64,000 nt of DNA from a virus. Made by a program: the position numbers and the translations under genes. This document shows positions 1 to 64,000 of this stretch, piece by piece (within the stretch, counting starts at the first letter, position 1; each line of letters starts with the position of its first letter). The notes under the pieces are model-generated. The model saw only the letters and a list, made by a program, of their open reading frames with translations. It had not been told where the DNA came from and searched no databases. Where the stretch lies: IMG/VR virus record IMGVR_UViG_3300009347_000008, one strand, 5' to 3'.

Positions 1-1201
1 TACTGAAGAATTCTCTATCTTTAATTAACTTAGGAATGCTCTCCCCGTTATAGCGATCTAGAGCTTCACCAGTTGATTTAAGCAAAGACAATAACTCTTT
101 GGCATCACCATAAGTGAAATCACGAAGTGTGACAATCTCAACATTAATATTGTCGTTACCCTTCACTCTTGATCCGTAGATATTCATCTCACGAATCTTT
201 CTACGAAGTTCACTACGAACATCCAGCAAACTAGCTCTATTTCTGTCAAAAGAAACAGACACACGCTTTCCGCCAATCAAGACGCGAGAATGTTTTTCAT
301 TACCTTCTTCGTGTCCACCCTTGAAGATATCTTCATTAGATAACTTGCCAAGAACATCGAAATTAAACAGATTCAGATTCTTGATCATGATCTGCTTATA
401 GGGAGAAATAAATGCTACTGACTTAGCAGTGTCCTTAGACATATTCTCTGTCAACTTGATGGTCTGAGTATAGCCATTTAAGAAATCAACAATAGCTGTA
501 ACGTCTTCTCTGATGATCTTCATGTAATCGCTCTTGGTAGCGATTTTTCTATCTCTACTGAGTTTAGCTGTATTAAGTTTAACCTTAATATCTGATCTCA
601 GAGAGTTACTTTCATTGGTAGCTTCATTGATTCGATCTTCCAGTTTACTTACCTGGAGTCGATAAACTTCAATCAGATTCTTAATACCAAACCAGCGCTT
701 TTCAATTAACTTAGCGATGATATCGTATTCAGAACCAAGATTAATGATACCTTGATTAATCTTCTCGATCAAAGCTTTCGAAAGCTCAGTGGCCTTAATA
801 ACGCCATTGACTGCTGCCTTGCCAGCTTTACCGCCTACTTCAACGGCAGTATTGGCTAGAGCAACTGATGAATGTGCAGCCGATTGAACTAAATCAGTTA
901 AGCCTTCTGTGGCGATATTGAAACCATCGTATTTATGGTTCAAATTAACATTGATCGCTTTAGTAATTATGTTCAGTTGCTTAATATCACGGTCATCGAT
1001 TTCACCTTTAGAGTACATCGTGCTATGATAATCTTCCAGAACATAAAGCGCTTCTAAACCAGTCTTATAGTTATCCATTCTCTCTTCGATTTCTTCTCTG
1101 AGAATAAGATCACTAGAAATCAGGTCATCAATGACTTCTAAGTCGATATCAAGATTATCGGATTCATCTTCTGGCATCACATGGATAGGTAGATCGGACA
1201 T
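1..1201 (-). CDS. Partial CDS (C-terminal part of a protein; N-terminus lies left of the window). ATG at 1199-1201; hypothetical virion-associated protein in the same tandem block as the next three genes.
   Basis: No minus-strand stop codons found in this frame over the first ~120 nt checked by hand. The region is absent from the ORF track, which is consistent with an ORF running off the window edge. The terminator hairpin at 1243-1275 sits upstream of it in the minus transcription direction. Confidence 0.45.
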   Translation of the reverse strand, partial: MSDLPIHVMPEDESDNLDIDLEVIDDLISSDLILREEIEERMDNYKTGLEALYVLEDYHSTMYSKGEIDDRDIKQLNIITKAINVNLNHKYDGFNIATEGLTDLVQSAAHSSVALANTAVEVGGKAGKAAVNGVIKATELSKALIEKINQGIINLGSEYDIIAKLIEKRWFGIKNLIEVYRLQVSKLEDRINEATNESNSLRSDIKVKLNTAKLSRDRKIATKSDYMKIIREDVTAIVDFLNGYTQTIKLTENMSKDTAKSVAFISPYKQIMIKNLNLFNFDVLGKLSNEDIFKGGHEEGNEKHSRVLIGGKRVSVSFDRNRASLLDVRSELRRKIREMNIYGSRVKGNDNINVEIVTLRDFTYGDAKELLSLLKSTGEALDRYNGESIPKLIKDREFFS

Positions 1202-1242
1202 GTTGTTCCTCTTAAATGTTTAACATACGATTTGAAACAACA

Positions 1243-1275
1243 TAAAAAAGGAACACCCGGGAGTGTCCCTTCTTA
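1243..1275. terminator. Rho-independent terminator hairpin (GGAACACCCGGGAGTGTCCC) flanked by A/T runs
   Basis: Inverted repeat with an A-run upstream and T-rich sequence downstream. It lies downstream of the 1278..2477 gene on the minus strand. Confidence 0.6.
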
Positions 1276-1277
1276 CA

Positions 1278-2477
1278 TTATTTAATAGACGAAGCCGCCC
1301 AAGCAATCATGCCACGTAATACAGCATTGTTCATGTAAACAATCTTAGTGTTGATGTCTTGAACTCGACCTCTAAAGATCAAGCTGTTGTAGCCACCAAC
1401 CAAACCGAGGAGTAAAGTCTTACCAACACCCTTAAGAATGTCACTAACACCAAGCTTTGCAGTTCTGTAATAGATTTTGAATGTATGCTCTTGTTCATCG
1501 ATGTGTTTGATCACATCCTCAAGTAATTGAATACATTCTTTCTTAGACAAACTTCTAACAGCACCAGAGTCAGCTTTCTCGGTGAGATTCCACATATCAT
1601 GGTTAAACTGAACTACAAAGTTTGCTTTAAGGTTTCTCATCAAATAGTTGTTATCACTATTGTCAGGAATACGTGCAGTCAGAATAGCACCAGTAAGTTT
1701 ATCTGGATTCAAGTCATATGTGACAGTGCCTTCTGCTTTATGAATAACACGACTATTCATATCGGTTACCAATTTAGCAAGATCGTACTTCGAACCTTCA
1801 CCAGACCCTAGAGACTCATATTTGGAAGTGCTTGCTAAGATTTTCAGAGAATCAATCTGACCCTCCAGCGCCTTCAGAACATCCTTGTAATTATTAAAAG
1901 GTTTAGTCCTGTAACCTCGTTGAAGAGCTAATAGAGTTCTCTTATCTGTAACTTCACCATTCTTGAAATCTGACTCATCTGTATCACGGACTCTGTCGAG
2001 AACGTCTTTGGCATCAGATCTGAGCTTAGCCATACTACCAGTGAACCAAGAGAAATAGTTACTAACGCCATTTCCAAAGTTCTCTAATTTAGCTTTGATA
2101 GTCTTAGCTTTATCAGCATTCTGATTCGTGATAGCTTCTAGGGCAATTTTACTCTTTTGTTTCTGGTCAAGATTCTTATCTTGATACGACTCAAAACCAA
2201 AACCGGTAAAACCTTCTCTACTGTTACTATAGAGACTACCGATAGTTTCCACAGCAATATAGATCTCTTCATCCGTAAGATCTTCACCACGGTTAACTTT
2301 GCTTGACAAAGTATTCTCGATTCTCTTAGCAGCTTCATAAGAAGCTACATCACTGGCCATGTCTTCCAGTTCGATACCATCATTAACAGCTCGTTGGAAG
2401 TCACTGAGATCATGAGTTCCTTCATTATCAACTAAGCCTTCGTAATGGTCTTCCATTGCTTGTTGAATAAGTTTCAT
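1278..2477 (-). CDS. Hypothetical protein (399 aa), acidic N-terminus; member of a local paralogous block
   Basis: Long ORF with coding-like composition; a bidirectional hairpin at 2502-2534 lies upstream. Confidence 0.7.
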   Translation of the reverse strand: MKLIQQAMEDHYEGLVDNEGTHDLSDFQRAVNDGIELEDMASDVASYEAAKRIENTLSSKVNRGEDLTDEEIYIAVETIGSLYSNSREGFTGFGFESYQDKNLDQKQKSKIALEAITNQNADKAKTIKAKLENFGNGVSNYFSWFTGSMAKLRSDAKDVLDRVRDTDESDFKNGEVTDKRTLLALQRGYRTKPFNNYKDVLKALEGQIDSLKILASTSKYESLGSGEGSKYDLAKLVTDMNSRVIHKAEGTVTYDLNPDKLTGAILTARIPDNSDNNYLMRNLKANFVVQFNHDMWNLTEKADSGAVRSLSKKECIQLLEDVIKHIDEQEHTFKIYYRTAKLGVSDILKGVGKTLLLGLVGGYNSLIFRGRVQDINTKIVYMNNAVLRGMIAWAASSIK

Positions 2478-2501
2478 TTGTTACTCCTAAAGTAGATCAT
2501 C

Positions 2502-2534
2502 ATAAAAGGAGGAAGGTTACCCCTCCTCCTTTTT
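2502..2534. terminator. Bidirectional terminator hairpin (GGAGGAAGG-ttac-CCCTCCTCC) between A-run and T-run
   Basis: Palindrome flanked by AAAA and TTTTT. Confidence 0.55.
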
Positions 2535-2563
2535 AACTAATACTCAGTTACCTGAGATCAGAA

Positions 2564-3838
2564 TTACTCAGCAGCCTTAACGGTTGCCAGCGAACGCTCA
2601 GCGTAGTCGATACCAGCCTTAGCGATTTCAGTACCAACCTTACCAGCGAAGGTGAACACCTTGATCGCGCTGTTACCGGTAGCGGTGATAGCACGTTGAG
2701 CAATACGGCTGTCTTCAACCACAGCAGCCTTGCCTTCACCATCAGGAGCGGTTTCAGCAATCTTCTTGGCAGCTTCGATAGCCTTCTTCATGCCGTTCTC
2801 GAAAGCAGCCACAGCAGCCTTTTGACCCAGATTGTATTGAACAATCTTTTCTGCGGCCTTCAGAGCGGTAGCAACTTCAGCCTTCGACAGAGCTTCGATT
2901 TCGGGCTTGTCAGTGAAGGGCAGGTTTTCCTTGATGGTAATACCGAAGTCCTTCAGAGCTTCCCAAGCGCCACGGGCCGTGTCACCAACCGACTTGTCAG
3001 CGAACTTAACATCGATACGAGGACCGATGACTTCACCGCCAACCGACTTGAATGCAGCAGCTTCCTTGTACACGTCCATAGCAGCCTTCGACTTGTCGAG
3101 GAAGCCTTGGTCGTCAGCAGCACCTTGGTTGATGGAGATGGAGCTAGCCATAGCACCCAGACCAACGATGATCTTCTGCGTGTCGCCAGCGACCTTCTTC
3201 AGTTCTTGTTCGGTAGAACCCAGAACCTTCAGAACACCAGCCTTGTCACCCTTGCCAGCGGGCTTGGTGATACCAGAAGCCTTCACGTTGCCGGTGGTTT
3301 CACCCTTGGCAGCAGCAGCCTTCTTTTCCAGCGCGTTGATACGAGCCAGCAGCTTACGGTTACCGTCAAACAGCTTACCGAAGAAGTTCTTCACGAAGTC
3401 GACGATCTTCTGGAAAGCGTTAACCACGGCAGCCCAGATCTTCTTGACGGTTTCCTTGATGTCTTCGATAGCCAGTTGGGTAGCACGCTTACGGCCAGTC
3501 TTGCCACCGAACGATTCGAGAGCAGGATAGGAGCTACGTTGCACGCCCAGGCGAGAGTAGATCGACTCAACAGCCACTTCAGCGATTTCAGCAGCCACGG
3601 GGTCCAGACCACCTTCAGCTTCAGCCGCTTCAGCGGTATCAGCAATGCGTTCCAGGGTGTCAGCATCGGCAGATGCTTGATCGATCTCAGCACCGCCAGC
3701 TTCCACGTCAGCGGAAATGTCAGTAGCTTCCACCAGATCGGCTTCTGCGGACTCAGCACCGGTTTCGTCAATAGCCAGTTCGGCTTCTTGGGTTTCGTCT
3801 TCCATAGCGGCCACTAGGCCCTTAGCGAAAATAGACAT
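2564..3838 (-). CDS. Ala/Glu-rich acidic protein (424 aa), encoded in a conspicuously GC-rich segment; paralogue of the 3973..5619 product
   Basis: Roughly 55% GC versus a ~38% background. It shares the segment VNAFQKIVDFVKNFFGKL with IVNDVWQAIVRMFKALSDWIKDFFFNK in the next gene. The long plus-strand ORFs 2696..3817 and 2907..3530 are antisense artefacts of this GC-rich gene. Confidence 0.7.
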   Translation of the reverse strand: MSIFAKGLVAAMEDETQEAELAIDETGAESAEADLVEATDISADVEAGGAEIDQASADADTLERIADTAEAAEAEGGLDPVAAEIAEVAVESIYSRLGVQRSSYPALESFGGKTGRKRATQLAIEDIKETVKKIWAAVVNAFQKIVDFVKNFFGKLFDGNRKLLARINALEKKAAAAKGETTGNVKASGITKPAGKGDKAGVLKVLGSTEQELKKVAGDTQKIIVGLGAMASSISINQGAADDQGFLDKSKAAMDVYKEAAAFKSVGGEVIGPRIDVKFADKSVGDTARGAWEALKDFGITIKENLPFTDKPEIEALSKAEVATALKAAEKIVQYNLGQKAAVAAFENGMKKAIEAAKKIAETAPDGEGKAAVVEDSRIAQRAITATGNSAIKVFTFAGKVGTEIAKAGIDYAERSLATVKAAE

Positions 3839-3972
3839 GTCTATATCCTTGTTTAAAAAGTTAAAAAAGCGCCTTTTTTCCTTAAGTAGTTTTTTCTACT
3901 CAAATAATAACGAACTTGTTGTAACAAGTGGTAGGCAAACCACTTGTTTTGGACATACTATTTTATAAGTAA

Positions 3973-5619
3973 TCAGGAGATCCCATACTCTTTTACAGAC
4001 TCAGCATGGTAAGCTGATAAGAGCTGAGAGTACTTCTCATAATTATTCTCTATTACCTTATAGCCATTAACAACGACTTTCATTAAGATAACGCAAATTA
4101 AACTAAGTAATTCAGCTATGGTAGCATCGACTTGATCACCAGTTGCTTTGAACTGATTAATAGATGAAGTCATGTTATCAACATCTTTACTAAGAGCAGC
4201 AGCCCTGGCAAGAATAGCTTCACGATTAGTCTGAATAGCTTTCAACCATTCAACAATCTTATTAGCTTGTTCCTTAGTAGTGATTAAAGGAATCTTTGCA
4301 CCCTTATTGCTATCGTCCCCATAGTAGGAACCGAAACGTTGTTGCTTAACAATATTCTTGTCAATACCTCCCTTTGAGTTACCTCTTTCAATAAACTTGA
4401 AATAGTAACCAGTATTCAGTGTAAGGACAGGGGTCTTGTAAGCTACATAGTTGCTAAGATCTTCACCAGGAATCATGGTGGCTTTTTCCAAGCCATCAGT
4501 TTTCAGGTAAGAGCTAATAAAACCACGGGCACCGAGATTCTTAAAGTCATCGAGCTTATCTGCTTTGAAAACATCTTCAGCAAGCTTATCGTAACCATTA
4601 GCAATCTCATTGAGTTTACCAAACTGTTCTTTGAGAGTATCGTTCATCAAAACGAAACTTTCATTGATAGATTTGGCTTCGCTAGGATCTTTACCAGGTA
4701 CTAAAAGATCACCGGCCCTAAGGCTAGAGAAAGTTGCTTCATTAACTGTCTTACCATCTTTGGTCTTACCCTTGAGTTCTTCTCTCTTCTCAAGTCCCTT
4801 AACCAAAGATTTGTTAGAAGCTTCGATACTCTTGAGATCTTCTCGTGCACCCTTAACTGACTTCTGTTTGTTGAAGAAGAAGTCTTTAATCCAGTCACTC
4901 AGGGCTTTGAACATACGGACAATTGCTTGCCATACATCGTTCACAATACCTTCAAAAGCAACCACCATTGCATCAGTATACTTCTGACGTGCCGTAAAAC
5001 CGCTCAGATCCTCCATAGCAGGCATTTCATACTTCTGGGAATGATCCATACCCAAACGAGTCTTAATGCTCTCTACGGAGATGTTAAACGTTTCCAATGC
5101 CGTGTTAGAGAAATTGTTTCTCTCTTTGGCTGAAAGAATAACCTTACGAAGTTTAGTCAACGTAGTATAGCTCTCAGTAGCTTCAGTGAGTTGGGCGGCA
5201 TCTTCGTCCGTCATACCCTCTTCATCTACTTCTGAGTCTTCTGCGTTAGCCTCATCCTCGTCCCCGGCCGACTCGTCAGACGATACATCTTCGTCAGTTG
5301 ACTCGGCGTCATCGGAGGTTTCGGCATCTGATCCGTCCCCTTCGCCCTCAGTAGAGCCGGTATCTTCGGTTGATCCGGTATCTCCGGTAGAGTCGGTTGG
5401 ATCGGTAGTTTCATCGCCTTGAGCCTGTTGCTGTTCTTTCAATGCTGCTAACTCTTCTTTGTAGTTAGCGATCTTGACAACTTTTGCAGGATCGGTAGTG
5501 TCCTCGTTTTGAACCATGTTGTTGGCTTTTTCGAGTTCATCTGGTTTACCGTTTGGATCAGCCAGTCCACCTTCTGCTGGGATGTCTTCCTCAGTTGCTA
5601 TGCTTAGAAATTTTGACAT
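3973..5619 (-). CDS. Acidic Ser/Thr/Asp-rich protein (548 aa), possible scaffold/internal virion protein; paralogue of the 2564..3838 product
   Basis: Long low-complexity acidic stretch (TDPTDSTGDTGSTEDTGSTEGEGDGSD...) plus a conserved block shared with the preceding gene. Confidence 0.65.
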   Translation of the reverse strand: MSKFLSIATEEDIPAEGGLADPNGKPDELEKANNMVQNEDTTDPAKVVKIANYKEELAALKEQQQAQGDETTDPTDSTGDTGSTEDTGSTEGEGDGSDAETSDDAESTDEDVSSDESAGDEDEANAEDSEVDEEGMTDEDAAQLTEATESYTTLTKLRKVILSAKERNNFSNTALETFNISVESIKTRLGMDHSQKYEMPAMEDLSGFTARQKYTDAMVVAFEGIVNDVWQAIVRMFKALSDWIKDFFFNKQKSVKGAREDLKSIEASNKSLVKGLEKREELKGKTKDGKTVNEATFSSLRAGDLLVPGKDPSEAKSINESFVLMNDTLKEQFGKLNEIANGYDKLAEDVFKADKLDDFKNLGARGFISSYLKTDGLEKATMIPGEDLSNYVAYKTPVLTLNTGYYFKFIERGNSKGGIDKNIVKQQRFGSYYGDDSNKGAKIPLITTKEQANKIVEWLKAIQTNREAILARAAALSKDVDNMTSSINQFKATGDQVDATIAELLSLICVILMKVVVNGYKVIENNYEKYSQLLSAYHAESVKEYGIS

Positions 5620-6230
5620 TATTGTCCTGCCACTTTCTTCTCGGTTTTACCGAAGATCAGATGGAGAGAAATGATCATGTCTTCAAAGCCCTTGGGCTGA
5701 GCAGTCCAACGTTGGATAGTGCCAATGACACTATGGTCAGAACTACCGAATTCTTCCTGGAAAGAACTGAAGTATGATTCATAGTCGAATGGAACCTTCT
5801 TACTCTGGAAAGTAGCGTTCTCCTGAGAAAGAGTAAATTCCCATGGTCTAAGACCAAACTGTCGTTCACCAGTTCTGATGAAGTTCAGCGTATCTTCCAA
5901 GAACCTACGATGGTTCTCGGTAAAATAAAAACTGTCTGATTGTAGTTTACACCAATCCTTGAAAGAATAAGTACCGAAGGCTCTCATCGCTTCAATAAGA
6001 ACAGCACGTCTATACGAAAAAGATGTAAGATCACGTTCATGTTTGATAAGCTGGATATACAACTTATCAATCGCTTCATTGAACGTACCGTAACCCTTCA
6101 TCTTTGTAGTAGGTTTCTGGAATCGAACTAGAGCAGCTTGTTTGCGGATGTCCAATGTTGGATCATCCTTTCTAGTCAAGCCGTTTTCAAAACCCAAGAA
6201 ACCTCTGCCATAAATAACGACATTGGCCAT
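5619..6230 (-). CDS. Hypothetical protein (203 aa)
   Basis: ORF in the operon-like minus-strand array; its stop overlaps the start of the next gene (ATGA-type coupling). Confidence 0.6.
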   Translation of the reverse strand: MANVVIYGRGFLGFENGLTRKDDPTLDIRKQAALVRFQKPTTKMKGYGTFNEAIDKLYIQLIKHERDLTSFSYRRAVLIEAMRAFGTYSFKDWCKLQSDSFYFTENHRRFLEDTLNFIRTGERQFGLRPWEFTLSQENATFQSKKVPFDYESYFSSFQEEFGSSDHSVIGTIQRWTAQPKGFEDMIISLHLIFGKTEKKVAGQ

Positions 6231-7132
6231 TAGAGTCCTACACTTTCTTCTTGCTTGCGGATACTCTCGCTGAGCTTGTCGATTCTGGATTGAACCATTT
6301 CGATTTCACGCTCAACACCGGGATCTGCTTGACCAGTATCTCGAATACTAACAAGGTTCATAAGACGCAATTCCAGATTGGACTTGAGTTCCTTATTTTC
6401 CTTATATTTATTACTCTGGTATTCTGCAACAATCAACCCAATATGATAGATTGGGTTCATTGCGAAGCCTTGCAGATTGTGAACACCGGTAGGGTCAATC
6501 TTCAGTGCTCCGAAAGTAGCCAATGCAGCTTCGGTATCCTCGTTAACCAGAACATCAGGCACCGCACGAACGGTCTTGATAAAGTCACGATTACCTTCAG
6601 TGAATGCTTTCAGAACACGACCAAAGAAACTCAGTCGACTACGCAGGTCGTTGATTTCACCCTTTGATAGTTGCTTAGCCAAATAACTCTGCTCGCCCGT
6701 AGTAGCTTCTGTCTCCAGGATGTAGAGATAGTTAAGCAAGCGCAGACTGTAGCGTGAACTGAAACTAATCAGCTCCAATGCCTTAATGAGAGATACCTTA
6801 TAGAGAGTAATGCCAGCAACAACGATTTCGTTTTCGAAATCTTTCTCAACCAAACTCTCAATACCGGAAGCAATCTTCTCCATCTGAAGCATACGGAACC
6901 AGATATCGGCCGCCATACCCTTGCTATTGGTTGCACCAACAGCACGGAAGTATTCTTTCTCAATGGCTTTGATTTCCTTAGAGACAACCTTATTGTTCAA
7001 AACATCCATTGCTTGTTTGTACGAAGGAATGGTCGAATTCTGAAGTTCTGTTCTAACAATGCGTGCGTCTTCAAGCAGTCGATCCTTTTTGAAATTAGGA
7101 AGCAGACTGGCGACATATTTTAAGATTTCCAT
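6230..7132 (-). CDS. Hypothetical protein (300 aa)
   Basis: ORF with translational coupling to the downstream gene. Confidence 0.6.
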   Translation of the reverse strand: MEILKYVASLLPNFKKDRLLEDARIVRTELQNSTIPSYKQAMDVLNNKVVSKEIKAIEKEYFRAVGATNSKGMAADIWFRMLQMEKIASGIESLVEKDFENEIVVAGITLYKVSLIKALELISFSSRYSLRLLNYLYILETEATTGEQSYLAKQLSKGEINDLRSRLSFFGRVLKAFTEGNRDFIKTVRAVPDVLVNEDTEAALATFGALKIDPTGVHNLQGFAMNPIYHIGLIVAEYQSNKYKENKELKSNLELRLMNLVSIRDTGQADPGVEREIEMVQSRIDKLSESIRKQEESVGL

Positions 7133-7163
7133 TTTAGATCCTTGACTATTAGATTATTTACTT

Positions 7164-8288
7164 TTAGAAGACTGGAGCATTACCGCCTTTGAATGCGGCG
7201 AGCACTTCCATGATATTGGGACCAGAGCCCTTATTGGCAACCTTGATATCTCTCAGGCCAACAGATGTACTGGTACTGATACCATAATGGTACATGTTAA
7301 CACGCTCATAGTTTCTATCGATAACTACAAGAATCATGGCATAGGTTTTATCAAAGATCTTTTGACGATCTTTGAAGTTATCCAAGTTAAGATTATGCTT
7401 AACTCTTAATTGCATTGCAGTTTCTTCAGAGATAACCACAATGTTGGAAGCTTCAGCTAAAGAGGGATTCTTAGAGAAGAAACTAGCAAGTTTACTGTTC
7501 TTAGCACGCTTTGCAATTTCGGAATACACTCCGTCTTTATCCGTCATAAGAGTACGCTTCTGCTCGCGGATCAAATCCTGACAGAAGACGAGATCTTTAA
7601 TAAAACTGATACGACCAGCACGCCACTTAAACCAACGTTCAGAGAACGACAGATCCACACTACCTTGTGAGAGCAACTGGACACAAGATGCAGGAGGCAA
7701 AGTGTTGACCATCAAACGGAACGAAATAGGGATAACAGCTTCTTGGCCATTATTCTTAATCGTAACATTGATGATCTTACCGATTGAGAGATTCGTCAGA
7801 TCGGCAACATTATCAACTTTAGCTAACTCTCCGTCTTTCTTGTCGTCTTTGGCTTCTAGAGCTACAGTAGGCAATTTATACTTCAGGGATTCAGAAGCAT
7901 AAGTCAGACTTTCTTTACCAATACCGGCATTTACAATGGTATTCAAGAAACCACTTGTGTCGACTTTTCTATTGGGATTGAGCTTATCCAGTACTCTGCC
8001 GACATTCACATCACCTACATTAGTGATAAGACTCAGAGCCTGTAACCAATATCCAACGAAAATGCTTTGAGTGGATTGAAGAATATCTGGAAGGTATTCT
8101 AAGAATAAACAATCCTTGTCGACAATTACAATAGGCTCAACACGGGCAACGGATGTAGCGCTAACAAGACTACTGGTTTTTAAATGTGAACCAACAGCTT
8201 GAGCCTTCGCGTACGTATCCATAACAGTAGATAGAACGCTACCTGCTGCCAGTGTGCCCTCATTCACGGGGCTTAAAAGAGTAGTCAT
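7164..8288 (-). CDS. Hypothetical protein (374 aa); the size and position in a structural-like block suggest a possible major virion protein, but this is unverified
   Basis: Long ORF with no recognisable enzymatic motif. Confidence 0.55.
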   Translation of the reverse strand: MTTLLSPVNEGTLAAGSVLSTVMDTYAKAQAVGSHLKTSSLVSATSVARVEPIVIVDKDCLFLEYLPDILQSTQSIFVGYWLQALSLITNVGDVNVGRVLDKLNPNRKVDTSGFLNTIVNAGIGKESLTYASESLKYKLPTVALEAKDDKKDGELAKVDNVADLTNLSIGKIINVTIKNNGQEAVIPISFRLMVNTLPPASCVQLLSQGSVDLSFSERWFKWRAGRISFIKDLVFCQDLIREQKRTLMTDKDGVYSEIAKRAKNSKLASFFSKNPSLAEASNIVVISEETAMQLRVKHNLNLDNFKDRQKIFDKTYAMILVVIDRNYERVNMYHYGISTSTSVGLRDIKVANKGSGPNIMEVLAAFKGGNAPVF

Positions 8289-8321
8289 ATTTTCAAAATC
8301 CTTTTTCTGTAAGGAAACTAT

Positions 8322-9525
8322 AATGGACGCTATAAACGATACTAATCTAGTTAAAGTGTCTGTGAAGGACGTTAACCAATTAGGTTTTGGTAATCACTCT
8401 TTGTTCAATATAGATACCGGTGTAAGTCAAGACGCTTTCTTTGATCTCGCAAGATCAGAAGGTAACGAAATGACTAAGAACGTCTACGGTATTAACCATA
8501 GACAAACACCGTTAGCTATCCCACAAAATAAAGATCACTACGGGCTAACATTCTTCACAAGACCTCAATTGAATTTCAGAGCATCGAATCTGAGACAAAA
8601 CAGATTATTTACCAAACTTCTCACTACCGAGCCTCTATCTTATTTTCGTCTGATCAGAAATACTCTTGATCCACGACTAGATAGCGCTTATGGTACTGGT
8701 GTTTCAGGTATCGATAGGATTGAATGTCCCTTGGTTGATCCTCAGCAAGCTTTCATACCTATCTTAACAAATAATCTACTTAATATATCAGGTTGGCCTG
8801 ATGTCAGAGTCGATACCTTTACTTCAAAATCTGGACCTTATAAAGAAGAATGGTCAATAGTAGACGGACTAGCAGTCAACTATTCGGCATACGATTTAAC
8901 AGCTACCTTTAGAAACAGTAAAGGTGACCCAATTACAATGATGATGTATATTTGGGAACACTATATGTCAAACGTTTTTGAAGGTGTATTAAGTCCTTAT
9001 CCAGACTTCTTAATCAATAATGAAATTGATTACAATACTAGAATTTATAGACTGGTATTGGATGCTACAAAACGTTATGTAGTTCGTATCGCTGCTTGTG
9101 GTGCAAGCTTTCCTTATGCTGCTCCTTATGCCTCAGTATTCGACTTCGATGCTACTAAACCTTATCATGATGGTAACAATGAAATTCAAATCCCATTCAA
9201 GTGTATGGGTGCTATCTATGATGATGATATTTTGATTAGAGCATTCAATCAAGTGGTTGGTTATTTTAATTCTGGGATGAAGGTCAATCGTATTCACGAT
9301 GTTCCTGGTCCATCCATGATTAAGATTCCTTTTGAGTATCTGGATATTTTTAACAATCGCGGTTATCCTAGAATTAATCCAAAAACTAGAGAACTAGAGT
9401 GGTATGTAAACGCAGATTACTACGCTGCTAAGATTGATGCATACAAAGAGTTTGATTCTAAATTGGATAATGTATTAGGATTCAATCCAAAAGAAAATGC
9501 CGAATTTGGTGAAGAAGGTGAATAA
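8322..9525 (+). CDS. Hypothetical protein (~401 aa). Start moved to ATG 8322 (MDAINDTNL...), preceded by AAGGAAA; the track start 8254 overlaps the divergent upstream gene.
   Basis: ORF plus RBS-like sequence; divergent from 7164..8288. Confidence 0.55.
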
Positions 9526-9527
9526 AC

Positions 9528-12479
9528 ATGTCAAATAACTTTTCTGATCTTCTATCAGAGGATACAGCGGTAGGCCACGCTTTAAGAAAGCTGGACTTAA
9601 TTAACACTAATCCTGCAAGTATCCAACAAACTTCTTTGGAATTGTTGCAACAATATCTGAACGGTGAAACTGATATTGTAGATGCCACCAATCCTTTTAT
9701 GAAGTTGGTTGAATCTAGTGCTGTGAATACTGCTGGTTTCATCATTGATAACGAGGTAACTACTAGAGCCCAGTATCCAAGCTGCGCTCAGACATTGGAA
9801 GATCTTTATCTTCATATGTCAGATAAAGACTACATCGATAGATTTGCCTCACCGGCTATTACAAAATTCACTATTGTAGTTCCAATGAAGCAAGTGCTGG
9901 CTTCAATGATTACTGATCCAGCGACCGGTATTAAGAAGATTGTTATACCCAGGAACAGTGAATTCATTATCGAAGACACTGTCTTCTCAATCCAGTATCC
10001 AATCGAGATTAAGCAGTTGATCCACGGCGGTATTCAGGTTGTCTACGATACCGACACTAAATCACCTTTGCAATCTTTGTCAACCAACGTTGTCGATTAC
10101 AAGATCACTAAGATCAAGAATTTAGACGATGATGTTTTGATCATGGATGTCGATGTTGTTCAATTCACCATCAAGTCTAAAACCACTGAAATTAATAGTG
10201 CTAAACTGATGCGTCAAACAATTGATTTCAATGATCAATTCTATTACGCAAGAGTTTATTACAAAAACAATGCATCCAACAGTAAGTGGAAAGAAATTAA
10301 AACCACTCATACCGATCAAGTATACGATATCGGTGAAGTTACTGCTGTTTTGAAAGTTATCAACAATAAACTTGAAGTTTATATTCCTCAGATCTATTTT
10401 ACCAATAACATGGTATCTGGTTCTGTCCGTGTTGATATCTATCAAACTAAAGGCGAGATCAGTATCAGTTTAGATAAGTTTAAACCATCTAGTTTCAAAG
10501 CAAGATGGATTGCTATCGATAAAGCTGATAATACTGCTGCTGTGGCTGCTTGGGTAAAGATTCCCGATGTCTTCATTTATTCTAATGAGACTGTTTATGG
10601 TGGTAAGAATCAATTGTCATTTGATCAATTGAGAAAACGTGTAATGACTAATGCAATCGGTGATAGAAATGTTCCTATCACAAACGCACAGATTACTGCA
10701 CACATTGAGAATCGTGGTTTCGATATTGTTAAGACTGTGGATTTGGTGACTAACCGTATCTTCCATGCCACTAGAGCTTTACCTAAACCTTTTGATGAGA
10801 AGTTAATCACGGCAGCATCCACATCGATGGAGTCCATTATTCTGTCTATGGATTCGATTAAGGATCATCCTGCTGTTTTTAATAACGGTGATCGCATAAC
10901 GCTGACACCCGATCTTCTCTATCAAAATAACAACGGCGTTATCAGTATTGTGCAAGCAAATGTAGTTGCTGATATTTTAAGTAAGACGCCTGATCTAATT
11001 GCTCCGTTAGTAAGTTCTGGTAATTACCTCTATACACCTTTCCATTATGTATTGGATGCCACTGCTGAAGACTTTGCAGTTAGACCATATTTCATGGACA
11101 GACCTGAGTTTAAGTTGGTAGAATTTGTCGATCAAAACGACACCACTATGCTTCAGGTTAATACAGACAAGTTCACCATTACTAAAACCGTATATGGTTA
11201 TCAAGTATTGATTGAGACTAAGTCTAACGAAGACTTTAGAAACTTACCAGATGACGCAGTTCATGTTCAGTTATCTTTTGTTCCTGAATATGAAGCTAGT
11301 AGAGTTTTCCTGAATGGTACTTTGCTACAAACGCTTCAATCTGGTGAACGTATATTTAAGTTCGATATCTATACCAGTTTTGATATCGATTCTTCAAATG
11401 TCCTATTCTTGAATTCTTTCAGATTGTTTGGTAATATCTCAACACGTTTCGGTTGTAAGTTATCTCAAGAGTTTGATATCATTTATAGCACTAGCACCAA
11501 CATGAGTGCTGGATGGTCTAAGCATGATATCGATAATTACTTAGGTGAGTTCTTATTACCTACCCGTATTGCGGCTATTACTCATGAGAAAGCCACTTTC
11601 ACTTTCGGTAAATACTTAGAATATCTCTGGACTAGTAACAGAAGTATTGCAAGTAGTGCCCCGTATGAGAAATGGGACGTAAATGTTCCAGCGGTTTATG
11701 GAGAAGACGTTTATAACATTGATCCTATTACTGGCAGCATTTTTAGTTTTGGTACTAATGGCGAATTAGTCTATGACATTAAGCATCGTAAGGGTGATCC
11801 TGTACTGGATGCAAATGGTAATCAGATCTACAAGTACAAAGTTGGTGACGCTAAGTTAGACACGAAGGGTGAATTGATTCCTATTGGACAGAAATATATT
11901 TCTAGGCAATTAGATATCATGTTCGTTGAGGGTCTCTACTATTTCAGCACTGACCCTTCTTCCACTCTTTATAGAGAATCGTTTATCAACACTGTTGTTA
12001 ACTGGATTACTTACGAGATTTCGGAGATGAACAAAGTCGGTCTTGAACAGACCAGAATCTACTTCTATCCTAAATCAAATCTGAGTAACATTCGTGTAAT
12101 GGTTGGTAGTGGCACTATTACACAGTTGGAAGCTAATCAAGCTTTCAACATTAAGTTAACAGTGAATAAACAAGTTTATGAGAACTCTGCACTTTGCATG
12201 TCTCTTACTAACTCCACTATCAGAACCATTGATGAACATCTCAAGAAAGAGACTATCTCAATGTCGGCTATTGTCTCTTCTCTTGAGCGAGTCTATGGCG
12301 ACGACGTGATTAGTTTATCTATATCCGGTTTAGGCGGCGATATGAATCTCGATGCCTTGACTGTGTTGTCAACTGGTGATCGTTGCTCTATCAGAAAGAG
12401 ATTAGCAAATATCGGTGATGGTAAGTTAATTGTGCAAGAAGATGTAAGTGTCGAGTTTGTAAAACACGACTTAGATTAA
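9528..12479 (+). CDS. Large hypothetical protein (983 aa), likely virion structural
   Basis: Long ORF; its start ATG follows the stop of the upstream gene by 2 nt. Confidence 0.7.
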   Translation: MSNNFSDLLSEDTAVGHALRKLDLINTNPASIQQTSLELLQQYLNGETDIVDATNPFMKLVESSAVNTAGFIIDNEVTTRAQYPSCAQTLEDLYLHMSDKDYIDRFASPAITKFTIVVPMKQVLASMITDPATGIKKIVIPRNSEFIIEDTVFSIQYPIEIKQLIHGGIQVVYDTDTKSPLQSLSTNVVDYKITKIKNLDDDVLIMDVDVVQFTIKSKTTEINSAKLMRQTIDFNDQFYYARVYYKNNASNSKWKEIKTTHTDQVYDIGEVTAVLKVINNKLEVYIPQIYFTNNMVSGSVRVDIYQTKGEISISLDKFKPSSFKARWIAIDKADNTAAVAAWVKIPDVFIYSNETVYGGKNQLSFDQLRKRVMTNAIGDRNVPITNAQITAHIENRGFDIVKTVDLVTNRIFHATRALPKPFDEKLITAASTSMESIILSMDSIKDHPAVFNNGDRITLTPDLLYQNNNGVISIVQANVVADILSKTPDLIAPLVSSGNYLYTPFHYVLDATAEDFAVRPYFMDRPEFKLVEFVDQNDTTMLQVNTDKFTITKTVYGYQVLIETKSNEDFRNLPDDAVHVQLSFVPEYEASRVFLNGTLLQTLQSGERIFKFDIYTSFDIDSSNVLFLNSFRLFGNISTRFGCKLSQEFDIIYSTSTNMSAGWSKHDIDNYLGEFLLPTRIAAITHEKATFTFGKYLEYLWTSNRSIASSAPYEKWDVNVPAVYGEDVYNIDPITGSIFSFGTNGELVYDIKHRKGDPVLDANGNQIYKYKVGDAKLDTKGELIPIGQKYISRQLDIMFVEGLYYFSTDPSSTLYRESFINTVVNWITYEISEMNKVGLEQTRIYFYPKSNLSNIRVMVGSGTITQLEANQAFNIKLTVNKQVYENSALCMSLTNSTIRTIDEHLKKETISMSAIVSSLERVYGDDVISLSISGLGGDMNLDALTVLSTGDRCSIRKRLANIGDGKLIVQEDVSVEFVKHDLD

Positions 12480-12502
12480 ACAAAAAAAAATAAAGAGCAT
12501 AT

Positions 12503-12526
12503 CAGAGAGTACCCGAAGGTACTCTC
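12503..12526. terminator. Terminator hairpin AGAGAGTACC-CGAA-GGTACTCTCT (identical copy at 59429-59452)
   Basis: Perfect palindrome with a CGAA loop, flanked by TAAAG/CTTTA. It sits between the convergent genes 9528..12479(+) and 12538..12771(-). Confidence 0.7.
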
Positions 12527-12537
12527 TTTATGCCGTC

Positions 12538-12771
12538 TTACAGGTCAAGAATGATTTCCATTTGATCAATGATATCATCGACCTTATCATGATTTGGAAG
12601 CCCCTTTTGCAGTTCTTCGTGTAGCTTATTGTACAGATTCAATTCATTCTTGTTGAGAGAGCCAGCTTTCACCAGGATGGCGACATAACGATTGATCTTG
12701 ATAACACGCAAAGAACGGATCTTAGCATTGATAGCCATACGTTCCTTGAGAAGTTCTTGCATACTGGTCAT
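12538..12771 (-). CDS. Small hypothetical protein (77 aa)
   Basis: ORF downstream of the promoter-like box at 12829-12856 (minus orientation). Confidence 0.45.
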   Translation of the reverse strand: MTSMQELLKERMAINAKIRSLRVIKINRYVAILVKAGSLNKNELNLYNKLHEELQKGLPNHDKVDDIIDQMEIILDL

Positions 12772-12828
12772 AACAGTTTTCCTTAAAAGTAGGATGATTA
12801 ATGAAACTATGATTATAGCTCAAAACTG

Positions 12829-12856
12829 TTATATATCGCTGAAATGTTTTTATTTG
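12829..12856 (-). promoter_or_regulatory. Conserved promoter-like box (plus-strand TTATATATCGCTGAAATGTTTTTATTTG; minus-orientation CAAATAAAAACATTTCAGCGATATATAA), copy 1
   Basis: The same motif recurs at 39158, 44298, 51985 and 59396, with a weaker copy at 63950. It always lies just downstream (in the minus direction) of a terminator hairpin and 30-110 nt upstream of the next minus-strand start codon. Confidence 0.5.
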
Positions 12857-12860
12857 CGTC

Positions 12861-12890
12861 ATAAAGGGAGACCCGAAGGTCTCCCAGTAT
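12861..12890. terminator. Terminator hairpin GGGAGACC-CGAA-GGTCTCCC
   Basis: Palindrome with a CGAA loop immediately after the stop of 12893..13558. Confidence 0.65.
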
Positions 12891-12892
12891 CT

Positions 12893-13558
12893 TTATCGTG
12901 GAATGAGGAATTCAGAACTATAGAGTTCAGTGATGAGTGCTCTTTTGTCTGGATCTTCATCCGTACCATCTTCAATAACCACATTGTTAGGTGAGAAGGG
13001 TAATTGACCAATACGTGCGATCAGTTTAATCTGTTCGACAGTAAGGTCATTGGCATCAAGGATATCTTTGAGTTTGTCAACTTCCAAATCAATCTTACAC
13101 CATTCGGAAACCTTACCTTTCGGATTCCTAAAGACATCAACTTCGAAGTTCATATCCTTAGCTTTAATCTCGAATTCAAGATCCCCCTTCTTGCCACGGA
13201 TAGTCTCCGCTTTGAACACATAACGAGTCTTGCTCATGAAAGTATCACAAACAGCCATAAAGAGGTTATAAACCTTTTCACTGATACGTTCTGTGGTTTC
13301 AATACTAGCTTGAACACCCTGAGTTTTCTGTTTTTCTTTGCTAGTCATCTCATAGACAGGTTCTTTACCTTCTACTGTGATTTTGCGAATTCGGACAGAA
13401 CCTTTGGCAGACTTAATCTGCGCTTGCTCATGTTGTTCAATATGGACTGCTTGCGCTAATCCATCAGGATTAGTAATCTTGGCATAGATCACTACTTCGG
13501 TTTCTTGGCTTGTATTTTTGTTATCGCCATCTTCCATGGCAATCTTAATAATACCCAT
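12893..13558 (-). CDS. Hypothetical protein (~221 aa). Start moved to the internal Met (MGIIKIAMEDG...), which is preceded by AAGGAG.
   Basis: Strong Shine-Dalgarno sequence 7 nt upstream of ATG 13558. Confidence 0.55.
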   Translation of the reverse strand: MGIIKIAMEDGDNKNTSQETEVVIYAKITNPDGLAQAVHIEQHEQAQIKSAKGSVRIRKITVEGKEPVYEMTSKEKQKTQGVQASIETTERISEKVYNLFMAVCDTFMSKTRYVFKAETIRGKKGDLEFEIKAKDMNFEVDVFRNPKGKVSEWCKIDLEVDKLKDILDANDLTVEQIKLIARIGQLPFSPNNVVIEDGTDEDPDKRALITELYSSEFLIPR

Positions 13559-13568
13559 AATTGACTCC

Positions 13569-14099
13569 TTAACTTGATAGAAGCATTCTGACAATCTCAG
13601 AGAAGAAAGTCACAATGGCAGACAGGATACCTGACTCTGACATAGTGCCGCTAGTCAAGCTAGTGTAGATGATAGTTACAACAATTGCAATCAAGCTAAT
13701 TAAGAGAAGTGAAGAAACAAAGATGAGTAAATATTTTACCCATTCATGCATTCTAGCTCTGTTAATCATTCTTGTCTTGCGTTCATTGAGCTTTTGTTCA
13801 ACAGACTCAGATCTTAACTGTTGTCTGTAGTAAGCTCGCAGAGCTTTCGTTTTATCTTCCTCAGATAGATTAGCGATTGTTGCTGTAATTACATTTTCAA
13901 GAGCTTCATCATCTGCTACGAAAACATCGTTACCACCATCCAGATCATTGAAATCAGTAGGGAAAGGAAATCCACCAGGATCTCTTCCACCCATACCTCC
14001 ACCAGGACCCGGAAACCTACCCATGTTAGGCATTCTCCTAGTAGGTGTGCTCAGGTTATGAACTGAGTCTTTGTCGAAGTCGCCTAAACCTATTCCCAT
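13569..14099 (-). CDS. Membrane protein (176 aa): Gly/Pro-rich N-terminal region and a C-terminal transmembrane segment; possible lysis-associated (holin-like) protein
   Basis: Hydrophobic stretch YLLIFVSSLLLISLIAIVVTIIY; immediately downstream of the spanin pair. Confidence 0.4.
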   Translation of the reverse strand: MGIGLGDFDKDSVHNLSTPTRRMPNMGRFPGPGGGMGGRDPGGFPFPTDFNDLDGGNDVFVADDEALENVITATIANLSEEDKTKALRAYYRQQLRSESVEQKLNERKTRMINRARMHEWVKYLLIFVSSLLLISLIAIVVTIIYTSLTSGTMSESGILSAIVTFFSEIVRMLLSS

Positions 14100-14446
14100 T
14101 ATTTAGACTCCTTCTTCGCTTTATCTCTTTCCTCACCAGCCTTCACTTTTTCATTCATGATGTTTGTGATAGCTTTTTTATCGGCAACACACATTCTCAA
14201 TTCCGAAATCAATGATTGACTATATCGAATCATGAGATCTTCTTTCACTTCGTGAGAAGCGTTTATGTATACACTCTTCTTAGGAGGGCTAGGAATTGTA
14301 TTTAACTTCAATAAGTGAGTAGGGACGGTCACGTAAACAGTTTCTATTTTGTAAACAGGAACTTCCTTGATCTCAGTCTTAACAATCGTACCACAACCTG
14401 TAATGAAGAGTGCGACCAATAGAACGATAAACTTCTTTAGCATCAC
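14099..14446 (-). CDS. o-spanin-like outer-membrane lipoprotein (115 aa)
   Basis: Signal peptide with a lipobox (LFITGC), a Pro-rich segment (IPSPPKK), and a 4-nt overlap with the upstream i-spanin-like gene. Confidence 0.55.
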   Translation of the reverse strand: MMLKKFIVLLVALFITGCGTIVKTEIKEVPVYKIETVYVTVPTHLLKLNTIPSPPKKSVYINASHEVKEDLMIRYSQSLISELRMCVADKKAITNIMNEKVKAGEERDKAKKESK

Positions 14447-14943
14447 TTAGCTCCTTTGCACTCTGGGTCATCATTCGCACCAGCACAGTATGTGTCCCAT
14501 AAAGAGTTAATCCGTGCTGTAGCAATCTCCTTGGCTTTTTGCTTAGTTAAAGTATCCTTCATTTTTTCATCAGACATCGTTGGAACATCTTTATAATGAT
14601 CATTGATTTTATTGATTTTTTCTGAAAGATTTTCCCTAGCTTTATCGGTATCTTTTCTGATACCTTCTTTCTCATCTATATTGACTACAATTTCTTTATC
14701 ATCAATACGTGAGTTATCAACAATGGTATCGTTCTTATCTTTTAAACTCTTGTTCTCATCTTTAAGAACACTGATGACAACAGACTTGCCATCTTCAACT
14801 TTCTTCTCGGCATTCAGATAATGATCACGAATGAGTTTGTTACCACCAACGATGACGAATAAAATAGCTAGGGCAATAAGGATATACTTAAAGTTATCCT
14901 TTAATAGACCTAGTATTAGTTTTATAAACGCTCTAAAAACCAT
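14443..14943 (-). CDS. i-spanin-like protein (166 aa): N-terminal TM segment plus a charged coiled-coil periplasmic domain
   Basis: TM segment YILIALAILFVIVGG followed by a K/E/D-rich helix; adjacent to the lipoprotein gene. Confidence 0.5.
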   Translation of the reverse strand: MVFRAFIKLILGLLKDNFKYILIALAILFVIVGGNKLIRDHYLNAEKKVEDGKSVVISVLKDENKSLKDKNDTIVDNSRIDDKEIVVNIDEKEGIRKDTDKARENLSEKINKINDHYKDVPTMSDEKMKDTLTKQKAKEIATARINSLWDTYCAGANDDPECKGAK

Positions 14944-14944
14944 A

Positions 14945-15517
14945 TTAACCTCTCAATCTTAGTAACTCGCAATAACCTACGGCAGTTGCATCAATAGAGT
15001 GTTCATCAAGGTTATTGAAGTTGACCATCTCTAATTCCTTGATTAGTTTAATGGCTTTCTTGACAGCATCCTTATCTCCTCGTGCCTGTGCTCCTACAGC
15101 TTTCTTCACAGAAGGCGGATCGATCATGTAAAGAGGTTTGTAGTCATCCCAAAGATGTAAAGTTCTTTGCAATGTAAATACCGTCTCTACTAAAGGAGCA
15201 TAAGCATTAGGTCTAAACCTATTGAAGAAAGGGGCTTCTGATGCAACTACTGTGGGGTTATATACGGTCAGTACTTGTGAAAACTTTTCGCTAATTAATC
15301 TAAGTCTACTATATTTAGCTGAATGCATTTGTACTTCAAAGGAATCTTCATCTAAGAATCTCGATACCTTTTCTGTCCACGGAGTAACTGATACTATTTT
15401 GAGATCGTCTATATTAACTGTGATGATAGAAAATCCGATAGTATCAGTACCGGGATCAATACCTAGTATATTGAAAGTTTGTTTTTCGAATATACTACTA
15501 TCGGACACTATCTGCAT
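14945..15517 (-). CDS. ruvC: RuvC-like Holliday junction resolvase (190 aa)
   Basis: N-terminal ILGIDPGTDTIGFSI motif (the RuvC catalytic Asp region) and a C-terminal DEHSIDATAVGYC motif. Confidence 0.75.
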   Translation of the reverse strand: MQIVSDSSIFEKQTFNILGIDPGTDTIGFSIITVNIDDLKIVSVTPWTEKVSRFLDEDSFEVQMHSAKYSRLRLISEKFSQVLTVYNPTVVASEAPFFNRFRPNAYAPLVETVFTLQRTLHLWDDYKPLYMIDPPSVKKAVGAQARGDKDAVKKAIKLIKELEMVNFNNLDEHSIDATAVGYCELLRLRG

Positions 15518-16362
15518 TATTGAGTGAGTTTGAACAGGGGCTCGATAGCACCGACTTCTAAGTCGATATCGAAACCACCACGTTGACTCTTAACAGGTTG
15601 CAGTGCACTGATATGGTGAGTGGTCTGGGCAGCAATAACTTCATTGAAGCTAAAAGAATTACCAGAACCATTAGGTACTGTCACTGAACGATTCACACCA
15701 GAGACCAAACCGATTTCAGAGATGAAAGCATAATCTTCACTGTTGTGGAGAATCATAGCTGCATTCAAAATCTCTTCTGCATCGAAGGCATCTAGAGTAA
15801 TCTTCAGTTTAACGCTAGCGGCAAGATACTCGCCTTTAACAGTATTTACTGCTGTAGGACTCAAGTCTTGCGGAACAGGGTTAAGGTTATCACTGGTAGG
15901 TTCGAACAAAGTAATGGTGGTGTTACCATTTTCCACATGTCGTCTCTCAGGAACCACCGTCAGGGACTGTTTACTAAAACGACGTGCATAGTAAGCAAAA
16001 TATTGCTCACCACCAACCGTTACAGTTGTACGAAGGGCAAAGCGTGCCTGTTGTGCTGTGGTAATATCGTTATTGATAGGGCGCAGGACAAAAGGGAATA
16101 GCTTGAAAGGGGCAGCATCGTCTGATTTATGAATCTTGTTCGAAATCAGAGGAATGTCATCCTGACCAGGTACACTCATGTGACCACCGATACCGATAGT
16201 CATATACCCCACTGATGGCATCTCATTAGCACCAAGTGCAGCAGTAGGCTGAATATTCAATTTCTCATTTAGTGTAGAGAATTTCTGAATCAATGCGGGG
16301 ATACCAAAAAACTGTGCAGCTTGTAAGGTGGCCCCGTAGATAGTTCTGCGGTAAACTTCCAT
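15517..16362 (-). CDS. Hypothetical protein (281 aa)
   Basis: ORF with translational coupling. Confidence 0.6.
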   Translation of the reverse strand: MEVYRRTIYGATLQAAQFFGIPALIQKFSTLNEKLNIQPTAALGANEMPSVGYMTIGIGGHMSVPGQDDIPLISNKIHKSDDAAPFKLFPFVLRPINNDITTAQQARFALRTTVTVGGEQYFAYYARRFSKQSLTVVPERRHVENGNTTITLFEPTSDNLNPVPQDLSPTAVNTVKGEYLAASVKLKITLDAFDAEEILNAAMILHNSEDYAFISEIGLVSGVNRSVTVPNGSGNSFSFNEVIAAQTTHHISALQPVKSQRGGFDIDLEVGAIEPLFKLTQ

Positions 16363-16385
16363 TTTTTAAATCCGTATTGAGAGTT

Positions 16386-16416
16386 TCAAATTAGCTAGGG
16401 GAACTAACCCCTAGCT
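16386..16416. terminator. Hairpin TAGCTAGGGG-aactaa-CCCCTAGCT
   Basis: Perfect 10-bp stem just downstream of the stop of 16435..19599 (minus strand). Confidence 0.55.
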
Positions 16417-16434
16417 CACAAAAGATTTCCTTAT

Positions 16435-19400
16435 TTATAGTCGCCAGTTAGTTATATCTAGGTCAGAGTTGATGTATCTAAAGATCATCTTAGGTATTGT
16501 TCTATGAGAGATGCCATTTTTGTTAGCAAGAGTCTTCTCTAAGAATTGAGTACCGAATGTCTGAGAAACATTATATTCGAATCTAGTTAATCTAACGTTC
16601 GCTAATTCCACATGCCCGATACCAAGCTTAGTTGCAAAGGTTCCATTACCATATCTAAACACCATTGGGTTCATGGTAAATGTACCAGAGTTCATCGTGG
16701 TGGTCTGAGATACTTCATAATCCATCACGAGATAAGTGTAACCACCTAATGGATTATAAGGTGATGGGATTCTAGGCACTGTGAATTGAATGTAAGTAGA
16801 CTTAATATCAAGTTCACGATCACCACCAGGCGACACCAGCGTTCCGGCATCCAAATCATGGGCGACCATCTTCATAGCCTTTAAGGAACCTTCTAAGGAT
16901 CTGTACTGAATGCTAAACTCTGCGTGAGCATAGTTATACCAGTGCATTGCAACATCGAAGTTTAAATATTGAGGTTCGAACACAATACTTCCATCTTCAT
17001 AGACAGTTGTGATTGGTTTCAGTTCAACATCGATATCGCCAGTCTTCTTGATACTGTACAGAGGACCTAACAGAATACCGCCTGTGTATTCTTCGCCCTT
17101 CCAGTTGGTCTCTTCTGGAATCTGTGACATATACTTAAATGACTCTGCTTTATAGTAGCCTTTAAACACCTGATGATTGATAACGAATGTATCTTCGATG
17201 TTATTGTAGAAACCATCCAAGATAACCTTGATATCATCATTATAGAAAGCTTCGTAAGTCTTACTAACATAGAAGTTAACATACGAGTCCATAATGTTCA
17301 GTCTAGGTTTAACGTTGTCGACACCAATCTTCAGAGACTTAGCAATAGTTTCAACGTCCACATTCGGAATGTAATCGTCTGGAGTAGGATAATTTGTATA
17401 GATATCCTTAACCTTCTTCTTCTCCTCTGGTGACAAGTCGTAATAGGGCTTGAACAGAGGTATCTCAAAGAGATTAGATCCGGCACAATAAGGTCCAATG
17501 TGTTGATTGAGTTTAAACATTCCCAGATCAACAATCTTCTTATTACTGATCTTAACATCACCCATGATGTTTACTGGAATGTCAATGAATTCTACTTCTA
17601 AATCTGATCTGAGTGTGAAGTTCTGTAGAATATCTGGTAACTCAATCTCGAACTTAGGATAGTTCTTGATAACGAGTTTAAAAACACGCATTAGAGCTAG
17701 TTGTACTTCGTACATAGCTCTACCAGTATATTTAACATCCCCCAACCTAATGGCAGCCCAGTTAAGAACTTTAATACTAGATTTATTGATGCTCTGGACA
17801 AACTGAATAGAATAACTAGATAGCTGTCTGAGCAACGACACCATTGCCTTTTGTAGATCACTAGTTACACTGGTAGCATTCATATCTAAACCAGTAGCTT
17901 CTTTATAAATCTCAGTATAGAGTCTAATCCAATCATTGGTTCCTAAACCTTCGATGTCGATATTGTTAAACCTTAATATGGAATCGAAATCTTTACCAGT
18001 GAACTCATTCTCAATTACTGCTACCTGATACAAACGACTTACAGCATTGTGCACTAGACCTCTAGTGTACATGTGTTCATGATTCGAGGTGAAATACGTT
18101 TGTTTGATAGCTGCTTCATGGTGGGCTAAAACCCAATCAGTGAAAGCAGGAGTCGAGATAATTGTTTCGTGAGGCTTATGTAAGTCTAAGATAAAATCAA
18201 TGTACTCAATTGGTACATAGTTCTTGTCAACAATAGAATAGATCTCATCTCGTGTTGGGACAGGATCTATAGGTACTCTAGTTGCAACAAGAGGCGGTAT
18301 GGTTTTTACATTAAGACCGTGCGCTTTACAATAAGCATAAAGAAACAGAATCAATCCTACTTTAACATCGACCGTCGTGGTGGCACCGGAGACAGGATTA
18401 GTTACAGGAATGTAGGACGTATATTTATTCTTCTGTGATAAATAGATCCAATTATTCAAGGCAATATCTGCCTGAGTAATAGCCATAGAATCGCTGTAAT
18501 CAAACATAGCCGACTCTAGGACTTTGGTCTTGTATCTATTAATGATACTTCTCTGAAACTTATTCTCTATATCTTTTTCATGTATGGCTCTATACTCGCT
18601 ATTTCCAACAGCTTCGGGTTCTTCCTTAGAGAGAATGTAAGCTAGGTTGTAAATACCAGCATCATGTTCAAAGATACGCGCTTCTTCATTGAGTAAGCGT
18701 TTCCTGAACATTGCCTTAGGAGTATTAGCTTCTGGCATCGAAGCGATATCATGATGCATATTGAATTCGGATATCGGGAGATTTCTATCCGTCATCACCT
18801 TTTCAATCAACCACTCGAATGTCTCACGTTTACCAGAATTACGTTCAATATAGTTAATGTTTCTATAGAAGAACAAAGCCTGCTTACGAGTCATATTGGA
18901 TAGATAGACATCCAACATACCGTGAGATTCTAAATACTCTCTTACATGAAAGCTGTGTGCTTCTGGTGTCTTACAGGACCTCAATCTCAAAGAGATGATA
19001 AGGGGTGGTAATTGTAAGAACATAACAGCTAAGAATGCTGAGATGTAATTAGTATCTGTCAAGTTAAATTGACGATTATACCAACGTTCCTTAAAGCCAT
19101 AAAGCCACTTATTGATATTATCTACTAAAGATACTTCGTTATCTTCTATTAGATTAGTAGGATAACCAATAACGGTGAAATCCTCAGCGTTAATGGCCTG
19201 CTCAATATTGACAGGATAAAGGGCACCTAGGATGAATTGTTCGTATTCTGGATACTGGCTCAGTAATTCTCTATAGTATCGAGTACCATATTCGTAAGCT
19301 TTAGCTGTTGCTCTATGTATAGCTAGACTATCTCTACTAAACTCAATAGTCTGTAGAGTATCCAATGATGTGACATAGATTTTTTTGTCAGTGCTATGGT

Positions 19401-19599
19401 ACTGGCCAGATAAGTTAAGATAGTATTTCCATGTACGTTTATCATCGATATCAAATACGTTGCCGTAGGTAGCCTTTAATCTCTCATTAATTGAGTCTGC
19501 TACTGCTTCTACTTTGATAACCATAGTTTTGGATAGATCCAGAACTTGATTAACGTAGAGTTTGTAATAATTGAGACTCATCAAAAATCTCCATTTCAA
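16435..19599 (-). CDS. Very large hypothetical protein (1054 aa), likely a virion component
   Basis: Uninterrupted 3.1-kb ORF with no polymerase or ATPase motifs detected. Confidence 0.7.
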   Translation of the reverse strand: MKWRFLMSLNYYKLYVNQVLDLSKTMVIKVEAVADSINERLKATYGNVFDIDDKRTWKYYLNLSGQYHSTDKKIYVTSLDTLQTIEFSRDSLAIHRATAKAYEYGTRYYRELLSQYPEYEQFILGALYPVNIEQAINAEDFTVIGYPTNLIEDNEVSLVDNINKWLYGFKERWYNRQFNLTDTNYISAFLAVMFLQLPPLIISLRLRSCKTPEAHSFHVREYLESHGMLDVYLSNMTRKQALFFYRNINYIERNSGKRETFEWLIEKVMTDRNLPISEFNMHHDIASMPEANTPKAMFRKRLLNEEARIFEHDAGIYNLAYILSKEEPEAVGNSEYRAIHEKDIENKFQRSIINRYKTKVLESAMFDYSDSMAITQADIALNNWIYLSQKNKYTSYIPVTNPVSGATTTVDVKVGLILFLYAYCKAHGLNVKTIPPLVATRVPIDPVPTRDEIYSIVDKNYVPIEYIDFILDLHKPHETIISTPAFTDWVLAHHEAAIKQTYFTSNHEHMYTRGLVHNAVSRLYQVAVIENEFTGKDFDSILRFNNIDIEGLGTNDWIRLYTEIYKEATGLDMNATSVTSDLQKAMVSLLRQLSSYSIQFVQSINKSSIKVLNWAAIRLGDVKYTGRAMYEVQLALMRVFKLVIKNYPKFEIELPDILQNFTLRSDLEVEFIDIPVNIMGDVKISNKKIVDLGMFKLNQHIGPYCAGSNLFEIPLFKPYYDLSPEEKKKVKDIYTNYPTPDDYIPNVDVETIAKSLKIGVDNVKPRLNIMDSYVNFYVSKTYEAFYNDDIKVILDGFYNNIEDTFVINHQVFKGYYKAESFKYMSQIPEETNWKGEEYTGGILLGPLYSIKKTGDIDVELKPITTVYEDGSIVFEPQYLNFDVAMHWYNYAHAEFSIQYRSLEGSLKAMKMVAHDLDAGTLVSPGGDRELDIKSTYIQFTVPRIPSPYNPLGGYTYLVMDYEVSQTTTMNSGTFTMNPMVFRYGNGTFATKLGIGHVELANVRLTRFEYNVSQTFGTQFLEKTLANKNGISHRTIPKMIFRYINSDLDITNWRL

Positions 19600-19623
19600 A
19601 AACGTTTACGAAAAAGGTCTGCA

Positions 19624-22308
19624 ATGAGTAAAGATAATTTCAGGGCACTTGTTTCTGCGAATAACAGCGGCAAACAAATCCCAGCAGTTAATTTAGTGCG
19701 AGATACTCCGATTATTGCTGCCACCCTGAGTAAGTTAGTTCAACCAACTGACAGAAAAGAATTCGATCAGAGTGGCAACAGAAAAGTAACTGCACCGAAT
19801 CATTCTAACATCATAGGGATTTCCAAAGATATTGCACAAAAGAAAAAAGACAACACTAATGTCATGGATTTATTTCCAGAATTAGGGTTGGCTGGCGATA
19901 TCTTAATTAGTCTCATTAATTCACCTAAGGACATGTATAGCTCAGAATTGAGTGTTACTGTTCCTAGTGATCTTCTGGTATCTCCTATCACTAATCTGAT
20001 TCTTCCGATTATCGAAGAATACCTGAAAGATGAATACGGCATCAATGAAGAAATTCCAATAATGCTTGAAAAGGTGTTACTGAAAGATGGTGCTTATCCT
20101 GTTGTAGTTATTCCAGAAAACTCTGTGGATGACTTGATCAACGGTAAAGTAGATATCTCTTTAGAGAGTCTGAAAACATACATGGATGACAAGGGTATCT
20201 TTAAGTCAGCGGGATGGTTGGGTGCCAGTACTATTGCACAAACTAATCCAACGATTAGGAATTTTGGTTTAGAAAGTTTCCTTGGAGATGCTGGACCACA
20301 GTCTGGAACGATTGACCCTGTTATCAAGTTCATGGATAAAGATAAGAAAGCTGTAGCTCTAGAAGATATTATCGTGATTGATAATTTCTCTGCTCTTAAG
20401 TTACCAAAGATCATTGAGACCAGGAGAAAGAACAGTTCTAGAAGAATATTAGACGGTAATCTTATCACCAATAAAGTATTCTCAATCGGGACTGAAAGTA
20501 ATAGTAAACTTACTGACAAACAACTGACTAGTTTACTCTATAAGAACAAGCCACACACCACAGTTAGCTTACGTAGAGTTAAAACGAGTAATCAACTCGA
20601 CCGTGAAACAGTTGGAGCACCTCTGATTATCAAATTGCCTACTGAGTCCGTTATTCCGATTTACCAACCAGGCAATCATAGTGAACACGTTGGTTATTTC
20701 GTAGTTCTTGATAGTGAAGGTAATCCTGTTAGTATTGATAGTGACTTCTCTGCTTATGACGATATGCGTTTTAAGCATTCGATGTCCACTAACATGAATT
20801 CAAGCATCGTTCAAAGAGCTGCTGATCAATTCGAAGTGAATTGTGATGCTGTCACGTTCGATAACGTGAGCCGTGTTTATTCGGATATCATTGAAGCTGA
20901 TCTCTTATCACGTTTGAAGAATGGCATCATTGGTGAGAACGTCTCTATTGCTAAACCAGAAGAGATCTTCCGCATTATGACAGCCAGAATGTTGAGTAAA
21001 CAAAGAACTCAAATTCTCTTCGTTCCCAAAGAACTGTTGACCTACTTTGCTATTGACTTCAGAGAAAATGGTACTGGTAAGAGTTTGATTGAAGGAATGA
21101 TGGTTCTCAATGCGTTACGTGCAGCAACAATGTTTGCTAACGTCAATCGTGGTATTGTTAACTCTATCGGTAGAACAGAAGTCGAAATCAACGTTGACGA
21201 AAATGATCCTCAACCGAGAAAAACTCTTGAAATTGCAATGCATGAAGTCCTGAAGACTAAACAGTCTCAGACCCTTCCCGCTACGATTTCACCTGTTGAC
21301 ATTATGACGTACATTAATACGTCAGGTATTCAATTTAAGTTCGGTCAAATTCCTGGTCTACCTTCGACTAATCTGAATTTCAGTGAAGTGTCAACTAGTT
21401 ATGAGAAACCAGATTCCGATTTGGAAGACTCTTTGAGAGAGCGCCAGATCATGGGTATCGGTATTCCTGTAGAAATGGTTGACAATGCTAAGGGTGTTGA
21501 TTTTGCTACTACTGCCACGAACAACAATATCTTACTGAATAAACGTATTATTCAGTATCAAATCAAGTTCGAGCCATTGATTACGAATAATGCTAGGACT
21601 ATTATTCTTAACCATGGTGGTCTGATGGGTAAAATCAAGAACACTATTAAGGAAAATATCTCAAAACTTACAGAGGTTCAAAAGACTAATGAGGTTTTCG
21701 AAGAATATAAAAACAATGAAGATCTTCTCGTTCATCTTCTCTCGTTAGAGATCGTCTCTAACTTTGAGATTAATCTACCTAGACCAGATGTCATTGCTGT
21801 TGATACCATTACCGAAGCTTATACCAAGCACGAGGAGATGGTTGAAAAGGGTATCGATGCATGGTTCAGTTCTGATATTCTGGCTGCTGCCTATATCGGT
21901 GAAGCTAGCAGTGAACGTGTGGATGAAGTCAGAGCCATGATTAAAGCTCAGATGATGAGAAGCTGGATGACTTCTAATAACATGTTGCCTGAGATGGCTG
22001 ATATGTTAACTGTAGATGACGAAGGTAAATACGTATATAACAATGTGGAAACACAGCGTCAACACGTATTTGCTGCTACCAAGTTTATTAGAGATCTCTT
22101 AGAGAAGACTGTGCCTACTGCACAGGCAGCAGATAGAGATATTAATAAGATTACTGGTGGTGAAGATTTGGGTGAAGGATCAGTATCTGGTGGATCTGAT
22201 TATACATCAGACGATACTACAAGTGAGGATTCCCCCACGGATGACACCGGAGGAGGAGATGATGATCTGGATGCAGGTTTAGATATGCCTGACTTCGGTG
22301 ATATCTGA
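19624..22308 (+). CDS. Large hypothetical protein (~894 aa) with an acidic Asp/Gly-rich C-terminus. Start moved to ATG 19624 (MSKDNFRAL...).
   Basis: The track start 19546 overlaps the divergent 1054-aa gene; ATG 19624 follows an AAAAGG RBS-like sequence. Confidence 0.6.
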   Translation: MSKDNFRALVSANNSGKQIPAVNLVRDTPIIAATLSKLVQPTDRKEFDQSGNRKVTAPNHSNIIGISKDIAQKKKDNTNVMDLFPELGLAGDILISLINSPKDMYSSELSVTVPSDLLVSPITNLILPIIEEYLKDEYGINEEIPIMLEKVLLKDGAYPVVVIPENSVDDLINGKVDISLESLKTYMDDKGIFKSAGWLGASTIAQTNPTIRNFGLESFLGDAGPQSGTIDPVIKFMDKDKKAVALEDIIVIDNFSALKLPKIIETRRKNSSRRILDGNLITNKVFSIGTESNSKLTDKQLTSLLYKNKPHTTVSLRRVKTSNQLDRETVGAPLIIKLPTESVIPIYQPGNHSEHVGYFVVLDSEGNPVSIDSDFSAYDDMRFKHSMSTNMNSSIVQRAADQFEVNCDAVTFDNVSRVYSDIIEADLLSRLKNGIIGENVSIAKPEEIFRIMTARMLSKQRTQILFVPKELLTYFAIDFRENGTGKSLIEGMMVLNALRAATMFANVNRGIVNSIGRTEVEINVDENDPQPRKTLEIAMHEVLKTKQSQTLPATISPVDIMTYINTSGIQFKFGQIPGLPSTNLNFSEVSTSYEKPDSDLEDSLRERQIMGIGIPVEMVDNAKGVDFATTATNNNILLNKRIIQYQIKFEPLITNNARTIILNHGGLMGKIKNTIKENISKLTEVQKTNEVFEEYKNNEDLLVHLLSLEIVSNFEINLPRPDVIAVDTITEAYTKHEEMVEKGIDAWFSSDILAAAYIGEASSERVDEVRAMIKAQMMRSWMTSNNMLPEMADMLTVDDEGKYVYNNVETQRQHVFAATKFIRDLLEKTVPTAQAADRDINKITGGEDLGEGSVSGGSDYTSDDTTSEDSPTDDTGGGDDDLDAGLDMPDFGDI

Positions 22309-22320
22309 TACAGCATAAGT

Positions 22321-22346
22321 AGGAGTGGCCTAGGCCACTCCTTTTA
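22321..22346. terminator. Terminator hairpin GGAGTGGCC-TA-GGCCACTCC followed by a T-run
   Basis: Perfect palindrome between convergent genes. Confidence 0.65.
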
Positions 22347-22353
22347 TGCCGGA

Positions 22354-23634
22354 TTATTCACACATGTCAAGCATGTACTTATTAATCACTTCATAGACAG
22401 CGAAGATCGCACCAATGTCAGCCAGTAGAGCAGACATGAGGAATTTAGCTTCATTGATCTTACCGGAATACTCTAAGAGAGCATCCAGACTATCCTTCAA
22501 TGTACTATTGTCCTTTTGCGTTTCAAGTTCACTAGTCTTTTCAAGGGTATCACGAATAACTTGTCTACAATAATCGTAAGCTGCAATACGGCTTTGAATA
22601 ACTGTACTCAGTTTACCTGTACCAATGAAACCGAAGATACCACCGATGGTGCAGCTATTACTAAAGGAGCTTTCGCTACCAATACAAGTACTGTTATCGT
22701 ACTTCCAAGGTTTGTATTCACCGGTGGCTGGGTCAATTACGTAAGTCTTGGGACCATTAGTAACTTTATAGAAGTCACCAAACACTACTGTCCGAATAGT
22801 GCCATCGACTGAGTCGCTACGGAAGACCTTGGATAGATTTTCAATAAACTCACCAGTCTTAGTACCTTCGAAATCAGATCTCATGACTTCTGCACGTCTA
22901 CGACCTTCTTCGTATTCGATCAGATGCGGCCTCAAGAGATATAAACCCACACCCATCAAATCAGCCCACTTCAGATGTTTACTGAAGGAACACTTCACAG
23001 TTTCGAGATCATCAGATTCGTATTCGTTCAGGAATCGGATAATGTTCTTATTAAACTGTACACTGATATCAGTGTAAGCCAAACGCTTCTCTTGAAGTTC
23101 TTGTTCCGACACATCCAGAAGTTTCTTGCCTAAGTCAATGACAGTAGCTTTAAGATCAGTGTATGCCTTCTCGTAATTAGATCGCATCAATGACAAAGCA
23201 GGCTTGTATTCTGTCTTTGACTTCTCTTCTGTATAGAGATTAGGATTACCCATTGGTTGTTTACGAACAGGTGGGGTTTCCTCTTCATCAGATTGTTCTG
23301 GAGGTTTTTGCTGCTCAGGAGGAGCTTCTGTGTCATTACCTTCCAAATCTTCAATAATAGATTCGACAGCAATCACATCTGCTCTACTGATACCGCCGGA
23401 TTCTTCAATCTCAGCGGATTTATCTGCCAGCTCAACCAAACGATCTTCTCTGGATTTTTGGATAACAAACTCAGCATCCAATTCTGGAAGACGGCGTACC
23501 TGAATACCTTGAGTGAAAATAGTTTCATCAGATACATCATTAGATGCTTCTCTACCACGGGCAGGAGTATCTAGTACAGCGGTTCTTCCTTCAGGATTAC
23601 CGAACTCGTTATCGACTTCGTCATTCAGTCCCAT
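22354..23634 (-). CDS. Hypothetical protein (426 aa)
   Basis: ORF. Confidence 0.6.
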   Translation of the reverse strand: MGLNDEVDNEFGNPEGRTAVLDTPARGREASNDVSDETIFTQGIQVRRLPELDAEFVIQKSREDRLVELADKSAEIEESGGISRADVIAVESIIEDLEGNDTEAPPEQQKPPEQSDEEETPPVRKQPMGNPNLYTEEKSKTEYKPALSLMRSNYEKAYTDLKATVIDLGKKLLDVSEQELQEKRLAYTDISVQFNKNIIRFLNEYESDDLETVKCSFSKHLKWADLMGVGLYLLRPHLIEYEEGRRRAEVMRSDFEGTKTGEFIENLSKVFRSDSVDGTIRTVVFGDFYKVTNGPKTYVIDPATGEYKPWKYDNSTCIGSESSFSNSCTIGGIFGFIGTGKLSTVIQSRIAAYDYCRQVIRDTLEKTSELETQKDNSTLKDSLDALLEYSGKINEAKFLMSALLADIGAIFAVYEVINKYMLDMCE

Positions 23635-23636
23635 TT

Positions 23637-24932
23637 TTAATTACCTCTTAATTGTGCAGCCTTAATGAATAAGTCATTCGAGGCAAGTTCTTCTAACAAA
23701 CGTTGAGTATTCTTTCTTGAAGAGAGAACCCAGTTACTTGGATAGATGATGTTACCAGCAAGACCCATGATGGACGTAAAGTCTTTGGTTTCATCGATGA
23801 TCTTATCCACAGAAGCCAGTGTGACCAAAGTCTTACTAGCGATTCCCCTATCAAGACTCTTGACTTTCAATCTGGAGATTAGTTGTTCTCTGATTCGCTT
23901 ATATCTGGTCTTCAGATTGTCGTATACATTATTGGTGTCAGAACCAATAGAACTATTCCAAGAAATCAGGAAGAACAATGCCGCCCCGAAGCCAAGGAAC
24001 GGTAAAACACCTACAGCACCAATCAACATCATGTAGCTGATCAAAGACAACTCTACTAAATTGATCAAGAATCGTGTCTCACCAGAATACTCAGGAGATC
24101 CATAAGCACGATGAATTTTCTCAAGACCAGTTACCAACTCACGGCCTAATCCCATACGGGTTGCATAGTTATCGGCTAGTGCTTCGTAAGTAGTCTTATC
24201 GTAGGCAGCAGTACCCAATTCAGATACACGCTTTTCTTGGATCTTAGCCAGAACAACAGTAGTCACCACGGTAGTATCGGTCTCATCCCTGAGTTCAGCA
24301 TAAACACCAGTACTAGGGCCAATCTTCTTCTCCGCCAGCTTCAACGAATATTCAAAGAGTTGTTGATCCTTAGCAACTAAGGATTTGTGTAGCGCTAAAA
24401 GAATCTGATTAGTTTGAATGGTATTGAAAGCCAACTCATAAGCAACGAACGCATGACCAACTTCATGCATAAAGACGGCAGCTACTTCAGCAGCAGACAA
24501 CTTCAAAGTCTTCAAATGTCTAAAACCCATGAAGATTTGAGTTGGAACAGTCGAGAATGCACCGCCAACCTTGGCAGACTTCAAATCAACAAATGTCTTC
24601 TCATTATCTTCAAGTTGTTTGATGATCTTATTTGCATCCTTGCTGTAGTATGCTTTAAAGACATCGTCACCAAGAATACTATTCGGGCTAATATGAATTG
24701 GAAGCATACATGGAGGATACTCCGTGTTAAACTTCAAATCAATCTTCAGACCGGTTTCTTTCTCGATATAGGTCTTAAGTGTTTTAGCAGCTTCTGATTC
24801 ATCTGCCTCCTTACCACTCTTGGATTTTAGGATATCTTCCATAAGCACAGTCAGTTGATCAGCGACTACAGAAGATTGGAAATCAATCGCCTCCGTAGCA
24901 ACATTCGTGCTGTTGATGTCTAAAAAATTCAT
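23637..24932 (-). CDS. Membrane-associated zinc metalloprotease-like protein (431 aa)
   Basis: HEVGH (HExxH) motif in AAEVAAVFMHEVGHAFVAYEL plus a C-terminal TM segment LISYMMLIGAVGVLPFLGFGAALFFLISW; overall resemblance to M48/HtpX-type peptidases. Confidence 0.5.
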   Translation of the reverse strand: MNFLDINSTNVATEAIDFQSSVVADQLTVLMEDILKSKSGKEADESEAAKTLKTYIEKETGLKIDLKFNTEYPPCMLPIHISPNSILGDDVFKAYYSKDANKIIKQLEDNEKTFVDLKSAKVGGAFSTVPTQIFMGFRHLKTLKLSAAEVAAVFMHEVGHAFVAYELAFNTIQTNQILLALHKSLVAKDQQLFEYSLKLAEKKIGPSTGVYAELRDETDTTVVTTVVLAKIQEKRVSELGTAAYDKTTYEALADNYATRMGLGRELVTGLEKIHRAYGSPEYSGETRFLINLVELSLISYMMLIGAVGVLPFLGFGAALFFLISWNSSIGSDTNNVYDNLKTRYKRIREQLISRLKVKSLDRGIASKTLVTLASVDKIIDETKDFTSIMGLAGNIIYPSNWVLSSRKNTQRLLEELASNDLFIKAAQLRGN

Positions 24933-25017
24933 TTTGTATTCCTAGGAAAAAATGTACGTGAATATTCAAATTATTAAGTACTTAATAACTAATATGCGAA
25001 AGCGAAAGGATTAGAAA

Positions 25018-26481
25018 ATGAAAGACTTTTTAAATTTGAAACAGGGTGAAGTTGGAATCGAATGTCGCTTCGCAACGTACGTCAAATCACCCCAACCCGA
25101 GTTGCCGGATTTACATCTTGTAAAAGAGCAAGTACATAAGGATGACGGTACAATTGTACCAACCGTAAAGCCTGTCTATAATTACGAACGACCTTATTGG
25201 ATTGTTAAAAAAGGTTGTCGTAATTTCAATCAGCCTAAAGAGTGGATTGAAAAAGAACGTGTCAATGAATTCTATTCGACACAAACAGACCTCCTATACA
25301 AGGCAGCATCGTCTCTAGGTAAACCATACTTTAAGAAGTCAATTAAAGACCTAGCAGCAGAGAGCCCGTATCTCTTTGGTATCGACATTAAGAGTACAGC
25401 AGTTATCAAGCAGGATTACATGGTTAAGTATCCTGATCTAAAGACTGAATATTCAGTAGGCGTGTTCGATACAGAAACTGATGTCATCCATGGGACTGAT
25501 GAAATTACCATGGCTACTTTTAGCTTTGGTAAGATTTGCTTCACAGCAGTACAGAAGAGTTTCTTCAAAGGTATTGCCAATCCAGAGCAAGAGGTTCTTG
25601 AAAAGACTAATAAGTATCTCGATCAATATATAACTAAGCGAGGTATCAAACCTGTATTAGTTATTGTGGACTCCGAGATCGATGTTCTAATTGAGACATT
25701 CAAAGTCATTCATGAAGCTAAGCCAGACTTTCTCTCTATCTGGAACATGAAGTTCGATATCGGTAAGATTCTAGAAGCTTGTGAACGTGCTAACTTCCCG
25801 ATTGAACATTTGATGTGTGATCCGTCTGTACCTAATGAGTACAGATCTTTCAAGTTTATTCTTGGCCCTAATCAAAAGAAGACTGCTAGTGGGTTGGTCA
25901 TGCCAATCAAACCAGCAGCGCAATGGCATACTGTCAAATGTCCTGCCTCCTTCTACGTGATCGACGCGATGTGTGCTTATAAACACACTCGTATGGGTGA
26001 ACAAGAAAAGAAGTCGTATAGCTTAGATTTCATTTTAGGTGAGGAGTTAAACTTAGGAAAGCTTAAGTTTGAAGAAGCCAATCATCTATCAGGTCTAGAT
26101 TGGCATAAATTTATGCAAGAGTTCTACCCTGTCGAATATGTAGTATATAACAGATTCGACTGTATTGGTATGGAACTACTTGAAGATAAAGTTAAAGACA
26201 TGCGAGTTGTGCTTCCGCAATTCTCTGGTTCTTCTGACTTTGAAGACTTTAAGTCTCAACCACGTCGTAAGATGGACGCTCTACATTGGTTCGTTCAGAA
26301 ACACGGCCGTGTAATGGGGTGTACTTCCTCAGCTTTGGTTGATGAAGAACTCGATCCAATGATCTTGGGGCGTGATGAATGGATTATTACTCTAGCTCCT
26401 TCACTTATTACGAGAGAAGGTCTACGAGTCATTGAGGAGAATCCAGAACAAGTTACAACGATCTATGGTCACGTTGGAGAT
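25018..26481 (+). CDS. Family-B DNA polymerase, exon 1: N-terminal domain plus 3'-5' exonuclease domain. The terminal stop codon of the ORF is probably intronic.
   Basis: Exo I-like FDTETD, Exo II-like WNMKFDIGKIL (NxxxFD) and Exo III-like YVVYNRFDCIGMELL (YxxxD). The ORF ends ~95 aa after Exo III, exactly where polymerase motif A is expected. Confidence 0.65.
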
Positions 26482-28166
26482 TAACTAAAGATACTGACAC
26501 GTCTATTATATGTTGTAGCTTATATAATAGGTTTAACGTGTTTACAAGAAAAGAACTTTACGTACCTTTTTCTGGAAGAAGATATATTATCACTAATACT
26601 GGTAAGATATTAGATTCTGAGAAGAAAGAAATTCCTGTTGAAATAATTGATAGGTCTATTTTTGTGGAAATTGATTGGTTACTTGGTAGGAGAAAATATC
26701 TCTTGTCTGTAATAGTAATGTTCACTTATGGATCTCTTAAAGTACCAGATCATCTACTAGACTTAGTAGAACCTCTTTACGTTGATGGTGATTTTAGAAA
26801 TTTAACACCCCAGAATCTTATCTATAGATTCAAAACCCCACTAGAAGTAGAAAACTATCCTGGTTTTTTCCTTATACCCTTTTATGTTAATTACGCTTTA
26901 AGTAAGAATGGCTCATTAATTAATATAGAAACTGGTAAGGAAAAACAATGGTCAGTAACATCAACTGAAAACAATAAAAAGAATCAAAAAGGTGGCTATT
27001 ACTTTAGCCGTGTACTTAATGATTTCGGTTTCAGTAAGTGTTTATTTCTACACAGAGCATTATGTTTAGTTTTCAAAGAGTACGATAACAAAGTCCAGTC
27101 ACTTGTGGTCAATCATAAGGATGGTAATCCATCTAATAACCACTTAGATAATATCGAATGGTCTACTTATAAAGAAAATAATAATCACGCTATTGCCATG
27201 GGTCTTAGATCAGATAATAAACCTATCTTATCGAAGAACATTAAAACTGGTGAGATCATGAAATTCTCCAGTATTAATGAATGTGGAAGGTATTACAATG
27301 CTCCTAGAGCAGGTTTTATCCAACATAGGTTGAAGAAATCTGGCAATAAAATATATTCGGATTATTTATTATTTAAGTATGACGACGGGACAGAGTGGCC
27401 ATCGATAGACCTTAATAAAGTCGAAATTATCCGAGGCGGCAGAAGTGACTTAATCAAAGCTAGAAATGTCTTTACTGGTGATGTTATTTTATTCTTAGGT
27501 GCTGAAAAAGGCTCTCACTTAACAGGTGTTAAAAAAGCTACTATTTTAAATCACGTAAAAAAAGGACACTTGATACCTTGTAAAGGTTGGAATTTTAAAT
27601 GGGACAACGACGAGACTCCGTGGCCTAACCACACACATCGTCATTTGAAAGTCTATGAAAAATTCCCAATCTTTCCTCCCACTGGTGCAATTATTTTTGA
27701 TACGGAATTAAACGAGGAGCTTTTCTTTGAGAGTGTAGCTTTAGCGTGTAATTTCTTAAATATCACTAAACATGTTTTTAGTGATTACGCTAAATCAAAA
27801 ACTTTATTAAAGAAAAGATATTCGCTTACGTATTTTCATCTTGTGAAAAGTCTAGGTCTCCCTACAGAGTAATCTGTAGTAAAAAACTATGTGAATTGAC
27901 TGGAACAAGCTTAGAGCCTCATACACTCCCTACTCCAGTAATGAGAGTAGTACAGTAAAAGAGATGAGGATTGTTTAACCAGCAGCCAAGCTTCCTGACC
28001 AACGACGTGAGTCGCCGTCAGGGTGAAGGTTCAGAGACTACATACCACAAGTGTGGTTAGCGCATAGCCCCATTATTCAATGGGTGAAGATATAGTCCGA
28101 TCTATAAGGAAACCTTATAGCGGGTGCCATAGCGTACCGGCTTAGTCTAACGAACTAAGTGGACAG
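26482..28166 (+). mobile_element. Group I intron (~1.7 kb) in the DNA polymerase gene, carrying an HNH endonuclease ORF; boundaries approximate
   Basis: Canonical P7 elements: R = GGTTCAGAGACTACA (28026-28040) and S = GAAGATATAGTCC (28088-28100), with the P7 pairing GACTA/TAGTC. A P9 hairpin TATAAGG-aaa-CCTTATA follows. The intron ends with G28166, directly before an in-frame exon whose first residues are KLDVSASYPN (polymerase motif A). Confidence 0.6.
26538..27872 (+). CDS. Intron-encoded HNH homing endonuclease (444 aa; GTG start)
   Basis: HNH core VVNHKDGNPSNNHLDNIEWSTYKENNNHA; located inside the group I intron. Confidence 0.7.
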   Translation: MFTRKELYVPFSGRRYIITNTGKILDSEKKEIPVEIIDRSIFVEIDWLLGRRKYLLSVIVMFTYGSLKVPDHLLDLVEPLYVDGDFRNLTPQNLIYRFKTPLEVENYPGFFLIPFYVNYALSKNGSLINIETGKEKQWSVTSTENNKKNQKGGYYFSRVLNDFGFSKCLFLHRALCLVFKEYDNKVQSLVVNHKDGNPSNNHLDNIEWSTYKENNNHAIAMGLRSDNKPILSKNIKTGEIMKFSSINECGRYYNAPRAGFIQHRLKKSGNKIYSDYLLFKYDDGTEWPSIDLNKVEIIRGGRSDLIKARNVFTGDVILFLGAEKGSHLTGVKKATILNHVKKGHLIPCKGWNFKWDNDETPWPNHTHRHLKVYEKFPIFPPTGAIIFDTELNEELFFESVALACNFLNITKHVFSDYAKSKTLLKKRYSLTYFHLVKSLGLPTE

Positions 28167-28384
28167 AAGTTAGACGTTAGTGCTAGTTATCCTAATGGAG
28201 AGACGTGTTTCAACATTAGTAAAGAGACCACAGTGCGTGAACTATCTACTATTGATGGTATTCCCGAAGCTGTGTTCAGAAAACAGAACATGGGGATCAG
28301 TGCTGGTCATGTAAATGCACTCGATTACTGTTCTACAATGTTGGGCTTCCCAACACTATTTGAACTGGAAGAAATGACATGGTA
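28167..28384 (+). CDS. DNA polymerase B exon 2 (72 codons) containing polymerase motif A; the frame terminates at TAA 28382-28384
   Basis: KLDVSASYPNGETCFNISKETTV resembles the T4/RB69 polymerase segment DLTSLYPSIIRQVNISPETI (recalled from memory). The frame is continuous with exon 1 once the intron is removed. Confidence 0.5.
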
Positions 28385-28738
28385 ACCTACTCTTTTGCTG
28401 CTGAAGCGAAAGAGATTTTCAAGGGGGCGGAACTTTCCGCCCTTATTGAATATCTTGATCGTAAGACTGTCTGTATTCTTCATGGACATAAATTAGACGA
28501 GATTGACCGTATCGGATTCCTACAGGAATTTGAGAAGGTTACAGAAAGCCTTGATCCCAAAATTCTTGAGGATTTGGTTATGCTTCGTATTTACTATAAT
28601 AACTGCATTGGCGGCTCTATTAAAGTAAGTACTGAGCATCAGATTCAGTTCGATATTCTTGTCAAACGTTTCCAGGAGTATACACAAGATGCCATTGTCC
28701 GCAGAATTCGAACTCACGGCCTTAAGGAATACGTCTAA
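28379..28738 (+). CDS. Hypothetical 119-aa ORF in the -1 frame relative to exon 2; possibly a further polymerase fragment (weak motif-B-like RIYYNNCIGG)
   Basis: Its ATG overlaps the exon-2 stop (ATGGTAA). RIYYNNCIGG is a weak match to the Kx3NSxYG motif. No motif C (YGDTDS) was found downstream. Confidence 0.35.
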   Translation: MVTYSFAAEAKEIFKGAELSALIEYLDRKTVCILHGHKLDEIDRIGFLQEFEKVTESLDPKILEDLVMLRIYYNNCIGGSIKVSTEHQIQFDILVKRFQEYTQDAIVRRIRTHGLKEYV

Positions 28739-29222
28739 AAGATTGAGTGAGACTATCTCACTTCTTTCCCAAGAAACGAATCTCTTTACCTTTAAAAGGC
28801 TAAAGTCCACCTCCTCTATCGTGGGGGAATGGACTGCTTTGAATCTTCATACTTTCTCCACCACTAAAGCCATCTTAAAATATGCGGAGAATTTTCTACC
28901 TTCTTTCGTTTATTTTGAGAATAAGATACGTGAGTTGAAAGGGGAATTCATTTCACTCACTATTCTCTATGAAAATGACGAGACTCAAAAGTCTATTAAT
29001 AAATTTGAGGAGCTATACTTCAGCGCGATGAATGAGTTGAATTCTATTCATTCGTTATCTGGAGTTAGTTTTAGAGAGTTCAACAAGAAGATGGGAAACG
29101 CTACCTTTAGGGTCAACCGTCTAATTGATTTTACCAGTCATTTTCATTTGAGGATGCTCCATGATATCGCAATCCAAAGCGCACAAAATGGCTCAACTAC
29201 AAAGAGAGTACCCAACGTATAA
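28689..29222 (+). CDS. Hypothetical protein (~177 aa from MPLSAEFEL...)
   Basis: ORF with an AGGAG sequence ~12 nt upstream of ATG 28689; overlaps the previous ORF. Confidence 0.4.
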   Translation: MPLSAEFELTALRNTSKRLSETISLLSQETNLFTFKRLKSTSSIVGEWTALNLHTFSTTKAILKYAENFLPSFVYFENKIRELKGEFISLTILYENDETQKSINKFEELYFSAMNELNSIHSLSGVSFREFNKKMGNATFRVNRLIDFTSHFHLRMLHDIAIQSAQNGSTTKRVPNV

Positions 29223-29652
29223 CTTGGGTCTTCAAGATTATCTTGACAAGTTCTATATCTTAAAAGATGCAGAACCTATTCGCTATGTGAAGCTGACTAA
29301 AATCCAACGAGTATGGCATTTCTTCTCTTACAATAGAGAAGCTTTGCTAACTCACTGGGGGAAGATTGTTCCTTACGTCACTCTTATTTATAACAATGTT
29401 CTTGCGATAAATATTCTATTTAAGCAAGCTAATGTTAACTCTAACCTCTTGGTGGCTAAGAGTATCGACAAACTAAGATTTTACAGAAGGAGGATTCTCT
29501 CAAACCGTTTGAATCTTGAATTAGGCATAAAGAAAATGTCTAGAAGACAAATCAATATCAAGATCAATCAGATTTATGACGATGCTTTGTCTTTTCAACT
29601 AATCGCGGATGATCTTTATAAGAGGATGCATAATGGGTTTTATTACCACTAG
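29161..29652 (+). CDS. Hypothetical protein (163 aa)
   Basis: ORF overlapping both neighbours, in a different frame. Confidence 0.4.
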   Translation: MISQSKAHKMAQLQREYPTYNLGLQDYLDKFYILKDAEPIRYVKLTKIQRVWHFFSYNREALLTHWGKIVPYVTLIYNNVLAINILFKQANVNSNLLVAKSIDKLRFYRRRILSNRLNLELGIKKMSRRQINIKINQIYDDALSFQLIADDLYKRMHNGFYYH

Positions 29653-30109
29653 ACGAATCATAAAAGCTTTGTCTAGTCTTGAGAAGGAAGTTAATCTGAT
29701 CGAAATAGATCTACTTACGTTTTTGAGCTACTTCAATAAAGATCCTAATACTTTCAGAGGTATAACGGATTTCTTCTATAGAGATAGAGCACTCAAAGAT
29801 AAACGCTTCTCAAGATTCGGCGAGGCAATAGCAACAAATGTACAATCAATTATACTTCATATGGAAAGAATGAAGCTAATACTTGATAAACAAAAACACA
29901 ATGGTTGTGCTCATACTTCCGAACTACGTAAACTAATAAATCTAAGAAAAGGGTTCTTAGATAGGAAGTGTGATGAGTTCCTAATTGCTGTTTATGATCT
30001 TCGTATTGAGGATATGGAGATTGATAAGACGCAATTAAAGTTCAGCATTGTTGATACATTAGAACGCCTTAAAATTGAGACTAGAAACTATTCTCTTAGA
30101 CTTCAATGA
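29609..30109 (+). CDS. Hypothetical protein (166 aa)
   Basis: ORF, followed by the terminator at 30121-30153. Confidence 0.4.
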   Translation: MIFIRGCIMGFITTRRIIKALSSLEKEVNLIEIDLLTFLSYFNKDPNTFRGITDFFYRDRALKDKRFSRFGEAIATNVQSIILHMERMKLILDKQKHNGCAHTSELRKLINLRKGFLDRKCDEFLIAVYDLRIEDMEIDKTQLKFSIVDTLERLKIETRNYSLRLQ

Positions 30110-30120
30110 AGTACATACGA

Positions 30121-30153
30121 CATAAAGGGAGTCCCGAAGGACTCCCGTTTATG
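30121..30153. terminator. Terminator hairpin CATAAAGGGAGTCC-CGAA-GGACTCCCGTTTATG
   Basis: A ~14-bp perfect palindrome with the conserved CGAA loop, between convergent genes. Confidence 0.7.
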
Positions 30154-30274
30154 CTGTTTATGAAGAAAGAAAGTTAGCGTTTCCTAAACAATCAACACCT
30201 AATCCTAAGTGAGCGGGAAACTTGGAGTCGTTCCATCAACTTAGCTTGTCCTGTAGAGCGGACTCTACATATTA

Positions 30275-30700
30275 TTAGACTGTCTTCTGAACGTATTGAT
30301 TAGGCTGATAGAAGAGTCGAACATCGGTAGAGTATTCGATTTCATCTCCACCAATGTAGCGATAGATCATCTGGATTTTAAAGTTGTTAACAGCATTCGT
30401 GTCAACTCTACGAACAATGTAAACAAACACAACGTCCAGTACTTCAATATTAGGAACCACTCTAGGGAACCCAATGGATTTGAAGTCTTCGATGAAGTTA
30501 TTAACACCCAGATTCAAGATCTGTAGATCCTTCAATTCTTTAATGCAACGGTTGTAGCCTTCCTGTAGTTGGAAGTACATGTCGTTAGCATCAGAGTAAT
30601 TGGTCTTAGGAAATACGGCATAACCTGCAATCTTGTTAGGATCATGGTTACGTACATCCTGGATCATTTTGTTGATCTGACGTTCTGTTAAACGGCTCAC
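30275..30700 (-). CDS. Hypothetical protein (141 aa)
   Basis: ORF coupled to the downstream dcd-like gene. Confidence 0.5.
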   Translation of the reverse strand: MSRLTERQINKMIQDVRNHDPNKIAGYAVFPKTNYSDANDMYFQLQEGYNRCIKELKDLQILNLGVNNFIEDFKSIGFPRVVPNIEVLDVVFVYIVRRVDTNAVNNFKIQMIYRYIGGDEIEYSTDVRLFYQPNQYVQKTV

Positions 30701-31332
30701 ATCTTTCTCCTAGGCAGAACTGGCTCCGCTGGTTGATCTTGATACTTACCACTACGGTCAGCATAAGAGACTTCGCATGGTTCATTACCATGAATGAATA
30801 GAACTTGACAAATACCCATACCAGGTGTCAGCTTGATAGGTGAGTCAGTCTTATTGCTAAGCTCCAGAGTAACATAGCCTTCCCAACCAGCTTCCAAAGG
30901 CGTTACAGTCACGCAAAGGCCACAGCGCGCAAGTGTGCTCTTTTCCATACAGATCGCAGTAAACTCATCGCCGAGCTTAATACGTTCTTTTGAAACACCA
31001 AGCATGAAACCATGAGGCGGAATGGTAATGCATTCATCATCTCTCAATTCATGACGTGATGCGATAGCTTCATTAAAGTTAACAGGATCGATAACGTCTG
31101 GACCAATTGAATCACGAACAGATCTAACTTCAACGTTTAGGTTATTAGGATTACTACGATTGAAGAATCGGAAGATATTACCTAGACGAATGTCATAACC
31201 GAAACTAGAGAGACCGTAACTAGTTACAGGTGTACCATCTTCATTACTACTACGGGATTCAGCATGAAAAGGTACGATCAGTTGATCATTTTCAGCTTTG
31301 AACTTAATCCATTTATCCGACATGATAGGCAT
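30697..31332 (-). CDS. dcd: dCTP deaminase-like protein (dUTPase superfamily; 211 aa)
   Basis: SSFGYDIRLGN and KSTLARCGLCVTVTPLEAGWEGYVTLELSN resemble conserved Dcd/Dut-family segments. Confidence 0.55.
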   Translation of the reverse strand: MPIMSDKWIKFKAENDQLIVPFHAESRSSNEDGTPVTSYGLSSFGYDIRLGNIFRFFNRSNPNNLNVEVRSVRDSIGPDVIDPVNFNEAIASRHELRDDECITIPPHGFMLGVSKERIKLGDEFTAICMEKSTLARCGLCVTVTPLEAGWEGYVTLELSNKTDSPIKLTPGMGICQVLFIHGNEPCEVSYADRSGKYQDQPAEPVLPRRKM

Positions 31333-31383
31333 AAACTACTCCTTATTGTTTTCTATGCAGAATATTCAAATCTTAGGTAAAAA

Positions 31384-32247
31384 TTAGATTTGTTTATCCA
31401 GGGATCTGAACCATTTTGTAGCGATCCACTTCGTACCTTCGATAACAGGCGTTCCTGCATGAAGTGTCTTACTCTGAGGGGTAGGGTTAGGATAAGCAAA
31501 GAAAAGCGCACTGCCCTTCTTACAATGAACATGAAGATTCAATTCGGGGAAATATGTAGTACCTCCTCGTGTCGGATCACCTAAATAGAGAATCAAAGTA
31601 GCTACACGTTCTCCAACACCTCTTACAAAGGTACTTCCATCCGCAAAGTAATCGTGATGAGGTTTGTATTGTTCACCAATACGATAGCGAAGTACTTGAA
31701 GACTATCAGTATCATTGTTATTCCAGTTAAACAAAATACTAATACGATCTTCCACATTTTTGACAATGTCGTCTTGTCCTTTACTAAGTCCAGTGCTATC
31801 ACTGGTTCTATAGTCGGAGAGTGTCGATTGTCCTTGACCATGTATCGCTACAGTGCTCTTAGATAAACTGACCATAGCAAGATCAATCAAATGTTGACAT
31901 TCAATTGGGTCAAGGAAATTCTCTAGGAGAATAACTTCTGGATTCTCCATAGACATCAGAATATTAATCTCTCTGCCTTCAACTTTTAGTACATTGTGTT
32001 TTTCTTTCATTTGTTTAATGTACGGATTGATTGTAGAGATTCTAACGTTATTAACCGCAATGGTTTCTGTCAAAGCTCCTTTAGCTTGATCATTCAAGGC
32101 TATGACAGTATTGATTAGGTCTTTCGAGTCTTGGATGGATAATCCAAACTTAGTTACTAGATCGCTAATAATGGCGGTATCTGCTCTAAACTGTGAGAGC
32201 GCAGTTCCAATGAACTGATGATATTCAGGTGTAAGTTTCGTTGGCAT
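31384..32247 (-). CDS. 2OG-Fe(II) oxygenase, prolyl 4-hydroxylase-like (287 aa)
   Basis: HxD...H facial triad (PHHDYF ... TLHAGTPVIEGTKWIATKWFR), as in the P4H C-terminal domain. Confidence 0.65.
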   Translation of the reverse strand: MPTKLTPEYHQFIGTALSQFRADTAIISDLVTKFGLSIQDSKDLINTVIALNDQAKGALTETIAVNNVRISTINPYIKQMKEKHNVLKVEGREINILMSMENPEVILLENFLDPIECQHLIDLAMVSLSKSTVAIHGQGQSTLSDYRTSDSTGLSKGQDDIVKNVEDRISILFNWNNNDTDSLQVLRYRIGEQYKPHHDYFADGSTFVRGVGERVATLILYLGDPTRGGTTYFPELNLHVHCKKGSALFFAYPNPTPQSKTLHAGTPVIEGTKWIATKWFRSLDKQI

Positions 32248-32309
32248 TTTGATTCCTAACGGTCATAAAAAGGGTATCCAAAGGATACCCTTTTATTGTT
32301 ATTTATGCA

Positions 32310-32636
32310 TTAAGCAGCATCAACAACAGTACCGTTGAGTTCAACAGACTCGGGCTCCATAGCCAGAACCGTGACTTCCAGAGTACCAGTCAGGGGCGAA
32401 TCCAAACCACCACCCGACACAGTCAGACTAACGGTAGCAGTGCCAGGGGCAACGGGGGTCACCTTACCAACAGTATTACCAGCGCCAGTACCTTCCACGG
32501 TAACAAACTCGCTACCAGCGGTCACTGACCATGCATAAGTAGCGCCAGCAGGGGCAGCCACCACGGAACCGAGCTTGTCCTTGAAAACAGCATCGATGTT
32601 AACTAGCTTACCTGCAACGTCAACTGAAACAGCCAT
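32310..32636 (-). CDS. Small Ig-like (Big_2-type) domain protein (108 aa), GC-rich; possible capsid/virion decoration protein
   Basis: Ala/Gly/Thr/Val-rich beta-sandwich-like sequence (GTATVSLTVSGGG); local GC is well above background. Confidence 0.5.
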   Translation of the reverse strand: MAVSVDVAGKLVNIDAVFKDKLGSVVAAPAGATYAWSVTAGSEFVTVEGTGAGNTVGKVTPVAPGTATVSLTVSGGGLDSPLTGTLEVTVLAMEPESVELNGTVVDAA

Positions 32637-32670
32637 AATTAACTCCTAGTTATTTAACAAAAAACGTTGA

Positions 32671-33030
32671 TTAAGGATTATCCTCAACTGTTGATTCGAA
32701 ATCAACAGCAGTAGGTAATTCTTCACCGATCAACACAGTGAAGGTATTAGTCAAAGTGACAGGACGATCATCATCAAAAGTATCTTTGAAAGCGACCGTA
32801 CAAGTAACCTTAACAGTACCCTGTCCACCACCAGCTTTAGGGGCAATCTTTCTAATTGTTCCATCGCCAGGTGTAATTTCGGAGATCGTAGCAATCACTG
32901 GATTGTCGATAGCCCATGTAAATACTGCATCCGAAGGAAACGGAAGTTTAGTATTCTCTGAGTTTTTTCCGACCACAGTGAGTGCCAGAAACTTCCCTTC
33001 AACAGGTATTAGTACTGACATAGTTATCAC
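32671..33030 (-). CDS. Second small Ig-like domain protein (119 aa)
   Basis: Similar Big_2-like pattern (ATISEITPGDGTIRKIAPKAGGGQGTVKVTCTV). Confidence 0.45.
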   Translation of the reverse strand: MITMSVLIPVEGKFLALTVVGKNSENTKLPFPSDAVFTWAIDNPVIATISEITPGDGTIRKIAPKAGGGQGTVKVTCTVAFKDTFDDDRPVTLTNTFTVLIGEELPTAVDFESTVEDNP

Positions 33031-33508
33031 TTCTCTCGTACTTTAATATATTAAAATTGATACCAGTCACAGAGCGATGGGATGATTTTGTGATTATTTT
33101 CCACTCATCCGCAAGTTCTTCAACGGTAGTATCGCCTTCATAGTTATTAAGTATTTCGGTCACGATAACAGTGTCTGCTACCCTCAGTGCTTTCTTAATT
33201 ACATTGCTTCCACCAATGAACCAGATATCCTTTCTTCGATAGAAAGCTTCGTTAGTTGCTTCCAAAATCGAACGAGATGTAATAACTTCTGGATGATAGA
33301 GAGGGGAGCTAGTTAATACGAGATTTTCTCTATTAGGCAGTGGTTTAATTGGGAGTGATTCCCAAGTCTTTCTACCCATAGCTATTATACAGCCTTGTGT
33401 GGTTTCTTTGAAATGCTTTAAGTCTTCCGGTAAATGCCAGGGTAATTTGCCGTTATTACCAATGACATTATTGAGACTCCTAGCATAGATAACACCGACT
33501 TTCATCAC
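32999..33508 (-). CDS. folA: Dihydrofolate reductase (169 aa)
   Basis: VIGNNGKLPWHLPEDLKHFKETT and LVLTSS ... FIGG are the hallmark DHFR motifs. Confidence 0.85.
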   Translation of the reverse strand: MMKVGVIYARSLNNVIGNNGKLPWHLPEDLKHFKETTQGCIIAMGRKTWESLPIKPLPNRENLVLTSSPLYHPEVITSRSILEATNEAFYRRKDIWFIGGSNVIKKALRVADTVIVTEILNNYEGDTTVEELADEWKIITKSSHRSVTGINFNILKYERSDNYVSTNTC

Positions 33509-33933
33509 TGATTCTCAATGAATTTCTTGATGCCTCTAGCATCCGCCAAAGCGTTGTGAGGCTGTTCACTTGGAGCATCCACACGTTTGAGTACGAAGCT
33601 GAGTTTGTTTGGTGTTTTAACACAAACACCCGGTGCAACAAGTAATGCTTCGCAGAGATACTTGATATCGTCAGGCCAATCGGCTACTACAACAAGATCT
33701 TTGTATCTGTTAATGAAAGCTTCAAGCTTTTGCTTAAAGTCATGTGGTGCAATGGGTTCCTTATTAAGGATAGGCATCACATTTTCTGCTACCCAAGAGA
33801 CTGGATTAGGACAACCTAATACTTCATAGAAATAGTTATCGTCATCGATAACTAATGCTAATGAAATCAAGTCACCTTTATAACCGTTAAATTCACAATC
33901 AAGATACGCTACTGTCATTTTGACTCCTCTCAA
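33505..33933 (-). CDS. DEDDh-type 3'-5' exonuclease (RNase T/oligoribonuclease-like); the true start may be the internal Met (MTVAYLDCEF), 15 nt downstream
   Basis: YLDCEF (Exo I DxE), VADWPDD and HNALADARG (the H-x4-D Exo III motif of DEDDh enzymes). Confidence 0.55.
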   Translation of the reverse strand: MRGVKMTVAYLDCEFNGYKGDLISLALVIDDDNYFYEVLGCPNPVSWVAENVMPILNKEPIAPHDFKQKLEAFINRYKDLVVVADWPDDIKYLCEALLVAPGVCVKTPNKLSFVLKRVDAPSEQPHNALADARGIKKFIENQ

Positions 33934-34138
33934 ATTTCTTCAGGTTGATTTCTCTGATACGATTCTCGATATCAGTAACGGAACATCTCATCCAGTCTAG
34001 TGTTGGTCCTTGGGCCTCACCATCATCCATATATGGTAATTCTTCATGAGCAACACAGAGCAGTCTTCGCAACTTACGCTCATCCTGACTAGCTGGCATT
34101 CCGTCTGGTCTTCTCTCGGTGGTCATCTTAATCTCCAA
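33899..34138 (-). CDS. Small hypothetical protein (79 aa)
   Basis: ORF between the exonuclease gene and nrdF; weak support. Confidence 0.3.
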   Translation of the reverse strand: MEIKMTTERRPDGMPASQDERKLRRLLCVAHEELPYMDDGEAQGPTLDWMRCSVTDIENRIREINLKKFERSQNDSSVS

Positions 34139-34140
34139 AC

Positions 34141-34166
34141 ATAAAGGGAGGCCGAAGCCTCCCTTT
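34141..34166. terminator. Hairpin GGGAGGC-CGAA-GCCTCCC
   Basis: Palindrome with a CGAA loop, flanked by ATAAAG/CTTTAC. Confidence 0.6.
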
Positions 34167-34168
34167 AC

Positions 34169-35176
34169 TTAGTTACCTCTCCAACCTGCCCAATCGGCAT
34201 CGGTAGTAGGTTCGACACGCAGCATTGCGTATGCTGAACCGCCACCAGAGAAGAAATCGTGAGTTTCATCTCCGGCAGGAACCAATGATGCCATGACGGC
34301 AGGATTGACCTTACAAATCTCCGGTGGGAACATAGGATCAAAACCCATATTCATCAATGCCTTGTTGGCATTGTAATGGAGATAATTGATAACGTCTTCT
34401 GTCATACCCAGATCATCGTAGATGCTTCGGGTATATTCGATTTCGTTCTCATACAACTCCATCAGGAGAGAGTATGCCTTATCTCGGATTTCTTCTTGTC
34501 GTTCAGGAGTAAGTTCCCTGAAAGCCAATTGGAATTTATATCCGATGTAATGGCCATGAACACCTTCATCAGACAAGATCAATCGAATTATGTCGGCAGT
34601 GTTAGTCAGCTTACCGCGACTCGACCAGTAGAATGGAAGGTAGAAACCAGAGTAGAACAGGAAAGATTCCAGCAATACACTAGCTACCTTACGCATCATC
34701 GGACATTGACCATCGTAATGACTGAGGACGATAGTTTGTTTCTTGATGAGTAGTGGATTCTCTCCAGTCCAGCGGAACAAATCATCAATTTCTTCTGAAC
34801 TACAAAGAGTAGAGAAGATACTGGAATAGCTCTTAGCATGGATAGCTTCCATGGCTGCAATGAATTCCAAGTTAGCATCCTCATGAGGAGTACGCGCATC
34901 TGGTTTCATCGAAAGAGCACCAACTTGTGACTGAACGGTGTCAAGTAAAGTCAGTCCAGCAAGGACTTCCATAGTCCTACGCTTTTCAAGATCAGTCAAT
35001 GTTCCCCACGTCATTATGTCGTTAGAAACTGGAACACGTTCAGGCAACCAGAAGTTGCTGGTCATGCGGTTCCATACTTCAAGATCTTTAGGGTCTTCAA
35101 CTTTATTCCAATTGATAGCTGGAATGAGTTTTGGAGTTGTGTTATTTTCCATTTGAAAGCTTTTCTCTTTCTGCAT
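34169..35176 (-). CDS. nrdF: Ribonucleotide reductase class Ib beta subunit (335 aa)
   Basis: Ferritin-like R2 motifs, including the conserved Glu/His ligand pattern (e.g. LSDEGVHGHYIGYKF; the second ligand block is ambiguous between two candidate segments and is not cited). Confidence 0.85.
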   Translation of the reverse strand: MQKEKSFQMENNTTPKLIPAINWNKVEDPKDLEVWNRMTSNFWLPERVPVSNDIMTWGTLTDLEKRRTMEVLAGLTLLDTVQSQVGALSMKPDARTPHEDANLEFIAAMEAIHAKSYSSIFSTLCSSEEIDDLFRWTGENPLLIKKQTIVLSHYDGQCPMMRKVASVLLESFLFYSGFYLPFYWSSRGKLTNTADIIRLILSDEGVHGHYIGYKFQLAFRELTPERQEEIRDKAYSLLMELYENEIEYTRSIYDDLGMTEDVINYLHYNANKALMNMGFDPMFPPEICKVNPAVMASLVPAGDETHDFFSGGGSAYAMLRVEPTTDADWAGWRGN

Positions 35177-35299
35177 TCAGGTGATTGATTTCTTCGTCTG
35201 TTGTCTTGATCTTGTTACGCCTAGAGATTTCCTCATCGGTAAGAGTCAGATCGCACAGATCATTGTTTGTCTATTGCTCGATATGTTTCTTCGAGGATG

Positions 35300-35626
35300 T
35301 CAGACTTTACTATAAGTCTCTAGGAAAATATCTTCTTTGATTGGATAAAACTCACCCTTAGTTCCTTGAACAATCCAATCGCCTTCAGTGGCGATATGGT
35401 CAACTTGATGTGAGCTTCCAGCTTCACCATCTTCTAAAGTAACAATACGTGCTTGTGCTTTAGAGCCAACGTGTCGAGCTTTCGTAATGTCCTTGATGTT
35501 TTCACCAAGGAAATCTAGCAGGTCTTGACTAGGGGGATAGGTGAATTGAATTGCACGGACTCGGACTGGCTTCTTGACGAATTCACCAACACCGGGCGGT
35601 AGTTTATCGATCTCAATAATTGACAT
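35300..35626 (-). CDS. Hypothetical protein (108 aa) between nrdE and nrdF
   Basis: ORF. Confidence 0.5.
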   Translation of the reverse strand: MSIIEIDKLPPGVGEFVKKPVRVRAIQFTYPPSQDLLDFLGENIKDITKARHVGSKAQARIVTLEDGEAGSSHQVDHIATEGDWIVQGTKGEFYPIKEDIFLETYSKV

Positions 35627-35643
35627 CTTCGTTTCCTATTTGA

Positions 35644-37776
35644 TTAAACAGCGCAAGACACGCAACCTTCCACTTCAGTTCCCGACAGAATCGACTTACG
35701 CAGACGAACATAATAGATCGTCTTGATGCCCTTACTGCGTGCGTAGATCTGCATCTTGTTAATGTCTCGGGTGGAAACATTATCAGGCAAGAAGATCGTC
35801 AGAGACAATCCTTGATCAACGTGGGGTGTAGCAGCAGCGTAAACATCGATAACAGCTTTGTAACCAAGCTCGTATGCATCAACGAAGAACTCAAGGTTAT
35901 CGTTGGTCATGTGTGGAGCGGGATAGTAGCTACGACCAGTCTTACCTTCCTTACGGATTTCAATCTTAGCTGCGATTGGGTGAATCGAAGCTGTCGAATT
36001 GTTCACATAAGAAATAGAACCAGTTGGCGGGATAGCCATACGGTACTGGTTATACAAACCGTGTTCCATTACCAGATCACGAAGAGCTTCCCACATTTGT
36101 TTAGTAGGAACTTCGAAACCATATTCAGCAAACAGCTTTTTGATCTGCTCGGTCTGTGGAGTCAAATCACGATTAAGGTATTGGTCGAAATAAACACCGC
36201 TAGCGTAATCAGACTTCTCAAAACCTTGGAATGTTTCCTTCTTCTCTTGAGCAATCTTGCAGCTCGACAAAATCGAATGATAATTCACTGCCATGAAGAA
36301 CAGATCAGTGAAGTCAATGGACGCTGGACTACCATACATGATACGGTGATGACCAAAGAATCCATGGAGATTCATTGCACCCAGACCAATGGCATGGGAG
36401 ATCTTATTACCGTTATCAATCGAAGGAACACACGCAATGTTCGATAGATCAGAAACCTTGGTCAATGCGCGACATGCAACTTCAATAGTCTTACTGAAGT
36501 TAGGTGAATGGAATGTCTTGAAAACGTTCAGTGAACCGAGGTTACAGGAGACATCTTTACCCACAACCTTATAGCTACCATCTTCGTTCATTTCCGAATC
36601 AGTCTGTACTTGCAGGATTTCACTGCAAAGATTAGACATACGAACATAGCCATCAATCGGATTAGCAGCGTTAACTACGTCTTCGTTCATGATGTAAGGA
36701 TAGCCTGATTCGCCGTTAATCTTACCGATAGCTTCCATTAGCTTACGAGCATTGACCTTCTTCTTACGAATCCCCTTGTTAGCTACGAGTTCATGATACC
36801 TTTCAGTAACATTAATCATACTCAGAGGAATACCGTAGATACGTTTCACATCGTAAGGTGAGAACAAATATAAAGCTTCGTTCTTCTCAGCTACCTCATA
36901 CAAGATGTCTGGAACAACAACCCCAATACTCAGAGTTTTAATACGAACCTTCTCATCCGCATTTTCACGCTTGGTATCAAGTACTGCCATGATATCTGGG
37001 TGGCACGCATGAACGTACACTGCGCCTGCACCATCGCGTTGTCCAAGTTGATCAGCGTAGCTGAAACCATCTTCGTATAGCTTCATAACAGGTACTAGAC
37101 CTGCGGCAGCGCCGTCGATACCCTTAATAGGAGCGCCAGCTTCACGAACGTCGGTCAAGCAAAGAGCAACCCCGCCGCCACGTTTAGACAATTGGAGTGC
37201 AGAGCCAATTGAACGAGCAATTGATTCCATGTCGTCAGGGACATTAATCAGGAAACAACTTACAGGTTCACCGCGTTGTTTACGGCCTGCGCTCAAGAAT
37301 GTAGGTGTAGCTGGCTGATAGCGTCCAGAAATGATTTCTTCTGCGTAGTCAAGTGCTTCTAGGATGTTACCATCGCCCAAATAAAGAGAACACATTGCCA
37401 CTCGATCTTCCAAACGTTCTAGATAACGTTGGCCATCATTGGTCTTTAGTGCATACTGCTTATAGAACTTGTAAGCACCTTGAAAAGACGCAAAACGGAA
37501 TTTGTGGGCATAAACAGATTTGAATAGCTTCTTGATATCTTCGTAGGAGTATTTATCAAGAAGTTCTTTCTCGTAATACTGGTTATCAACGAGATAATCA
37601 AGCTTTTCCTGAAGATCATGGAAGAACACCATGTTCTTATTCACATGTTGCAGGAAATATTGGCGAACGGCAATCTTATCCTTGTCAAATTGAATTTGAC
37701 CTTCTTCACTTAGCTGGTTAAGCATTGCATTGTAAGAGAAGTAGTCTTCTGCTACATTACTAACTGTTTGATCCAT
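35644..37776 (-). CDS. nrdE: Ribonucleotide reductase class Ib alpha subunit (710 aa)
   Basis: NLCSEI active-site Cys motif, a C-terminal CxxC pair (EGCVSCAV), and the overall R1 length and order. Confidence 0.9.
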
Positions 37777-38167
37777 TTTCGATCCTCAATTGTTTCTGAA
37801 TGATTTTTTGTACATTTAAGACATCGGATGGTGTACCCGATATCTCGAATTGATACAATAGTCTAGTCTTGAAGAAATGACTGACCACTTTAGCAGCTAT
37901 ACAGAACTTGCTACCGAAGTCAGTATTCCCTCCACCGATCACACCACGCATTAAGCTACTGTTTTTCTTATTAGCTAAGAATCTATTAACAACTTTTGGT
38001 ATCGCTGTTTCAACAGTATCTCCATAGCTCGGTAAGATGAGGATAAATGGTTCATCTATCTCGATCTCACACGTACCATTCAAAGGAAGCCTAATATTTT
38101 CAATATTAAGTTTTTGAACGAATCGATGAGTGCTTTCGGACTTACTAGACCAATAAACTACTTTCAC
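37760..38167 (-). CDS. nrdI: NrdI flavodoxin-like protein (135 aa)
   Basis: [16 protein letters not shown]...LILPSYGD is the NrdI pattern; positioned between nrdH and nrdE. Confidence 0.75.
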
Positions 38168-38385
38168 AGAGCACCCAATAGGTCAGGACGGAATCCAGAC
38201 CAGTGCTTTTCACCAGAAACAACCACAGGAACCTGTCGATAACCCAGATCAGTGACGGTCTGAGCTGCATTTTTATCTTGGCTGATGTCAATTACTTCAA
38301 AAGCAATGCCTCTTTGTTCCAACTTTTTCTTCGTTTGGGTGCATTGAGGGCAATTTGGCTTTGAGTAAACTGTTACATTAGACAT
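38164..38385 (-). CDS. nrdH: NrdH glutaredoxin-like redoxin (73 aa)
   Basis: CPQC active site at the N-terminus; first gene of the nrdHIEF array. Confidence 0.75.
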   Translation of the reverse strand: MSNVTVYSKPNCPQCTQTKKKLEQRGIAFEVIDISQDKNAAQTVTDLGYRQVPVVVSGEKHWSGFRPDLLGAL

Positions 38386-38511
38386 CTTGGTTTCCTTTGA
38401 ATTGGTTAGTTAGTGAGAAAAAAAGGGGTTTTGGGTTTTCCCCTTCATGCAAAGGATTTAAAGATAAACTTTAAATATTGACAAAAAACAAAAAAATAAA
38501 ATAAGCACCAT

Positions 38512-38535
38512 AAGGAGAGACCCGTAGGTCTCTCC
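38512..38535. terminator. Hairpin GGAGAGACC-CGTA-GGTCTCTCC
   Basis: Palindrome flanked by CATAA/TTATG. Confidence 0.6.
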
Positions 38536-38549
38536 AATTATGTTCTTTT

Positions 38550-39074
38550 TTACAGAATCAGGGGGTCTTTTTTGTTAGTTGAGCAAGGATTTTGGCATCC
38601 AATATGGATAACCTTATGTTCGTCGTCAATCACGAAGTTGCGTGGATCACTCTCGCAATACTTGATTTTGTCTTCATAATCAACCTGAATCTCCCATGGT
38701 GGGCATTTGATATGTTCAGGATGATCACCATGATACTGCCAACCCAAAACCTTACCACCATTACGAATAACTCGTAGGTAGTATTGGATCTCATGGAATT
38801 GCCCACCCATTTTGATAATGCCATCAGTATCAATGGAGAACCATTCACCATGTTTTCCGACATAGAATTGACCTTCGACACACTGGTATGCGTCAACATT
38901 TTTATAACCGGATGACAAAATATGCTTCTTCATCCAATCTGGGATGAAAGTAGCTTCCTTGAGAAGAACCCCTACAGCATTGTTGGGATAGTGAAAATGA
39001 CCTTTGGTCTCGTAATTGATCCACTGACGAATGTTATCCATAGCCACAGCGTCAGTATAAATAGTAACTTGCAT
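38550..39074 (-). CDS. Hypothetical protein (174 aa)
   Basis: ORF downstream of promoter-like box copy 2. Confidence 0.55.
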   Translation of the reverse strand: MQVTIYTDAVAMDNIRQWINYETKGHFHYPNNAVGVLLKEATFIPDWMKKHILSSGYKNVDAYQCVEGQFYVGKHGEWFSIDTDGIIKMGGQFHEIQYYLRVIRNGGKVLGWQYHGDHPEHIKCPPWEIQVDYEDKIKYCESDPRNFVIDDEHKVIHIGCQNPCSTNKKDPLIL

Positions 39075-39157
39075 GATGTTTTTACCTTTAAAAATGTCTA
39101 TTAGTTATCAGTTAATAGACTGGTTAGTTTTACTAAGTGAATCTTAGCTCATTTTTG

Positions 39158-39185
39158 TTATATATCGCTGAAAGTTTTTTATTTG
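39158..39185 (-). promoter_or_regulatory. Promoter-like box copy 2 (TTATATATCGCTGAAAGTTTTTTATTTG)
   Basis: Near-identical to the copy at 12829-12856; lies between the terminator at 39195-39218 and the start codon at 39074. Confidence 0.5.
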
Positions 39186-39194
39186 ATCAAAAAA

Positions 39195-39218
39195 GAAAAG
39201 CACCCGAAGGTGCTTTTC
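39195..39218. terminator. Hairpin GAAAAGCACC-CGAA-GGTGCTTTTC
   Basis: Perfect palindrome with a CGAA loop after the stop of 39226..40410. Confidence 0.65.
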
Positions 39219-39225
39219 TTAGCTG

Positions 39226-40410
39226 TTACGCTGTAGGTTCCTGATGAACTTCAGGATCTTCAGTAGTGGTAGTAGGTTCTTCAACAGTTACTTCTTCCAC
39301 TCGATCTGAAGCCAGAGCTTCAGCCAAGCGACGAGCAGTATCGACAAAACCCGTGAAGACGTAGAGTTGCGCCATACCATCAATTACACCATACATGTAT
39401 TTGATGTCCTCTTCCTTATCTTTGTTCAGCTTAATGAACTTAGCAAGGATTTCAATTTCTTCATCTTTCAGTGGACGCAATGCCCCCATCTTCATGAAAA
39501 TAAACTGAATACATTCAGCCATATTGGCAGGCTTGAATGTCAGGTTCGAACCGGCAGCTTCTACCGTAACGCCAAGCTTCTTGCGTGTTCCGAAATCGAC
39601 TTCGAAGGTTTCGAATTCCTTTGCAAACAAGTTAGTGGCCAGAACAATGACAGCCATACGAAGAGAGCAAGCATCCAGATCGGTGACCTGATCTTCTTCA
39701 GCAAGTTCATTGATGCGGCGAACAAATCGTTCATTGATGAGTTCGACACGTTTTTGGTAGATACCGATATTCAACAGCGACAACAAATCGTAGTTGAAGA
39801 GGTTGTTATTGTTCGCAATGTGGGATGCGAGCATGTAGATGTTGGCTTCATCTTCCTTAGCATTGAAACGCTCTTCCCAGAGTTCTTCACTCTGTTCTGC
39901 CGACTTATGATAAGGATCATAATCCCCAGAGGTATCCACAACTTCCGTTTCAACCTTTTCCTGCATCGCTTTAATAGCAGCTTCTTCCGCACCAGTGAAA
40001 GCTCGGAAACCTGGGGGGAAGTGTTGCTCCGCTACTTCCTGAAGCTCCAACGAGTTAACGATTGGTTTGTCAGTATCGGGGTTGATCGAAGTTTCATCGA
40101 CGGCTGGTTTACCCAGTACTTCGATTTCAATACCACGAACCCACAAATTGATCTTCAGGAACTCTTCTCGCATTCGATTGAATGCTTCTCCATTTCCGCT
40201 ATCGACTTGTTGATTCAGATAGTTCAAAATGGTGATTCGGGCAGAAGACAGATCGATGAGTCGTTCTTCAACCTCACCAATGATGCCAGAAATGTATTCG
40301 TCTTCGTCGACCATATTGCCGGTACGAGGAGATGGAACCATACCGATGGTCTTTGCAATTTCACGAGTTTGTTCGATGAACATCTCGATTTGTTTTTCAC
40401 GGAATTCCAT
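39226..40410 (-). CDS. Hypothetical protein (394 aa), acidic C-terminus
   Basis: ORF; the antisense ORF 39367..40416 is Phe-rich and artefact-like. Confidence 0.6.
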   Translation of the reverse strand: MEFREKQIEMFIEQTREIAKTIGMVPSPRTGNMVDEDEYISGIIGEVEERLIDLSSARITILNYLNQQVDSGNGEAFNRMREEFLKINLWVRGIEIEVLGKPAVDETSINPDTDKPIVNSLELQEVAEQHFPPGFRAFTGAEEAAIKAMQEKVETEVVDTSGDYDPYHKSAEQSEELWEERFNAKEDEANIYMLASHIANNNNLFNYDLLSLLNIGIYQKRVELINERFVRRINELAEEDQVTDLDACSLRMAVIVLATNLFAKEFETFEVDFGTRKKLGVTVEAAGSNLTFKPANMAECIQFIFMKMGALRPLKDEEIEILAKFIKLNKDKEEDIKYMYGVIDGMAQLYVFTGFVDTARRLAEALASDRVEEVTVEEPTTTTEDPEVHQEPTA

Positions 40411-40442
40411 GATTGATCCTTTCAGACAGAGATGTCATTGAT

Positions 40443-40799
40443 TTACGGCTGAACTTCAGCACGGTTGGTATTGACGTAGAAACCACGTCGTTTGAACTCG
40501 TTTATGAGATAATCCAAAACCACATCAACGTGTGAGATGTGATTGTGGTACTCAGATCCAAGAACCAGCTTCTTATCGTTCAAAGCTTGCTGAACCATGT
40601 CATTGAGCTGTGGCATGATTTTATCGCTCTTCAAACTAACAGAATTCTTGAACCAGCGATTGTATTTGTTGTAAGCAAATTGTCGTTCACTTACACTATC
40701 CATTGGATAGGTCATGCCCAGAGGACGATCATCGAGATTGATTTTCGCGGCATTGTTGGTAGAGTTACCAACCACATCGATGTATATCACTTCAGCCAT
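40443..40799 (-). CDS. Hypothetical protein (118 aa)
   Basis: ORF. Confidence 0.5.
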   Translation of the reverse strand: MAEVIYIDVVGNSTNNAAKINLDDRPLGMTYPMDSVSERQFAYNKYNRWFKNSVSLKSDKIMPQLNDMVQQALNDKKLVLGSEYHNHISHVDVVLDYLINEFKRRGFYVNTNRAEVQP

Positions 40800-40827
40800 G
40801 ATATCATCCTTCCTTTACAAAGTACTC

Positions 40828-41571
40828 TTAGAGAGTTGGAGTTGACGTGTCAAGGTCTCCGATCATCTTGACAAAAGAATCGTCCTGTACATCCTTTTTG
40901 GCAAGGACATCGAATACAGATACGACCATTCGGTTTTGGAAGTACGACAACGTGTAAGTGAAGTATTCGCCAATACCCACAACCTTGGCTTCGACGATTT
41001 TTGCACCACGTTGAACATAAACCAAGTCACCGATGGATACTTCTGGCTCCTTATCTTTCATAAGCTTGGCTCGCAGAAGTTCCATATAAACCCGAATTAC
41101 AAGTTTCGGGTCCAAACCAAAGACCGCACTGCGGGCATCGGTTCGTCCTGTTCGAACGAAAGGACTTACGTCCTGCCATAGGTCAGCGTGGCCCCATGTT
41201 CGTTCTTGTTTCTCGATGTAATGATGTTTGAAGGTTTCCCAAAGACCAGTGTATTCTTTGGTCAATTTACCGACACGATTACCATCGAGGTGTTTGTTCA
41301 GTTCGTCTTTGATAGAATCCAGTTGAGATTCTTCAGCGATCACAAACATTGGAACTTCCTTGGTAGTGGAAGAGCCTTTGAATGTGAGATCCAGACGATG
41401 GATCTTCGGAAGGTTCTCAAGCATGTTAGCCCAGGAACGGCTAACTGACCCGAATTCGAATTCGGCAGAACCCATATAATCGCCAACCAAGAAGCGTCCA
41501 ATAGTCGGAATACTGTTTGCTTCTTTTTGGTTTACTTTGTCTTTTGTGTTGTAACGTTGAATGTAGTACAT
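40828..41571 (-). CDS. Hypothetical protein (247 aa)
   Basis: ORF. Confidence 0.55.
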   Translation of the reverse strand: MYYIQRYNTKDKVNQKEANSIPTIGRFLVGDYMGSAEFEFGSVSRSWANMLENLPKIHRLDLTFKGSSTTKEVPMFVIAEESQLDSIKDELNKHLDGNRVGKLTKEYTGLWETFKHHYIEKQERTWGHADLWQDVSPFVRTGRTDARSAVFGLDPKLVIRVYMELLRAKLMKDKEPEVSIGDLVYVQRGAKIVEAKVVGIGEYFTYTLSYFQNRMVVSVFDVLAKKDVQDDSFVKMIGDLDTSTPTL

Positions 41572-41608
41572 TTGGATTTCCTTTTAAAGATGCACTGTTG
41601 ATTTACAA

Positions 41609-42394
41609 TTAGTCGGAAGAATAATTAAAATCTTTCCAGAGTGGGGATTTACTTTTTAACCTCGCTATCATGGTATTAATCTTAATACCATATTCAGCGG
41701 CAGCTTCTGAAATAGAAGAATAGATTTTACCTTCGCAGATAACTTTACGTGTTTTAGGTCGAATATCAAGTAAAGAACAATTTCCATTATGGAGTCTGCT
41801 TCTTATTGTCTGGACAGCTACCCCAGTTTCCCGGCTAGCTTCTCTAACGGAGTTATATTCTACACCATCAACAACTATATTTTCTCCCATTGATGAGATC
41901 ATTTTTGATCTAAGTAAACTATTCTTCCATCTTTCTTTAGAAAGATTAGAAGCTAATATTCTACCTTCCTTCGATTTACTAAATTGATTCCTCAATTCAA
42001 CAGGAATCGAATTAGCTGCAAAAGCATTTACTGCATTACTAGCTATATTAAAGAGTATTCCGCTATTAATACCTTCATTTAAGATACACTGTTCTCTTTC
42101 TTGTGCATTTTCTACACTTGTTTCTAAGGAAATATGAACAATAAAGTTATCTTTATCATTCTCATCATAGTTTTTTTGAAGATTTCTATTTCTGTGTACT
42201 GATCTCTCCAATTCACTTAAATGATTCTTAAGCCTCAGATTTACATTATTAGTACTCCCAACATAGAAGCAGCCAGTTTTATTATTTTCTATAGCATAAC
42301 AAGCAGGCAATAATGGGACACAAAGTAATCTTAAATCTACTAATTTTAAAATTATCCTGTTATTAATATTATCTAGGAAGAAATTCGATTCCAT
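41609..42394 (-). CDS. Free-standing GIY-YIG homing endonuclease (261 aa) with C-terminal NUMOD-like DNA-binding repeats
   Basis: CYAIENNKTGCFYVGSTNNVNLRLKNH (GIY-YIG core) and two IxVxGxxYxSxxEAA repeats; the coding region is very AT-rich. Confidence 0.65.
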   Translation of the reverse strand: MESNFFLDNINNRIILKLVDLRLLCVPLLPACYAIENNKTGCFYVGSTNNVNLRLKNHLSELERSVHRNRNLQKNYDENDKDNFIVHISLETSVENAQEREQCILNEGINSGILFNIASNAVNAFAANSIPVELRNQFSKSKEGRILASNLSKERWKNSLLRSKMISSMGENIVVDGVEYNSVREASRETGVAVQTIRSRLHNGNCSLLDIRPKTRKVICEGKIYSSISEAAAEYGIKINTMIARLKSKSPLWKDFNYSSD

Positions 42395-42548
42395 ATTTCA
42401 TCCTTTTTTTTTCAAGTACACTGATAAAGCACTTCAATGGTTAAGTTATCGAAACGCTTTATCTTTGCAGAGAAGGCAGAGAATCGTTTATCACCCTTAG
42501 ATGATATCTCGTAGCCACCTCTTCTAGCCCATGAGTAAGGCTGATCCA

Positions 42549-42866
42549 TTAATCGTCCTCACCCAAGATGATTTTACCATCTTCTTGGATAGCTTCAAGG
42601 GGGCGACCAGTGTTACCATATTCAGCAACCCAGACAGGAGTGTTATCTTTGATTGTGTAAACTCCCCCTTTATAACCATGGAGTGTGGAACCTTGGAGCT
42701 TTTCACAGACATCCAGCAAGATACCTGCTTCCATGGTTTGACTGGAATCAATCTCGAAAGCGAGGTGATCATAATGACCACGATAGCTATGAGGATTAGT
42801 CAACTTGAATACTGGGACTCGTGGATCGAGTCTTCTCAGCGCTTTGATCATTTCGAGCAACGTCAT
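42549..42866 (-). CDS. Hypothetical protein (105 aa)
   Basis: ORF; competing overlapping ORFs on both strands make this call uncertain. Confidence 0.4.
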   Translation of the reverse strand: MTLLEMIKALRRLDPRVPVFKLTNPHSYRGHYDHLAFEIDSSQTMEAGILLDVCEKLQGSTLHGYKGGVYTIKDNTPVWVAEYGNTGRPLEAIQEDGKIILGEDD

Positions 42867-42871
42867 ATCGG

Positions 42872-43138
42872 TTACTTTCCAGAAGTTTGCAGAAGAATTG
42901 TATCTTCTTTAGGACGAGAGTTTTTGTTCAAGGTCTCGGACCTCCCCCAGCAGATTTTACCATCCGTGAAGCCAGCAGAGATCAACTCACGGAACTCACG
43001 ATTCCAATCACGCTCGTGGCCTTCTTTGATGTAGCTGAGCACTTCATAGAACCGATTGTGGTCAATGCCCTTCTCGAAGATGAAGATTTGCTCAGGGCCG
43101 TCGTGGGTCTTCGTGACCACGTATTTCATTTCACGCAT
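42872..43138 (-). CDS. Hypothetical protein (88 aa)
   Basis: ORF. Confidence 0.4.
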   Translation of the reverse strand: MREMKYVVTKTHDGPEQIFIFEKGIDHNRFYEVLSYIKEGHERDWNREFRELISAGFTDGKICWGRSETLNKNSRPKEDTILLQTSGK

Positions 43139-43150
43139 CGGTATTCCTTT

Positions 43151-43510
43151 TTAAGTTGATGCTACAAGAGAATGCAGTTCGTTCGAATTCTTACAGATAA
43201 CAGGTTTTTTATTACCGCTATCAGGATAACGAACATGGATAGTTCCATCGGATTCGCAACTGAGAATAAAAACTTTCAGTTTGCGTTTATTGGGAGATGG
43301 AAGTTCAGTCAGGGTATAAACAATGTTGTTGTTGCTACCCAGTGTAGCTACAGGAATGCTGTAGTTAGCCGGAATGTGATAGAGAAGGTGATAAGCGCTA
43401 TCACTAACTTTTGGGAAAAGTTTACCGGCTTTGTTCCAATCGCGTAACTTATCAAGTTCGACATTGAAGTTCCCCATCTTAAAGATTGCTGGATCTGTTG
43501 CTACGGTCAT
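43151..43510 (-). CDS. Hypothetical protein (119 aa)
   Basis: ORF. Confidence 0.45.
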   Translation of the reverse strand: MTVATDPAIFKMGNFNVELDKLRDWNKAGKLFPKVSDSAYHLLYHIPANYSIPVATLGSNNNIVYTLTELPSPNKRKLKVFILSCESDGTIHVRYPDSGNKKPVICKNSNELHSLVAST

Positions 43511-43848
43511 TTTACACTTCCCTGTTGTTTGGCTACTTCATCGAGATATTGCTTCACGATAGTTTCGCCATTCTCCGGCACACTCTTGAGGAACTTTTCA
43601 ATATCCTCAATTGTGGCTGTGCCATCTTTAATCGAATGAAGCCACCACAAGGCATTCATTCGATGTCGATCATATTGAATAGCCAGATTGCGCCATTTGG
43701 TGAGAAGATCTTGCTTCTCACCAACCTGCTTTTCTAGACTTGTTGCTAAGGCATAGAGCTTATTAAACTCTACAGCACTTACAAAGATACCCTCGCCGAT
43801 AACTGAATGCAATGGGGTCTTTCCATCAGCAGCAGTACTGGTAGTCAT
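43507..43848 (-). CDS. Hypothetical protein (113 aa)
   Basis: ORF; 4-nt overlap with the downstream gene. Confidence 0.45.
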   Translation of the reverse strand: MTTSTAADGKTPLHSVIGEGIFVSAVEFNKLYALATSLEKQVGEKQDLLTKWRNLAIQYDRHRMNALWWLHSIKDGTATIEDIEKFLKSVPENGETIVKQYLDEVAKQQGSVK

Positions 43849-43859
43849 GTTTGTTAAGA

Positions 43860-44240
43860 TCAGAGGATATTACTAGACACCGCATCGAGGCGGCGGATTG
43901 CAACCGGACCAATAGATTGATCAGGCAACGTACCGAGAATCACCAAGTCCCCGATATTCAAAGGTGAAAAGTTCTTGGTGAGGCGACGCAGAAAATCGGT
44001 AGGGATTCCAATATCAGGACCGCTGCGACCACGGACGATTGTCATGTCAGTCTTACCTTCTTTGAAGAACTGAGTCACAACACCGTGAGACCCGATGAAA
44101 GGACGCTCAAACGGGTAGAAGCTGCTCTCAGGAGCAACAGCTTGTACATCTACTTCTTCAACAACTACTTGCTCAGTATTGTCTGTTTGTTCTTCTTTAG
44201 GAGGTTTCTTTCCGAAACCAACTTCAATAACGTTTGACAT
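43860..44240 (-). CDS. Hypothetical protein (126 aa)
   Basis: ORF downstream of promoter-like box copy 3. Confidence 0.5.
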   Translation of the reverse strand: MSNVIEVGFGKKPPKEEQTDNTEQVVVEEVDVQAVAPESSFYPFERPFIGSHGVVTQFFKEGKTDMTIVRGRSGPDIGIPTDFLRRLTKNFSPLNIGDLVILGTLPDQSIGPVAIRRLDAVSSNIL

Positions 44241-44297
44241 TAATTACCTTAAAAAGTTAGGTTATAGAATAGGCACAGATACTAGTACCATCGACAT

Positions 44298-44320
44298 GAT
44301 ATATTGTTGAAATGTTTTCG
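44298..44320 (-). promoter_or_regulatory. Promoter-like box copy 3 (GATATATTGTTGAAATGTTTTCG)
   Basis: Same hairpin-then-box arrangement as the other copies. Confidence 0.45.
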
Positions 44321-44330
44321 TATACAACAT

Positions 44331-44359
44331 AAAGAGAGTCCTATAATAGGACTCTCTAG
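44331..44359. terminator. Hairpin AGAGAGTCCT-ataat-AGGACTCTCT
   Basis: 10-bp perfect stem after the stop of the Thg1-like gene. Confidence 0.6.
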
Positions 44360-44370
44360 TATGATATTGA

Positions 44371-45162
44371 TTATCCAAATATACGTTTGTTTCTTTCGTC
44401 GATACTGCTATTAGTAAATGACTCTGGCTGAATTTCAATAACGTACTTACTGAATTCATCACCTTCTAAATGTACTTTCTTTCGCTTGATATAGATACCA
44501 TTCTTGAACTTGGTATTAATATTATCCCAATCGTATTTGTGTACTTCTTTGATAATACGGATACGTTCAACAAAAGTTTTATTATCAATATCTTTACCGA
44601 TACCTAAATCACTGCTGATAGCAATGATACATTTCTTGCTATTCTCTCTTTCTGCCCAAAGTAGAGCGTTGCCTGTTTCAGTTCTGTTAGGTACTCTGAA
44701 GATAGTAACATCAAAAGCTGGATAGACTCCACGATCATATAGTTCATCGATGTCCCTAGACTCTGCTAGTTTCAAAGAGAAGTGGGTGGCAGCAGAACTA
44801 GTAACAGCGCTTACTAGTTTTTGTTTCTTACCGCCATATTCAAGGGGAGCTTTCTCAGTTCCATGAATGACCATCATGATCTCTGAAACGCCCACATGTG
44901 CGTACTTAGCTTTAAAGGTGTTAAGCAGATAAGTAGCAGTTTGTTGCATTAGATCAAAGCATCCAAAATCGAATGGAGTTTCAAACACTTTGGAGAAACG
45001 TCGAATATTCTTGAAAGAAATCCTTACAAGAAGGACACTATTGGTAGGATTGAATGCTTGATCTTTCTCCTGATCTTGGTAGTAAGACATTCGTTCATAT
45101 AGACACATTCTACTTTTTTCTTTAGTAGTTAGTGGTTGGCCGGTCATAGGCTTTTCTCTCAT
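44371..45162 (-). CDS. Thg1-like protein (tRNA-His guanylyltransferase / 3'-5' nucleotidyltransferase family), ~263 aa from the internal Met (MREKPMTGQP...)
   Basis: LLVRISFKNIRRFSK resembles VVVRLDGRNFHRF of human THG1L (recalled). HVGVSEIMMVI is a weaker resemblance to the downstream GQSDEYSFVF block. An AAGGTGA RBS precedes ATG 45162. Confidence 0.5.
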   Translation of the reverse strand: MREKPMTGQPLTTKEKSRMCLYERMSYYQDQEKDQAFNPTNSVLLVRISFKNIRRFSKVFETPFDFGCFDLMQQTATYLLNTFKAKYAHVGVSEIMMVIHGTEKAPLEYGGKKQKLVSAVTSSAATHFSLKLAESRDIDELYDRGVYPAFDVTIFRVPNRTETGNALLWAERENSKKCIIAISSDLGIGKDIDNKTFVERIRIIKEVHKYDWDNINTKFKNGIYIKRKKVHLEGDEFSKYVIEIQPESFTNSSIDERNKRIFG

Positions 45163-45249
45163 CACTGTCACCTTTAAGTTACTGTATAATAACGGTATTA
45201 TACACATAATGTTTTTTGTTTATTTTATTTATCATTAGTACGGCATAAA

Positions 45250-45271
45250 GGACAGGGGTGTAACCCTGTCC
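45250..45271. terminator. Hairpin GGACAGGG-gtgtaa-CCCTGTCC
   Basis: Palindrome flanked by CATAAAG/CTTTATATG. Confidence 0.55.
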
Positions 45272-45281
45272 TTTATATGTG

Positions 45282-45680
45282 TTACGCAATGCCCTTGTTT
45301 CGACTACGGTGCATTTCAGCACGACTGGCTTTGGTCTCAACAGCTCGTTCGTGTAGTCGTTTCTTCTTCATACGTAGTACTCGATGCAAGAAGTAATTCA
45401 GATGTTGTTCTTCATTACCCTTGGTTGTCATCATGTATGCAGCATTGTGTTTCTCACAGTAATTAAACTGTCCCAGAGATTCGATCTTGAATCCCATACT
45501 ATGGCCTGGAAATACAATACGGCCATTGTCGCTCACATAGGAAGGGGGTGCGTGAGTTGCAAACTTGTCTTCACTCAAGTCATAGGAAAACGTAATGACT
45601 CGTTCTTCCTTGGGAACTTTGGATGTCAATACATGCCATTCCCGATCACCTTCGATGACGTTCTTAAGCTTTACTGCCAT
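45282..45680 (-). CDS. Hypothetical protein (~132 aa from the internal Met)
   Basis: ORF; the start is ambiguous (the track start 45770 overlaps the upstream gene). Confidence 0.4.
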   Translation of the reverse strand: MAVKLKNVIEGDREWHVLTSKVPKEERVITFSYDLSEDKFATHAPPSYVSDNGRIVFPGHSMGFKIESLGQFNYCEKHNAAYMMTTKGNEEQHLNYFLHRVLRMKKKRLHERAVETKASRAEMHRSRNKGIA

Positions 45681-46125
45681 TTTCGTTACCTTTGCTAGCG
45701 ATATACCGAACGCGTGGAATACCACGCAGTGATTCAATAGGAATGACTCGAAGTTCATACCAACTATCAAATACCATTTTCAGAACACAATCCAATTCTG
45801 ATTGCATCTCTTTAATAGTGACATCGAAGTTGTTAGGCTCAATGGTTGTACCATTGTCTTTCCTGGCCTGTTCAAACAATTGGCCAAGAGTCGTTTCTTT
45901 GGTAAGGGACATGTCTGTTACTTTCTTTTTGCTGAGTAGACTAAACTCTTTTTGTGTCCAAGTTATCAAAAAAGAAAAAGCAGCAAAAAGAACCATCCAC
46001 CGAAGTGGATGGCCTTTATGCGTTTGATGATTCCATGCTGTCTTAGTAAAGAGATTTTCAGAAGAAGAATCTATTATTCTCGATAGTATTAATAATAGAT
46101 GATCTATATTGATAACTCTTAACAA
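45664..46125 (-). CDS. Hypothetical protein (start ambiguous)
   Basis: ORF. Confidence 0.4.
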   Translation of the reverse strand: MLRVINIDHLLLILSRIIDSSSENLFTKTAWNHQTHKGHPLRWMVLFAAFSFLITWTQKEFSLLSKKKVTDMSLTKETTLGQLFEQARKDNGTTIEPNNFDVTIKEMQSELDCVLKMVFDSWYELRVIPIESLRGIPRVRYIASKGNENGSKA

Positions 46126-46305
46126 TCCTCACCGAAGTGAATGCAGTCTAGGAACCACCCTAAACCATGCTCTTTAGAGTCCAGTTTAGGTTCCCCCGTT
46201 GCCTGAAGCTGGTGGGTTAATCCGGTCAGTATGTAATTAGTAAATAATAGTATTACCTCTATAACTTAATGTTAAAGAGATGAATACTAGATAGTGTATA
46301 AGCGT

Positions 46306-46352
46306 CGCGTTAGGGGAGTTAACCCCTAACGATCCCGGCCTTCACGGGATTG
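46306..46352. terminator. Two tandem hairpins (CGTTAGGGG-agttaa-CCCCTAACG and ATCCCG-gccttca-CGGGAT) downstream of the GC-rich gene at 46367..46876
   Basis: Perfect inverted repeats on the 3' side of the minus-strand gene. Confidence 0.55.
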
Positions 46353-46366
46353 GACCTAGCGCACTT

Positions 46367-46876
46367 TTACTTGCGAGGAGCAGCCTTGGTAGCAGCGCGA
46401 GGAGTTGCCTTCTTCGCAGCAGCCACGGCTTGACCTTGTTCCTTGAATGCAGTCAGCACCTTCTCAGCATTGGCTTGCAGCCATTCGAGAGGAACACCAT
46501 GTTGCAGTTCACGAGAAACAGGAGCACCCAGCAGAACCATCAACGGGATGTAATCGCGGGTTTCAGCACCGTAAGCACGAGCCAGTGCAATGTTCTTTGC
46601 GCTCTCGCGAGCAGCAGCGATCACACGGTTCGCATTACGAATGGCTTCGAACTGAGCACGCAGTTCAGCATCGGCAACACTATTGATTGCCATGATTTCC
46701 TTGACAGCAGCGCGAGTTGCTTCCTTACGGTTAGCAGCCAGTTCTTCTTCCATGATAGCTTGGATCTCAGCATCATGAATCACGGGCAGACCGAATGCAG
46801 CCAGAGCTTCCTTTTCAGCAGTGGAAGCAGCCAGATCAGTCAGGGCATGGATGTTAACAGCGATGAGCTTGTTCAC
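46367..46876 (-). CDS. Ala-rich protein with a basic C-terminal tail (169 aa), strongly GC-rich; candidate abundant DNA-binding/virion protein
   Basis: Composition (A/E/K-rich, C-terminal AAAKKATPRAATKAAPRK) and GC content far above background. Confidence 0.6.
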   Translation of the reverse strand: MNKLIAVNIHALTDLAASTAEKEALAAFGLPVIHDAEIQAIMEEELAANRKEATRAAVKEIMAINSVADAELRAQFEAIRNANRVIAAARESAKNIALARAYGAETRDYIPLMVLLGAPVSRELQHGVPLEWLQANAEKVLTAFKEQGQAVAAAKKATPRAATKAAPRK

Positions 46877-47073
46877 TTTGATTTCCTTTGTAGAAAGTTT
46901 TGGTTTGTATCCGCATTGCGGACTGTTTACTTCAATATCTCTTTCATAGCTACCGCCACGTCCATTAGCTACTTAGCTACTAGTTTGTGGGAAATGCAAG
47001 AGATACTAAGTATTACCCCATTTGCTGGGTGTTGTAACATATTAGTAGTCTTTCAAGTTAAACTTTCATTTCT

Positions 47074-47739
47074 TCATTTGGTGTATCCGAAATGATCGAT
47101 CATTTGTTTCACAGTGACTCCATCACTGTAACCACATTTAACACTGTTGTATTGGGCAGCCACTTTATCTCTAATGTGGGCACCCTTACCATCAGATCTC
47201 ACGTAATAAAGATTCACGCCATCACAGAAAGAACCTACGATCTTACCAGGATGGTCTTGCAACGAGTTAGCTAGTTTGGCAACTTTGTAAACCAATTGGT
47301 CATATGTACCATTGTTTTCAATGATGACATCGAATTCATCTTTCGGGATATTGAAAGATGTAATTGGTTCCAAAGGAACACCTCGACCACTAGCATCAAC
47401 CCAAACCTTTAGATCATAGAGATGTTTAGATGCATTAAATTCTTCAAGATCACGCATCCCTACATAGATTTGGTGTTCCTGTAGAATCTCTCTAGACAGC
47501 CTTGCCTTGTCGGGAGTATTGTAGTTCCTGATAAGCTCATAGAGATAAGGTCTATGGAGACTTCTCTTCTCGTAACATTCGGCAAAGCTACTATATCCAG
47601 TATGTGCCATAATGACATCTTCTAGGACTTTCATAGCATATGCTGATGATGAACTAGCTTTATAATTGTTGAAATCACAAAGCAGATCAGCTACGGAATC
47701 TTTACCATGACGGCCATGTCCACATATAAGTAACTTCAT
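47074..47739 (-). CDS. Deoxynucleoside monophosphate kinase-like P-loop kinase (~221 aa from MKLLICGHG...)
   Basis: MKLLICGHGRHGKDSVADLL resembles the N-terminus of T4 gene 1 dNMP kinase, MKLIFLSGVKRSGKDTTADFI (recalled from memory). Confidence 0.5.
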   Translation of the reverse strand: MKLLICGHGRHGKDSVADLLCDFNNYKASSSSAYAMKVLEDVIMAHTGYSSFAECYEKRSLHRPYLYELIRNYNTPDKARLSREILQEHQIYVGMRDLEEFNASKHLYDLKVWVDASGRGVPLEPITSFNIPKDEFDVIIENNGTYDQLVYKVAKLANSLQDHPGKIVGSFCDGVNLYYVRSDGKGAHIRDKVAAQYNSVKCGYSDGVTVKQMIDHFGYTK

Positions 47740-47932
47740 GTGAAAACTTTCATTGCTAAAGATCAATTTATTCGAAATCACGGATCTTAGAAAAAACAAT
47801 ATCGATAGTCATTTTTCAGTCTCTTTGAAAAAATGATGGCATAAAGAGTGTTGGACTACCGCTACTCATCATTAGGTCTCTGGAGGGTGGAGGGAGGAGA
47901 GAGACCTAATAACTTTCACAATAGCCCAAACA

Positions 47933-48474
47933 TGGTGCCCCGAGCCGGAGTCGAACCGGCACGCTACTTAATTCGCAGGAGATTTTCTTACCACTATAGT
48001 TTTCACTACCAAACAACTTACCATACGTTAAAGGATCTTAGTTTGTTTGTGGTCTGGACTATGCCTTGATCATGCCCACGTCTGGGTTTAGATCGGAACC
48101 GTCTAGTCTCTACACTTTCCTAATCACTGATTAGGCTTAGCTCGGCGTTGTCATGTTAATATCCAGAGGGTTACTTCTAGTGTAACATAGGTAGCTGGCA
48201 CTACACACCCTATACCGGGATTATCCTATTAATTTAGAGTTCGCCGAATTTGATTCCATTCACCTAGTAACTCCGACTGACATATAGGTCTTTCTCCTAT
48301 ATTTAATGCGCTTATCGGATGGCGTCGATACAGATAACTGTTGTCGTTACTATTTTACCGTCTTTCGATTGACTGTTACGCCTATAATAGACTACCAATC
48401 ATTTTTTCGGTGGTGCTCAATATAGCTATCGCTATCTTAAAGTCTCCGGTGTCTACCAATTTCACCATCGGGGC
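47933..48474 (-). tRNA. tRNA-Leu(UAA): tRNA-Leu(UAA) split by a group I intron. Exon 1 is 48440..48474, the intron is 47987..48439, and exon 2 is 47933..47986 (CCA encoded).
   Basis: Exon 1 reads GCCCCGA-TG-GTG-AAATTGGTAGA-CAC-C-GGAGA-CUU. Exon 2 reads AAAA-TCTCC-(17-nt variable arm)-GCCGG-TTCGACT-CCGGC-TCGGGGC-A-CCA. The acceptor stem (GCCCCGA/TCGGGGC) and anticodon stem (GGAGA/TCTCC) pair perfectly. The anticodon is U34|A35A36, with the intron inserted exactly between U34 and A35. Confidence 0.8.
47987..48439 (-). ncRNA. ORF-less group I intron (453 nt) inside tRNA-Leu(UAA)
   Basis: Minus-strand P7 elements: R-like GTGTAGAGACTAGACGG (rc of 48100-48116) and S-like AAGGCATAGTCC (rc of 48053-48064), pairing GACTA/TAGTC. 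P8 is the hairpin CCCA-gacg-TGGG. P9 is the 8-bp stem CAAACAAC/GTTGTTTG. The 5' splice site follows U34 and the last intron nucleotide is G. No ORF of 60 aa or more lies inside. Confidence 0.75.
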
Positions 48475-48493
48475 TAATCTTTCCTACATCTTA

Positions 48494-49351
48494 TTACTTC
48501 GATGGAGTAAGATTTTGAAGATTTACAAAAGGTGTAGCTTCACCAACCACTTGAGGAAGAACACCATTCCATTTCTCAATTGCGAGTTGAGTCAGGACTT
48601 GAGGGTTAGCACGAAGAGCTTCACCACGGATACGGGCTGCTTCTGCTTCACCCTTAGCCAACGCAATAGCTTTGGCAGCATCTGCATTGGCTGCACGCAG
48701 TTCGTTTTCCTTTTGTTGTGCAATCTGTGTAGCAGCAATCTTGTTATTGATTGTCTTATACACAGCTTCAGGGAGTTTCATCTGTCCAACAAAGTAAACA
48801 CTTTCAATAGTGATACCTACTGCTTCTGCACGCTTACGGACATCATCTTCAACCTTTTTTTGCAGCTCAGCTTTACCTGCGCCATATGCATCTTCAACCG
48901 TAACTGAAGAAGCTGCAAGATTCAGAGAATCACGAATCATTGCACGCAGATATACTTGAGTAATCTCATCCACACCACGGCGGTATTTCTGAAAGACTGC
49001 TGGAGCATTCTCTGACTTGATGTAGTAGCTGATACCAAGATCAGTCTTTACAGACAGACCTTCAACTGTTTGGAAAGCAAACGATTCATCAGAGCGACCA
49101 TCTGCTTTGTCGTTGGTATTGTCATTACCACTAGACCAAACAAACGATTGGGTGAATGTTGGGAAAAGGAATAGATCCGTATTAGGACCAATCCAATAAC
49201 GCCCTGGACCAAGTACCGTAACGTTGACACCGCGTTCATCACCGTATTTGTCAATCTTCACACCAACATTGCCTGCTGGCACTGGACTACATCCGGTAGC
49301 GAAGATACCCATTGTAATAACAGCAACAATCATCCAAAGACGCTTAAACAT
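48494..49351 (-). CDS. SPFH/Band-7 (stomatin/HflC-like) lipoprotein (285 aa)
   Basis: Signal peptide with a Cys lipobox (MGIFATGC), followed by a conserved SPFH core and a long Ala/Glu-rich coiled-coil tail (AEAARIRGEALRANPQVLTQLAIEKW). Confidence 0.7.
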   Translation of the reverse strand: MFKRLWMIVAVITMGIFATGCSPVPAGNVGVKIDKYGDERGVNVTVLGPGRYWIGPNTDLFLFPTFTQSFVWSSGNDNTNDKADGRSDESFAFQTVEGLSVKTDLGISYYIKSENAPAVFQKYRRGVDEITQVYLRAMIRDSLNLAASSVTVEDAYGAGKAELQKKVEDDVRKRAEAVGITIESVYFVGQMKLPEAVYKTINNKIAATQIAQQKENELRAANADAAKAIALAKGEAEAARIRGEALRANPQVLTQLAIEKWNGVLPQVVGEATPFVNLQNLTPSK

Positions 49352-49565
49352 TTTCTTCTACCTCTTTTTTAGATTTGATAAAAAACAGTTTCTTAACCAC
49401 TGCAAAGACTATCCAAATGTAGAGGAACCACACGAGTGGAACCAATGCAAATGTGAATGTGCTGTTATAATTAACCAGCATTGGTGTAATGCTTCCGATC
49501 AAATAGACGGAAAACATCAGTAGTACTAAGAGTACAAAGGTTTTAAAGAATGTAAAATTCTTCAT
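49344..49565 (-). CDS. Small two-TM membrane protein (73 aa) overlapping the SPFH gene start; possible NfeD-like partner
   Basis: Two hydrophobic helices; its last 8 nt overlap the start of the downstream SPFH gene. Confidence 0.45.
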   Translation of the reverse strand: MKNFTFFKTFVLLVLLMFSVYLIGSITPMLVNYNSTFTFALVPLVWFLYIWIVFAVVKKLFFIKSKKEVEENV

Positions 49566-49774
49566 GATTCGTCTTCTTCCTTGTCCTTAAGGACTGCCAA
49601 TCGTTCACAGAAATCAATGGTGGTTGCTTCTGCTATCTCTTCGACAGATTGATTCTCAATCTCTTCGATTGTTTCGAGTCTACCGCAACGTCTCTCATCT
49701 TCCCAAGCTGCGAACAACTTATACAACTGAGCTTTAGTAGCCGTAATCGTTTCATTGGAATTTGAGATATGCAT
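49562..49774 (-). CDS. Small acidic protein (~70 aa from the internal Met)
   Basis: ORF; the track version (49562..49894) overlaps the macro-domain gene, so the start was moved to the internal Met. Confidence 0.35.
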   Translation of the reverse strand: MHISNSNETITATKAQLYKLFAAWEDERRCGRLETIEEIENQSVEEIAEATTIDFCERLAVLKDKEEDES

Positions 49775-49775
49775 A

Positions 49776-50285
49776 TTAGATACTACAAACGTAGATTTGA
49801 ATTGGATACTTCTGGGCAACGTCTTGTACCAATGGATACACTTCTGTATTCCAATCAAGGCCACCAAACCCACAACCGATCTTCGGCATTGCAATTGATT
49901 TAGGGAGAGACTCTGTGTATTGCACAGAATGAGCTAAATGCAGTAGTGCTGTATGAATACTAGTTTGATCAGCATATTTAGCACCGTCTTTACCGTAGAA
50001 GTTCTGGGTAAAGAGATTAGCAATGAAAGTATCTTTGTCTTTCACTATTTGGGAAAGACCAAGTAATTGATTAGCTCTATTTGGATCGCAGAAACGTCCG
50101 AAAATAAAAGACTCACCAGAATTACCTGTAAGGTACAGCCTCATGTACTCTTCATAAGCCTTTGGGTATTGCGCTCTTACCTGTTTGGCTACACCAGAAT
50201 TCATTTTACCTTGACAGTTAACACCATGAGCAATAACTGAGGTATTAGAGAAATCAAAAACAGACTGGCTTCGATATTCGATCAT
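49776..50285 (-). CDS. Macro-domain protein (ADP-ribose binding/processing; ~169 aa from MIEYRSQ...)
   Basis: VIAHGVNCQGKMNSGVAKQV (like the macro NAAN...GGGV segment) and PKIGCGFGG (like the GIGxxG segment). The track start 50327 would overlap tRNA-Met, so the start was moved. Confidence 0.65.
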   Translation of the reverse strand: MIEYRSQSVFDFSNTSVIAHGVNCQGKMNSGVAKQVRAQYPKAYEEYMRLYLTGNSGESFIFGRFCDPNRANQLLGLSQIVKDKDTFIANLFTQNFYGKDGAKYADQTSIHTALLHLAHSVQYTESLPKSIAMPKIGCGFGGLDWNTEVYPLVQDVAQKYPIQIYVCSI

Positions 50286-50299
50286 AATAAGAATCCTAG

Positions 50300-50374
50300 T
50301 GGTGGGAAAAGCGGGATTCGAACCCACGCCTTAACGATTATGAGTCGTCAGTACTACCGCTATACGATCTTCCC
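50300..50374 (-). tRNA. tRNA-Met(CAU): tRNA-Met or tRNA-Ile2 (anticodon CAU), CCA encoded
   Basis: GGGAAGA acceptor stem pairs with TTTTCCC; anticodon arm GACGA-CTCATAA-TCGTT; T arm GTGGG-TTCGAAT-CCCGC. The G1-C72 pair argues for an elongator type. Confidence 0.75.
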
Positions 50375-50383
50375 TTATTATTC

Positions 50384-50800
50384 TTATTGACTAGACATGT
50401 AACCCCACTGTCCGTTAAGAGCAGTAGCTGTTAATTTGAATTCATGTAGAGCAACTTCTGATGGAACATTATCACCAGTTAGAAACACCTCTATAAACAC
50501 TTTAGCGTGTTTATAATCACCTAATAAACGAGCTAAAAGATTGATACGTTTTTTATCCGATTCACTAACTGAATGGATATTAAATACGCCAAGACTTTTC
50601 ATGAAGAGTGTTATCTTCGAGTGGTAAGATTTATTGTAGTCCTTACCAATACTAATAATACTCTTACCATCTTCAGAAATACCTTCACTTACAGAGGTAT
50701 CTTTAAAGATATTGATATAAACAATTGGTTGTTTATTAGCAACGTTACGAAGTGAAAAATCACGTAATTCGTAATTGTTAGATTCATCAAAAAGTTTCAT
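50384..50800 (-). CDS. Hypothetical protein (138 aa)
   Basis: ORF between two tRNA genes. Confidence 0.5.
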   Translation of the reverse strand: MKLFDESNNYELRDFSLRNVANKQPIVYINIFKDTSVSEGISEDGKSIISIGKDYNKSYHSKITLFMKSLGVFNIHSVSESDKKRINLLARLLGDYKHAKVFIEVFLTGDNVPSEVALHEFKLTATALNGQWGYMSSQ

Positions 50801-50846
50801 TTCAAACTACTTTCTTTTCGATTAAGAAGAAAAAAAAATCCTCTTA

Positions 50847-50920
50847 GGGATAGCCACTATGGATCGAACCCAGAACCACAGGGGTCACATCCCTGCGCTC
50901 TACCATTGAACTAAGATGGA
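50847..50920 (-). tRNA. tRNA-His(GUG): tRNA-His(GUG)-like gene with a non-canonical acceptor region; possible pseudo-tRNA or a gene needing 5' repair
   Basis: D arm TA-GTTC-AATGGTA-GAGC and anticodon arm CAGGG-ATGTGAC-CCCTG are perfect. The T arm CTGGG-TTCGATC-CATAG has one G-A mismatch. The 3' strand reads TGGCTATCCC with no CCA. The 5' strand TCCATCT cannot pair with it. Confidence 0.45.
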
Positions 50921-50926
50921 ATGTAT

Positions 50927-51316
50927 TTATTCAACAATGACTCGTCCATGAGTCAAAGTAGTAACCTTATCTAATTTCTTCTCTTGCCAAGTTTCCATCC
51001 AAGGCCCACGGAAACTAATAGCCCAAGTTACTTCCTGCGCTACGATCTTGTGGAAACAATCTCTTGGTGTGAATTTAGGCTTAAGGCTAGGACGCCAAGG
51101 TAGTGGTGTTCTGTCATCAGCAAAGTACTCCATGACTCTACCCTTGATCCACCAAGTCCATGCATTGAAAGCATGGCTGTGAAATGCTTCACGACTACCT
51201 TTAGAGAATCTCAATATCACAATTGAGAAACCTAACTTCCATTCAATCAACCAATACCCAGTAACTCCTGAGTTTGGTCCACCATCGTGACTCTTTTTAA
51301 AGAGTTCGATTTTCAT
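50927..51316 (-). CDS. Hypothetical protein (129 aa)
   Basis: ORF. Confidence 0.5.
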   Translation of the reverse strand: MKIELFKKSHDGGPNSGVTGYWLIEWKLGFSIVILRFSKGSREAFHSHAFNAWTWWIKGRVMEYFADDRTPLPWRPSLKPKFTPRDCFHKIVAQEVTWAISFRGPWMETWQEKKLDKVTTLTHGRVIVE

Positions 51317-51368
51317 AGCTTACTCCTTAAAAAGAAAAAAAGAATACCGAAAGATATTCTTTTAGAAA

Positions 51369-51956
51369 TCACCAGTATTTCATTACTGTATTTCTGGAGA
51401 TTTTTAATTGATCTGCGATCTTGTAAACACTTAAACCTTGGCTCCTGAGAGCTTTGATTTGATTAATAATATCTTGACTCTTTGTTCGACCTACAGGAAA
51501 AGCTTCTGGATTTGTTTCTATTTGATATTTAGCTTTACATGAATTAGAACAGAAGATTAGTCCACTACCATTATTAGTATAATGTTTGTAGAACTTTTCA
51601 CCCATACTTCTTTCAGTTAAAGTAAAATCTTTACCACAATATGGACAAGCTAAATCAAATTTCTGCTGTACATTATTGATGTAATGTAAGCGTTGCTTCT
51701 CTCGATTTTGTTCAGGTGTTAGGATTTGAAGATTGTTAGGATCATCATTGGTTTTATTATTGTCAATGTGGTCTACTTCTTCTTGGTCAGTTAAGAAGCG
51801 ACCAAGCTTAACCGCCATTAAATATCTAGCCAATGTAGTTCCTGTTAGAGAACCATCAAATCTTTTTAATGTGACAGCTCTCCTGCCTTCATTATTCACA
51901 TAAACATAACCTGCCTGATACTCAGTATTAAAAGGATATTCTAAATCTATTTTCAT
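51369..51956 (-). CDS. Free-standing HNH endonuclease (195 aa) embedded in the tRNA cluster
   Basis: VDHIDNNKTNDDPNNLQILTPEQN (HNH_3-type) followed by a Cys cluster (CPYCG...CSNSC) and a C-terminal HTH-like segment. Confidence 0.65.
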   Translation of the reverse strand: MKIDLEYPFNTEYQAGYVYVNNEGRRAVTLKRFDGSLTGTTLARYLMAVKLGRFLTDQEEVDHIDNNKTNDDPNNLQILTPEQNREKQRLHYINNVQQKFDLACPYCGKDFTLTERSMGEKFYKHYTNNGSGLIFCSNSCKAKYQIETNPEAFPVGRTKSQDIINQIKALRSQGLSVYKIADQLKISRNTVMKYW

Positions 51957-51984
51957 AGCAACTCCATTAATTGTTCAGATTAAT

Positions 51985-52006
51985 GATATATTGCTGAAAT
52001 GATTTT
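51985..52006 (-). promoter_or_regulatory. Promoter-like box copy 4 (GATATATTGCTGAAATGATTTT)
   Basis: Conserved box immediately 3' of tRNA-Arg and ~30-50 nt upstream of the HNH gene start. Confidence 0.45.
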
Positions 52007-52015
52007 AGAAATAAA

Positions 52016-52090
52016 TGGTGGGCGATCCAAGAATCGAACTTGGAACTAAAACTTAGAAGGTTCTTGTTATTTCCATTTAACTAATCGCCC
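52016..52090 (-). tRNA. tRNA-Arg(UCU): tRNA-Arg(UCU), CCA encoded
   Basis: Acceptor GGGCGAT/ATCGCCC; D stem GTTA/TAAC; anticodon arm AGAAC-CTTCTAA-GTTTT; T arm CCAAG-TTCGATT-CTTGG. Confidence 0.8.
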
Positions 52091-52176
52091 TTGTCCTTTA
52101 CTCTAATCCAACTGAGTTACAGACGCTTTATCTTTAAGCTGTTGCTACTATTCGCTGAGCTATGGGCAGTTATGTT

Positions 52177-52464
52177 TCAATTCTTCGGTGGTTCAGGTTC
52201 ACCGAACTGTTCTAGACATCTAGCTGCTGGCTGACTCTTATCAGCAAAACATGCTGTAAATTCAGCACGAGCAGGTCCAGTAGGATCACCACATTTCTCC
52301 AAGATAGCACCAGCTTCAATGTACCATCCTGGTGATAACTCATTAGACTCTTTGACTGCTGTGTCTAGCAATTGACAAGTCTGATACGTAGTTTTGTATG
52401 GCACTACAGTACAACCACTAAGAAGTACTGCTGCTACTGCTAACGCAGTCTTTACATTTTTCAT
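52177..52464 (-). CDS. Small Cys-rich secreted lipoprotein (95 aa)
   Basis: Signal peptide with a classic lipobox (LLSGC) and six further Cys; GC above background; located between tRNA-Arg and tRNA-Ser. Confidence 0.55.
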   Translation of the reverse strand: MKNVKTALAVAAVLLSGCTVVPYKTTYQTCQLLDTAVKESNELSPGWYIEAGAILEKCGDPTGPARAEFTACFADKSQPAARCLEQFGEPEPPKN

Positions 52465-52478
52465 GTTTACTCCTTAAA

Positions 52479-52566
52479 TGGCGGAAGAAGTGAGATTCGA
52501 ACTCACGGATAGTCACCCATCGCCGGTTTTCAAGACCGGTCCATTAAACCACTCTGGCACTCTTCC
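52479..52566 (-). tRNA. tRNA-Ser(UGA): tRNA-Ser(UGA) with a long variable arm, CCA encoded
   Basis: Acceptor GGAAGAG/TTCTTCC; anticodon arm CCGGT-CTTGAAA-ACCGG; long variable arm; T arm GTGAG-TTCGAAT-CTCAC; 88 nt. Confidence 0.8.
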
Positions 52567-52819
52567 TATTTGATTAGACGGTTTATTCCAGTACATCACC
52601 GAAAGTTTCTTAACTATCTGGAACTTAGGCAGGTCAATATTAATTACAATCGTCAGACCTTTATGGCGTTCTACCAAGATAGAATTATTTTGCTGCTTTG
52701 TACCCAACATCGCAACAAACCCGCCTGCAATTGAGATTGTAATGTACAGCCGATCGTGTCAACTTTTGTACATAATAATAATTCTAACAATAAAAAATAC
52801 ATATTAAAGAAAAAAGAAA

Positions 52820-52835
52820 AGCACCCGAAGGTGCT
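52820..52835. terminator. Short hairpin AGCACC-CGAA-GGTGCT in an A-rich/T-rich context
   Basis: Member of the CCCGAAGG hairpin family downstream of 52957..53529. Confidence 0.45.
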
Positions 52836-52956
52836 CATCTTTATCGGAAGAAGTATCGTTTGATCTTTTCCCAGAATTTCAGCGATGAGACGAGCTAGAT
52901 GTCTTTACCCAAAATCAAACCATTTAATTTAGAAAACGGCTCTGGATTTGTGGTAA

Positions 52957-53529
52957 TCAATTGGTAAGATCATCGAAATCTTCATGGCTGACAACAATAT
53001 CTGAATCGAGAATGTGATCAACGATTCCATGTTGACTTAGCATTTCTTTTATCTCTTGGAGATTCATCCGTGTTGTATGACGATGCGGGTCGTAGACTTT
53101 GTCATAGATTTTGAGGAACTCTTCGTAGGTGTCTGTTCCGAAAAGAATCGTAGCCACATTTTCACAACCCGTTCCACTTGCATCATGAATGGATTTAACT
53201 CCAAGACCTGTGCAAATTTGTTGTACGAAGAACTTGAACTTGGTTTTCTTACCGATGGACAAAGAGAAGAGATCACCATCGGGACTGACCAAATAAACGA
53301 AGTTGTCAAAAGCAGACAATCTCTTTTGTTTTGTTTCTGTCGGATTCTTCAAGTAATCCAACACCTGGAATTCAGACCTATTAGTCGGAATGAAGAGACC
53401 GTACTTGGTTATGAAGTGACGAGGATCAAAGATTTCGGTGGTCGGTTTATCGTTAGGTGTTACCTTGAAACGATGATTGAAGATGATGTTATCGCCGTGG
53501 ATAATCATTGGACGGCTAGTGGTGGCCAT
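52957..53529 (-). CDS. Hypothetical protein (190 aa)
   Basis: ORF; the opposite-strand ORF 53056..53880 was judged an artefact. Confidence 0.55.
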   Translation of the reverse strand: MATTSRPMIIHGDNIIFNHRFKVTPNDKPTTEIFDPRHFITKYGLFIPTNRSEFQVLDYLKNPTETKQKRLSAFDNFVYLVSPDGDLFSLSIGKKTKFKFFVQQICTGLGVKSIHDASGTGCENVATILFGTDTYEEFLKIYDKVYDPHRHTTRMNLQEIKEMLSQHGIVDHILDSDIVVSHEDFDDLTN

Positions 53530-53550
53530 TGTCTTTTACCTTCTAAGTGG

Positions 53551-54084
53551 TTAGATGAACTTCTTCTTTTTCAAGTCGTAAGCCGTGAACTCTCTACTGA
53601 TAGTGCCCTTATACTGGGAAACACCCTTGAACACTTGTGCAGGTGTCATACCAGCATTGAGCATTGCAAAGACAAAGGAAGGTGTAAACAGCCTCGCCTG
53701 ATCTTTATCGCCGTTATGGTTAACTACACGTTTGTCACCACGGCCAGCAGCAGTAACCAAAGAGAAATATTTCTTAGCACTGGTGCGGAAGATTGCCAAC
53801 ATATCAACATCAATATTCATGATGATTTGATCGAACGTGAGCATAGAGCTATCGAGGTCTTTCTTTGCTTTTATGTCTGACTTCCAGACATCATAACCAC
53901 GTTCGAGACGTTCGAGAATATCAGGAATGTTCTCAGGAACATTATCCATGATCGCAATTATTACTTTACCTGATTCGGAGACAAAGATTTTGTTATCTGT
54001 CAAAGAAGGGGCGAAGTTCTTGTAGTCATGAATCTGAAAACAATCAGCATACAGGACATCATTATACAGGAAACACATCGACAT
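53551..54084 (-). CDS. Hypothetical protein (177 aa)
   Basis: ORF. Confidence 0.55.
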   Translation of the reverse strand: MSMCFLYNDVLYADCFQIHDYKNFAPSLTDNKIFVSESGKVIIAIMDNVPENIPDILERLERGYDVWKSDIKAKKDLDSSMLTFDQIIMNIDVDMLAIFRTSAKKYFSLVTAAGRGDKRVVNHNGDKDQARLFTPSFVFAMLNAGMTPAQVFKGVSQYKGTISREFTAYDLKKKKFI

Positions 54085-54126
54085 TCTTCTATCCTTTCAA
54101 AAAATGGAACGTCATAAAAAGAAAGA

Positions 54127-54152
54127 GCACCCGAAGGCACTCTTTCTTTGGA
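54127..54152. terminator. Imperfect hairpin of the CCCGAAGG family (AAGAGCACC-CGAA-GGCACTCTT)
   Basis: Palindrome with two internal mismatches, flanked by CATAAAAAG/CTTTGG. Confidence 0.45.
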
Positions 54153-54158
54153 TATCAA

Positions 54159-54434
54159 TTATGCGCAGCTAGCTTCGAACTGAGCGCGTTGGGCAGCCGT
54201 CAGAACAGGATTGCCCTTACCGGTCTTCTTGGGCTTTTCTTCAGCGACCAGTGTCCAATTGGTGGAGCCTTCTTCTCGCGTCAGGAAAACAGTTTGACCG
54301 ACTTCAGGATCTTTGATGGCGGAGACATCCACCTTGTATTCACCTTCACGACCCTTAAGGGTGATGCCGTCTTTCTCGATCAGATCAACGATTGCGAAGT
54401 TCTTTTCTTTGCGAACAAAAGGTACGAAAGACAT
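54159..54434 (-). CDS. Small GC-rich protein (91 aa), function unknown; probably highly expressed
   Basis: ORF with markedly elevated GC and its own hairpins on both sides. Confidence 0.5.
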   Translation of the reverse strand: MSFVPFVRKEKNFAIVDLIEKDGITLKGREGEYKVDVSAIKDPEVGQTVFLTREEGSTNWTLVAEEKPKKTGKGNPVLTAAQRAQFEASCA

Positions 54435-54536
54435 GAGTTTCCTTTAAAGAAGGTTGTTAATTGGTTTGGTTGTCAAAGTATTACATGGTAATACATAAAC
54501 ATGATATATGGTTGTAATTATTTTAAATAAACATCA

Positions 54537-54567
54537 TAAGAAGGAGTACCCGAAGGTACTCCCTTTA
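54537..54567. terminator. Hairpin GGAGTACC-CGAA-GGTACTCC within CATAAG...CTTTATG
   Basis: Perfect palindrome with a CGAA loop. Confidence 0.65.
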
Positions 54568-54739
54568 TGACCCCTTGGTGATAGCGTCAGGCTTACGATC
54601 TAAACAACATTTGAAAGGATAGAAAGAAAAATGTAAGATCAAACACGAAAGCGCTATCGCAACGAGAAACTGATTAAATATAAATACCTAGTCATCCAGT
54701 GTATTCTTTCCGTAACACACTTTCTAACCACATACTATA

Positions 54740-54991
54740 TTAGCCTAGTTTATTTTTAATAAACTCGACTACAGCGTTGACTGTGAAGGGTTTACCTTGG
54801 AAGGCATCTTCCCAGTCTTCATCAGGGATCTCAAGATTGAATTCATCTTCAAGACCCATGACAATCTCTACATTATCCAAGGAATCGAGTTCACCCGATA
54901 GATCCTTTTCATGATCAACTTCACTGATGTCCAACATGGCAACATCATTGATCACTTCTTTAACGCGTTTGAGGATTTCGTTCTGTTCCAT
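54740..54991 (-). CDS. Acyl carrier protein-like (83 aa)
   Basis: [21 protein letters not shown] matches the ACP phosphopantetheine-attachment motif (DSLD with the modified Ser) and helix II. Confidence 0.7.
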
Positions 54992-54997
54992 TTTATC

Positions 54998-55945
54998 TCA
55001 CTTGATATTCAAGAGTTTGTTAACAAGGACGGTGTCTTCCAGATTACCATTGAAGACAAGCTTGGCAGCATCTCTGTACATATCTTGAATTTCATCCATA
55101 CTGAGATTAGAAATATACGCACTAAAGAATTTAATCTTAGCGTTATATTCCTTGCTACCTATCTTGAGATTCTTGACTTGATTAAAGACGAATGGGAATT
55201 CAGACTTATAACCAGGGGCCGGAGTATCAGCATGTGTATCTGCCTGAGCTACTTCAGTCTTCTCTTGAGAAAGAACCTGATCAATAGGAACTGCTACAGG
55301 TATTGCCTTTGCATCAGTCAAAGCTATCTCGATCAAACTAAGCGCAGTAACGATACCCGAACTTACAGCTTCATTAACTTCGGAGAAAGAACTCGTAGGA
55401 TCATTCACCAGATTAATGAATTCAGCAGATCGTTTACTAACCATTGCTGCTGCTTGTACACGATCTTCACGCTTGAGACGTTTGATGATCTCAGCGAGTG
55501 CCTTGTCAGAGTTTTCAATACTCAACATATTGGTTGAGTTTACCAGATCATCAACAGCGGCAACGAACTCATCCAATACTGGAACCACAAAGGAGGTGAA
55601 AGCTTCTGGTTTCTTCGTATGCAGAGCCAACAGATGCTGGCATTCGTGAACGAAACGCAAGGCGCCCACATTAGAGTTGAGGTTATACTTCGTGATGTCG
55701 CCCAACATCTTACGAACGGTATTAACCTTCATCTCCATACCAATGTATTGCGAACCATTATCACCCATCAAATCGTTGTTGACTTGATTGATATAATCGG
55801 CAGCCATATGGAAATCGCCACTACTAATAGTGGTATCAATACCAGAACTCAAAACATCGTGAAGATACTTGAATTGCTGATATTCCTTAGACTGGAATAG
55901 TTGACGTACAGCGTCTAGAAAAGAAATTTCAGGCATTTTAGTCAA
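54998..55945 (-). CDS. Hypothetical protein (315 aa), immediately downstream of the ACP gene
   Basis: ORF; contains a His/Cys cluster (HECQHLLALH). Confidence 0.55.
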   Translation of the reverse strand: MTKMPEISFLDAVRQLFQSKEYQQFKYLHDVLSSGIDTTISSGDFHMAADYINQVNNDLMGDNGSQYIGMEMKVNTVRKMLGDITKYNLNSNVGALRFVHECQHLLALHTKKPEAFTSFVVPVLDEFVAAVDDLVNSTNMLSIENSDKALAEIIKRLKREDRVQAAAMVSKRSAEFINLVNDPTSSFSEVNEAVSSGIVTALSLIEIALTDAKAIPVAVPIDQVLSQEKTEVAQADTHADTPAPGYKSEFPFVFNQVKNLKIGSKEYNAKIKFFSAYISNLSMDEIQDMYRDAAKLVFNGNLEDTVLVNKLLNIK

Positions 55946-56357
55946 TCAGTTGATTTGTATTGATAGCGTGCAAAGTGCTATCAAGGAATTGAACAAAGTA
56001 CTGGATATACATAGCGTTACCCAGCCAGACAGCTTCATGGGGGAAGTTAGGCTCTTGAGTTTGAATCAAGTTAGACTTAGCCACCTTACCATTGACCATC
56101 AACAAAGACAGAGGTGTGCCACCACGACGATAGTGCATCATCAACTCACCCGCTTCTGAGGTATCGATGTACAAGAACTTGATGCGTCCATTGTAGACCT
56201 TTACCATGGTCTCCAGCGTACCCAGCATTTTACCACAGCTACTGCAACCACCGGCAGTAAATGTAAGCATAACTGGAATAGGGCTGTTGGCTACTTCATC
56301 GACAAACTCAGTAGCATTGATTCGTTTGACACCTTGTGCCGCAAATGTTTGGTTCAT
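55938..56357 (-). CDS. Thioredoxin-fold protein (139 aa)
   Basis: CxxC motif (TAGGCSSCGKM) preceded by a beta strand (VMLTF), as in thioredoxin-like proteins. Confidence 0.5.
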   Translation of the reverse strand: MNQTFAAQGVKRINATEFVDEVANSPIPVMLTFTAGGCSSCGKMLGTLETMVKVYNGRIKFLYIDTSEAGELMMHYRRGGTPLSLLMVNGKVAKSNLIQTQEPNFPHEAVWLGNAMYIQYFVQFLDSTLHAINTNQLID

Positions 56358-56389
56358 TTCATATCCTTCGTTAGGTTGTTGTACCTAAA

Positions 56390-56839
56390 TTATTCTTTAT
56401 CCTTGTTAAAAAATAAAACTTGATTGGTGTATAGAGGACGCCTCTCATCAGAATAATAACTCTCATGTATTTGTTTCTTCTCCTGGGCTATTCTAAAAGC
56501 TTGCCAAGGATCTAAGAACCAATCATCTAAAGTACTAAAACCTACAATATACTCTTGTATTCGAGCATATAAAGGATTAGCACCCAGATACATATAAAGA
56601 GCAGTTATACTGTCGTGGTGTGTGATGAACCTAGTGCTGCTAATAGCTTTGCCCTGGTAGAGTAAAGCTATAGCATGGATTTTATCTACTTTATCAGCAG
56701 TTAACTCACTAGCAATTTTCAACGATGGACCTTTGACACCTTCTAGTATTTCTCCATCAGCCAAATTATACATCTGTATATAACCTTTGGAGTCCACTTG
56801 TCTATAGTTCCATGTAAGATAATCTTCAGGTAACGGCAT
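56390..56839 (-). CDS. Hypothetical protein (149 aa)
   Basis: ORF. Confidence 0.5.
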   Translation of the reverse strand: MPLPEDYLTWNYRQVDSKGYIQMYNLADGEILEGVKGPSLKIASELTADKVDKIHAIALLYQGKAISSTRFITHHDSITALYMYLGANPLYARIQEYIVGFSTLDDWFLDPWQAFRIAQEKKQIHESYYSDERRPLYTNQVLFFNKDKE

Positions 56840-57297
56840 TACGCTGTCTTATTACCTGCTGCATTCTTCATCTTGAATGGCTTGAGGTCTTTGATCACAT
56901 ACGGGGCTGCGAGTTTAAAACCTTCGGCTATTCCACTTTTGTAGAACTCTTGGGCATTTTTATTAAACAACTCTATTCGTTGCTCAACGCCTAAGTTCTC
57001 ATATGCCAGAGGAACACTGTGTTTTTGTCTGGTGCCTACAGCACCTTCCTCATAAGCATCGTAGTAATAAGGACGAATACAAATACGAACCTTATCAAAG
57101 ATTAAGAAAGCTCCAAGGTTCTTATCACCTTGCCACAATACAGCAGCATGACCTTTTTCAATCTTTACCAAAGTGTTATTCGTCTCTTCCTCTACATAGC
57201 CACCTAGTTTCTTCACATGACCTATGAGAGTATCCACATCCATTATCTTATCGGCATCTGTGTAACTTGCCATTTCTAATCCTCTAAAAGATTGCAT
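56839..57297 (-). CDS. Hypothetical protein (152 aa)
   Basis: ORF. Confidence 0.5.
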   Translation of the reverse strand: MQSFRGLEMASYTDADKIMDVDTLIGHVKKLGGYVEEETNNTLVKIEKGHAAVLWQGDKNLGAFLIFDKVRICIRPYYYDAYEEGAVGTRQKHSVPLAYENLGVEQRIELFNKNAQEFYKSGIAEGFKLAAPYVIKDLKPFKMKNAAGNKTA

Positions 57298-57550
57298 CCT
57301 TGATGAACATGAAATGCTCCATCAATTCGTCTTTGTTCTCACATATTTGTTTAGTCAAGCAAACAGAAGTTTCATTCTTTTGTTTCATCAACTTAACATG
57401 ATAGGTATCTTGTCCTGCTACCATGACCTTACTCACCAGCAAGGATAGTACGTCATTACTTTGATAGATGGAGTGCTTTTGGTTAATAGCTTGTTGAAAG
57501 AAACTATTGACTTTATCCAAACTACCCACTACTGCTACTGACTGTCTCAT
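57284..57550 (-). CDS. Hypothetical protein (88 aa)
   Basis: ORF. Confidence 0.4.
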   Translation of the reverse strand: MRQSVAVVGSLDKVNSFFQQAINQKHSIYQSNDVLSLLVSKVMVAGQDTYHVKLMKQKNETSVCLTKQICENKDELMEHFMFIKDAIF

Positions 57551-57568
57551 GGTAGAATCCTTTCGCCT

Positions 57569-58129
57569 CTATGGCTCCAATCGTAAGCTCGCTACTATAG
57601 TCCTAAAGCTCAATGACTTGAACTCAATCTCCCTCAGATAGCGATCACATTTATGGTTGAATGCTCCTTGACTCTCTATCAAGTAAACATAACTTCCACT
57701 TCTCAATTCTACTTCCTTGAAGTATTCACTCAGCTCATGAGAGGCCACATGGTACTGAGGTCTGAAGTGAATATATTGAGTACAGTACTGATCATGTTCC
57801 CAATCAGGAACACTAAACAATTGAGCAGTTGTCTGTGCCAACCAAGGAAGCATCACATTATCAAGATGTTCTATGGTAAGTAAACTAGCTCTAGCTACAT
57901 TCGTGAGGTGTTCTTCTACGTTCTTTTGTTCTTGCTTTACTCTGCTTTGTAGACGTTTATCGTAAGTGATTGGATGAAACACATCACTAAACCTAAAGAG
58001 TGGTTTTGGATCTTTTTTCAAAGCTAGTATATGGTCCAGTGCTCCCTTGAACTCTGACCTAGCCATATGCAGCTCCATTACTAACTTGTCATACCTATCG
58101 CTGTTTTCATATATCTTAGTAAAGTCCAT
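57569..58129 (-). CDS. Hypothetical protein (186 aa)
   Basis: ORF. Confidence 0.5.
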   Translation of the reverse strand: MDFTKIYENSDRYDKLVMELHMARSEFKGALDHILALKKDPKPLFRFSDVFHPITYDKRLQSRVKQEQKNVEEHLTNVARASLLTIEHLDNVMLPWLAQTTAQLFSVPDWEHDQYCTQYIHFRPQYHVASHELSEYFKEVELRSGSYVYLIESQGAFNHKCDRYLREIEFKSLSFRTIVASLRLEP

Positions 58130-58605
58130 TTCATTATCCTTTCATAAAGTCATAGATACTGACTCTTTATGTACTATTAAAAAAATACTGTTACTATTGA
58201 TACTGTGGGTACGTACATACATACATAATGGGGGGCTACGCCCCCCTAGTATATATTATTAAGTTAGTATGTCTACTGCGTAGAAGACTCCGTAGGATGG
58301 TCTTCGCTCGCTGGTATAGTCTCATCCTTCGTCTACCTTCGGTATCCTCAGTCCTCGTCTATCCTCTAGCTCGCTCAGACTGAAAAAATCAATCTGAGCA
58401 TACTATTGAAGTATCAATAAAATTTAGATAAAAACAAATAGATTAATAAAGTAAAGCTTCTAGCTTTACAATGAAATCATTTAATTTAATAGAGTATATA
58501 CGAGTAGTAAACTACTCGATTAAGAGAATGATAAAGACATGTATATATAGGGCGCAAAAATTGTGATTTGGATTTTTTAAGTTATCTAGAAAAAAAAACA
58601 AAAAA

Positions 58606-58630
58606 AAAGACTCTCCATATGGAGAGTCTT
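58606..58630. terminator. Hairpin GACTCTCCATATGGAGAGTC between an A-run and a T-run
   Basis: Perfect palindrome at the right edge of the 520-nt non-coding region. Confidence 0.6.
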
Positions 58631-58649
58631 TTATGACGCTTACTATGGC

Positions 58650-59330
58650 TTAACTACAGTGCGCTTTGACGATGCGTTCCATGAGAACTTTTCCATCTAG
58701 TCCAAACTCACTGAACTTCATCTCGGCCATTTTGCGTGCATCGTTGCCACGGCGCCATACTCTGATGCCGTCACTGTAGTCATAGCTATGATCAAGGGAG
58801 AAGGCAAGGTCAACCAGATCTTTAAAGCCGTCATCCTTAGACATAGTCAGGATTTCAGCCTTGAGGTCAGCAATTTTCTTTAAGTATGCTTGACTCCTAG
58901 CTTCTTCTTCATTGCGACGCTTGACTCTCTCGGCATGTGCAGCCATGAGCTTCTCAGTAGTCTGATCATTCATGTTGTTCATGAAGTTACCACTGAAATA
59001 ACCAAGCGACTTACTCAATTCTACCTTCAAGACAGTGTAATCATCGTAGGTGAAAGTATCTGTTTTGTTATCGACTTCACCAACCAGGATCAGACCATAG
59101 ATTGAGGTAATGTAATCCCGTCCCCCCTTAGTAGTGCCAAGATTATATCTTTCGTTGGCCGCTTCGGTTTGCTTCTTAAACTCTTCAATGACTTCTGGAT
59201 CGATGATCCAGAGGGTCTGATTACTGTAGAAGGCGTTGAATGCTCCAAAGGAGTAGTGGCTGCTTACCAATGTCAGATTATTGGCGTACCATTGTTGCAG
59301 ATTTGTCAGCATGATGTTTTTTCCTTTCAA
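58650..59330 (-). CDS. Hypothetical protein (226 aa)
   Basis: ORF downstream of promoter-like box copy 5. Confidence 0.55.
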   Translation of the reverse strand: MKGKNIMLTNLQQWYANNLTLVSSHYSFGAFNAFYSNQTLWIIDPEVIEEFKKQTEAANERYNLGTTKGGRDYITSIYGLILVGEVDNKTDTFTYDDYTVLKVELSKSLGYFSGNFMNNMNDQTTEKLMAAHAERVKRRNEEEARSQAYLKKIADLKAEILTMSKDDGFKDLVDLAFSLDHSYDYSDGIRVWRRGNDARKMAEMKFSEFGLDGKVLMERIVKAHCS

Positions 59331-59395
59331 ATTGTCTAACGATCATCACTCGTTAGACTGGTTTATAAAGAACTTATAACTAAGCTCATTTTTAC

Positions 59396-59420
59396 TATAT
59401 ATTGCTGAAAATTTTTTATT
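59396..59420 (-). promoter_or_regulatory. Promoter-like box copy 5 (TATATATTGCTGAAAATTTTTTATT)
   Basis: Same hairpin-then-box arrangement; ~60-90 nt upstream of start codon 59330. Confidence 0.5.
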
Positions 59421-59428
59421 ACTGCATA

Positions 59429-59452
59429 AGAGAGTACCCGAAGGTACTCTCT
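59429..59452. terminator. Hairpin AGAGAGTACC-CGAA-GGTACTCTCT (an exact copy of 12503-12526)
   Basis: Identical 24-mer at the two loci. Confidence 0.7.
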
Positions 59453-59455
59453 TAA

Positions 59456-60415
59456 TCAATAAAATATTCTAGTCTTTACAGCATCACTGATGAACTTAGA
59501 CTTTAGGTTTATTCCTAATTTACTCTCCCATTGTTCACGGGTTCTGTAGGTGCCTAGTCCATATCTTTTCATATCCACCAAGTTAGATGGATTTCTTACA
59601 TAATCTATATCGAAGAGATACCTTAGTCTGTCGTAAGCGACTTGGTTGAATTCATTCACTTTCTTGTTATGGTCTTCCCAGTGTAGAGTCCTATCTCTTA
59701 TATTGGTTCTATCCATGATGTTGTAATAGTGGTACATATAGCTTTCAGTCGGTGCATATATGTCTATACCATGGGTGTAAAGCCTCAGAGCATAGCTAGG
59801 CTCTTCTCCAAAGAAGTAAAGGTTCGGATCATAGGGTACGGTGTCAAAAACGCTCCTATGGCCAAATAACGAACCACCAGCTATCCCAAAAGTTCCGCAT
59901 TCATTGATTGGCTTTATTGCTCTAGGTAATATCCCTGAAGAGAAACGCGGTATACCTGGATCATTTATCTCTTTAATAACAAAATAGATGTAGGGATTTT
60001 CTTTGTAGTTTATAGGTTGATTGGGTGTGTAGTTTGGCGGATAGTACGTTATGACAGCATTACGTTTACCAAGCTGACTGTACATGTTAAGTAAAGTCTC
60101 ATCCCATCCAGGTTTAAATCTGGAATGTGAATCGATCTGAAGAACATATTCTTCCTGTTCTCTTAACTTAGTAAGTATTCTTGACCTAGCCCAACACACT
60201 CCTTTAGAATCCCTATAGTCCATGACCTCTTGCCTAATACGTCTACCGAAAGAAGATAAGAACTTGAACTCTGTTCTTCTATCGATTTGGCTTAATATAC
60301 CGACGTATACGCGTTCAGGGTACTTAGCCTTAGCCAAGAGATCAGATACGGTCATAAACGTCTCTGGGTCTCTATACGAGGCCACAGAGACGAATATGGT
60401 TGAATCTTTATTCAC
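59456..60415 (-). CDS. Glycosyltransferase-like protein (GT-A fold; 319 aa)
   Basis: N-terminal STIFVSVASYRDPE...VYVGILSQID resembles the start of GT-A (family-2-like) transferases; the call is tentative. Confidence 0.45.
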   Translation of the reverse strand: MNKDSTIFVSVASYRDPETFMTVSDLLAKAKYPERVYVGILSQIDRRTEFKFLSSFGRRIRQEVMDYRDSKGVCWARSRILTKLREQEEYVLQIDSHSRFKPGWDETLLNMYSQLGKRNAVITYYPPNYTPNQPINYKENPYIYFVIKEINDPGIPRFSSGILPRAIKPINECGTFGIAGGSLFGHRSVFDTVPYDPNLYFFGEEPSYALRLYTHGIDIYAPTESYMYHYYNIMDRTNIRDRTLHWEDHNKKVNEFNQVAYDRLRYLFDIDYVRNPSNLVDMKRYGLGTYRTREQWESKLGINLKSKFISDAVKTRIFY

Positions 60416-60782
60416 TCAGTACAGTTTCAGACACAATGTCGCCGTCGCTGTCATAGACAACCCTGTATCTGGCCTCTTGAAGAATGGTAATACCATCTTT
60501 AGCAAAGACAGTCACTACCTTAAGATTCAACTTAGGTGGTACTTCTGCTGGTTCATCAGGGTCAATCTCATAAGTAGTCCTCCTGATTACTGTGCCATCT
60601 ACTCGTTTATGAGTAATGGTTTTAAACTTACCTGTAATAGGATCTTTATTCTCGTAATCAGTGTTGACATCCAAGGCGCTATGAATGGTGATATTCTCTA
60701 AGAATAAAATACGATTCACGACTGCCGTTACATCAGCAGCAGTACGTTTAGCCAACGCTGTAGCTTCAGACCAAACACTCAT
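60408..60782 (-). CDS. Hypothetical protein (124 aa)
   Basis: ORF with overlapping stop/start on both sides. Confidence 0.5.
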   Translation of the reverse strand: MSVWSEATALAKRTAADVTAVVNRILFLENITIHSALDVNTDYENKDPITGKFKTITHKRVDGTVIRRTTYEIDPDEPAEVPPKLNLKVVTVFAKDGITILQEARYRVVYDSDGDIVSETVLSE

Positions 60783-61594
60783 TATACATTCCTTTCAATA
60801 AATGTACTACCAGTGGCAGTACCAAGAGCTGCCGTATACTCCGCAACTAAATCTACGGGATCACCAAGATCTTCTTTACTAGCGGCACCAATGTTATTTC
60901 TAGCTTGGCCCTTTTGCGCAACAGTTAAACTCTGACCTGTATTGTATCTAACCATGTTTCCTAATTCAGTAGCTAAACTAGTGGCCAGATTAGGATCAGT
61001 TGCCAGATATGCAGCTAAGGAACTGAGCGCATCATAAGCTGCGGCATGGTTATCAAGTAGATCATTCTTAACTGCTATTTGTGATTGCAGAAGTTGGTCG
61101 ACAATCTTAGCCACAGACCAAGTAGCGTCTGTAGCAGTGGTAGAATCATCCTTGATTGTTACAGCGCTGGTGATTAAGTCCAGCTTGTGTTTCATGTTAG
61201 AGATATCAAGGAGAATGTCTTTGATGTCTCTACCAATTGTGAAGATAGTCTGATTGTACGGTTTAGTTGGTACAGGCGTATTACTAGCACCTGTTTTACC
61301 ATTCGTATAATCAGCTATAGCGTTGAAGTATTCACCAGCTAACTTGAAACCACCATCTTGTCCGTAGGCAATAATGTTATCAGGATCTTCACTCACGAAG
61401 ACAATCAAACCTCTAGCACCTGCCGAGATAGCGTAGGGTAAGGCATTCCATGCATGGATACCGTTACCAATTTTAAAGAAATTTGAATCTCTTTCTACAC
61501 CGATTTCAAGATTGGCTAATACTGGATTGCTGGTAGTCCATTGTGCACTACTATTCTTAGTAATGACATATGTTCTATTCGGAGCAGTTGCCAT
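60782..61594 (-). CDS. Tail-fibre-like protein (270 aa)
   Basis: AQKGQARNNIGAASKEDLG resembles the ARxNLG/IGA repeat seen in phage tail-fibre proteins; GC is moderately elevated. Confidence 0.4.
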   Translation of the reverse strand: MATAPNRTYVITKNSSAQWTTSNPVLANLEIGVERDSNFFKIGNGIHAWNALPYAISAGARGLIVFVSEDPDNIIAYGQDGGFKLAGEYFNAIADYTNGKTGASNTPVPTKPYNQTIFTIGRDIKDILLDISNMKHKLDLITSAVTIKDDSTTATDATWSVAKIVDQLLQSQIAVKNDLLDNHAAAYDALSSLAAYLATDPNLATSLATELGNMVRYNTGQSLTVAQKGQARNNIGAASKEDLGDPVDLVAEYTAALGTATGSTFIERNV

Positions 61595-61602
61595 ATAAAA
61601 CC

Positions 61603-62121
61603 TTAATTACAGTAAAACAAATTGAGGTCAATGACCTCATAAGACAACTGTTGAGCTTCATTAAAGACATTGACCAGATTTTTAGGACAAAGCATCAGAT
61701 CGAGTTTGCCAGAAAAACGTTTATGTATGTCTGCACGATCACCTGGCTCTGTCTTGGAAGAATTCACATAAGTCAATAAATCAATAACAACTTCATCATC
61801 AGTTAGAGAAGTGTAGAAACGAATACCAACATCCTTTTGTTTGTATTCAGTTACTACCAGAACTTTCGAGAAATCCAAGAGAATAACTTGTTGACTTGCA
61901 GAGAAAGCATTTCTGTATTCAGCCAACAAACCACCATCATAAAATTTAACTTCCCAGATGTCCTTGAGTTTCTGAACTCCTCCGTTTTCTATCCCTACAG
62001 TCATCTCACCAATATGGTGGAGAGATTTACATAGATAGACTTCAGCAATACTTGGTATAGCTCTACCATCGTGAGAGTCTCGGTAGGTATCGTTATAATA
62101 AGTGTGGATTTGTGATTTCAT
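61603..62121 (-). CDS. Hypothetical protein (172 aa)
   Basis: ORF. Confidence 0.5.
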   Translation of the reverse strand: MKSQIHTYYNDTYRDSHDGRAIPSIAEVYLCKSLHHIGEMTVGIENGGVQKLKDIWEVKFYDGGLLAEYRNAFSASQQVILLDFSKVLVVTEYKQKDVGIRFYTSLTDDEVVIDLLTYVNSSKTEPGDRADIHKRFSGKLDLMLCPKNLVNVFNEAQQLSYEVIDLNLFYCN

Positions 62122-62190
62122 ACAAAGAAAAAATAAAAGACAACCACTGAAGACGCATATGCGTCATAATCAGATAATTGCCTCTTACTT

Positions 62191-62691
62191 TTATAATTTC
62201 AGTTTAAGCTGTTCATAGAGATAAACGTTTACATTTTTACAATTGCCAACGTTCTTAAAACCCATCTCTACACCAAAGAGTGCAATAGCACCAGATCGAC
62301 TAACACCCATATCACATTGAACGATAACATTCAAATTCTCAGCCAGAGCTTTGGCTAATATGGAATGAATCTTATCAATGTCTTGTTGACTAGGTTTAGT
62401 TTGATCGAAGCCATGATCAGTTTTCTTGACATCATGAAAAAAGAACCTATGACGGTTCTTTTCTCTTACCCAATCAGATAAACCTTTTGGGTAAGTATTA
62501 ATGTCGAAAGCACTGATCTGTATCAGAACACAGTCTGATTTATACTTGAATAATTTATCCTTTTTAAAGGAATACCCAGAGTACAAATCAAATCTAGAAA
62601 AGTTACAGATCCAAGGCATGTTACCTCTTGATAACAGTGGCAGGCGCACAGCGGTAATTAGTCCGGGTACTACGATCACTGAGTGCTTCAT
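62191..62691 (-). CDS. Dual-specificity/protein-tyrosine phosphatase (166 aa)
   Basis: CX5R P-loop: VQCDMGVSRSGAIALF (HCxxGxxRSG signature), with an upstream Asp-containing general-acid region. Confidence 0.65.
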   Translation of the reverse strand: MKHSVIVVPGLITAVRLPLLSRGNMPWICNFSRFDLYSGYSFKKDKLFKYKSDCVLIQISAFDINTYPKGLSDWVREKNRHRFFFHDVKKTDHGFDQTKPSQQDIDKIHSILAKALAENLNVIVQCDMGVSRSGAIALFGVEMGFKNVGNCKNVNVYLYEQLKLKL

Positions 62692-62839
62692 AATGGCGCT
62701 GCAATGATTCGCAGCTATTTCGATCTTTGAACTCTTCCAGCTTGGTAGGGGCGAAGCTACCGTTAGAACTTACAGCGATCAATACCCAGATTGCAAATTC
62801 GGTCATCATGATTTTCCTTAAAAGTACGGATACATAAAA

Positions 62840-62858
62840 AGGAGAGCCGAAGCTCTCC
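62840..62858. terminator. Hairpin GGAGAGC-CGAA-GCTCTCC
   Basis: CCCGAAGG-family hairpin flanked by CATAAAAA. Confidence 0.55.
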
Positions 62859-62862
62859 CCAC

Positions 62863-63891
62863 TTATTGTTGAACTGGAACAAGAGCCACAACGGTCTCGC
62901 CTTCTTCCCAGATGTAGGTTGCCTTCATTTGATGAGCAAATTCCAAACTACGTTTCTTGTCCTCTGTCATGAAACGATAAAGTTCGTAGTCACCAATAGT
63001 TTCGTAAGTGATACAAGAACCTTTCACAGGCAAAATGGTTTTCATCACATCGCGGCTCATACCCGATGGGCAGGAGAAAGCTTTGATGATGAAACGACGA
63101 GGAACGCCAGTGAGGAAGTTTTTGATGCCCTTAGTAGGAATGACCAACAAACGTTCCTTACCGTGGATCTTAGAGATCTGACGAACTTGATCCAAACGGA
63201 GTCGATAGCCATCAGGGTCGTCAATCAGACGCAGATCACGGATAGCACTGCGAATATTCGCTTTACTGAATGCTCGCTCAAGAGTCACACGCAAGTTATG
63301 AATCTTGACTTGATTATCAACTGTTTTCATACCCTTGTGGGCATAGTTGATGTAGAGTGCAATGTCACGAACCAAAGACACCAGACACATAGTGGTCGAG
63401 GGCTTTTCATTCATGAACATTTGTTGATTGACATTGTAAGCAATACTATTGTCAACCAGTGCTTGTTCAGCACCATACCAATCGTCACAGGGACGAATGA
63501 TTTCCAGGCTGTCAGTTTCCTTGAGGTTCTGATACATGTTACGATAGACAAACATCTTGGTATGATGTTTACCCATATAACCCTTCAGATACTTTTCAGG
63601 AATGTAGCAGCCAAAATTAATGACTTGATCATAGTCACCAACAGGTGGAGTAGCTTCCAAGGGATGGAAGGAATGGACACTGATATTTTTATCGAAGTCC
63701 AACTTGCTGATCCATAGAGCAGCACCTACCATCGAATCGATATTGTTCTTATCGACCAAACACAGAATCGTCTGACATTTATTCTCGATGGTCACTTCTT
63801 CCACATCCAGAACAATGGGATCAATTTTGCGACGAGTAAATGATCCGAGATCGTGGAAGAAAGACTTGTTGTCGAGCACGATAGAAGACAT
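62863..63891 (-). CDS. Hypothetical protein (342 aa)
   Basis: ORF; the antisense ORF 62866..63717 was rejected. Confidence 0.55.
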   Translation of the reverse strand: MSSIVLDNKSFFHDLGSFTRRKIDPIVLDVEEVTIENKCQTILCLVDKNNIDSMVGAALWISKLDFDKNISVHSFHPLEATPPVGDYDQVINFGCYIPEKYLKGYMGKHHTKMFVYRNMYQNLKETDSLEIIRPCDDWYGAEQALVDNSIAYNVNQQMFMNEKPSTTMCLVSLVRDIALYINYAHKGMKTVDNQVKIHNLRVTLERAFSKANIRSAIRDLRLIDDPDGYRLRLDQVRQISKIHGKERLLVIPTKGIKNFLTGVPRRFIIKAFSCPSGMSRDVMKTILPVKGSCITYETIGDYELYRFMTEDKKRSLEFAHQMKATYIWEEGETVVALVPVQQ

Positions 63892-63949
63892 GGGGGTTCC
63901 TTTTAAAATAGGTTAAATTGCGTAGAGTCATTTCTAACTCATAACAAGA

Positions 63950-63976
63950 ATATATCGCCAAGATATTTTTATTTAA
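63950..63976 (-). promoter_or_regulatory. Possible sixth, weaker copy of the promoter-like box (AATATATCGCCAAGATATTTTTATTTA)
   Basis: Shares ATATATCGC...TTTTTATTT with the other copies; the window ends before any following hairpin. Confidence 0.3.
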
Positions 63977-64000
63977 CCTTGATGGAAAAAGAAAAAAAAA

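Follow-up and report, generated by a model that had tools for sequence, protein, structure and literature searches.

In the window, by which we mean the whole 64,000-nucleotide stretch analysed, a family of intergenic hairpins very probably represents the transcription terminators and mRNA 3′-end hairpins of a phiKZ-like jumbo phage. The hairpins would act as RNA on whichever strand is transcribed, over most of the window the - strand; most copies are predicted to be capped by C(UUCG)G (once C(UACG)G) and followed by (U)UUAUG-YY-GU, a minority instead by a long U run alone. The family is genuine, yet for the most part nothing unusual within the phiKZ group: a familiar type of hairpin in a phage that is itself new. 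The source is an undescribed phiKZ-like jumbo phage: the window encodes homologues of phiKZ gp128, gp129, and gp139, along with phiKZ-group virion proteins, at only ~27–47% protein identity to known relatives (27%, E 3e-86, for the gp129 homologue). On our gene map, a heuristic prediction, 68 of the 81 predicted genes in the window lie on the - strand. Transcripts of this phage presumably end at the hairpins. Since no RNA polymerase gene lies within the window, it is from group membership that we infer the phage's own RNA polymerases to do the terminating.

The family stands far above chance. In the window, CCCGAAGG occurs eight times against 0.55 expected, a count reached by no shuffle. Perfect tetraloop hairpins with a stem of at least 7 bp number 23, compared with 2.2 ± 1.4 in dinucleotide shuffles, and nine of them carry a CGAA loop, compared with 0.00. 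Among perfect hairpins with a stem of at least 6 bp, the CGAA loop is found in 10 of 16 intergenic tetraloops and in 0 of 19 genic ones, which bears out the recurrent use of this loop noted in an earlier, sequence-only reading. Every family member is intergenic, and 14 of 20 copies begin 1–28 nt past a - strand stop codon, in accordance with the earlier description of terminator-type hairpins. A stem-loop is present at all 15 positions listed at that time; the list missed the members at 2508–2535, 32268–32294, 45993–46012, 58230–58246, and 58605–58632. A generic terminator scan flagged just two family copies within positions 1–20000.

The loops have a fixed orientation. The eight CCCGAAGG copies and the further CGAA loops at 34153, 46001, and 62848 (11 of 11) lie on the + strand, as does the single CGTA loop. 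Because most genes are on the - strand, the RNA carries the loop as C(UUCG)G and, in one copy, as C(UACG)G. These loops are of the classic extra-stable UNCG tetraloop class, to which 12 of the 20 loops in the family belong. The CGTA exception recorded earlier is thus seen on the + strand and is UACG in - strand RNA. The CGAA loop had been regarded as GNRA-like and as a sign of recognition by a specific factor. It is a four-base loop closed by C-G, as GNRA loops are, but it misfits G-N-R-A and lies mostly on the non-transcribed strand; the assignment read the wrong strand and we rejected it. Relatives also use the loops CUAG, UUUC, and GCAA, so that the loop needs no specific reader, and ttcg and tacg loops are in use on the sense strand of phiKZ.

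Folding energies point to the same strand. In 17 of the 21 copies the - strand RNA folds more stably, by as much as 7.7 kcal/mol, since its G·U pairs would be A·C mismatches in the opposite strand. Four copies reach full pairing only via G·U in - strand RNA, which, together with the asymmetric loops, contradicts the view of the hairpins as fully palindromic. All four are on the - strand. The hairpin at 1245–1274 (tail UUUUUUAUGUUGU) lies 3 nt past the stop codon of gene 1278–2477 and folds at -15.1 kcal/mol on the - strand versus -7.4 on the + strand. The hairpin at 2508–2535, GGAGGAGGGG-UAAC-CUUCCUCC with the tail UUUUAUGAUG, follows gene 2564–3838 (-20.1 versus -14.5). The hairpin at 52812–52843, GAGCACC-UUCG-GGUGCUU with a long U run, folds at -15.4 versus -13.0, and that at 54120–54147, AAAGAAAGAGUGCC-UUCG-GGUGCUCUUUCUUU with the tail UUAUGACGU, has two G·U pairs found only in - strand RNA (-19.1 versus -13.0). 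The covariance model R1, built only from window copies and scored in bits, gives 43.3 bits for the 52812 copy and recovers the 1245 copy (24.8 bits) and the 2508 copy (19.4 bits, E 0.05) from outside its training set. In an alignment of 14 copies, pairing holds in 93.6% of cells and 9 of the 10 pairs vary on both sides, figures that are descriptive only because the copies were picked as hairpins. The C-G pair closing the UUCG and UACG loops is invariant (14 of 14 aligned tetraloop copies). On the sense strand, the 5′ arm is purine-rich and the 3′ arm pyrimidine-rich (AAAGRGAG.../...CUCYCUUU).

The strand asymmetry and the G·U evidence fit any RNA-level role. It is possible, if doubtful, that the main role of the hairpins is to stabilise RNA or mark it for processing, by blocking 3′ exonucleases or guiding an endoribonuclease, rather than to release the polymerase. 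UUCG-capped hairpins are said to be classic nuclease-resistant 3′ ends, and Tuerk et al. reportedly described intergenic CUUCGG hairpins in T4 in 1988. In phiKZ, 3′-end sequencing cannot tell termination from exonuclease trimming. However, the conserved tail lies past the hairpin, where trimming would remove it, an arrangement that fits poorly with a pure stabiliser, and eight 201phi2-1 terminators blocked read-through in a two-reporter assay (PMC11512511). The terminating and stabilising roles can be compatible.

The tail is the second conserved part of the proposed terminators. The flank previously described as CTTTATG is the tail (T)TTATG-YY-GT, for which the logo in the window reads TATG, then C/T/A, C/T, G, and T. 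Of the 52 sides of intergenic hairpins, 22 have TATG no more than ~9 nt from the stem, where the window frequency (0.0037 per position) predicts ~1.7; of the 70 sides of genic hairpins, just 3 do. After strong hairpins, TATG is present on 20 of the 40 sides in the window (1.5 expected) and, in the 100–150 kb region of phiKZ, on 19 of 38 (1.75 expected), and the excess is also seen in 14 of 16 distant relatives. Among 26 perfect intergenic hairpins, TATG is present on both sides in 7 and on at least one side in 15. The frame CATAAAG...CTTTATG proposed earlier occurs in its exact form just once, at 58143–58171, a site that had not been listed. Five copies lack the TATG tail and resemble plain U-tract terminators.

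Between convergent genes, tails are found on both strands at 3 of 3 sites, so the element can stop transcription from either side. The hairpin at 12504–12527, between genes 9528–12479 (+) and 12538–12771 (-), has UUCG on the - strand, the tails TTTATGCCGT (+) and GATATGCTC (-), and an R1 score of 46.5 bits on the - strand. The hairpin at 30127–30146, between genes 29633–30109 (+) and 30275–30700 (-), likewise has UUCG on the - strand, with the tails GTTTATGCTGT (+) and TTTATGTCGT (-) and 46.7 bits. The hairpin at 22321–22342, between the gp129 homologue (+) and gene 22354–23634 (-), has the self-complementary loop CUAG and TTATG tails on both strands. Two-way termination, claimed earlier for the family, fits only a subset, these three sites among them; where the neighbouring genes run in one direction (17 copies), 13 copies have the tail on the sense side and 6 also have it on the antisense side. 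Tails on both strands accompany the - strand hairpins at 38514–38535 (GGAGAGACC-UACG-GGUCUCUCC, a UNCG-class loop) and 54543–54562 (GGGAGUACC-UUCG-GGUACUCC, R1 47.6 bits). The TATG tail is antisense-only at 45993–46012 (- strand, CCAUCCAC-UUCG-GUGGAUGG with a U-run tail), at 58605–58632 (a 12-bp hairpin with the loop AUAU, 17 nt after gene 58650–59312, with a U run on the - strand and TTTTATGACGC on the + strand), and, in phiKZ, at L017 15947. Because antisense-only and both-side copies exist, the tail is not always on the gene-sense strand. Two further - strand members are GGGGGGC-GUA-GCCCCCC at 58230–58246 (tail AUUAUGUAUG) and GGGGAGAGC-UUCG-GCUCUCC at 62841–62858 (tail UUUUUAUGUAUCC, 4 nt past a stop codon).

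The design is that of the phiKZ terminators. In phiKZ, 61 terminators mapped by 3′ ends share the motif 5'-BCCYCCCCHWWDGGGRRGGBYTTATKYYGT-3' (Putzeys et al. 2024, PMC10914365), and 201phi2-1 has a similar one, motif A, in 59 terminators; eight terminators of that phage were functional in vivo (PMC11512511). The published phiKZ motif had gone unrecognised in the sequence-only reading. As in these phages, the window hairpins combine a GC-rich stem-loop, a purine/pyrimidine split between the arms, and a following YTTATKYYGT, and are located after genes, with two-way forms between convergent genes. The phiKZ consensus differs in its 5′ arm, C-rich where that of the window is purine-rich, and in its HWWD loop, and the phiKZ terminators are transcript-mapped, whereas the window hairpins are predicted from sequence. 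R1 detects phiKZ terminators, including one that follows the major head gene (32.6 bits, E 6e-5). The hairpin-plus-TATG design is present in phiKZ and in most of 16 distant relatives of 32–60% GC, supporting the earlier claim of a flank beyond a generic U tract, and this retention of the TATG-YY-GT tail points to the phage's own transcription machinery. The window copies share with the canonical rho-independent terminators of bacterial RNA polymerase a stable hairpin that leads into a U-rich stretch, and an upstream A tract makes some copies two-way; the U run in the window, however, is short (2–5) and broken by a fixed AUG. In relatives of at least 50% GC, the 8 nt past the stem hold a mean of 3.3 T, several of them inside TATG-YY-GT, and the tail is kept. 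C(UUCG)G hairpins were reportedly first noticed in T4 intergenic regions by Tuerk et al. (PNAS) and are said, after d'Aubenton-Carafa et al. in 1990 (JMB), to be common in E. coli terminators. The window copies resemble both in the UUCG/UACG loop, the C-G closure, and the position at mRNA 3′ ends, but they are coupled to the TATG-YY-GT tail beyond a U tract, and the polymerase is presumably a phage multisubunit enzyme.

The tail also contains the phiKZ late promoter core 5'-TATG-3', which is essential and whose G is +1 (Yakunina et al. 2015, PMC4666361; structure, PMC12809450). The hairpin with TATG might therefore be, or double as, a late promoter, so that one unit ends and the next starts there, or the polymerase terminates and re-initiates in place; we consider this unlikely. 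It would fit the phiKZ non-virion RNA polymerase, which initiates at the G of this core (PMC4666361), and the constant spacing of that G, at +5 or +6 relative to the stem in 47 of 87 cases. The tails at 1245, 2508, 32268, 34142, and 62841 lie 14–43 nt upstream of the next start codon, and two of the genes that begin there (2–1201 and 1278–2477) are head-protein-like. However, TATG is on both strands at 3 of 3 convergent sites, where it would fire antisense into the facing gene, and an early-promoter-like motif lies within ~20 nt after four tails. The well-studied phiKZ promoter P119L has no upstream hairpin. Moreover, the YYGT extension belongs to the terminator motif (PMC10914365), whereas no conservation was detected downstream of TATG in phiKZ late promoters (PMC4666361).

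Conservation in relatives fits the terminator assignment. The sequences L139, L140, and L141 are ~90–95% identical to the window at the nucleotide level; all eight hairpin sites in the 22 kb common to them are present, with conserved tails. Compensatory changes are found at three - strand sites: U-A to C-G in L141 at 44333–44357 (AGAGAGUCCUA-UUA-UAGGACUCUCU, tail UUAUGUUGU; R1 23.3 bits, outside the training set), G-C to A-U in L141 with G·U intermediates in L139 at 45245–45276 (a 13-bp hairpin, loop UUACAC, tail AUGCCGU), and U-A to C-G plus one A·C mismatch in L139 and L141 at 45993. These changes, which do not depend on the copies having been picked as hairpins, show selection on pairing at the RNA level. 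The 12-bp hairpin at 32268–32294 (- strand, loop UUU, tail UUUUUAUGACCGU; R1 30.8 bits, E 3.6e-5, outside the training set) is unchanged in L139 and L140, tail included. The same two carry an identical copy of AAAGGGAGGC-UUCG-GCCUCCCUUU at 34142–34167 (- strand, tail AUGUUUGG), which lies 1 nt past the stop codon of the RNR small-subunit gene, with the next start codon 15 nt on. The loop region of the 38514 hairpin is U-CGUA-G in all three. At 39193–39220 (AAGAAAAGCACC-UUCG-GGUGCUUUUCUU, - strand, a long U run without TATG), relatives keep the 3′ U tract and not the 5′ A tract.

It is very improbable that a small REP- or MITE-like repeat, mobile or copied, gave rise to the hairpins by dispersing across intergenic regions; spread as a small repeat had been suggested earlier. 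Two copies share 25 nt (12504–12528 = 59429–59453), and GAGTACCCGAAGGTACTC, an 18-mer, and GCACCCGAAGG are each common to three copies; the identical 24-mers reported earlier belong to the 25-nt stretch, but the coordinates 12503–12526 are shifted by one, and the sequence there differs from that of 59429–59452. The identical copies, however, differ in their flanks, and eight of eight sites are kept in L139–L141, with compensatory substitutions. At the 12504 site, after the 983-aa virion gene, 12 of the 16 distant relatives also have a hairpin, its stem unrelated each time, and the site at the gp129 homologue is common to phiKZ, where CATAAT...TTATGACGT occupies the matching place (L017 33073–33093). 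Family members are always at gene ends, and loop orientation tracks the gene strand. Whole terminator/gene cassettes have possibly been copied now and then. We give next to no weight to action of the palindromes as DNA, as dimeric-protein binding sites or cruciforms: perfect inverted repeats have symmetric CATA...TATG flanks at 7 sites, but the loops are asymmetric by 12 to 0, full pairing in four copies needs G·U in the RNA of one strand, L139 has G·U intermediates, and a sequence-specific binder is disfavoured because the stems vary between copies and phages.

The proposed terminators are joined by an AT-rich motif, TTTCAGCRATATATA, an associated element with no hairpin at 12830–12844 (- strand), with further copies at 39159–39173, 44298–44312, 51985–51999, and 59396–59410. 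Placed ~15–25 nt after a family hairpin, it is probably an early promoter for the virion RNA polymerase; early promoters of jumbo phages have been described in general terms (PMC7598289). Many hairpins have an early-promoter-like motif directly after them, and the two together may form terminator-promoter cassettes that insulate neighbouring transcription units. The motif is next to the hairpins at 39193, 44333, and 59427–59454 (UAAGAGAGUACC-UUCG-GGUACUCUCUUA, - strand, tail UGCAGU, 1 nt past a stop codon). An early-promoter-like motif also follows GGGAGACC-UUCG-GGUCUCCC at 12866–12885 (- strand, tail UUUAUGACG, 7 nt past the stop codon of gene 12893–13558), and a weaker one follows the 54543 hairpin.

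A stem-loop is present at every coordinate listed in the sequence-only reading, and the hairpin family is genuine and strongly non-random. The window contains 23 perfect tetraloop hairpins with a stem of at least 7 bp, compared with 2.2 ± 1.4 in dinucleotide-preserving shuffles (n = 100). Nine of the 23 have a CGAA loop, which occurs in 0 of the 100 shuffles, and the CCCGAAGG octamer is observed eight times against 0.55 expected. With the stem cutoff for perfect hairpins lowered to 6 bp, CGAA is found in 10 of 16 intergenic tetraloops and in 0 of 19 genic ones. The counts far above the shuffles and the intergenic-only CGAA therefore indicate that the family is real. Five members, at 2508, 32268, 45993, 58230, and 58605, had been overlooked. 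A covariance model built from 14 copies of the window only (R1) recovers six window members left out of its building, and all of its window matches at E ≤ 1 are intergenic. The CATAAAG...CTTTATG frame described earlier is loose, because an exact-frame search gives a single match, at an unlisted site (58143-58171). Two copies had been reported as identical, and they do share their sequence; the interval given for the first, 12503-12526, is off by one, and the true identity covers 25 nt (12504-12528 = 59429-59453).

All the CGAA loops and the single CGTA loop lie on the + strand. The – strand loops are 11 UUCG and one UACG, and TTCG does not occur as a + strand loop. On the gene map, which comes from our own codon-usage heuristic, 68 of 81 predicted genes are on the – strand. 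A recurrent order is seen in – strand intergenic regions: the stop codon, 1-28 nt, AAAGRGAG..CC-UUCG-GG..CUCYC, and (U)UUAUG-NN-GU. In particular, 14 of 20 copies begin 1-28 nt past a stop codon. The – strand reading thus makes the loop C(UUCG)G, an extra-stable tetraloop, and the lone exception, C(UACG)G, is also of the UNCG class, having a U-N-C-G loop and a C-G closing pair on the RNA strand. The description of the loop as GNRA-like is thus withdrawn: neither CGAA (+ strand) nor UUCG (– strand) fits G-N-R-A, and reading the loop as CGAA rather than UUCG takes the wrong strand.

RNA folding of both strands gives a lower energy for the – strand in 17 of 21 copies. The strands of four copies (1245, 2508, 52812, and 54120) differ by 2.4-7.7 kcal/mol (–15.1 versus –7.4 for 1245), because G·U pairs needed by the stem become A·C mismatches on the + strand. 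Both the orientation of the loop and the G·U pairs track the gene strand. The strand-dependent folding and the G·U pairs therefore indicate that the hairpins function as RNA, made from the gene-sense strand. Unlike the loop, the tail past the stem does not always agree with the gene strand; when hairpins from all sources are oriented by the TATG tail alone, the loops are mixed (5 TTCG versus 3 CGAA).

In phiKZ, 3' ends have been mapped by Putzeys et al. 2024, and the motif 5'-BCCYCCCCHWWDGGGRRGGBYTTATKYYGT-3', a stem-loop with a TTAT region after it, is common to 61 predicted intrinsic terminators (PMC10914365). A similar motif is present in 59 terminators of 201phi2-1, the other phage with mapped 3' ends, of which eight selected ones halt read-through in vivo (PMC11512511). 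The tail logo of the window, TATG-[C/T/A]-[C/T]-G-T, has the same consensus as the phiKZ motif. The window copies are intergenic GC-rich stem-loops downstream of a gene on the sense strand, in most of them a 5'-YTTATKYYGT-3' tail directly follows the stem, and R1 detects their sequence-and-structure similarity to bona fide phiKZ terminators. The best R1 match in the phiKZ segment at 100-150 kb (L017) scores 32.6 bits (E 6e-5). The matches, at 20587-20638, 10007-10054, 14200-14251, 47140-47189, and others, all have the orientation of the + strand genes that make up most of the segment. Sense-strand loops of the strong hairpins in this segment are ttcg or tacg, and a – strand gene is followed by cgaa. 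One of them, past the major head gene, reads GCCCTCCC-ttcg-GGGAGGGC-tttatgttgt, and another reads GAGAGTCC-ttcg-GGACTCTC-ttatgttgt.

Hairpin location can be shared as well. The window and phiKZ have a hairpin at the same position, between the gp129 homologue and its convergent neighbor. Of 16 distant phiKZ-like relatives, 12 have a hairpin past the homologue of the 983-aa gene; the stem sequences are unrelated, and in 10 of those 12 a TATG tail is on the strand of the gene. Judged by sequence and structure, the window hairpins are predicted to belong to the published phiKZ type: terminator and 3'-end hairpins that act at the RNA level, their transcribed strand having UNCG loops. This kind of terminator is already known from phiKZ; the phage that carries it is new. 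The hairpins would reliably mark the boundaries of transcription units in an uncharacterized jumbo phage, and phage engineering may find use for them as terminators that are compact and possibly two-way.

A canonical bacterial intrinsic terminator has an uninterrupted U-rich tract of ~7-9 nt past the stem. Five copies (39193, 45993, 52812, 58605, and ~51330) have a plain long U run; in the others, AUG comes after 2-5 U. A sense-side TATG tail is present at 13 of 17 co-directional sites, six of the 17 having an antisense tail too, and the three convergent sites (12504, 22321, and 30127) all have TATG tails on both strands. The tail is antisense-only in two window copies and one phiKZ copy. Across 18 sources with a GC content of 32-60%, TATG past strong hairpins is far above expectation: it is found on 20 of 40 hairpin sides in the window (1.5 expected), 19 of 38 in the phiKZ segment (1.75 expected), and 5 of 6 in the GC-rich locus L013 (0.07 expected). 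No clear excess is seen in two other distant relatives, L004 (TATG on 0 of 6 sides) and L011 (on 1 of 32). The G of TATG is 5-6 nt past the stem in 47 of 87 cases. Tails of GC-rich relatives can be devoid of a U run, as in GGGGAGCCCAG-cTATGCCGc. Hairpin tails account for 10 of the 35 window sites of TATGNNGT, and TTATG is under-represented in the whole window (148 versus 175.6 ± 10.8 in shuffles), yet concentrated past hairpins. The excess across the 18 sources and the tails without a U run bear out the earlier proposal that the flanks go beyond a generic terminator. The occurrence of a hairpin plus TATG-YY-GT in most phiKZ-like relatives sampled, at 32-60% GC, suggests that the tail is a phage-polymerase signal and not a generic U tract, and it is likely read by the phage transcription machinery. 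Over the whole window, the – strand has 303 copies of TATG, nearly twice the 168 of the + strand.

The same four bases, TATG, form the essential core of the late promoter of phiKZ, the G being +1 (PMC4666361), and we considered whether the tails are, in general, late promoters. Several tails are 14-43 nt ahead of the next start codon, and two of the genes concerned are head-protein-like, making a dual terminator/promoter role possible at some sites. As a general explanation, however, promoter function is at odds with four observations. Promoters in the both-strand tails at 12504, 22321, and 30127 would fire into the facing gene; the YYGT extension is part of the terminator motif only; the model late promoter P119L has no hairpin; and four tails are trailed within ~20 nt by another conserved motif, AAAAnnTTTCAGCrATATATa.

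Copies of this AT-rich motif are located 15-25 nt downstream of family hairpins, at 12830-12844, 39159-39173, 44298-44312, 51985-51999, and 59396-59410, all on the – strand, with a weaker copy near 54494. Three of the copies have a common AAAATGAGCT after the motif. The motif fits the description of jumbo-phage early promoters (PMC7598289), and probably serves the phage as its early (virion RNA polymerase) promoter. If so, the sites with hairpin plus motif would be terminator-promoter cassettes. A scan of the 15-nt promoter-like motif against viral contigs gives single chance matches only.

For the tails as terminator signals, a further step, attractive as a mechanism but in our view unlikely, is that the late-promoter pocket of the phage polymerase's beta-like subunit reads their TATG. 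The non-template-strand pocket that recognizes the late-promoter core would read the tail during elongation and cause a sequence-specific pause 5-6 nt past the stem. With the putative pause, the hairpin would be able to release the transcript even where a GC-rich relative has few post-stem U, and immediate re-initiation at the G of TATG might follow. Throughout the phiKZ-like group, the four-base TATG would then double as start and stop signal, and the tail would not be merely a weak RNA-DNA hybrid. The identity of the tail with the late-promoter core offers a lead on how sigma-less phage polymerases stop.

A loop-anchored alignment of 14 tetraloop copies has 93.6% of its cells paired and an invariant closing C-G, and 9 of its 10 pairs vary on each side; it is descriptive only, since the copies were picked as hairpins. 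Three close relatives from metagenome assemblies (L139, L140, and L141), which serve as independent evidence of selection on the structure, are ~90-95% identical in nucleotide sequence over window 30934-52706, and retain the hairpin at every site common to them and the window. A U-A pair is replaced by C-G at site 44333 in L141 and at site 45993 in L139 and L141, and at site 45245 a G-C pair is replaced by A-U in L141, with G·U intermediates in L139. The TTTATG tails are unchanged. At 39193 the relatives retain the downstream U tract and not the upstream A tract, as expected for a one-way element. The spread of a small repeat element had been proposed, and an 18-mer common to three copies and a 25-mer common to two suggest occasional copying; however, the copies of a REP/MITE-like repeat are expected to be conserved in sequence, to be present in some close genomes and absent from others, and to lie anywhere relative to gene ends, and such a repeat is disfavored because the stems covary with compensatory changes and are unrelated at orthologous sites, all shared sites are present in L139-L141, and the gene-end placement is fixed.

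The loop region at 38514-38535 is C-UACG-G in the window versus U-CGUA-G in the three relatives, here ~93% identical (L139 ~11310-11335), and looks like a loop that has switched strands. Terminator 38514 shares its intergenic region with a further, dissimilar hairpin, GAAGGGGAAAACCCAAAACCCCUUUUUUUC, ~60 nt downstream at 38410-38458 (–), and the two may form a tandem terminator. In the part corresponding to window 38609-39174, L139 (11236-11240), L140, and L141 lack the early-promoter-like motif and most of the gene 38550-39074, with a breakpoint ~20 nt past terminator 39193. Promoter-plus-gene cassettes seem to come and go between terminators.

Megablast of 8 kb against GenBank phages gives no nucleotide match, and the phage is identified by protein searches instead. 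The 983-aa virion protein has 290 tblastn matches in phiKZ-like jumbo phages, with 35-42% identity among the matches listed. Homologues of phiKZ gp128, gp129, and gp139 are encoded at 16435-19581, 19624-22308, and 15517-16362, respectively, along with phiKZ-group virion proteins. The closest IMG/VR relative has 47% identity, and a search for encoding contigs returns only a 5.4-kb metagenome contig that is itself inside the window. By protein similarity, the window is assigned to a new lineage of phiKZ-like jumbo phage. Phages of the phiKZ group encode multisubunit RNA polymerases of their own; with gp123 as the sole query, no RNA polymerase subunit gene is detected in the 64 kb. The gene at 22354-23634 has no BLASTP similarity to phiKZ gp130, though its length and position match.

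Several other RNA elements are present. A group I intron (RF00028, 66.5 bits) is located at 27826-28120 (+), in the DNA polymerase region 25018-30109. The ORF 26703-27872, which matches HNH endonuclease families, ends in the first bases of the intron, and a further ORF is nearby (28233-28738); the DNA polymerase gene appears to be split by the intron and homing-endonuclease insertions. A twister-sister ribozyme match (RF02681, 41.9 bits, gathering score 34) at 46289-46367 (–), in a 454-nt intergenic region, includes the hairpin 46308-46331. The look-alike hairpin 16393-16416 (TAGGGG-aactaa-CCCCTA) has no ribozyme match and is rejected as a twister-sister ribozyme. A tRNA cluster comprises tRNA-Met (50300-50374), tRNA-Arg(TCT) (52016-52090), and tRNA-Ser(TGA) (52479-52566), all on the – strand, and more tRNA-like fragments are found in 50801-50926 and 51957-52176. 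A tRNA-like sequence at 47740-48493 (–) is broken by ~600 nt (GCCCCGATGGTGAAATTGGTAGACACCGGAGACTTTAAG ... GTGCCGGTTCGACTCCGGCTCGGGGCACCA). The insert, especially 48035-48341, has a sub-threshold group I intron match (36.2 bits, gathering score 50, E 5.6e-7), and 47740-48493 may be an intron-containing tRNA gene uncalled by ARAGORN.

Follow-up and report, generated by a model that had tools for sequence, protein, structure and literature searches.

A repeated intergenic box in an uncultivated phiKZ-like jumbo phage is probably an early promoter of the virion RNA polymerase

Which RNA polymerase would read a box that recurs ahead of minus-strand genes in a 64,000-nucleotide stretch of viral DNA (IMG/VR record IMGVR_UViG_3300009347_000008; hereafter the window)? 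An earlier note on this DNA had listed six copies and proposed a phage-specific early or middle promoter recognized by a modified host RNA polymerase, a phage sigma factor, or an activator. From sequence comparisons, we give a probability of roughly 85% to the reading that the boxes serve an uncultivated phiKZ-like jumbo phage as promoters of the early class, read by its virion RNA polymerase (vRNAP). Most likely, the type of signal is already known and its sequence version is new.

The box is present in seven minus-strand copies that align without gaps, and no comparable match was found in shuffled sequence. A plus-strand search with the pattern TATATATCGCTGAAATGTTTTT returned 12830-12851 (0 mismatches), 39159-39180 (2), 51985-52006 (3), and 59396-59417 (3), while 100 dinucleotide-preserving shuffles indicated that no matches are expected by chance. 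Those at 44298 and 63950 have diverged further, yet show no gaps against the others. All six copies listed earlier hold, with the first coordinate off by one. Scanning the window with a matrix made from these six, we recovered one further copy that the earlier note had missed (54491-54528, score 20.9 versus a shuffle maximum of 14.6), and found no plus-strand copies and none within ORFs. The boxes, the first gene past each, and the terminator hairpins upstream are as follows.

12818..12855, minus strand: box P1 (-34..+4), AAATAAAAACATTTCAGCGATATATAACAGTTTTGAGC; predicted start G 12821; leader 50 nt
39147..39184, minus strand: box P2, AAATAAAAAACTTTCAGCGATATATAACAAAAATGAGC; predicted start G 39150; leader 76 nt
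44286..44323, minus strand: box P3, ATACGAAAACATTTCAACAATATATCATGTCGATGGTA; predicted start G 44289; leader 49 nt
51973..52010, minus strand: box P4, TTCTAAAATCATTTCAGCAATATATCATTAATCTGAAC; predicted start G 51976; leader 20 nt
54491..54528, minus strand: box P5 (absent from the earlier list), ATTTAAAATAATTACAACCATATATCATGTTTATGTAT; predicted start G 54494; leader 60 nt
59384..59421, minus strand: box P6, TAATAAAAAATTTTCAGCAATATATAGTAAAAATGAGC; predicted start G 59387; leader 57 nt
63937..63974, minus strand: box P7, the weakest copy, AAATAAAAATATCTTGGCGATATATTCTTGTTATGAGT; predicted start G 63940; leader 49 nt
12538..12771, minus strand: first gene past P1, 77 aa, without known family
38550..39074, minus strand: first gene past P2, 174 aa, without known family
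43860..44240, minus strand: first gene past P3, 126 aa, without known family
51369..51956, minus strand: first gene past P4, HNH endonuclease with helix-turn-helix domain, 195 aa
54159..54434, minus strand: first gene past P5, 91 aa
58650..59330, minus strand: first gene past P6, 226 aa, without known family
62863..63891, minus strand: first gene past P7, 342 aa, without known family
12866..12885, minus strand: terminator hairpin 5' of P1, GGGAGACCTTCGGGTCTCCC then TTTATGACGC
39193..39220, minus strand: terminator hairpin 5' of P2, AAGAAAAGCACCTTCGGGTGCTTTTCTT then TTTTGATC
44333..44357, minus strand: terminator hairpin 5' of P3, AGAGAGTCCTATTATAGGACTCTCT then TTATGTTGT
54541..54564, minus strand: terminator hairpin 5' of P5, AGGGAGTACCTTCGGGTACTCCTT then CTTATGATG; the plus strand is terminator-like too
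59430..59451, minus strand: terminator hairpin 5' of P6, GAGAGTACCTTCGGGTACTCTC then TTATGCAG

Each box (consensus aaaTAAAAanaTTTCAgCnATATATnatnnntaTGagc) comprises an A-tract at -34..-26, TTTCAGC at -23..-17, ATATAT at -15..-10, and an invariant T at -1 and G at +1. This TG lies 9-10 nt downstream of ATATAT in all seven copies; it is the shared element in place of an extension formerly ascribed to two copies, one of which carries TGAGCTATAAT and the other TGAGCTAAGAT. All seven copies are intergenic and oriented like the next gene, in a window of which about 10.6% is intergenic by a rough gene list. The ATATAT block precedes the ATG by 36-92 nt, within the 30-110 nt reported before, and the leaders from predicted start G to ATG span 20-76 nt and include a ribosome-binding site. 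Placement directly after a terminator stands for five copies, in which the A-tract starts 8-12 nt (not 5-10 nt) past the stem end. The 51985 copy, P4, instead lies immediately past tRNA-Arg (52016-52090), where there is no terminator, and ahead of the HNH endonuclease gene, and for the 63950 copy, the sequence upstream is lost at the window end. The terminator upstream of P1 matches the phiKZ terminator consensus, a hairpin followed by YTTATKYYGT (PMC10914365). The P1 gene forms a one-gene unit closed by a bidirectional terminator, the P2 gene is followed by a terminator and then by glutaredoxin, NrdI, and ribonucleotide reductase genes, and P3 heads a run of about 10 genes that reaches the terminator at 39193-39220.

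Protein homologies place the window in a distant, uncultivated phiKZ-like jumbo phage. Its proteins include phiKZ-type internal head proteins and a tail tube protein, as well as homologues of phiKZ gp82, gp84, gp87-93, gp128, gp129, gp139, and gp140 in partial synteny, and their top isolate matches are jumbo phages at no more than 42% identity. In addition, L149/L158, a contig (GC 0.40) found in the same sample and in a sibling one, carries the box three times and encodes homologues of PhuZ tubulin (gp39), gp50, gp42, and gp52. No RNA polymerase subunit genes lie within the window, and the RNA polymerase gene of this lineage was not recovered, a gp74-like search of viral contigs yielding only three distant loci.

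According to Ceyssens 2014 (cited in PMC8244752 and PMC10914365), the phiKZ virion RNA polymerase reads early promoters at 28-32 sites. In the phiKZ genome, we found 22 intergenic TATATTAC-N5-TG sites, on one strand only and many of them directly past a hairpin plus CTTTATG. Their consensus, AtTnAAAnnaaTTTAAaannTATATTACaaAtnTGaan, contains three blocks (ATTcAAA.., TTTAA.., and TATATTAC-N5-TG) in the same register as the window box, and the column correlation between the two motifs is maximal at offset 0 (r = 0.575, column-permutation p <= 4e-4). A matrix built from phiKZ alone placed six window copies in register within the top nine of about 128,000 positions (P2 1, P1 2, P5 3, P4 5, P3 6, and P6 8 and 9, rank 9 being in register), with P7 outside the top 15; the absolute scores in the window are low, at most 11.4 versus a shuffle maximum of 7.0. 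One of the phiKZ sites, 45568, lies 80 nt upstream of PHIKZ054, a gene with a primary start site bearing the early motif (PMC8244752). Of the earlier ideas, a phage-specific promoter-like box is supported, most likely of the early class, but a modified host enzyme, phage sigma factor, or activator as its reader is not: the box matches the phiKZ motif block for block, and the window is phiKZ-like. The phiKZ motif has been assigned to a virion-packaged multisubunit phage RNA polymerase that acts independently of the host enzyme (PMC7598289, PMC8244752, PMC5312081).

It is very unlikely that the box is instead a host sigma-70 promoter of the "-10 only" kind, as many ordinary phages have for their early genes, with TAT(A/C)(A/G)(C/T) at -12..-7 and help from the upstream A-tract. 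The hexamers at -12..-7 (TATAAC twice, TATCAT three times, TATAGT, and TATTCT) do match TATAAT at 4-5 of 6 positions, and the conserved G lies 7 nt past them, the right distance for a sigma-70 -10 element, so that weak use by the host enzyme may occur. However, as the earlier note had recognized, the box does not fit the -35/-10 geometry of sigma-70: a TTGACA-like -35 hexamer is absent 16-18 nt upstream, positions -15/-14 do not read TG, and the A-tract at -34..-26 is misplaced for an UP element. Moreover, conservation is highest in TTTCAGC (-23..-17) and ATAT (-15..-12), regions in which sigma-70 has few base-specific contacts. A generic sigma-70 scan listed none of the four boxes it covered (39147-39184, 44286-44323, 51973-52010, and 54491-54528) and found fewer sites than in shuffles (33 versus 48). 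While the phiKZ motif itself has been described with an "extended -10 box" (PMC8244752), this homologous motif has been assigned to the virion polymerase within a transcription scheme independent of the host enzyme (PMC8244752, PMC10914365).

The core of the box is selectively conserved in relatives. At 75-96% identity, substitutions occur at -6, -25, -16, and in the spacer at -9..-2, and ATATAT and TG are never altered; in close relatives (79-96% identity), all changes lie outside the core. Across 30 distinct sites, ATATAT is 96-100%, G+1 100%, and T-1 93% conserved, values inflated in part by the metagenome sites, which were gathered with a pattern fixing several core positions. Orthologues of P1 in six contigs (L166, L175, L183, L184, L186, and L199) differ only at -6 and the A-tract edge, the P5 box is kept in L167, and the P7 core is retained in L161, L185, L188, and L197, where the flanks are 75-85% identical. 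Likewise, more distant phages with GC 0.32-0.59 show the same architecture, each with its own letters. In L164, a related contig, a fused gp71-73-like gene with a gp74-like gene after it has a box 67 nt upstream; gp71-73 and gp74 are non-virion RNA polymerase subunits and early genes in phiKZ (PMC10914365). Early promoters precede some, not all, non-virion polymerase genes in 201phi2-1 (PMC11512511), and the L164 argument is therefore suggestive only.

These data also bear on whether the box could be a middle-class promoter for the phage non-virion RNA polymerase, or a dual-use site, for which we see little probability. The phiKZ middle motif likewise has an A-rich repeat ahead and a conserved element near -22 (PMC8244752), which the box block at -23..-17 recalls, and several boxes precede nucleotide-metabolism or tRNA-flanked genes, types that may belong to the middle class in phiKZ and 201phi2-1 (PMC8244752, PMC11512511). 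However, the box fits the phiKZ early motif in register, with TATAT at -14..-10 and TG at -1/+1, and is distinct from the middle motif with its TACT near -22 as well as from the late one, which has TATG at the start (PMC7598289, PMC8244752). Furthermore, a polymerase made only after infection cannot explain a box ahead of its own subunit genes, as in L164.

More doubtful still is a T4-like middle or late promoter used by the host polymerase with a gp55-like sigma factor or a MotA/AsiA-like activator. The box is AT-rich, has a TATA-like core, and is clearly phage-specific, but the T4 analogy drawn in the earlier note finds no counterpart in the letters, as TATAAATA and the MotA box (TGCTT) are absent from every copy. 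The genome is phiKZ-like rather than T4-like, no sigma- or MotA-like family was found among the 32 window proteins scanned with Pfam or PHROGs (under half of the ORFs), and the motif with which the box is in register operates independently of the host polymerase (PMC7598289).

The vRNAP early-promoter reading predicts transcripts that begin at the conserved G, and these would open with a hairpin in six of the units.

12804..12821, minus strand: predicted 5'-terminal hairpin of the P1 transcript (+1..+18), GAGCTATAATCATAGTTT
39132..39148, minus strand: predicted 5'-proximal hairpin of the P2 transcript (+3..+19), GCTAAGATTCACTTAGT
44272..44289, minus strand: predicted 5'-terminal hairpin of the P3 transcript (+1..+18), GGTACTAGTATCTGTGCC
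54478..54494, minus strand: predicted 5'-terminal hairpin of the P5 transcript (+1..+17), GTATTACCATGTAATAC
59370..59387, minus strand: predicted 5'-terminal hairpin of the P6 transcript (+1..+18), GAGCTTAGTTATAAGTTC
63925..63940, minus strand: predicted 5'-terminal hairpin of the P7 transcript (+1..+16), GAGTTAGAAATGACTC

Pairing starts at +1 in 18 of 25 sites, with stems of 5-9 bp. In 22-nt folding windows, stability is maximal when the window starts at the conserved G (mean -4.61 kcal/mol), in favor of a transcription start there; the overlapping window starting at -3 gives -3.64 kcal/mol, those at least 6 nt upstream or at least 4 nt downstream give -1.6 kcal/mol or weaker, and the promoter region is unfolded (windows starting at -30..-9 average -0.1 to -0.6 kcal/mol). 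The hairpin is enriched in the window lineage, whereas phiKZ lacks it (mean z -3.26 versus -0.59). Changes in relatives leave the pairing in place: at P1, a T-to-C change converts a G-U pair to G-C, at P5 the stem is kept in L167 while the loop CAT becomes TGGCT, at P6 the sole change is in the loop, and at P7 only the loop changes in L197.

The terminator-promoter units coincide with boundaries of insertion or replacement between relatives. At P4, the near-complete identity with L167 and L171 sets in precisely where the box begins on its upstream side, and the sequence farther upstream differs, while L180 has a 566-nt insertion with box sequence at both flanks. Least probable of all is that the box is no promoter and only a dispersed recombination or mobile-cassette boundary, a protein binding site, or a terminator extension: such breakpoints, the 40-125 nt box-plus-leader repeat ahead of unrelated genes, and the constant adjacency to a terminator or tRNA gene would suit it, but the strict orientation toward the next gene, the 20-76 nt to the ribosome-binding site and ATG, and the invariant T-1G+1 are promoter traits, an in-register match to mapped phiKZ promoters is unexpected for a pure recombination site, P4 follows a tRNA gene and the box is therefore not part of a terminator, and a role as recombination substrate is compatible with a promoter role, as in the T4 PeSLs (PMC4122927).

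Taken as vRNAP early promoters, the boxes would work as follows. The multisubunit vRNAP would travel in the virion, enter with the DNA, recognize the A-tract, TTTCAGC, and ATATAT, and initiate at the invariant G right after the invariant T, requiring neither the host polymerase nor newly synthesized phage protein. Each promoter would lie 8-12 nt past the intrinsic terminator of the preceding unit, or past a tRNA gene, which would split the minus strand into short insulated early units, mostly headed by small genes of unknown function. Each transcript would open with the 5-9 bp hairpin, a lineage-specific addition, and gene cassettes would be gained, lost, or swapped at the terminator-promoter unit, itself a short dispersed repeat.

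Comparing the box with known systems, the phiKZ early promoters share its A-rich block near -30, TTT(A/C)A near -20, TATAT at -14..-10, and TG at -1/+1, as well as its position just past hairpin plus TTTATG terminators, its one-strand bias, and its place ahead of small genes of unknown function. However, the letters differ (TTTCAGCR-ATATAT-(A/C)A(C/T) in the window versus TTTAA(A/G)AN-TATATTAC in phiKZ), and the proteins are at most 42% identical. Each jumbo phage that encodes RNA polymerases has an AT-rich motif of its own, centered near -10 ahead of early operons and shown to be an early promoter in every transcript-profiled case (PMC7598289). AR9 has AAATATATATTAT-(6N)-G+1, phiKZ and phiR1-37 start 6 nt past the element (PMC5312081), and the early promoters of phiKZ and 201phi2-1 are conserved at -10, -20, and -30 (PMC11512511). 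The box resembles those of AR9, phiR1-37, and 201phi2-1 in its AT-rich, highly conserved element near -10 and a conserved start 6 nt on (PMC5312081, PMC7598289, PMC11512511), whereas the DNA of AR9 and phiR1-37 contains uracil and their unbroken AT block is longer, and the -20 block TTTCAGC is peculiar to the window lineage and its relatives. The window hairpins followed by CTTTATGACGC, CTTTATGTTGT, or CTTATGCAGT likewise fit the phiKZ terminator tail YTTATKYYGT (PMC10914365), although their stems have other sequences, a TTCG loop is common, and a plain T-run takes the place of the tail in one of the five (39193-39220).

The predicted +1 hairpin resembles the 5' stem-loops of bacterial mRNAs such as the ompA leader, with a stem 0-3 nt from the 5' end and a conserved structure of varying sequence. 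Such 5'-terminal stem-loops stabilize bacterial mRNAs, protecting them from RNase E and RppH, and by analogy the window hairpin would shield the 5' end from 5'-end-dependent decay; no jumbo-phage report of them was found in the literature searched. Similarly, in phage N4, a virion-injected polymerase reads early promoters of the DNA-hairpin type, with a short hairpin in the unit. The N4 enzyme is single-subunit and its hairpin lies upstream of the start, inside the promoter, whereas the window hairpin would be transcribed from +1 and the promoter region itself has no fold.

Finally, the terminator-promoter units recall the PeSLs, composite terminator/early-promoter motifs that mediate modular shuffling in T4-type phages (PMC2839356, PMC4122927). 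In both, a stem-loop terminator is joined to a known or putative early promoter, and many copies of the pair stand among small variable genes, right at the insertion, deletion, and replacement boundaries of close relatives. While PeSLs carry the sigma-70 early promoters of T4-like phages, the window units carry a promoter of the jumbo-phage type; the mode of working appears alike, with no sequence or phylogenetic relation between the two.

The box, a promoter-like element of 38 nt repeated on the minus strand (-34 to +4 relative to an invariant G set as +1), is present where the earlier note had recognized it. The plus-strand 22-mer by which it was described occurs exactly at 12830-12851 and with at most three mismatches at 39159-39180, 51985-52006, and 59396-59417; 100 dinucleotide-preserving shuffles give an expectation of zero matches. 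On the minus strand, these four and the two weaker copies (44298 and 63950) can be aligned over 38 nt without any gap. A position matrix derived from the six copies and run over the whole window added a seventh at 54491-54528 (minus strand; score of 20.9 versus a shuffle maximum of 14.6) and found no copy on the plus strand and none within ORFs. The seven copies are referred to as P1 to P7.

Box copies on the minus strand, with predicted transcription starts and genes downstream
P1: 12818-12855, minus strand; predicted start 12821; one 77-aa gene
P2: 39147-39184, minus strand; predicted start 39150; 174-aa gene, terminator, then a glutaredoxin/NrdI/ribonucleotide reductase/DHFR block
P3: 44286-44323, minus strand; predicted start 44289; about ten genes, as far as the terminator at 39193-39220
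P4: 51973-52010, minus strand; predicted start 51976; HNH endonuclease gene
P5: 54491-54528, minus strand; predicted start 54494; 91-aa gene
P6: 59384-59421, minus strand; predicted start 59387; 226-aa gene
P7: 63937-63974, minus strand; predicted start 63940; 342-aa gene and the genes down to 59456

All seven copies are intergenic, a class of sequence that makes up 10.6% of the window according to a rough gene list, and each is oriented toward the next minus-strand gene. Equal frequency in coding regions had been named as the finding that would speak against the motif, and 0 of 7 copies lie inside an ORF. Likewise, no copy is found in the structural gene block up to ~12.5 kb. The distance from the ATATAT block to the ATG is 36 to 92 nt in the seven copies, in agreement with the 30 to 110 nt previously given for the spacing to the start codon. 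A terminator just upstream of every copy had also been proposed; this holds for five boxes, which sit 8 to 12 nt past a strong, GC-rich hairpin whose loop is often TTCG, and fails for P4, which directly follows tRNA-Arg, while the upstream side of the last box (the 63950 copy) is lost at the window end. With the conserved G as +1, the box consists of an A-tract at -34 to -26, TTTCAGC at -23 to -17, and ATATAT at -15 to -10, which is the published -30/-20/-10 layout of phiKZ-type early promoters. The downstream extension "...TGAGCTATAAT" described in the earlier note is not general; the general downstream feature is a TG that is invariant 9 to 10 nt past ATATAT in all seven window copies.

Jumbo phages that encode RNA polymerases each carry their own AT-rich, highly conserved motif near -10 before early operons, and wherever transcripts have been profiled, this motif is the early promoter read by the virion polymerase, the multisubunit RNA polymerase packaged in the phage particle (PMC7598289). 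The AR9 early promoter is AAATATATATTAT-(6N)-G+1, and transcription in phiKZ and phiR1-37 starts 6 nt past the element (PMC5312081). Moreover, the early promoters of phiKZ and 201phi2-1 are conserved at -10, -20, and -30 (PMC11512511). Transcripts from promoters of this class are expected at once on infection, with no need for newly made protein or for the host polymerase, and chloramphenicol or rifampicin tests on infected-cell RNA have been carried out for AR9 and phiKZ (PMC5312081, PMC8244752). We rebuilt the phiKZ motif from the phiKZ genome itself rather than from published start-site tables. That genome contains 22 intergenic TATATTAC-N5-TG sites on a single strand, many of them directly behind a hairpin and CTTTATG, and one of the rebuilt sites lies 80 nt upstream of PHIKZ054, for which a primary start site with the early motif has been published (PMC8244752). 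The two consensus sequences align block for block (phiKZ, AtTnAAAnnaaTTTAAaannTATATTACaaAtnTGaan; window, aaaTAAAAanaTTTCAgCnATATATnatnnntaTGagc), and their column-wise correlation is maximal at offset 0 (r = 0.575, column-permutation p <= 4e-4). In an independent test, in which the phiKZ-only matrix was run over both strands of the window (~128,000 positions), the window copies ranked 1, 2, 3, 5, 6, and 8/9, all in register, and only the weakest copy, 63937-63974, was missed.

The best-supported reading is that the boxes are early promoters for a virion-packaged multisubunit polymerase. The virion polymerase would read the box and begin transcription at the conserved G, with each promoter positioned directly behind the terminator that closes the unit before it. 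That the box is an active promoter, where it starts, when it acts, and which polymerase reads it are what we infer in this reading. The earlier note had similarly favored a phage-specific promoter, early or middle, over a sigma-70 promoter, which broadly agrees with our analysis; its proposed readers of the signal, a modified host polymerase or a phage sigma factor or activator, and its analogies to T4 do not. The first genes behind P1, P2, P3, P6, and P7 belong to no known family, as is typical of early genes. Genomes with virion-polymerase promoters of the phiKZ type encode both virion and non-virion multisubunit RNA polymerases; no homologues of RNA polymerase subunits are encoded within the 64-kb window, and a related contig with the box, L164, does encode homologues of gp71-73 and gp74.

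A host sigma-70 promoter is the sole alternative with any sequence support, as the hexamer at -12 to -7 reads TATAAC, TATCAT, or TATAGT and has the right spacing from the G. Such promoters combine a TTGACA-like -35 hexamer with a TATAAT-like -10 placed 16 to 18 nt after it, or have TGn-TATAAT. The boxes, however, have neither a -35 match 16 to 18 nt upstream nor a TGn (TG at -15/-14), their strongest conservation falls in the would-be spacer, and a sigma-70 scan of 38000-57999 lists none of the four boxes within that stretch, which makes this origin improbable. There is similarly little chance that the box is a middle promoter for the non-virion polymerase, as it matches the phiKZ early motif and not the middle (TACT near -22) or late (TATG) motif (PMC7598289, PMC8244752). 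More doubtful still is a T4-late (gp55) or T4-middle (MotA/AsiA) promoter in a genome that is not T4-like. The hallmarks of T4 promoters are TATAAATA at -10 in the late class and, at -30 in the middle class, the MotA box (a/t)(a/t)(a/t)TGCTT(t/c)A; all seven boxes lack both TATAAATA and TGCTT. The least probable reading, a pure recombination repeat or protein-binding repeat, leaves the strict orientation, the ribosome-binding-site spacing, and the match to mapped promoters unexplained, and a recombination or binding role is compatible with the box as a promoter.

The phage itself is recognized solely by distant protein matches, and megablast of 38000-46000 against the phage collection gave no nucleotide-level match. 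The window encodes two phiKZ_IP (phiKZ-type internal head) proteins and a Phage_TTP_15 tail tube protein, and its 983-aa virion protein is matched by 290 jumbo-phage records at no more than 42% identity. In addition, tblastn against the whole phiKZ genome revealed homologues of the phiKZ proteins gp82 (DNA polymerase), gp84, gp87-93, gp128, gp129, gp139, and gp140 as well as of DHFR, dCTP deaminase, and RNase H, in an order that is partly that of phiKZ. Judged by these protein matches, the window is identified as a distant phiKZ-like jumbo phage. A gp80 (vRNAP) homologue was sought beside the gp82 and gp84 homologues, where a 426-aa ORF (22354-23634) had no similarity. The window sequence is present in JGI metagenome 3300009351, and an exact-protein look-up outward from the window reached only short contigs of sample 3300009351 and recovered no polymerase genes. 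The contig L149/L158, from 3300009351 and a sibling sample, has the same GC content as the window, carries three box copies, and encodes homologues of PhuZ tubulin, gp50, gp42, and gp52; it probably represents a further portion of the window's genome or of a sister genome.

A metagenome scan for the box retrieved 44 loci, of which many are closely related to the window, at 79-96% nucleotide identity. Close relatives occur in the ERZ6503xx, JACCE*, and RRZU* assemblies and in JGI 3300009347 and 3300009351. In orthologous intergenic regions, substitutions fall at -6, at -25, at the purine at -16, in the spacer from -9 to -2, and at the A-tract edges, the same positions that vary among paralogous copies, and ATATAT and TG are without any change in the orthologue alignments. 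All sites were pooled and near-identical ones collapsed, yielding 30 distinct sites. Among these, conservation is 96-100% for ATATAT, 100% for G+1 (30/30), 93% for T-1, and 73-96% per position for TTTCAGC, values that partly reflect the search pattern and with which secondary sites unselected by pattern agree. More distant phages (35-47% identity in the 983-aa protein, GC content of 0.32 to 0.59) have their own versions with the same architecture, e.g., ATTCAAATAAGTTTCACCCCTATATCACCCATGT followed by the G. In contig L164, the box lies 67 nt upstream of a fused gp71-73-like gene, which is followed by a gp74-like gene. The corresponding proteins are non-virion polymerase subunits, encoded in phiKZ by early genes that are taken to be transcribed by the virion enzyme (PMC10914365). 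The position of the L164 box is suggestive only, since some non-virion polymerase genes of 201phi2-1 have no early promoter (PMC11512511). When viral contigs were searched by profile for gp74-like genes, only three distant loci were found. As for the box searches, a loose first scan of the collection (16 fixed bases) gave more than 120 unrelated single matches and was uninformative, and a tighter pattern in viral contigs returned mostly conserved coding sequence of unrelated AT-rich viruses in addition to L149 and L158. The string AAAAAAYTTTCAGCAATATATTGA recurs in AT-rich viral contigs (L146, L147, L150, L152, L154, L156, and L157, two of them labeled GVMAG, i.e., giant-virus bins) with coding-like conservation in its flanks; it is unrelated to the promoter, and short patterns of this kind can mislead.

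The bases that the earlier note saw past the box (GAGCT...) form the 5' arm of a short hairpin. Across 25 non-redundant sites of the lineage, the mean folding energy of the 24 nt that follow the conserved G is -4.86 kcal/mol, compared with -1.06 in shuffles (mean z -3.26), and these segments also exceed random 24-mers from the window in stability (Mann-Whitney p = 8e-10). When the start of a 22-nt window was moved from -30 to +61, stability peaked at +1 (-4.61 kcal/mol); windows starting at least 6 nt upstream or at least 4 nt downstream reached -1.6 or weaker, and the overlapping window at -3 reached -3.64. Base pairing begins at +1 in 18 of the 25 sites. While the stem sequences differ among sites, changes between orthologues are located in loops or convert G-U to G-C. 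As the foot of the hairpin coincides with the conserved G, it provides independent support for this G as the start. In contrast, phiKZ has no +1 hairpin (mean z -0.59), and distant relatives are mixed. An N4-type promoter, which carries, ahead of the start, a hairpin with a stem of 5-7 bp and a loop of 3 nt, was rejected: 22-nt windows starting at -30 to -9 fold at a mean of -0.1 to -0.65 kcal/mol, and the sole hairpin begins at +1. The 5'-terminal stem-loops of bacterial mRNAs protect the 5' end, and we infer by analogy that the +1 hairpin could protect the 5' end of the transcript; a role in promoter escape is also conceivable. Literature searches for 5'-hairpins on jumbo-phage early transcripts returned nothing relevant.

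The phiKZ terminator consensus is a hairpin followed by YTTATKYYGT (PMC10914365). The terminator tails of the window read CTTTATGTTGT, CTTTATGACGC, and CTTATGCAGT, and by this comparison the terminators upstream of the boxes are of the phiKZ kind. Across the whole window, a family of GC-rich hairpins, many of them TTCG-looped, followed by TTTATG has 19 members on the minus strand (e.g., 2507, 12865, 30126, 34145, 38513, 45249, 54539, 59429, and 62840) and ten on the plus strand (e.g., 12527, 22342, 30148, 38538, and 54564), counts from a permissive finder that include some weak 6-bp stems in ORFs. Several, with CATAAA before the hairpin and TTTATG after it, look bidirectional. The tail of the family fits the published phiKZ terminator consensus and includes the TATG at the heart of the phiKZ late promoter, the specificity of which is unexplained (PMC12809450). 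In addition, ~45 nt around the terminator of the 226-aa gene (58593-58644; GACTCTCCATATGGAGAGTC and then a T-run) recur with 86-93% identity in otherwise unrelated contigs of the same group (L163, L168, L172, L191, L196, and L200) and have the appearance of a further regulatory repeat in dispersed copies.

With or without a leader of ~90 nt, the box precedes unrelated genes. The proteins behind P2 and P6 are not paralogues although promoter and leader are common to both, implying that the shared leader is a regulatory repeat and not the result of gene duplication. The P2 and P6 leaders contain a second hairpin (~39085-39125 and 59340-59365, minus strand) ~12 nt before the ribosome-binding site, which is also seen in the leaders of L149 and L161. 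Compensatory changes occur in its stem (GTCTATTA/TAATAGAC, GTCTAACGA/TCGTTAGAC, and GTTTAACG/CGTTAAAC), whereas TGAT(A/G)A is retained in its loop, and this hairpin could serve as an operator bound by a protein. Moreover, the breakpoints of three differences among close relatives coincide with the box. An insertion of 566 nt in L180 is flanked on both sides by matches to window 12831-12855; L198 has a 796-nt box-plus-gene insertion between the convergent genes ending at 22308 and 22354; and L167 and L171 become almost identical to the window precisely where P4 starts on its upstream side, the preceding sequence being different. The stretch 51369-52090 (minus strand) holds the HNH endonuclease gene with its own early-type promoter between tRNA genes, and promoter and gene are nearly identical in L167 and L171 (a single substitution in ~150 nt). 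This is the pattern expected of a mobile homing-endonuclease cassette, for which the P4-HNH unit is a candidate.

A more speculative proposal, possible but held tentatively, is that terminator, virion-polymerase promoter, and +1 inverted repeat form a composite unit under selection, with a polymerase-assist or cap-like role, which is also a substrate for cassette shuffling. The promoter would then extend past +1, with the inverted repeat as an integral part. The hairpin might aid the promoter escape of the injected polymerase or the release of nascent RNA from the template, or it might let the first phage mRNAs withstand sensing or 5'-end-dependent decay by the host until the phage nucleus has formed. 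As a recombination substrate that shuffles early-gene cassettes of jumbo phages, the unit would be a counterpart, apparently undescribed for this group, of PeSL, the composite terminator/early-promoter motif of T4-type phages.

Other RNA elements and genes were observed in the window. A tRNA-Leu(UAA) gene at 47933-48474 (minus strand) is interrupted at the canonical U34/A35 position by 453 nt of intervening sequence; ARAGORN did not call it on the raw window, and the joined exons (exon 1, 48474 to 48440; exon 2, 47986 to 47933) are recognized by ARAGORN as tRNA-Leu(taa). The insert contains a sub-threshold Rfam group I intron match at 48035-48341 (36.2 bits, gathering score of 50, E = 1e-6). 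In the region 25018-28378, an HNH endonuclease ORF (26538-27872) and an Rfam group I intron (27826-28120, plus strand, 66.5 bits) lie downstream of the gp82-like DNA polymerase gene (25018-26484, plus strand), and an intron bearing a homing endonuclease appears to interrupt the polymerase gene. On the minus strand, a 240-nt intergenic gap holds a Twister-sister ribozyme match (46289-46367, 41.9 bits versus an Rfam gathering score of 34), a tRNA-like sequence lies at 50857-50913 (28.8 bits versus the Rfam tRNA threshold of 29, with no ARAGORN call), and 44371-45207 encodes a Thg1-like (tRNA-His guanylyltransferase family) protein. Finally, the close relatives L161 and L188 lack 342 nt (62278-62619; 114 codons, in frame) inside the 166-aa gene 62191-62691, which has a weak dual-specificity phosphatase match.

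The box can serve as a ready rule for annotating early transcription units, which in turn point to candidate host-takeover genes, across an uncultivated lineage of jumbo phages found in several metagenomes. The architecture of the virion-polymerase promoter (-30, -20, and -10 blocks and T-1G+1) is kept despite ~35-40% protein identity and a GC content of 0.32-0.59, and its retention across diverged phages constrains models of DNA recognition by a sigma-less polymerase, a problem that to our knowledge is still unsolved. The +1 hairpin and the cassette boundaries, which appear to be undescribed for the phiKZ-like group, would add to knowledge of early mRNA survival and genome plasticity in nucleus-forming phages. 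These findings overturn nothing in current understanding.

Comparing the window with known systems, the boxes behave in the same way as the PeSL cassettes of T4-type phages, in which a stem-loop terminator fused to an early promoter is repeated and lies at boundaries of indels or replacements that distinguish close relatives (PMC2839356, PMC4122927). However, the promoter part of a PeSL is a sigma-70 early promoter of a T4-like myovirus, which the window's box is not, and the likeness is thus one of functional analogy and not of membership, because the promoter class differs. The early promoters of phiKZ-like phages have an AT-rich element near -10 with conservation near -20 and -30, as do the window boxes, and a conserved start G ~6 nt past the element, which is matched here at the sequence level only. 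Likewise, both are intergenic, co-oriented with operons, and absent from late structural clusters. The box is most probably a new sequence version of the known virion-polymerase early promoter of phiKZ-like phages.

Follow-up and report, generated by a model that had tools for sequence, protein, structure and literature searches.

A predicted mobile group I intron encoding an HNH endonuclease in the polymerase subunit gene of a phiKZ-like jumbo phage

The window analysed here, a 64,000-nucleotide (64-kb) stretch of viral DNA, very probably carries a group I intron that is mobile and self-splicing, encodes an HNH endonuclease and is inserted in the gene for the N-terminal subunit of a phiKZ-type DNA polymerase. 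The intron occupies 26482–28169 (1688 nt). Like all the features described below it lies on the + strand; it opens with an in-frame TAA and ends with G28169, the omega-G. At the level of sequence, its identification as a group I intron is confirmed by the covariance score, by P1, by P10 together with the omega-G, and by covariation in P3–P9. An earlier note on this DNA had proposed that a family-B polymerase gene is split directly before motif A by a group I intron bearing an HNH endonuclease, and had likened the joined segment to the motif-A region of T4/RB69-type polymerases. These proposals are borne out, the insertion lying one codon before the motif-A Asp.

Exon 1 (25018–26481) encodes codons 1–488 and is closed directly by the TAA at 26482–26484. 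It comprises an N-domain and a 3'-5' exonuclease, and ends ...IYGHVGD. The encoded protein matches the PHROG family phrog_3011 ('DNA polymerase') over profile positions 10–494 (E 5.5e-153), and is 36–47% identical to phiKZ gp082-type proteins. It has the Exo I, II and III motifs of a family-B DNA polymerase, namely FDTETD (aa 150–155), WNMKFD (Exo II) and YNRFD (aa 377–381), together with the N-terminal/exonuclease fold. The first and third motifs had been recognised correctly in the earlier note, but Exo II had been given there as NxxxFD, where the actual spacing is NxxFD. An AlphaFold2 model has RB69 gp43 as its top Foldseek matches (E 9e-14, approximately 450 columns).

Exon 2 (28170–28385) is short, with just 71 codons (489–559, 28170–28382) and a stop. 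It reads LDVSASYPNGETCFNISKETTV...EEMTW*, and forms the usual C-terminal end for its protein family. It matches phrog_3011 at positions 495–562, contiguous with the end of exon 1 at 494. Motif A is represented by D490, Y495 and P496, and these three residues, with D488 and L489, are invariant in 32 homologues. In a comparison with T4-like PolB, hhalign gave a probability of 96.5%, aligning exon 2 to RB69 VMSFDLTSLYPSIIRQVNISPET and D490 to RB69 D411. The motif-A segment (DxxSLYPS) is DLDVSASYPNGETCFNISKETT, aligned to RB69 FDLTSLYPSIIRQVNISPET. The polymerase profile run against PDB by sequence only gave just marginal matches (E 0.18 to RB69), and both structure prediction with Foldseek and hhalign were needed to reach the PolB match. 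The motif-A region is not confirmed structurally, the AlphaFold2 model being unusable for residues 437–559. The C-terminal 120 residues of the spliced protein, motif A included, have pLDDT below 50, and the functional form of the spliced product is therefore predicted only.

The spliced protein has 559 residues and ends 63 aa past motif A. Motif B (KxxxNSxYG), motif C (YGDTDS), fingers and thumb are not found with it in one protein. Homologues all end about 60–160 aa past motif A, so that motifs B and C are not expected downstream in the gene. The phiKZ-type polymerases are split into subunits, and a separate polymerase subunit has been described (PMC3201878, PMC5105663); the catalytic motif-A Asp has been proposed to lie in the partner subunit (PMC3201878). 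Given the absence of motifs B and C from the spliced protein, and the separate subunit in the literature, we assign the host gene as the N-terminal subunit (N-domain, exonuclease and the first part of the palm, with motif A) of a split, divergent phiKZ-like family-B polymerase, and not as a whole PolB. The expectation that the polymerase domain should begin after exon 1 does not hold for such a subunit. No partner subunit with motifs B and C turned up in the window, either in a motif scan or in two PHROG scans of the large ORFs. The 'polymerase' gp039 of phage Goslar was considered as a lead to the partner, and was set aside since it has no homologue in the window and is unlike PolB.

A similar division is known in T4-like phages with a split gene 43 (43A/43B), for example Acinetobacter phage Bhz15, in which the first polypeptide ends approximately 70–90 aa past motif A. 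The phiKZ-type N-terminal subunit ends naturally at this same break point. In the T4-like phages the protein itself is split and ORFs, but no ribozyme, lie between the gene pieces, whereas the split at motif A in the window would be mended at the RNA level.

The polymerase matches 298 phage records, and among the matches listed all are phiKZ-related jumbo phages. Neighbouring ORFs match PHROG families phrog_3248, 3222, 3004 and 2767, and the upstream gene order is that of Ralstonia and phiKZ records. With these features and its divergent PolB subunit, the host genome is assigned to a phiKZ-like (Chimalliviridae-type) jumbo phage.

We place the splice sites at 26481|26482 and 28169|28170, with the protein junction at D488|L489. 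This placement follows from an intron-less allele, from the boundary at 494|495 in the PHROG profile, from a guide that matches P10 and P1 at 12 of 12 positions, and from covariation of P1 in relatives. The intron-less allele, L009, aligns by blastn to 24973–26480 and to 28182–28459 with 13 nt between the two blocks, which implies removal of exactly 1688 nt. Its sequence across the insertion site is CACGTAGGTGACTTGGACGTGGCAGCTAGTTACCC, divided as CACGTAGGTGAC|TTGGACGTGGCAGCTAGTTACCC. All intron-less homologues read HVGD-LDV across the junction, and the intron-less alleles P0002, P0003, P0004, P0006 and P0007 (75–84% identity) read HVGDLDV. The predicted ligated junction is ...GGAGAU|UUAGACGUU....

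The earlier note had the 5' end and the terminal G right, but put the 3' end of the intron at 28166, which is 3 nt off. A junction at 28166|28167 would add a Lys absent from all homologues and break the continuity of phrog_3011 at 494|495, and guide complementarity falls to just 10 of 12, at an unrelated place. The other checks suggested there, covariance-model mapping with P1/P10 and an alignment of the exons, gave a core at 27826–28120, fixed the junctions given above, and showed the two exons to be collinear parts of one protein. An intein was also considered, and is rejected because the internal ORF uses a different reading frame and is cut off from each exon by stop codons.

The ribozyme core matches Rfam RF00028 at 27826–28120, over the full model (1–253), scoring 66.5 bits where the gathering score is 50 (E 1.2e-14). 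Several relatives score 80–115 bits. The 5' strand of P1 is the last six bases of exon 1, GGAGAU (26476–26481), with U26481 forming a U.G wobble with G27856 at the 5' splice site. The internal guide sequence is at 27850–27861: GUCUAG (27850–55) is complementary to the first six bases of exon 2, UUAGAC (28170–75), making P10, and is contiguous with GUCUCC (27856–61), complementary to GGAGAU, making P1. No other site in the intron matches as well as this one, which is complementary at 12/12 positions; a 12/12 match anywhere occurred in just 49 of 2000 shuffles. The guide is directly 5' of P2, as it is in the ORF-less relatives L008 and L012. The P1 strands are GGUGAU/GUCACC in L008, GGUGAU/GUCAUC in L012, GCUGAU/GUCAGC in L055 and GGGAU/GUCCC in L057, and P1 covaries with the Gly/Ala codon of the exon in these four and in L053. 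P10 in L055 pairs UUAGAU with AUCUAG. A proximal guide (GUCU at approximately 26501, 4 bp with AGAU), which would place the ORF downstream of P1, was rejected for the distal guide of 6 + 6 bp because the distal one is conserved beside P2 in ORF-less relatives and covaries.

P2 (27862–27879, CUACAG-AGUAAU-CUGUAG) shows compensatory changes in five of its six pairs across six related introns. The next section, 27887–28067, is bounded by P3 (27887–93 with 28061–67). Inside it are P4 (27897–903 with 27979–84), P5/P5a/P5b, P6/P6a/P6b (capped by a GUGA tetraloop), the 5' strand of P7 and a P7.1-like hairpin (28044–57). P5 is short in this intron (3 bp). Covariation supports P4, P5, P6 and the CAAGUG hairpin. 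P7 (28036–28097) pairs GACUA (28036–40) with UAGUC (28093–97), with P8 (28069–84) between the strands. It is invariant in the six aligned introns, and in Goslar it is GACCA/UGGUC, a compensatory change. The P7 elements and P9 hairpin recognised in the earlier note stand, the former being GGTTCAGAGACTACA at 28028–28042 and GAAGATATAGTCC at 28086–98. P9 (28102–20) is followed by P9.1 (approximately 28123–38), by P9.2 (28141–59), which has a conserved UAACGA loop and compensatory changes in six of seven pairs, and by a 3' tail that ends at the omega-G (28169). All six aligned introns have the terminal G.

Covariation was assessed with RNAalifold and by counting pairs on a MAFFT alignment of the six related introns. 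In this alignment 90.8% of cells pair, against 34–41% with the partners slid. Compensatory changes are present in 27 of 50 pairs, a level reached in 0 of 500 shuffles; these counts are somewhat inflated, the structure having been drawn from the same alignment. MAFFT misaligns part of P3 and P5 in the window, and these two helices are taken from the Rfam alignment and manual reading.

A 444-aa ORF that starts with GTG lies within the intron (26538–27872). It was previously suggested to lie in a P2 or P6 loop. It is in fact in the loop of P1, between the 5' splice site and the guide, and its last 23 nt overlap the guide and P2, with the stop codon inside the P2 loop. The P1 loop is 1.37 kb, and P1 must therefore form across a long distance. 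Pfam HNH_3 is found at aa 189–215 (26.2, cut-off 24.8), with the motif VVNHKDGNPSNNHLDNIEWSTYKENNNH aligned to DHKDGNKDNNLSTNLRWVTQKIN of I-HmuI. The match to I-HmuI (1U3E) covers aa 149–229 (E 5.7e-6). The ORF is accordingly predicted to encode an I-HmuI-like HNH homing endonuclease. The view that the ORF and its placement are distinct is not upheld: aa 112–432 match the common family phrog_59, the ORF shares 36% identity with the HNH protein of HPP-Temi along its whole length, 33% with Goslar gp069 and 29% with phiKZ gp179, and full-length homologues occupy introns in the polymerase genes of Goslar and HPP-Temi and in RNA polymerase genes of EL.

The closest parallels are in distant phages. 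Goslar gp068/gp069 (Escherichia phage) has an intron and a homologous HNH gene in the same polymerase gene, with exon 1 ending ...VAD|TAA at the identical site, and HPP-Temi CDS0345–0348 (Pseudomonas phage) has an intron 6 nt downstream of the window's site, after DLD. In all three, the polymerase is followed by an HNH gene, a ribozyme core and the polymerase tail. The Goslar and HPP-Temi polymerases are 36–38% identical to that in the window, with no similarity at the DNA level; the introns score 44.7 and 59.2 bits respectively in Rfam. At this locus both feature tables contain CDSs only, and no intron feature.

Homologues of the HNH protein in the same phage family (PhiPA3 gp210, phiKZ gp179 and EL gp185; 24–29% identity) are encoded in group I introns of chimallivirus RNA polymerase genes (Birkholz et al., 2024, PMC11620839). 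Those introns target essential RNA polymerase genes, whereas this one targets a DNA polymerase subunit gene, with a predicted role for its endonuclease. HNH-encoding group I introns in a conserved catalytic region of a phage DNA polymerase are likewise known from SPO1, SP82 and phi-e (I-HmuI-type HNH nicking enzymes) and from Bastille (I-BasI) and Pf-WMP3 (I-PfoP3I). The SPO1-type hosts are family A polymerases, in contrast to the phiKZ-type family-B subunit of the window, and I-HmuI has 174 aa against 444 aa here, the window ORF having an extra N-terminal domain, a long C-terminal DNA-binding region and a location in the P1 loop. In phiKZ-related jumbo phages with uracil DNA and Gram-positive hosts, too, introns have been published that interrupt the genes for the split polymerase subunits, with content varying between close relatives. 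These phages are another lineage, likened to the window through published reports. By these comparisons the intron appears to be an unremarkable representative of a type of mobile element for which phages, this family included, already provide examples.

Metagenomic homologues were obtained by an alignment-based scan of IMG/VR. A scan of IMG/VR with a single protein gave no matches, nor did a megablast of 24000–30500 against the phage collection. Introns are present in 20 of 80 homologues, at one or more of four sites, and in the 13 interrupted loci that were scanned Rfam confirmed group I cores in all 13. The distribution is patchy, as for an intron-encoded endonuclease: intron-plus and intron-less alleles coexist at 75–98% protein identity. 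At the site used in the window, the L008 version has no ORF, the ORF of the L012 version is decayed, and L056 and L057 have ORF-less introns of 378–399 nt. In L007, which is 87.6% identical to the window in nucleotide sequence, another, different intron is inserted 19 nt further downstream. No locus that was examined has more than one of sites B, C and D occupied. L011 is 88.5% identical in nucleotide sequence to the window up to 26203 and then diverges over the last ~280 nt beside its own intron, a tract that resembles the product of exon co-conversion.

On this basis the following mechanism is proposed, in which splicing is deduced from structure, and cleavage and homing from homology and distribution. 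In the pre-mRNA, the guide would pair with both exon ends to form P1 and P10, and the P3–P9 core (27887–28120) would fold, with G28169 serving as omega-G. Two transesterifications would join GAU|UUA, giving the 559-aa product with HVGD-LDVSASYPN across the junction; in unspliced RNA, translation would halt at the TAA that opens the intron. During mixed infection the endonuclease would nick or cleave alleles that lack the intron, close to their DLD codons, and repair from the intron-bearing genome would transfer the intron to them along with part of the flanking exon.

An addition to this scheme, possible but rather unlikely, is that the endonuclease is mainly selected for interference, by cutting the polymerase gene of co-infecting intron-less relatives, and not for homing. 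PhiPA3 gp210, an HNH protein from an RNA polymerase gene intron of the same phage family, acts in this way (PMC11620839), and the window ORF is homologous to the phiKZ-family intron HNH proteins. The different introns 19 nt apart in the window and L007, and the lack of co-occupation among sites B, C and D in the examined loci, fit the same idea, but the co-conversion signature of L011 points to ordinary homing. As a speculative extension, to which we attach a similarly low probability, the motif-A codons of the chimallivirus subunit may be a contested landing pad, where rival introns protect their own gene and attack that of co-infecting relatives. Three mutually exclusive sites (following GD, following DLD, and within the YPN Tyr codon) would lie within 19 nt, each with a homologous HNH endonuclease, and occupation of one would destroy the targets of the others. 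If so, the window phage and the nearly identical L007 would be engaged in intron-against-intron interference competition aimed at DNA replication.

Two readings without splicing are far less probable than either of these. It is very improbable that a free-standing HNH gene has simply fractured the polymerase into separately translated pieces that assemble. Such an arrangement has precedents in the subunit structure of phiKZ-type polymerases (PMC3201878, PMC5105663), in the T4-like split gene 43 and the polymerase of a T4-like Acinetobacter phage split by inserted ORFs, and the Goslar and HPP-Temi pieces are annotated in GenBank as separate CDSs. However, a complete group I core follows directly after the ORF, P1 and P10 pair precisely with the exon ends and covary, and L056 and L057 have introns without any ORF at this site. 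In addition, the earliest in-frame start codon of exon 2, GTG 28233, comes only after motif A and the invariant DLD-YPN. Equally improbable is a decayed, non-splicing intron, leaving a pseudogene or only a truncated 488-aa exonuclease protein: the Rfam score is below that of several relatives, that of the Goslar homologue is under the gathering score, and the ORF has decayed in L012, but here all core helices, the guide, the omega-G and the 444-aa ORF are intact, exon 2 retains every invariant residue of the family, and the gene belongs to the core replication genes of the phage family (PMC10299810).

With the self-splicing intron as the preferred reading, the polymerase subunit can be annotated as one 559-aa protein from two exons. 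Deposited genomes need the same correction, since Goslar gp068 is called truncated and the HPP-Temi gene is called two 'DNA polymerase' CDSs. The general view of group I introns and homing endonucleases is unchanged. What is added is that a DNA polymerase subunit gene appears to join the essential genes colonised by HNH introns in nucleus-forming jumbo phages. Such introns are present, at four sites, in roughly one in four of the metagenomic relatives that were examined. One intron endonuclease from this family acts as a weapon between co-infecting phages (PMC11620839), which makes the polymerase introns natural candidates to be examined for the same role.

The exon 1 ORF (25018-26481, 488 aa) is ended by a TAA codon at 26482-84, and the 444-aa HNH ORF lies downstream of it (26538-27872). 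A covariance-model search with Rfam gave a full-length group I match at 27826-28120 (66.5 bits, E 1.2e-14; the gathering score is 50), and the core elements quoted in the earlier note lie where it had placed them, GGTTCAGAGACTACA at 28028-42, GAAGATATAGTCC at 28086-98 and the P9 hairpin at 28102-20. An HNH motif is present in the 444-aa ORF (Pfam HNH_3, score 26.2, cut-off 24.8), whose residues 149-229 align to the SPO1 intron endonuclease I-HmuI (PDB 1U3E, E 5.7e-6). Together these results confirm a group I intron with an HNH ORF, as originally read.

The exon 1 protein has matches in 298 phage records, those listed all being phiKZ-related jumbo phages. Burkholderia phage FLC9 ranks first (47%), ahead of Ralstonia RP12/RP31/FLC4 (~41%) and phiKZ gp082 (36%), and the homologues in these phages (627-651 aa) are uninterrupted across H[IV][GA]D-LD[VI]SxSYPN. 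The profile phrog_3011 'DNA polymerase' is hit by each exon, at positions 10-494 by exon 1 and at positions 495-562 by the 71 codons that start at 28170. The match is unbroken to the residue, and the exons are collinear parts of one protein, as had been proposed. The AlphaFold model of the 559-aa spliced protein is confident for residues 1-436, and its top PDB matches (Foldseek) are RB69 gp43 structures (E 9e-14, ~450 columns). A profile-profile comparison (hhalign) with T4-like PolB (96.5% probability, E 8.8e-10) pairs HVGDLDVSASYPNGETCFNISKETT with VMSFDLTSLYPSIIRQVNISPET; D490 therefore corresponds to RB69 D411, and the motif-A assignment of the earlier note stands.

The spliced protein ends 63 aa past motif A, as does every homologue; intron-less homologues at 75-84% identity also terminate there, in ...EMTW or ...EMIW. 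The phiKZ-type polymerases form a divergent clade within family B (PMC7544198, PMC7824862) and consist of separate polypeptides (PMC3201878), termed a 'split subunit DNA polymerase' (PMC5105663), and a C-terminus shortly after motif A fits this published split. The 64-kb window was searched for a partner subunit carrying motifs B and C, and none was found. Both catalytic aspartates have been assigned to the separate subunit (PMC3201878). This conflicts with the motif A predicted here by hhalign, whose residues DLD...YP are invariant in the N-terminal subunit homologues. Residues 437-559 (26326-26481 plus 28170-28382), which hold motif A, have pLDDT <50 throughout and the AF2 model is unreliable there; perhaps this segment folds only together with the partner subunit. 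In the T4-like Acinetobacter phage vB_AbaS-Bhz15 (PV067732; 1280-2788 of locus L106), gene 43 is split, and its first part stops ~70-90 aa past motif A, at the point where the phiKZ-type N-terminal subunit naturally ends.

The window contains several other recognisable features. A twister-sister ribozyme (RF02681) is matched on the minus strand at 46289-46367 (Rfam, 41.9 bits, E 6.8e-6; gathering score 34), directly 3' of a minus-strand ORF (46370-46972). The minus strand also has three tRNA genes (50303-50374, 52019-52090 and 52482-52566; Rfam tRNA, 54-64 bits), and near them a tRNA-His guanylyltransferase-like ORF (44374-45219, phrog_4717). A nucleotide-metabolism cluster (30697-38167, minus strand) comprises putative dCTP deaminase-like (30697-31332) and 2OG-Fe(II) oxygenase-like (31384-32247) ORFs, an RNR small subunit (34172-35176, phrog_86, the sole cluster ORF compared with a profile), a putative RNR large subunit (35644-37776) and a small putative NrdI-like ORF (37760-38167). 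In the intron-less relative L013, the homologues of the first two match Pfam DCD and 2OG-FeII_Oxy_3.

The intron is 26482-28169 (1688 nt), on five agreeing lines of evidence: the homologues, the PHROG match, an intron-less allele, the guide sequence and the terminal G. The end at 28166 proposed earlier is accordingly replaced. All intron-less homologues have GD-LD without an extra residue. The intron-less allele (L009, 78% nucleotide identity) aligns to 24973-26480 and 28182-28459, and the 13 nt between are base 26481 plus 28170-28181. The guide 12-mer GUCUAGGUCUCC (27850-61), which adjoins P2 exactly on its 5' side, pairs at 12/12 positions with exon 2 UUAGAC (P10) and exon 1 GGAGAU (P1), with a U.G wobble in P1 at the splice site. 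No other place in the intron pairs as well, and 12/12 was reached anywhere in only 49 of 2000 shuffles. The junction of the earlier note gives at most 10/12 complementarity, elsewhere at an unrelated place. G28169 is the terminal base, and the six relatives in the alignment likewise all end in G.

The guide strand of P1 covaries with the exon end, following its synonymous or codon state (exon end/guide): GGAGAU/GUCUCC in the window, GGUGAU/GUCACC in L008, GGUGAU/GUCAUC in L012, GCUGAU/GUCAGC in L055, GGGAU/GUCCC in L057, GCGGAU/GUCCG in L053 and GGAU/GUCC in Goslar. L008 has an ORF-less form of the window's intron at the identical site, with only 16 nt from the 5' splice site to the guide, and L012 has a decayed ORF remnant at that spot. 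The 444-aa ORF therefore lies in the P1 loop (26482-27849), and not in a P2/P6 loop as first suggested. Its 3' end (SLGLPTE*, within 27850-27872) overlaps the P10/P1 guide and P2, the stop UAA being part of the P2 loop; in L055 the ORF end (NLGQPIE*) overlaps equally. Ribosomes on the HNH ORF and P1 formation would be mutually exclusive. Across P2, P4, P5, P6, P7, the CAAGUG hairpin, P8, P9, P9.1 and P9.2, 90.8% of cells in the six-intron alignment are paired, against 34-41% with partners slid, and 27 of 50 pairs show both-sided changes, a level reached in 0 of 500 shuffles; these counts are somewhat favourable, since the RNAalifold structure derives from the very alignment counted. P3 (27887-93 with 28061-67) is based on the Rfam alignment and manual reading. 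The hairpin at 28044-57, between P7 and P3', may point to subgroup IA.

By computation, the intron has a canonical group I fold with covariation and a guide exactly complementary to the exons; its HNH ORF is intact, and its site is polymorphic for presence or absence. Very probably it self-splices to give the 559-aa polymerase subunit, and the HNH endonuclease would drive its homing. As the main role of the endonuclease, interference with co-infecting relatives is rather improbable, and it would be compatible with splicing and homing; a PhiPA3 member of the family has been shown active in phage-phage competition (PMC11620839). A dead intron is very unlikely, its core helices, guide and ORF being intact. 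A polymerase gene fractured without splicing is equally unlikely, P1 and P10 pairing with exactly these exon ends.

An alignment-based scan of IMG/VR gave 80 homologous loci, 20 of them interrupted, with an Rfam group I match in all 13 of these that were scanned. Site A, after ...WI (aa ~456), is occupied in 16 of the 80 loci; site B, after GD (488|489), in four (other carriers: the window, Goslar, L008 and L012); site C, after DLD, in one (other carriers: HPP-Temi and L011); and site D, inside the Tyr codon of YPN, in three (other carriers: L007, L010 and P0016). A occurs together with B and with D; co-occupancy among B, C and D was never found in the loci compared. Over 4.4 kb, L007 (ENA ERZ28615735; stretch 4446-5053) shares 87.6% nucleotide identity with the window (98% in protein). 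A different intron interrupts its Tyr codon of SAS-YPN (site D), 19 nt downstream of the window's insertion site, and contains an HNH ORF homologous to the window's (MVSIMLNLKVLPFSGGRYFV...). L010 (NCBI GCA_020047275.1) is another site D carrier. Between the insertion sites of the window and L007, nearly every synonymous position differs from the window. L011 (ENA ERZ650260) is 88.5% identical over 7.2 kb, up to 26203; its last ~280 nt of exon 1 (window 26203-26481), beside the site C intron, are divergent, which would fit co-conversion of the neighbouring exon by an intron that homed in from a distant donor. In L049 (IMGVR_UViG_3300002026_000043), a 50-nt insertion (7679-7728) in the Tyr codon of SSS-YPNG starts after U and ends in G but is far too short for a ribozyme, while a complete group I core (7906-8212, 73 bits) lies past the polymerase stop codon. 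Misassembly, derivation by deletion or something more unusual could account for this.

Phage DNA polymerase genes with an HNH-bearing group I intron at a catalytic motif are a classical case (SPO1, Bastille). The ORF and its placement, called distinct in the earlier note, have counterparts. The HNH protein of Pseudomonas phage HPP-Temi is 36% identical to that of the window over its whole length; its gene is flanked by two 'DNA polymerase' CDSs and followed by an Rfam group I match (59.2 bits), and exon 1 ends ADLD|TAA, 6 nt downstream of the window's site. Goslar gp069 (33% identical) comes after a truncated 'DNA polymerase', gp068, with a group I core (44.7 bits, E 1.2e-9), and exon 1 ends at the identical site (VAD|TAA). 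The retrieved feature tables of Goslar (NC_048170; L005 3367-5128) and HPP-Temi (PP968062; L004 3449-5170) give CDSs only, without an intron: gp068 is entered as a 499-aa 'DNA polymerase', exon 2 (LDISSSYPN..., from L005 5129) is left unannotated, and the HPP-Temi polymerase CDSs are separate entries. Same-site HNH introns are present, unannotated, in deposited genomes. phiKZ gp179 is a further homologue, and EL gp185, of the same family, lies in an RNAP-gene intron. For Staphylococcus jumbo phages related to phiKZ, introns in 'DNA polymerase subunits' have been published (bioRxiv 10.1101/2020.12.14.422802). In this phage family, HNH group I introns are already known from RNAP genes, and related jumbo phages are reported to have them in polymerase subunits; mildly unusual is only that near-identical phages use a cluster of different insertion sites at motif A.
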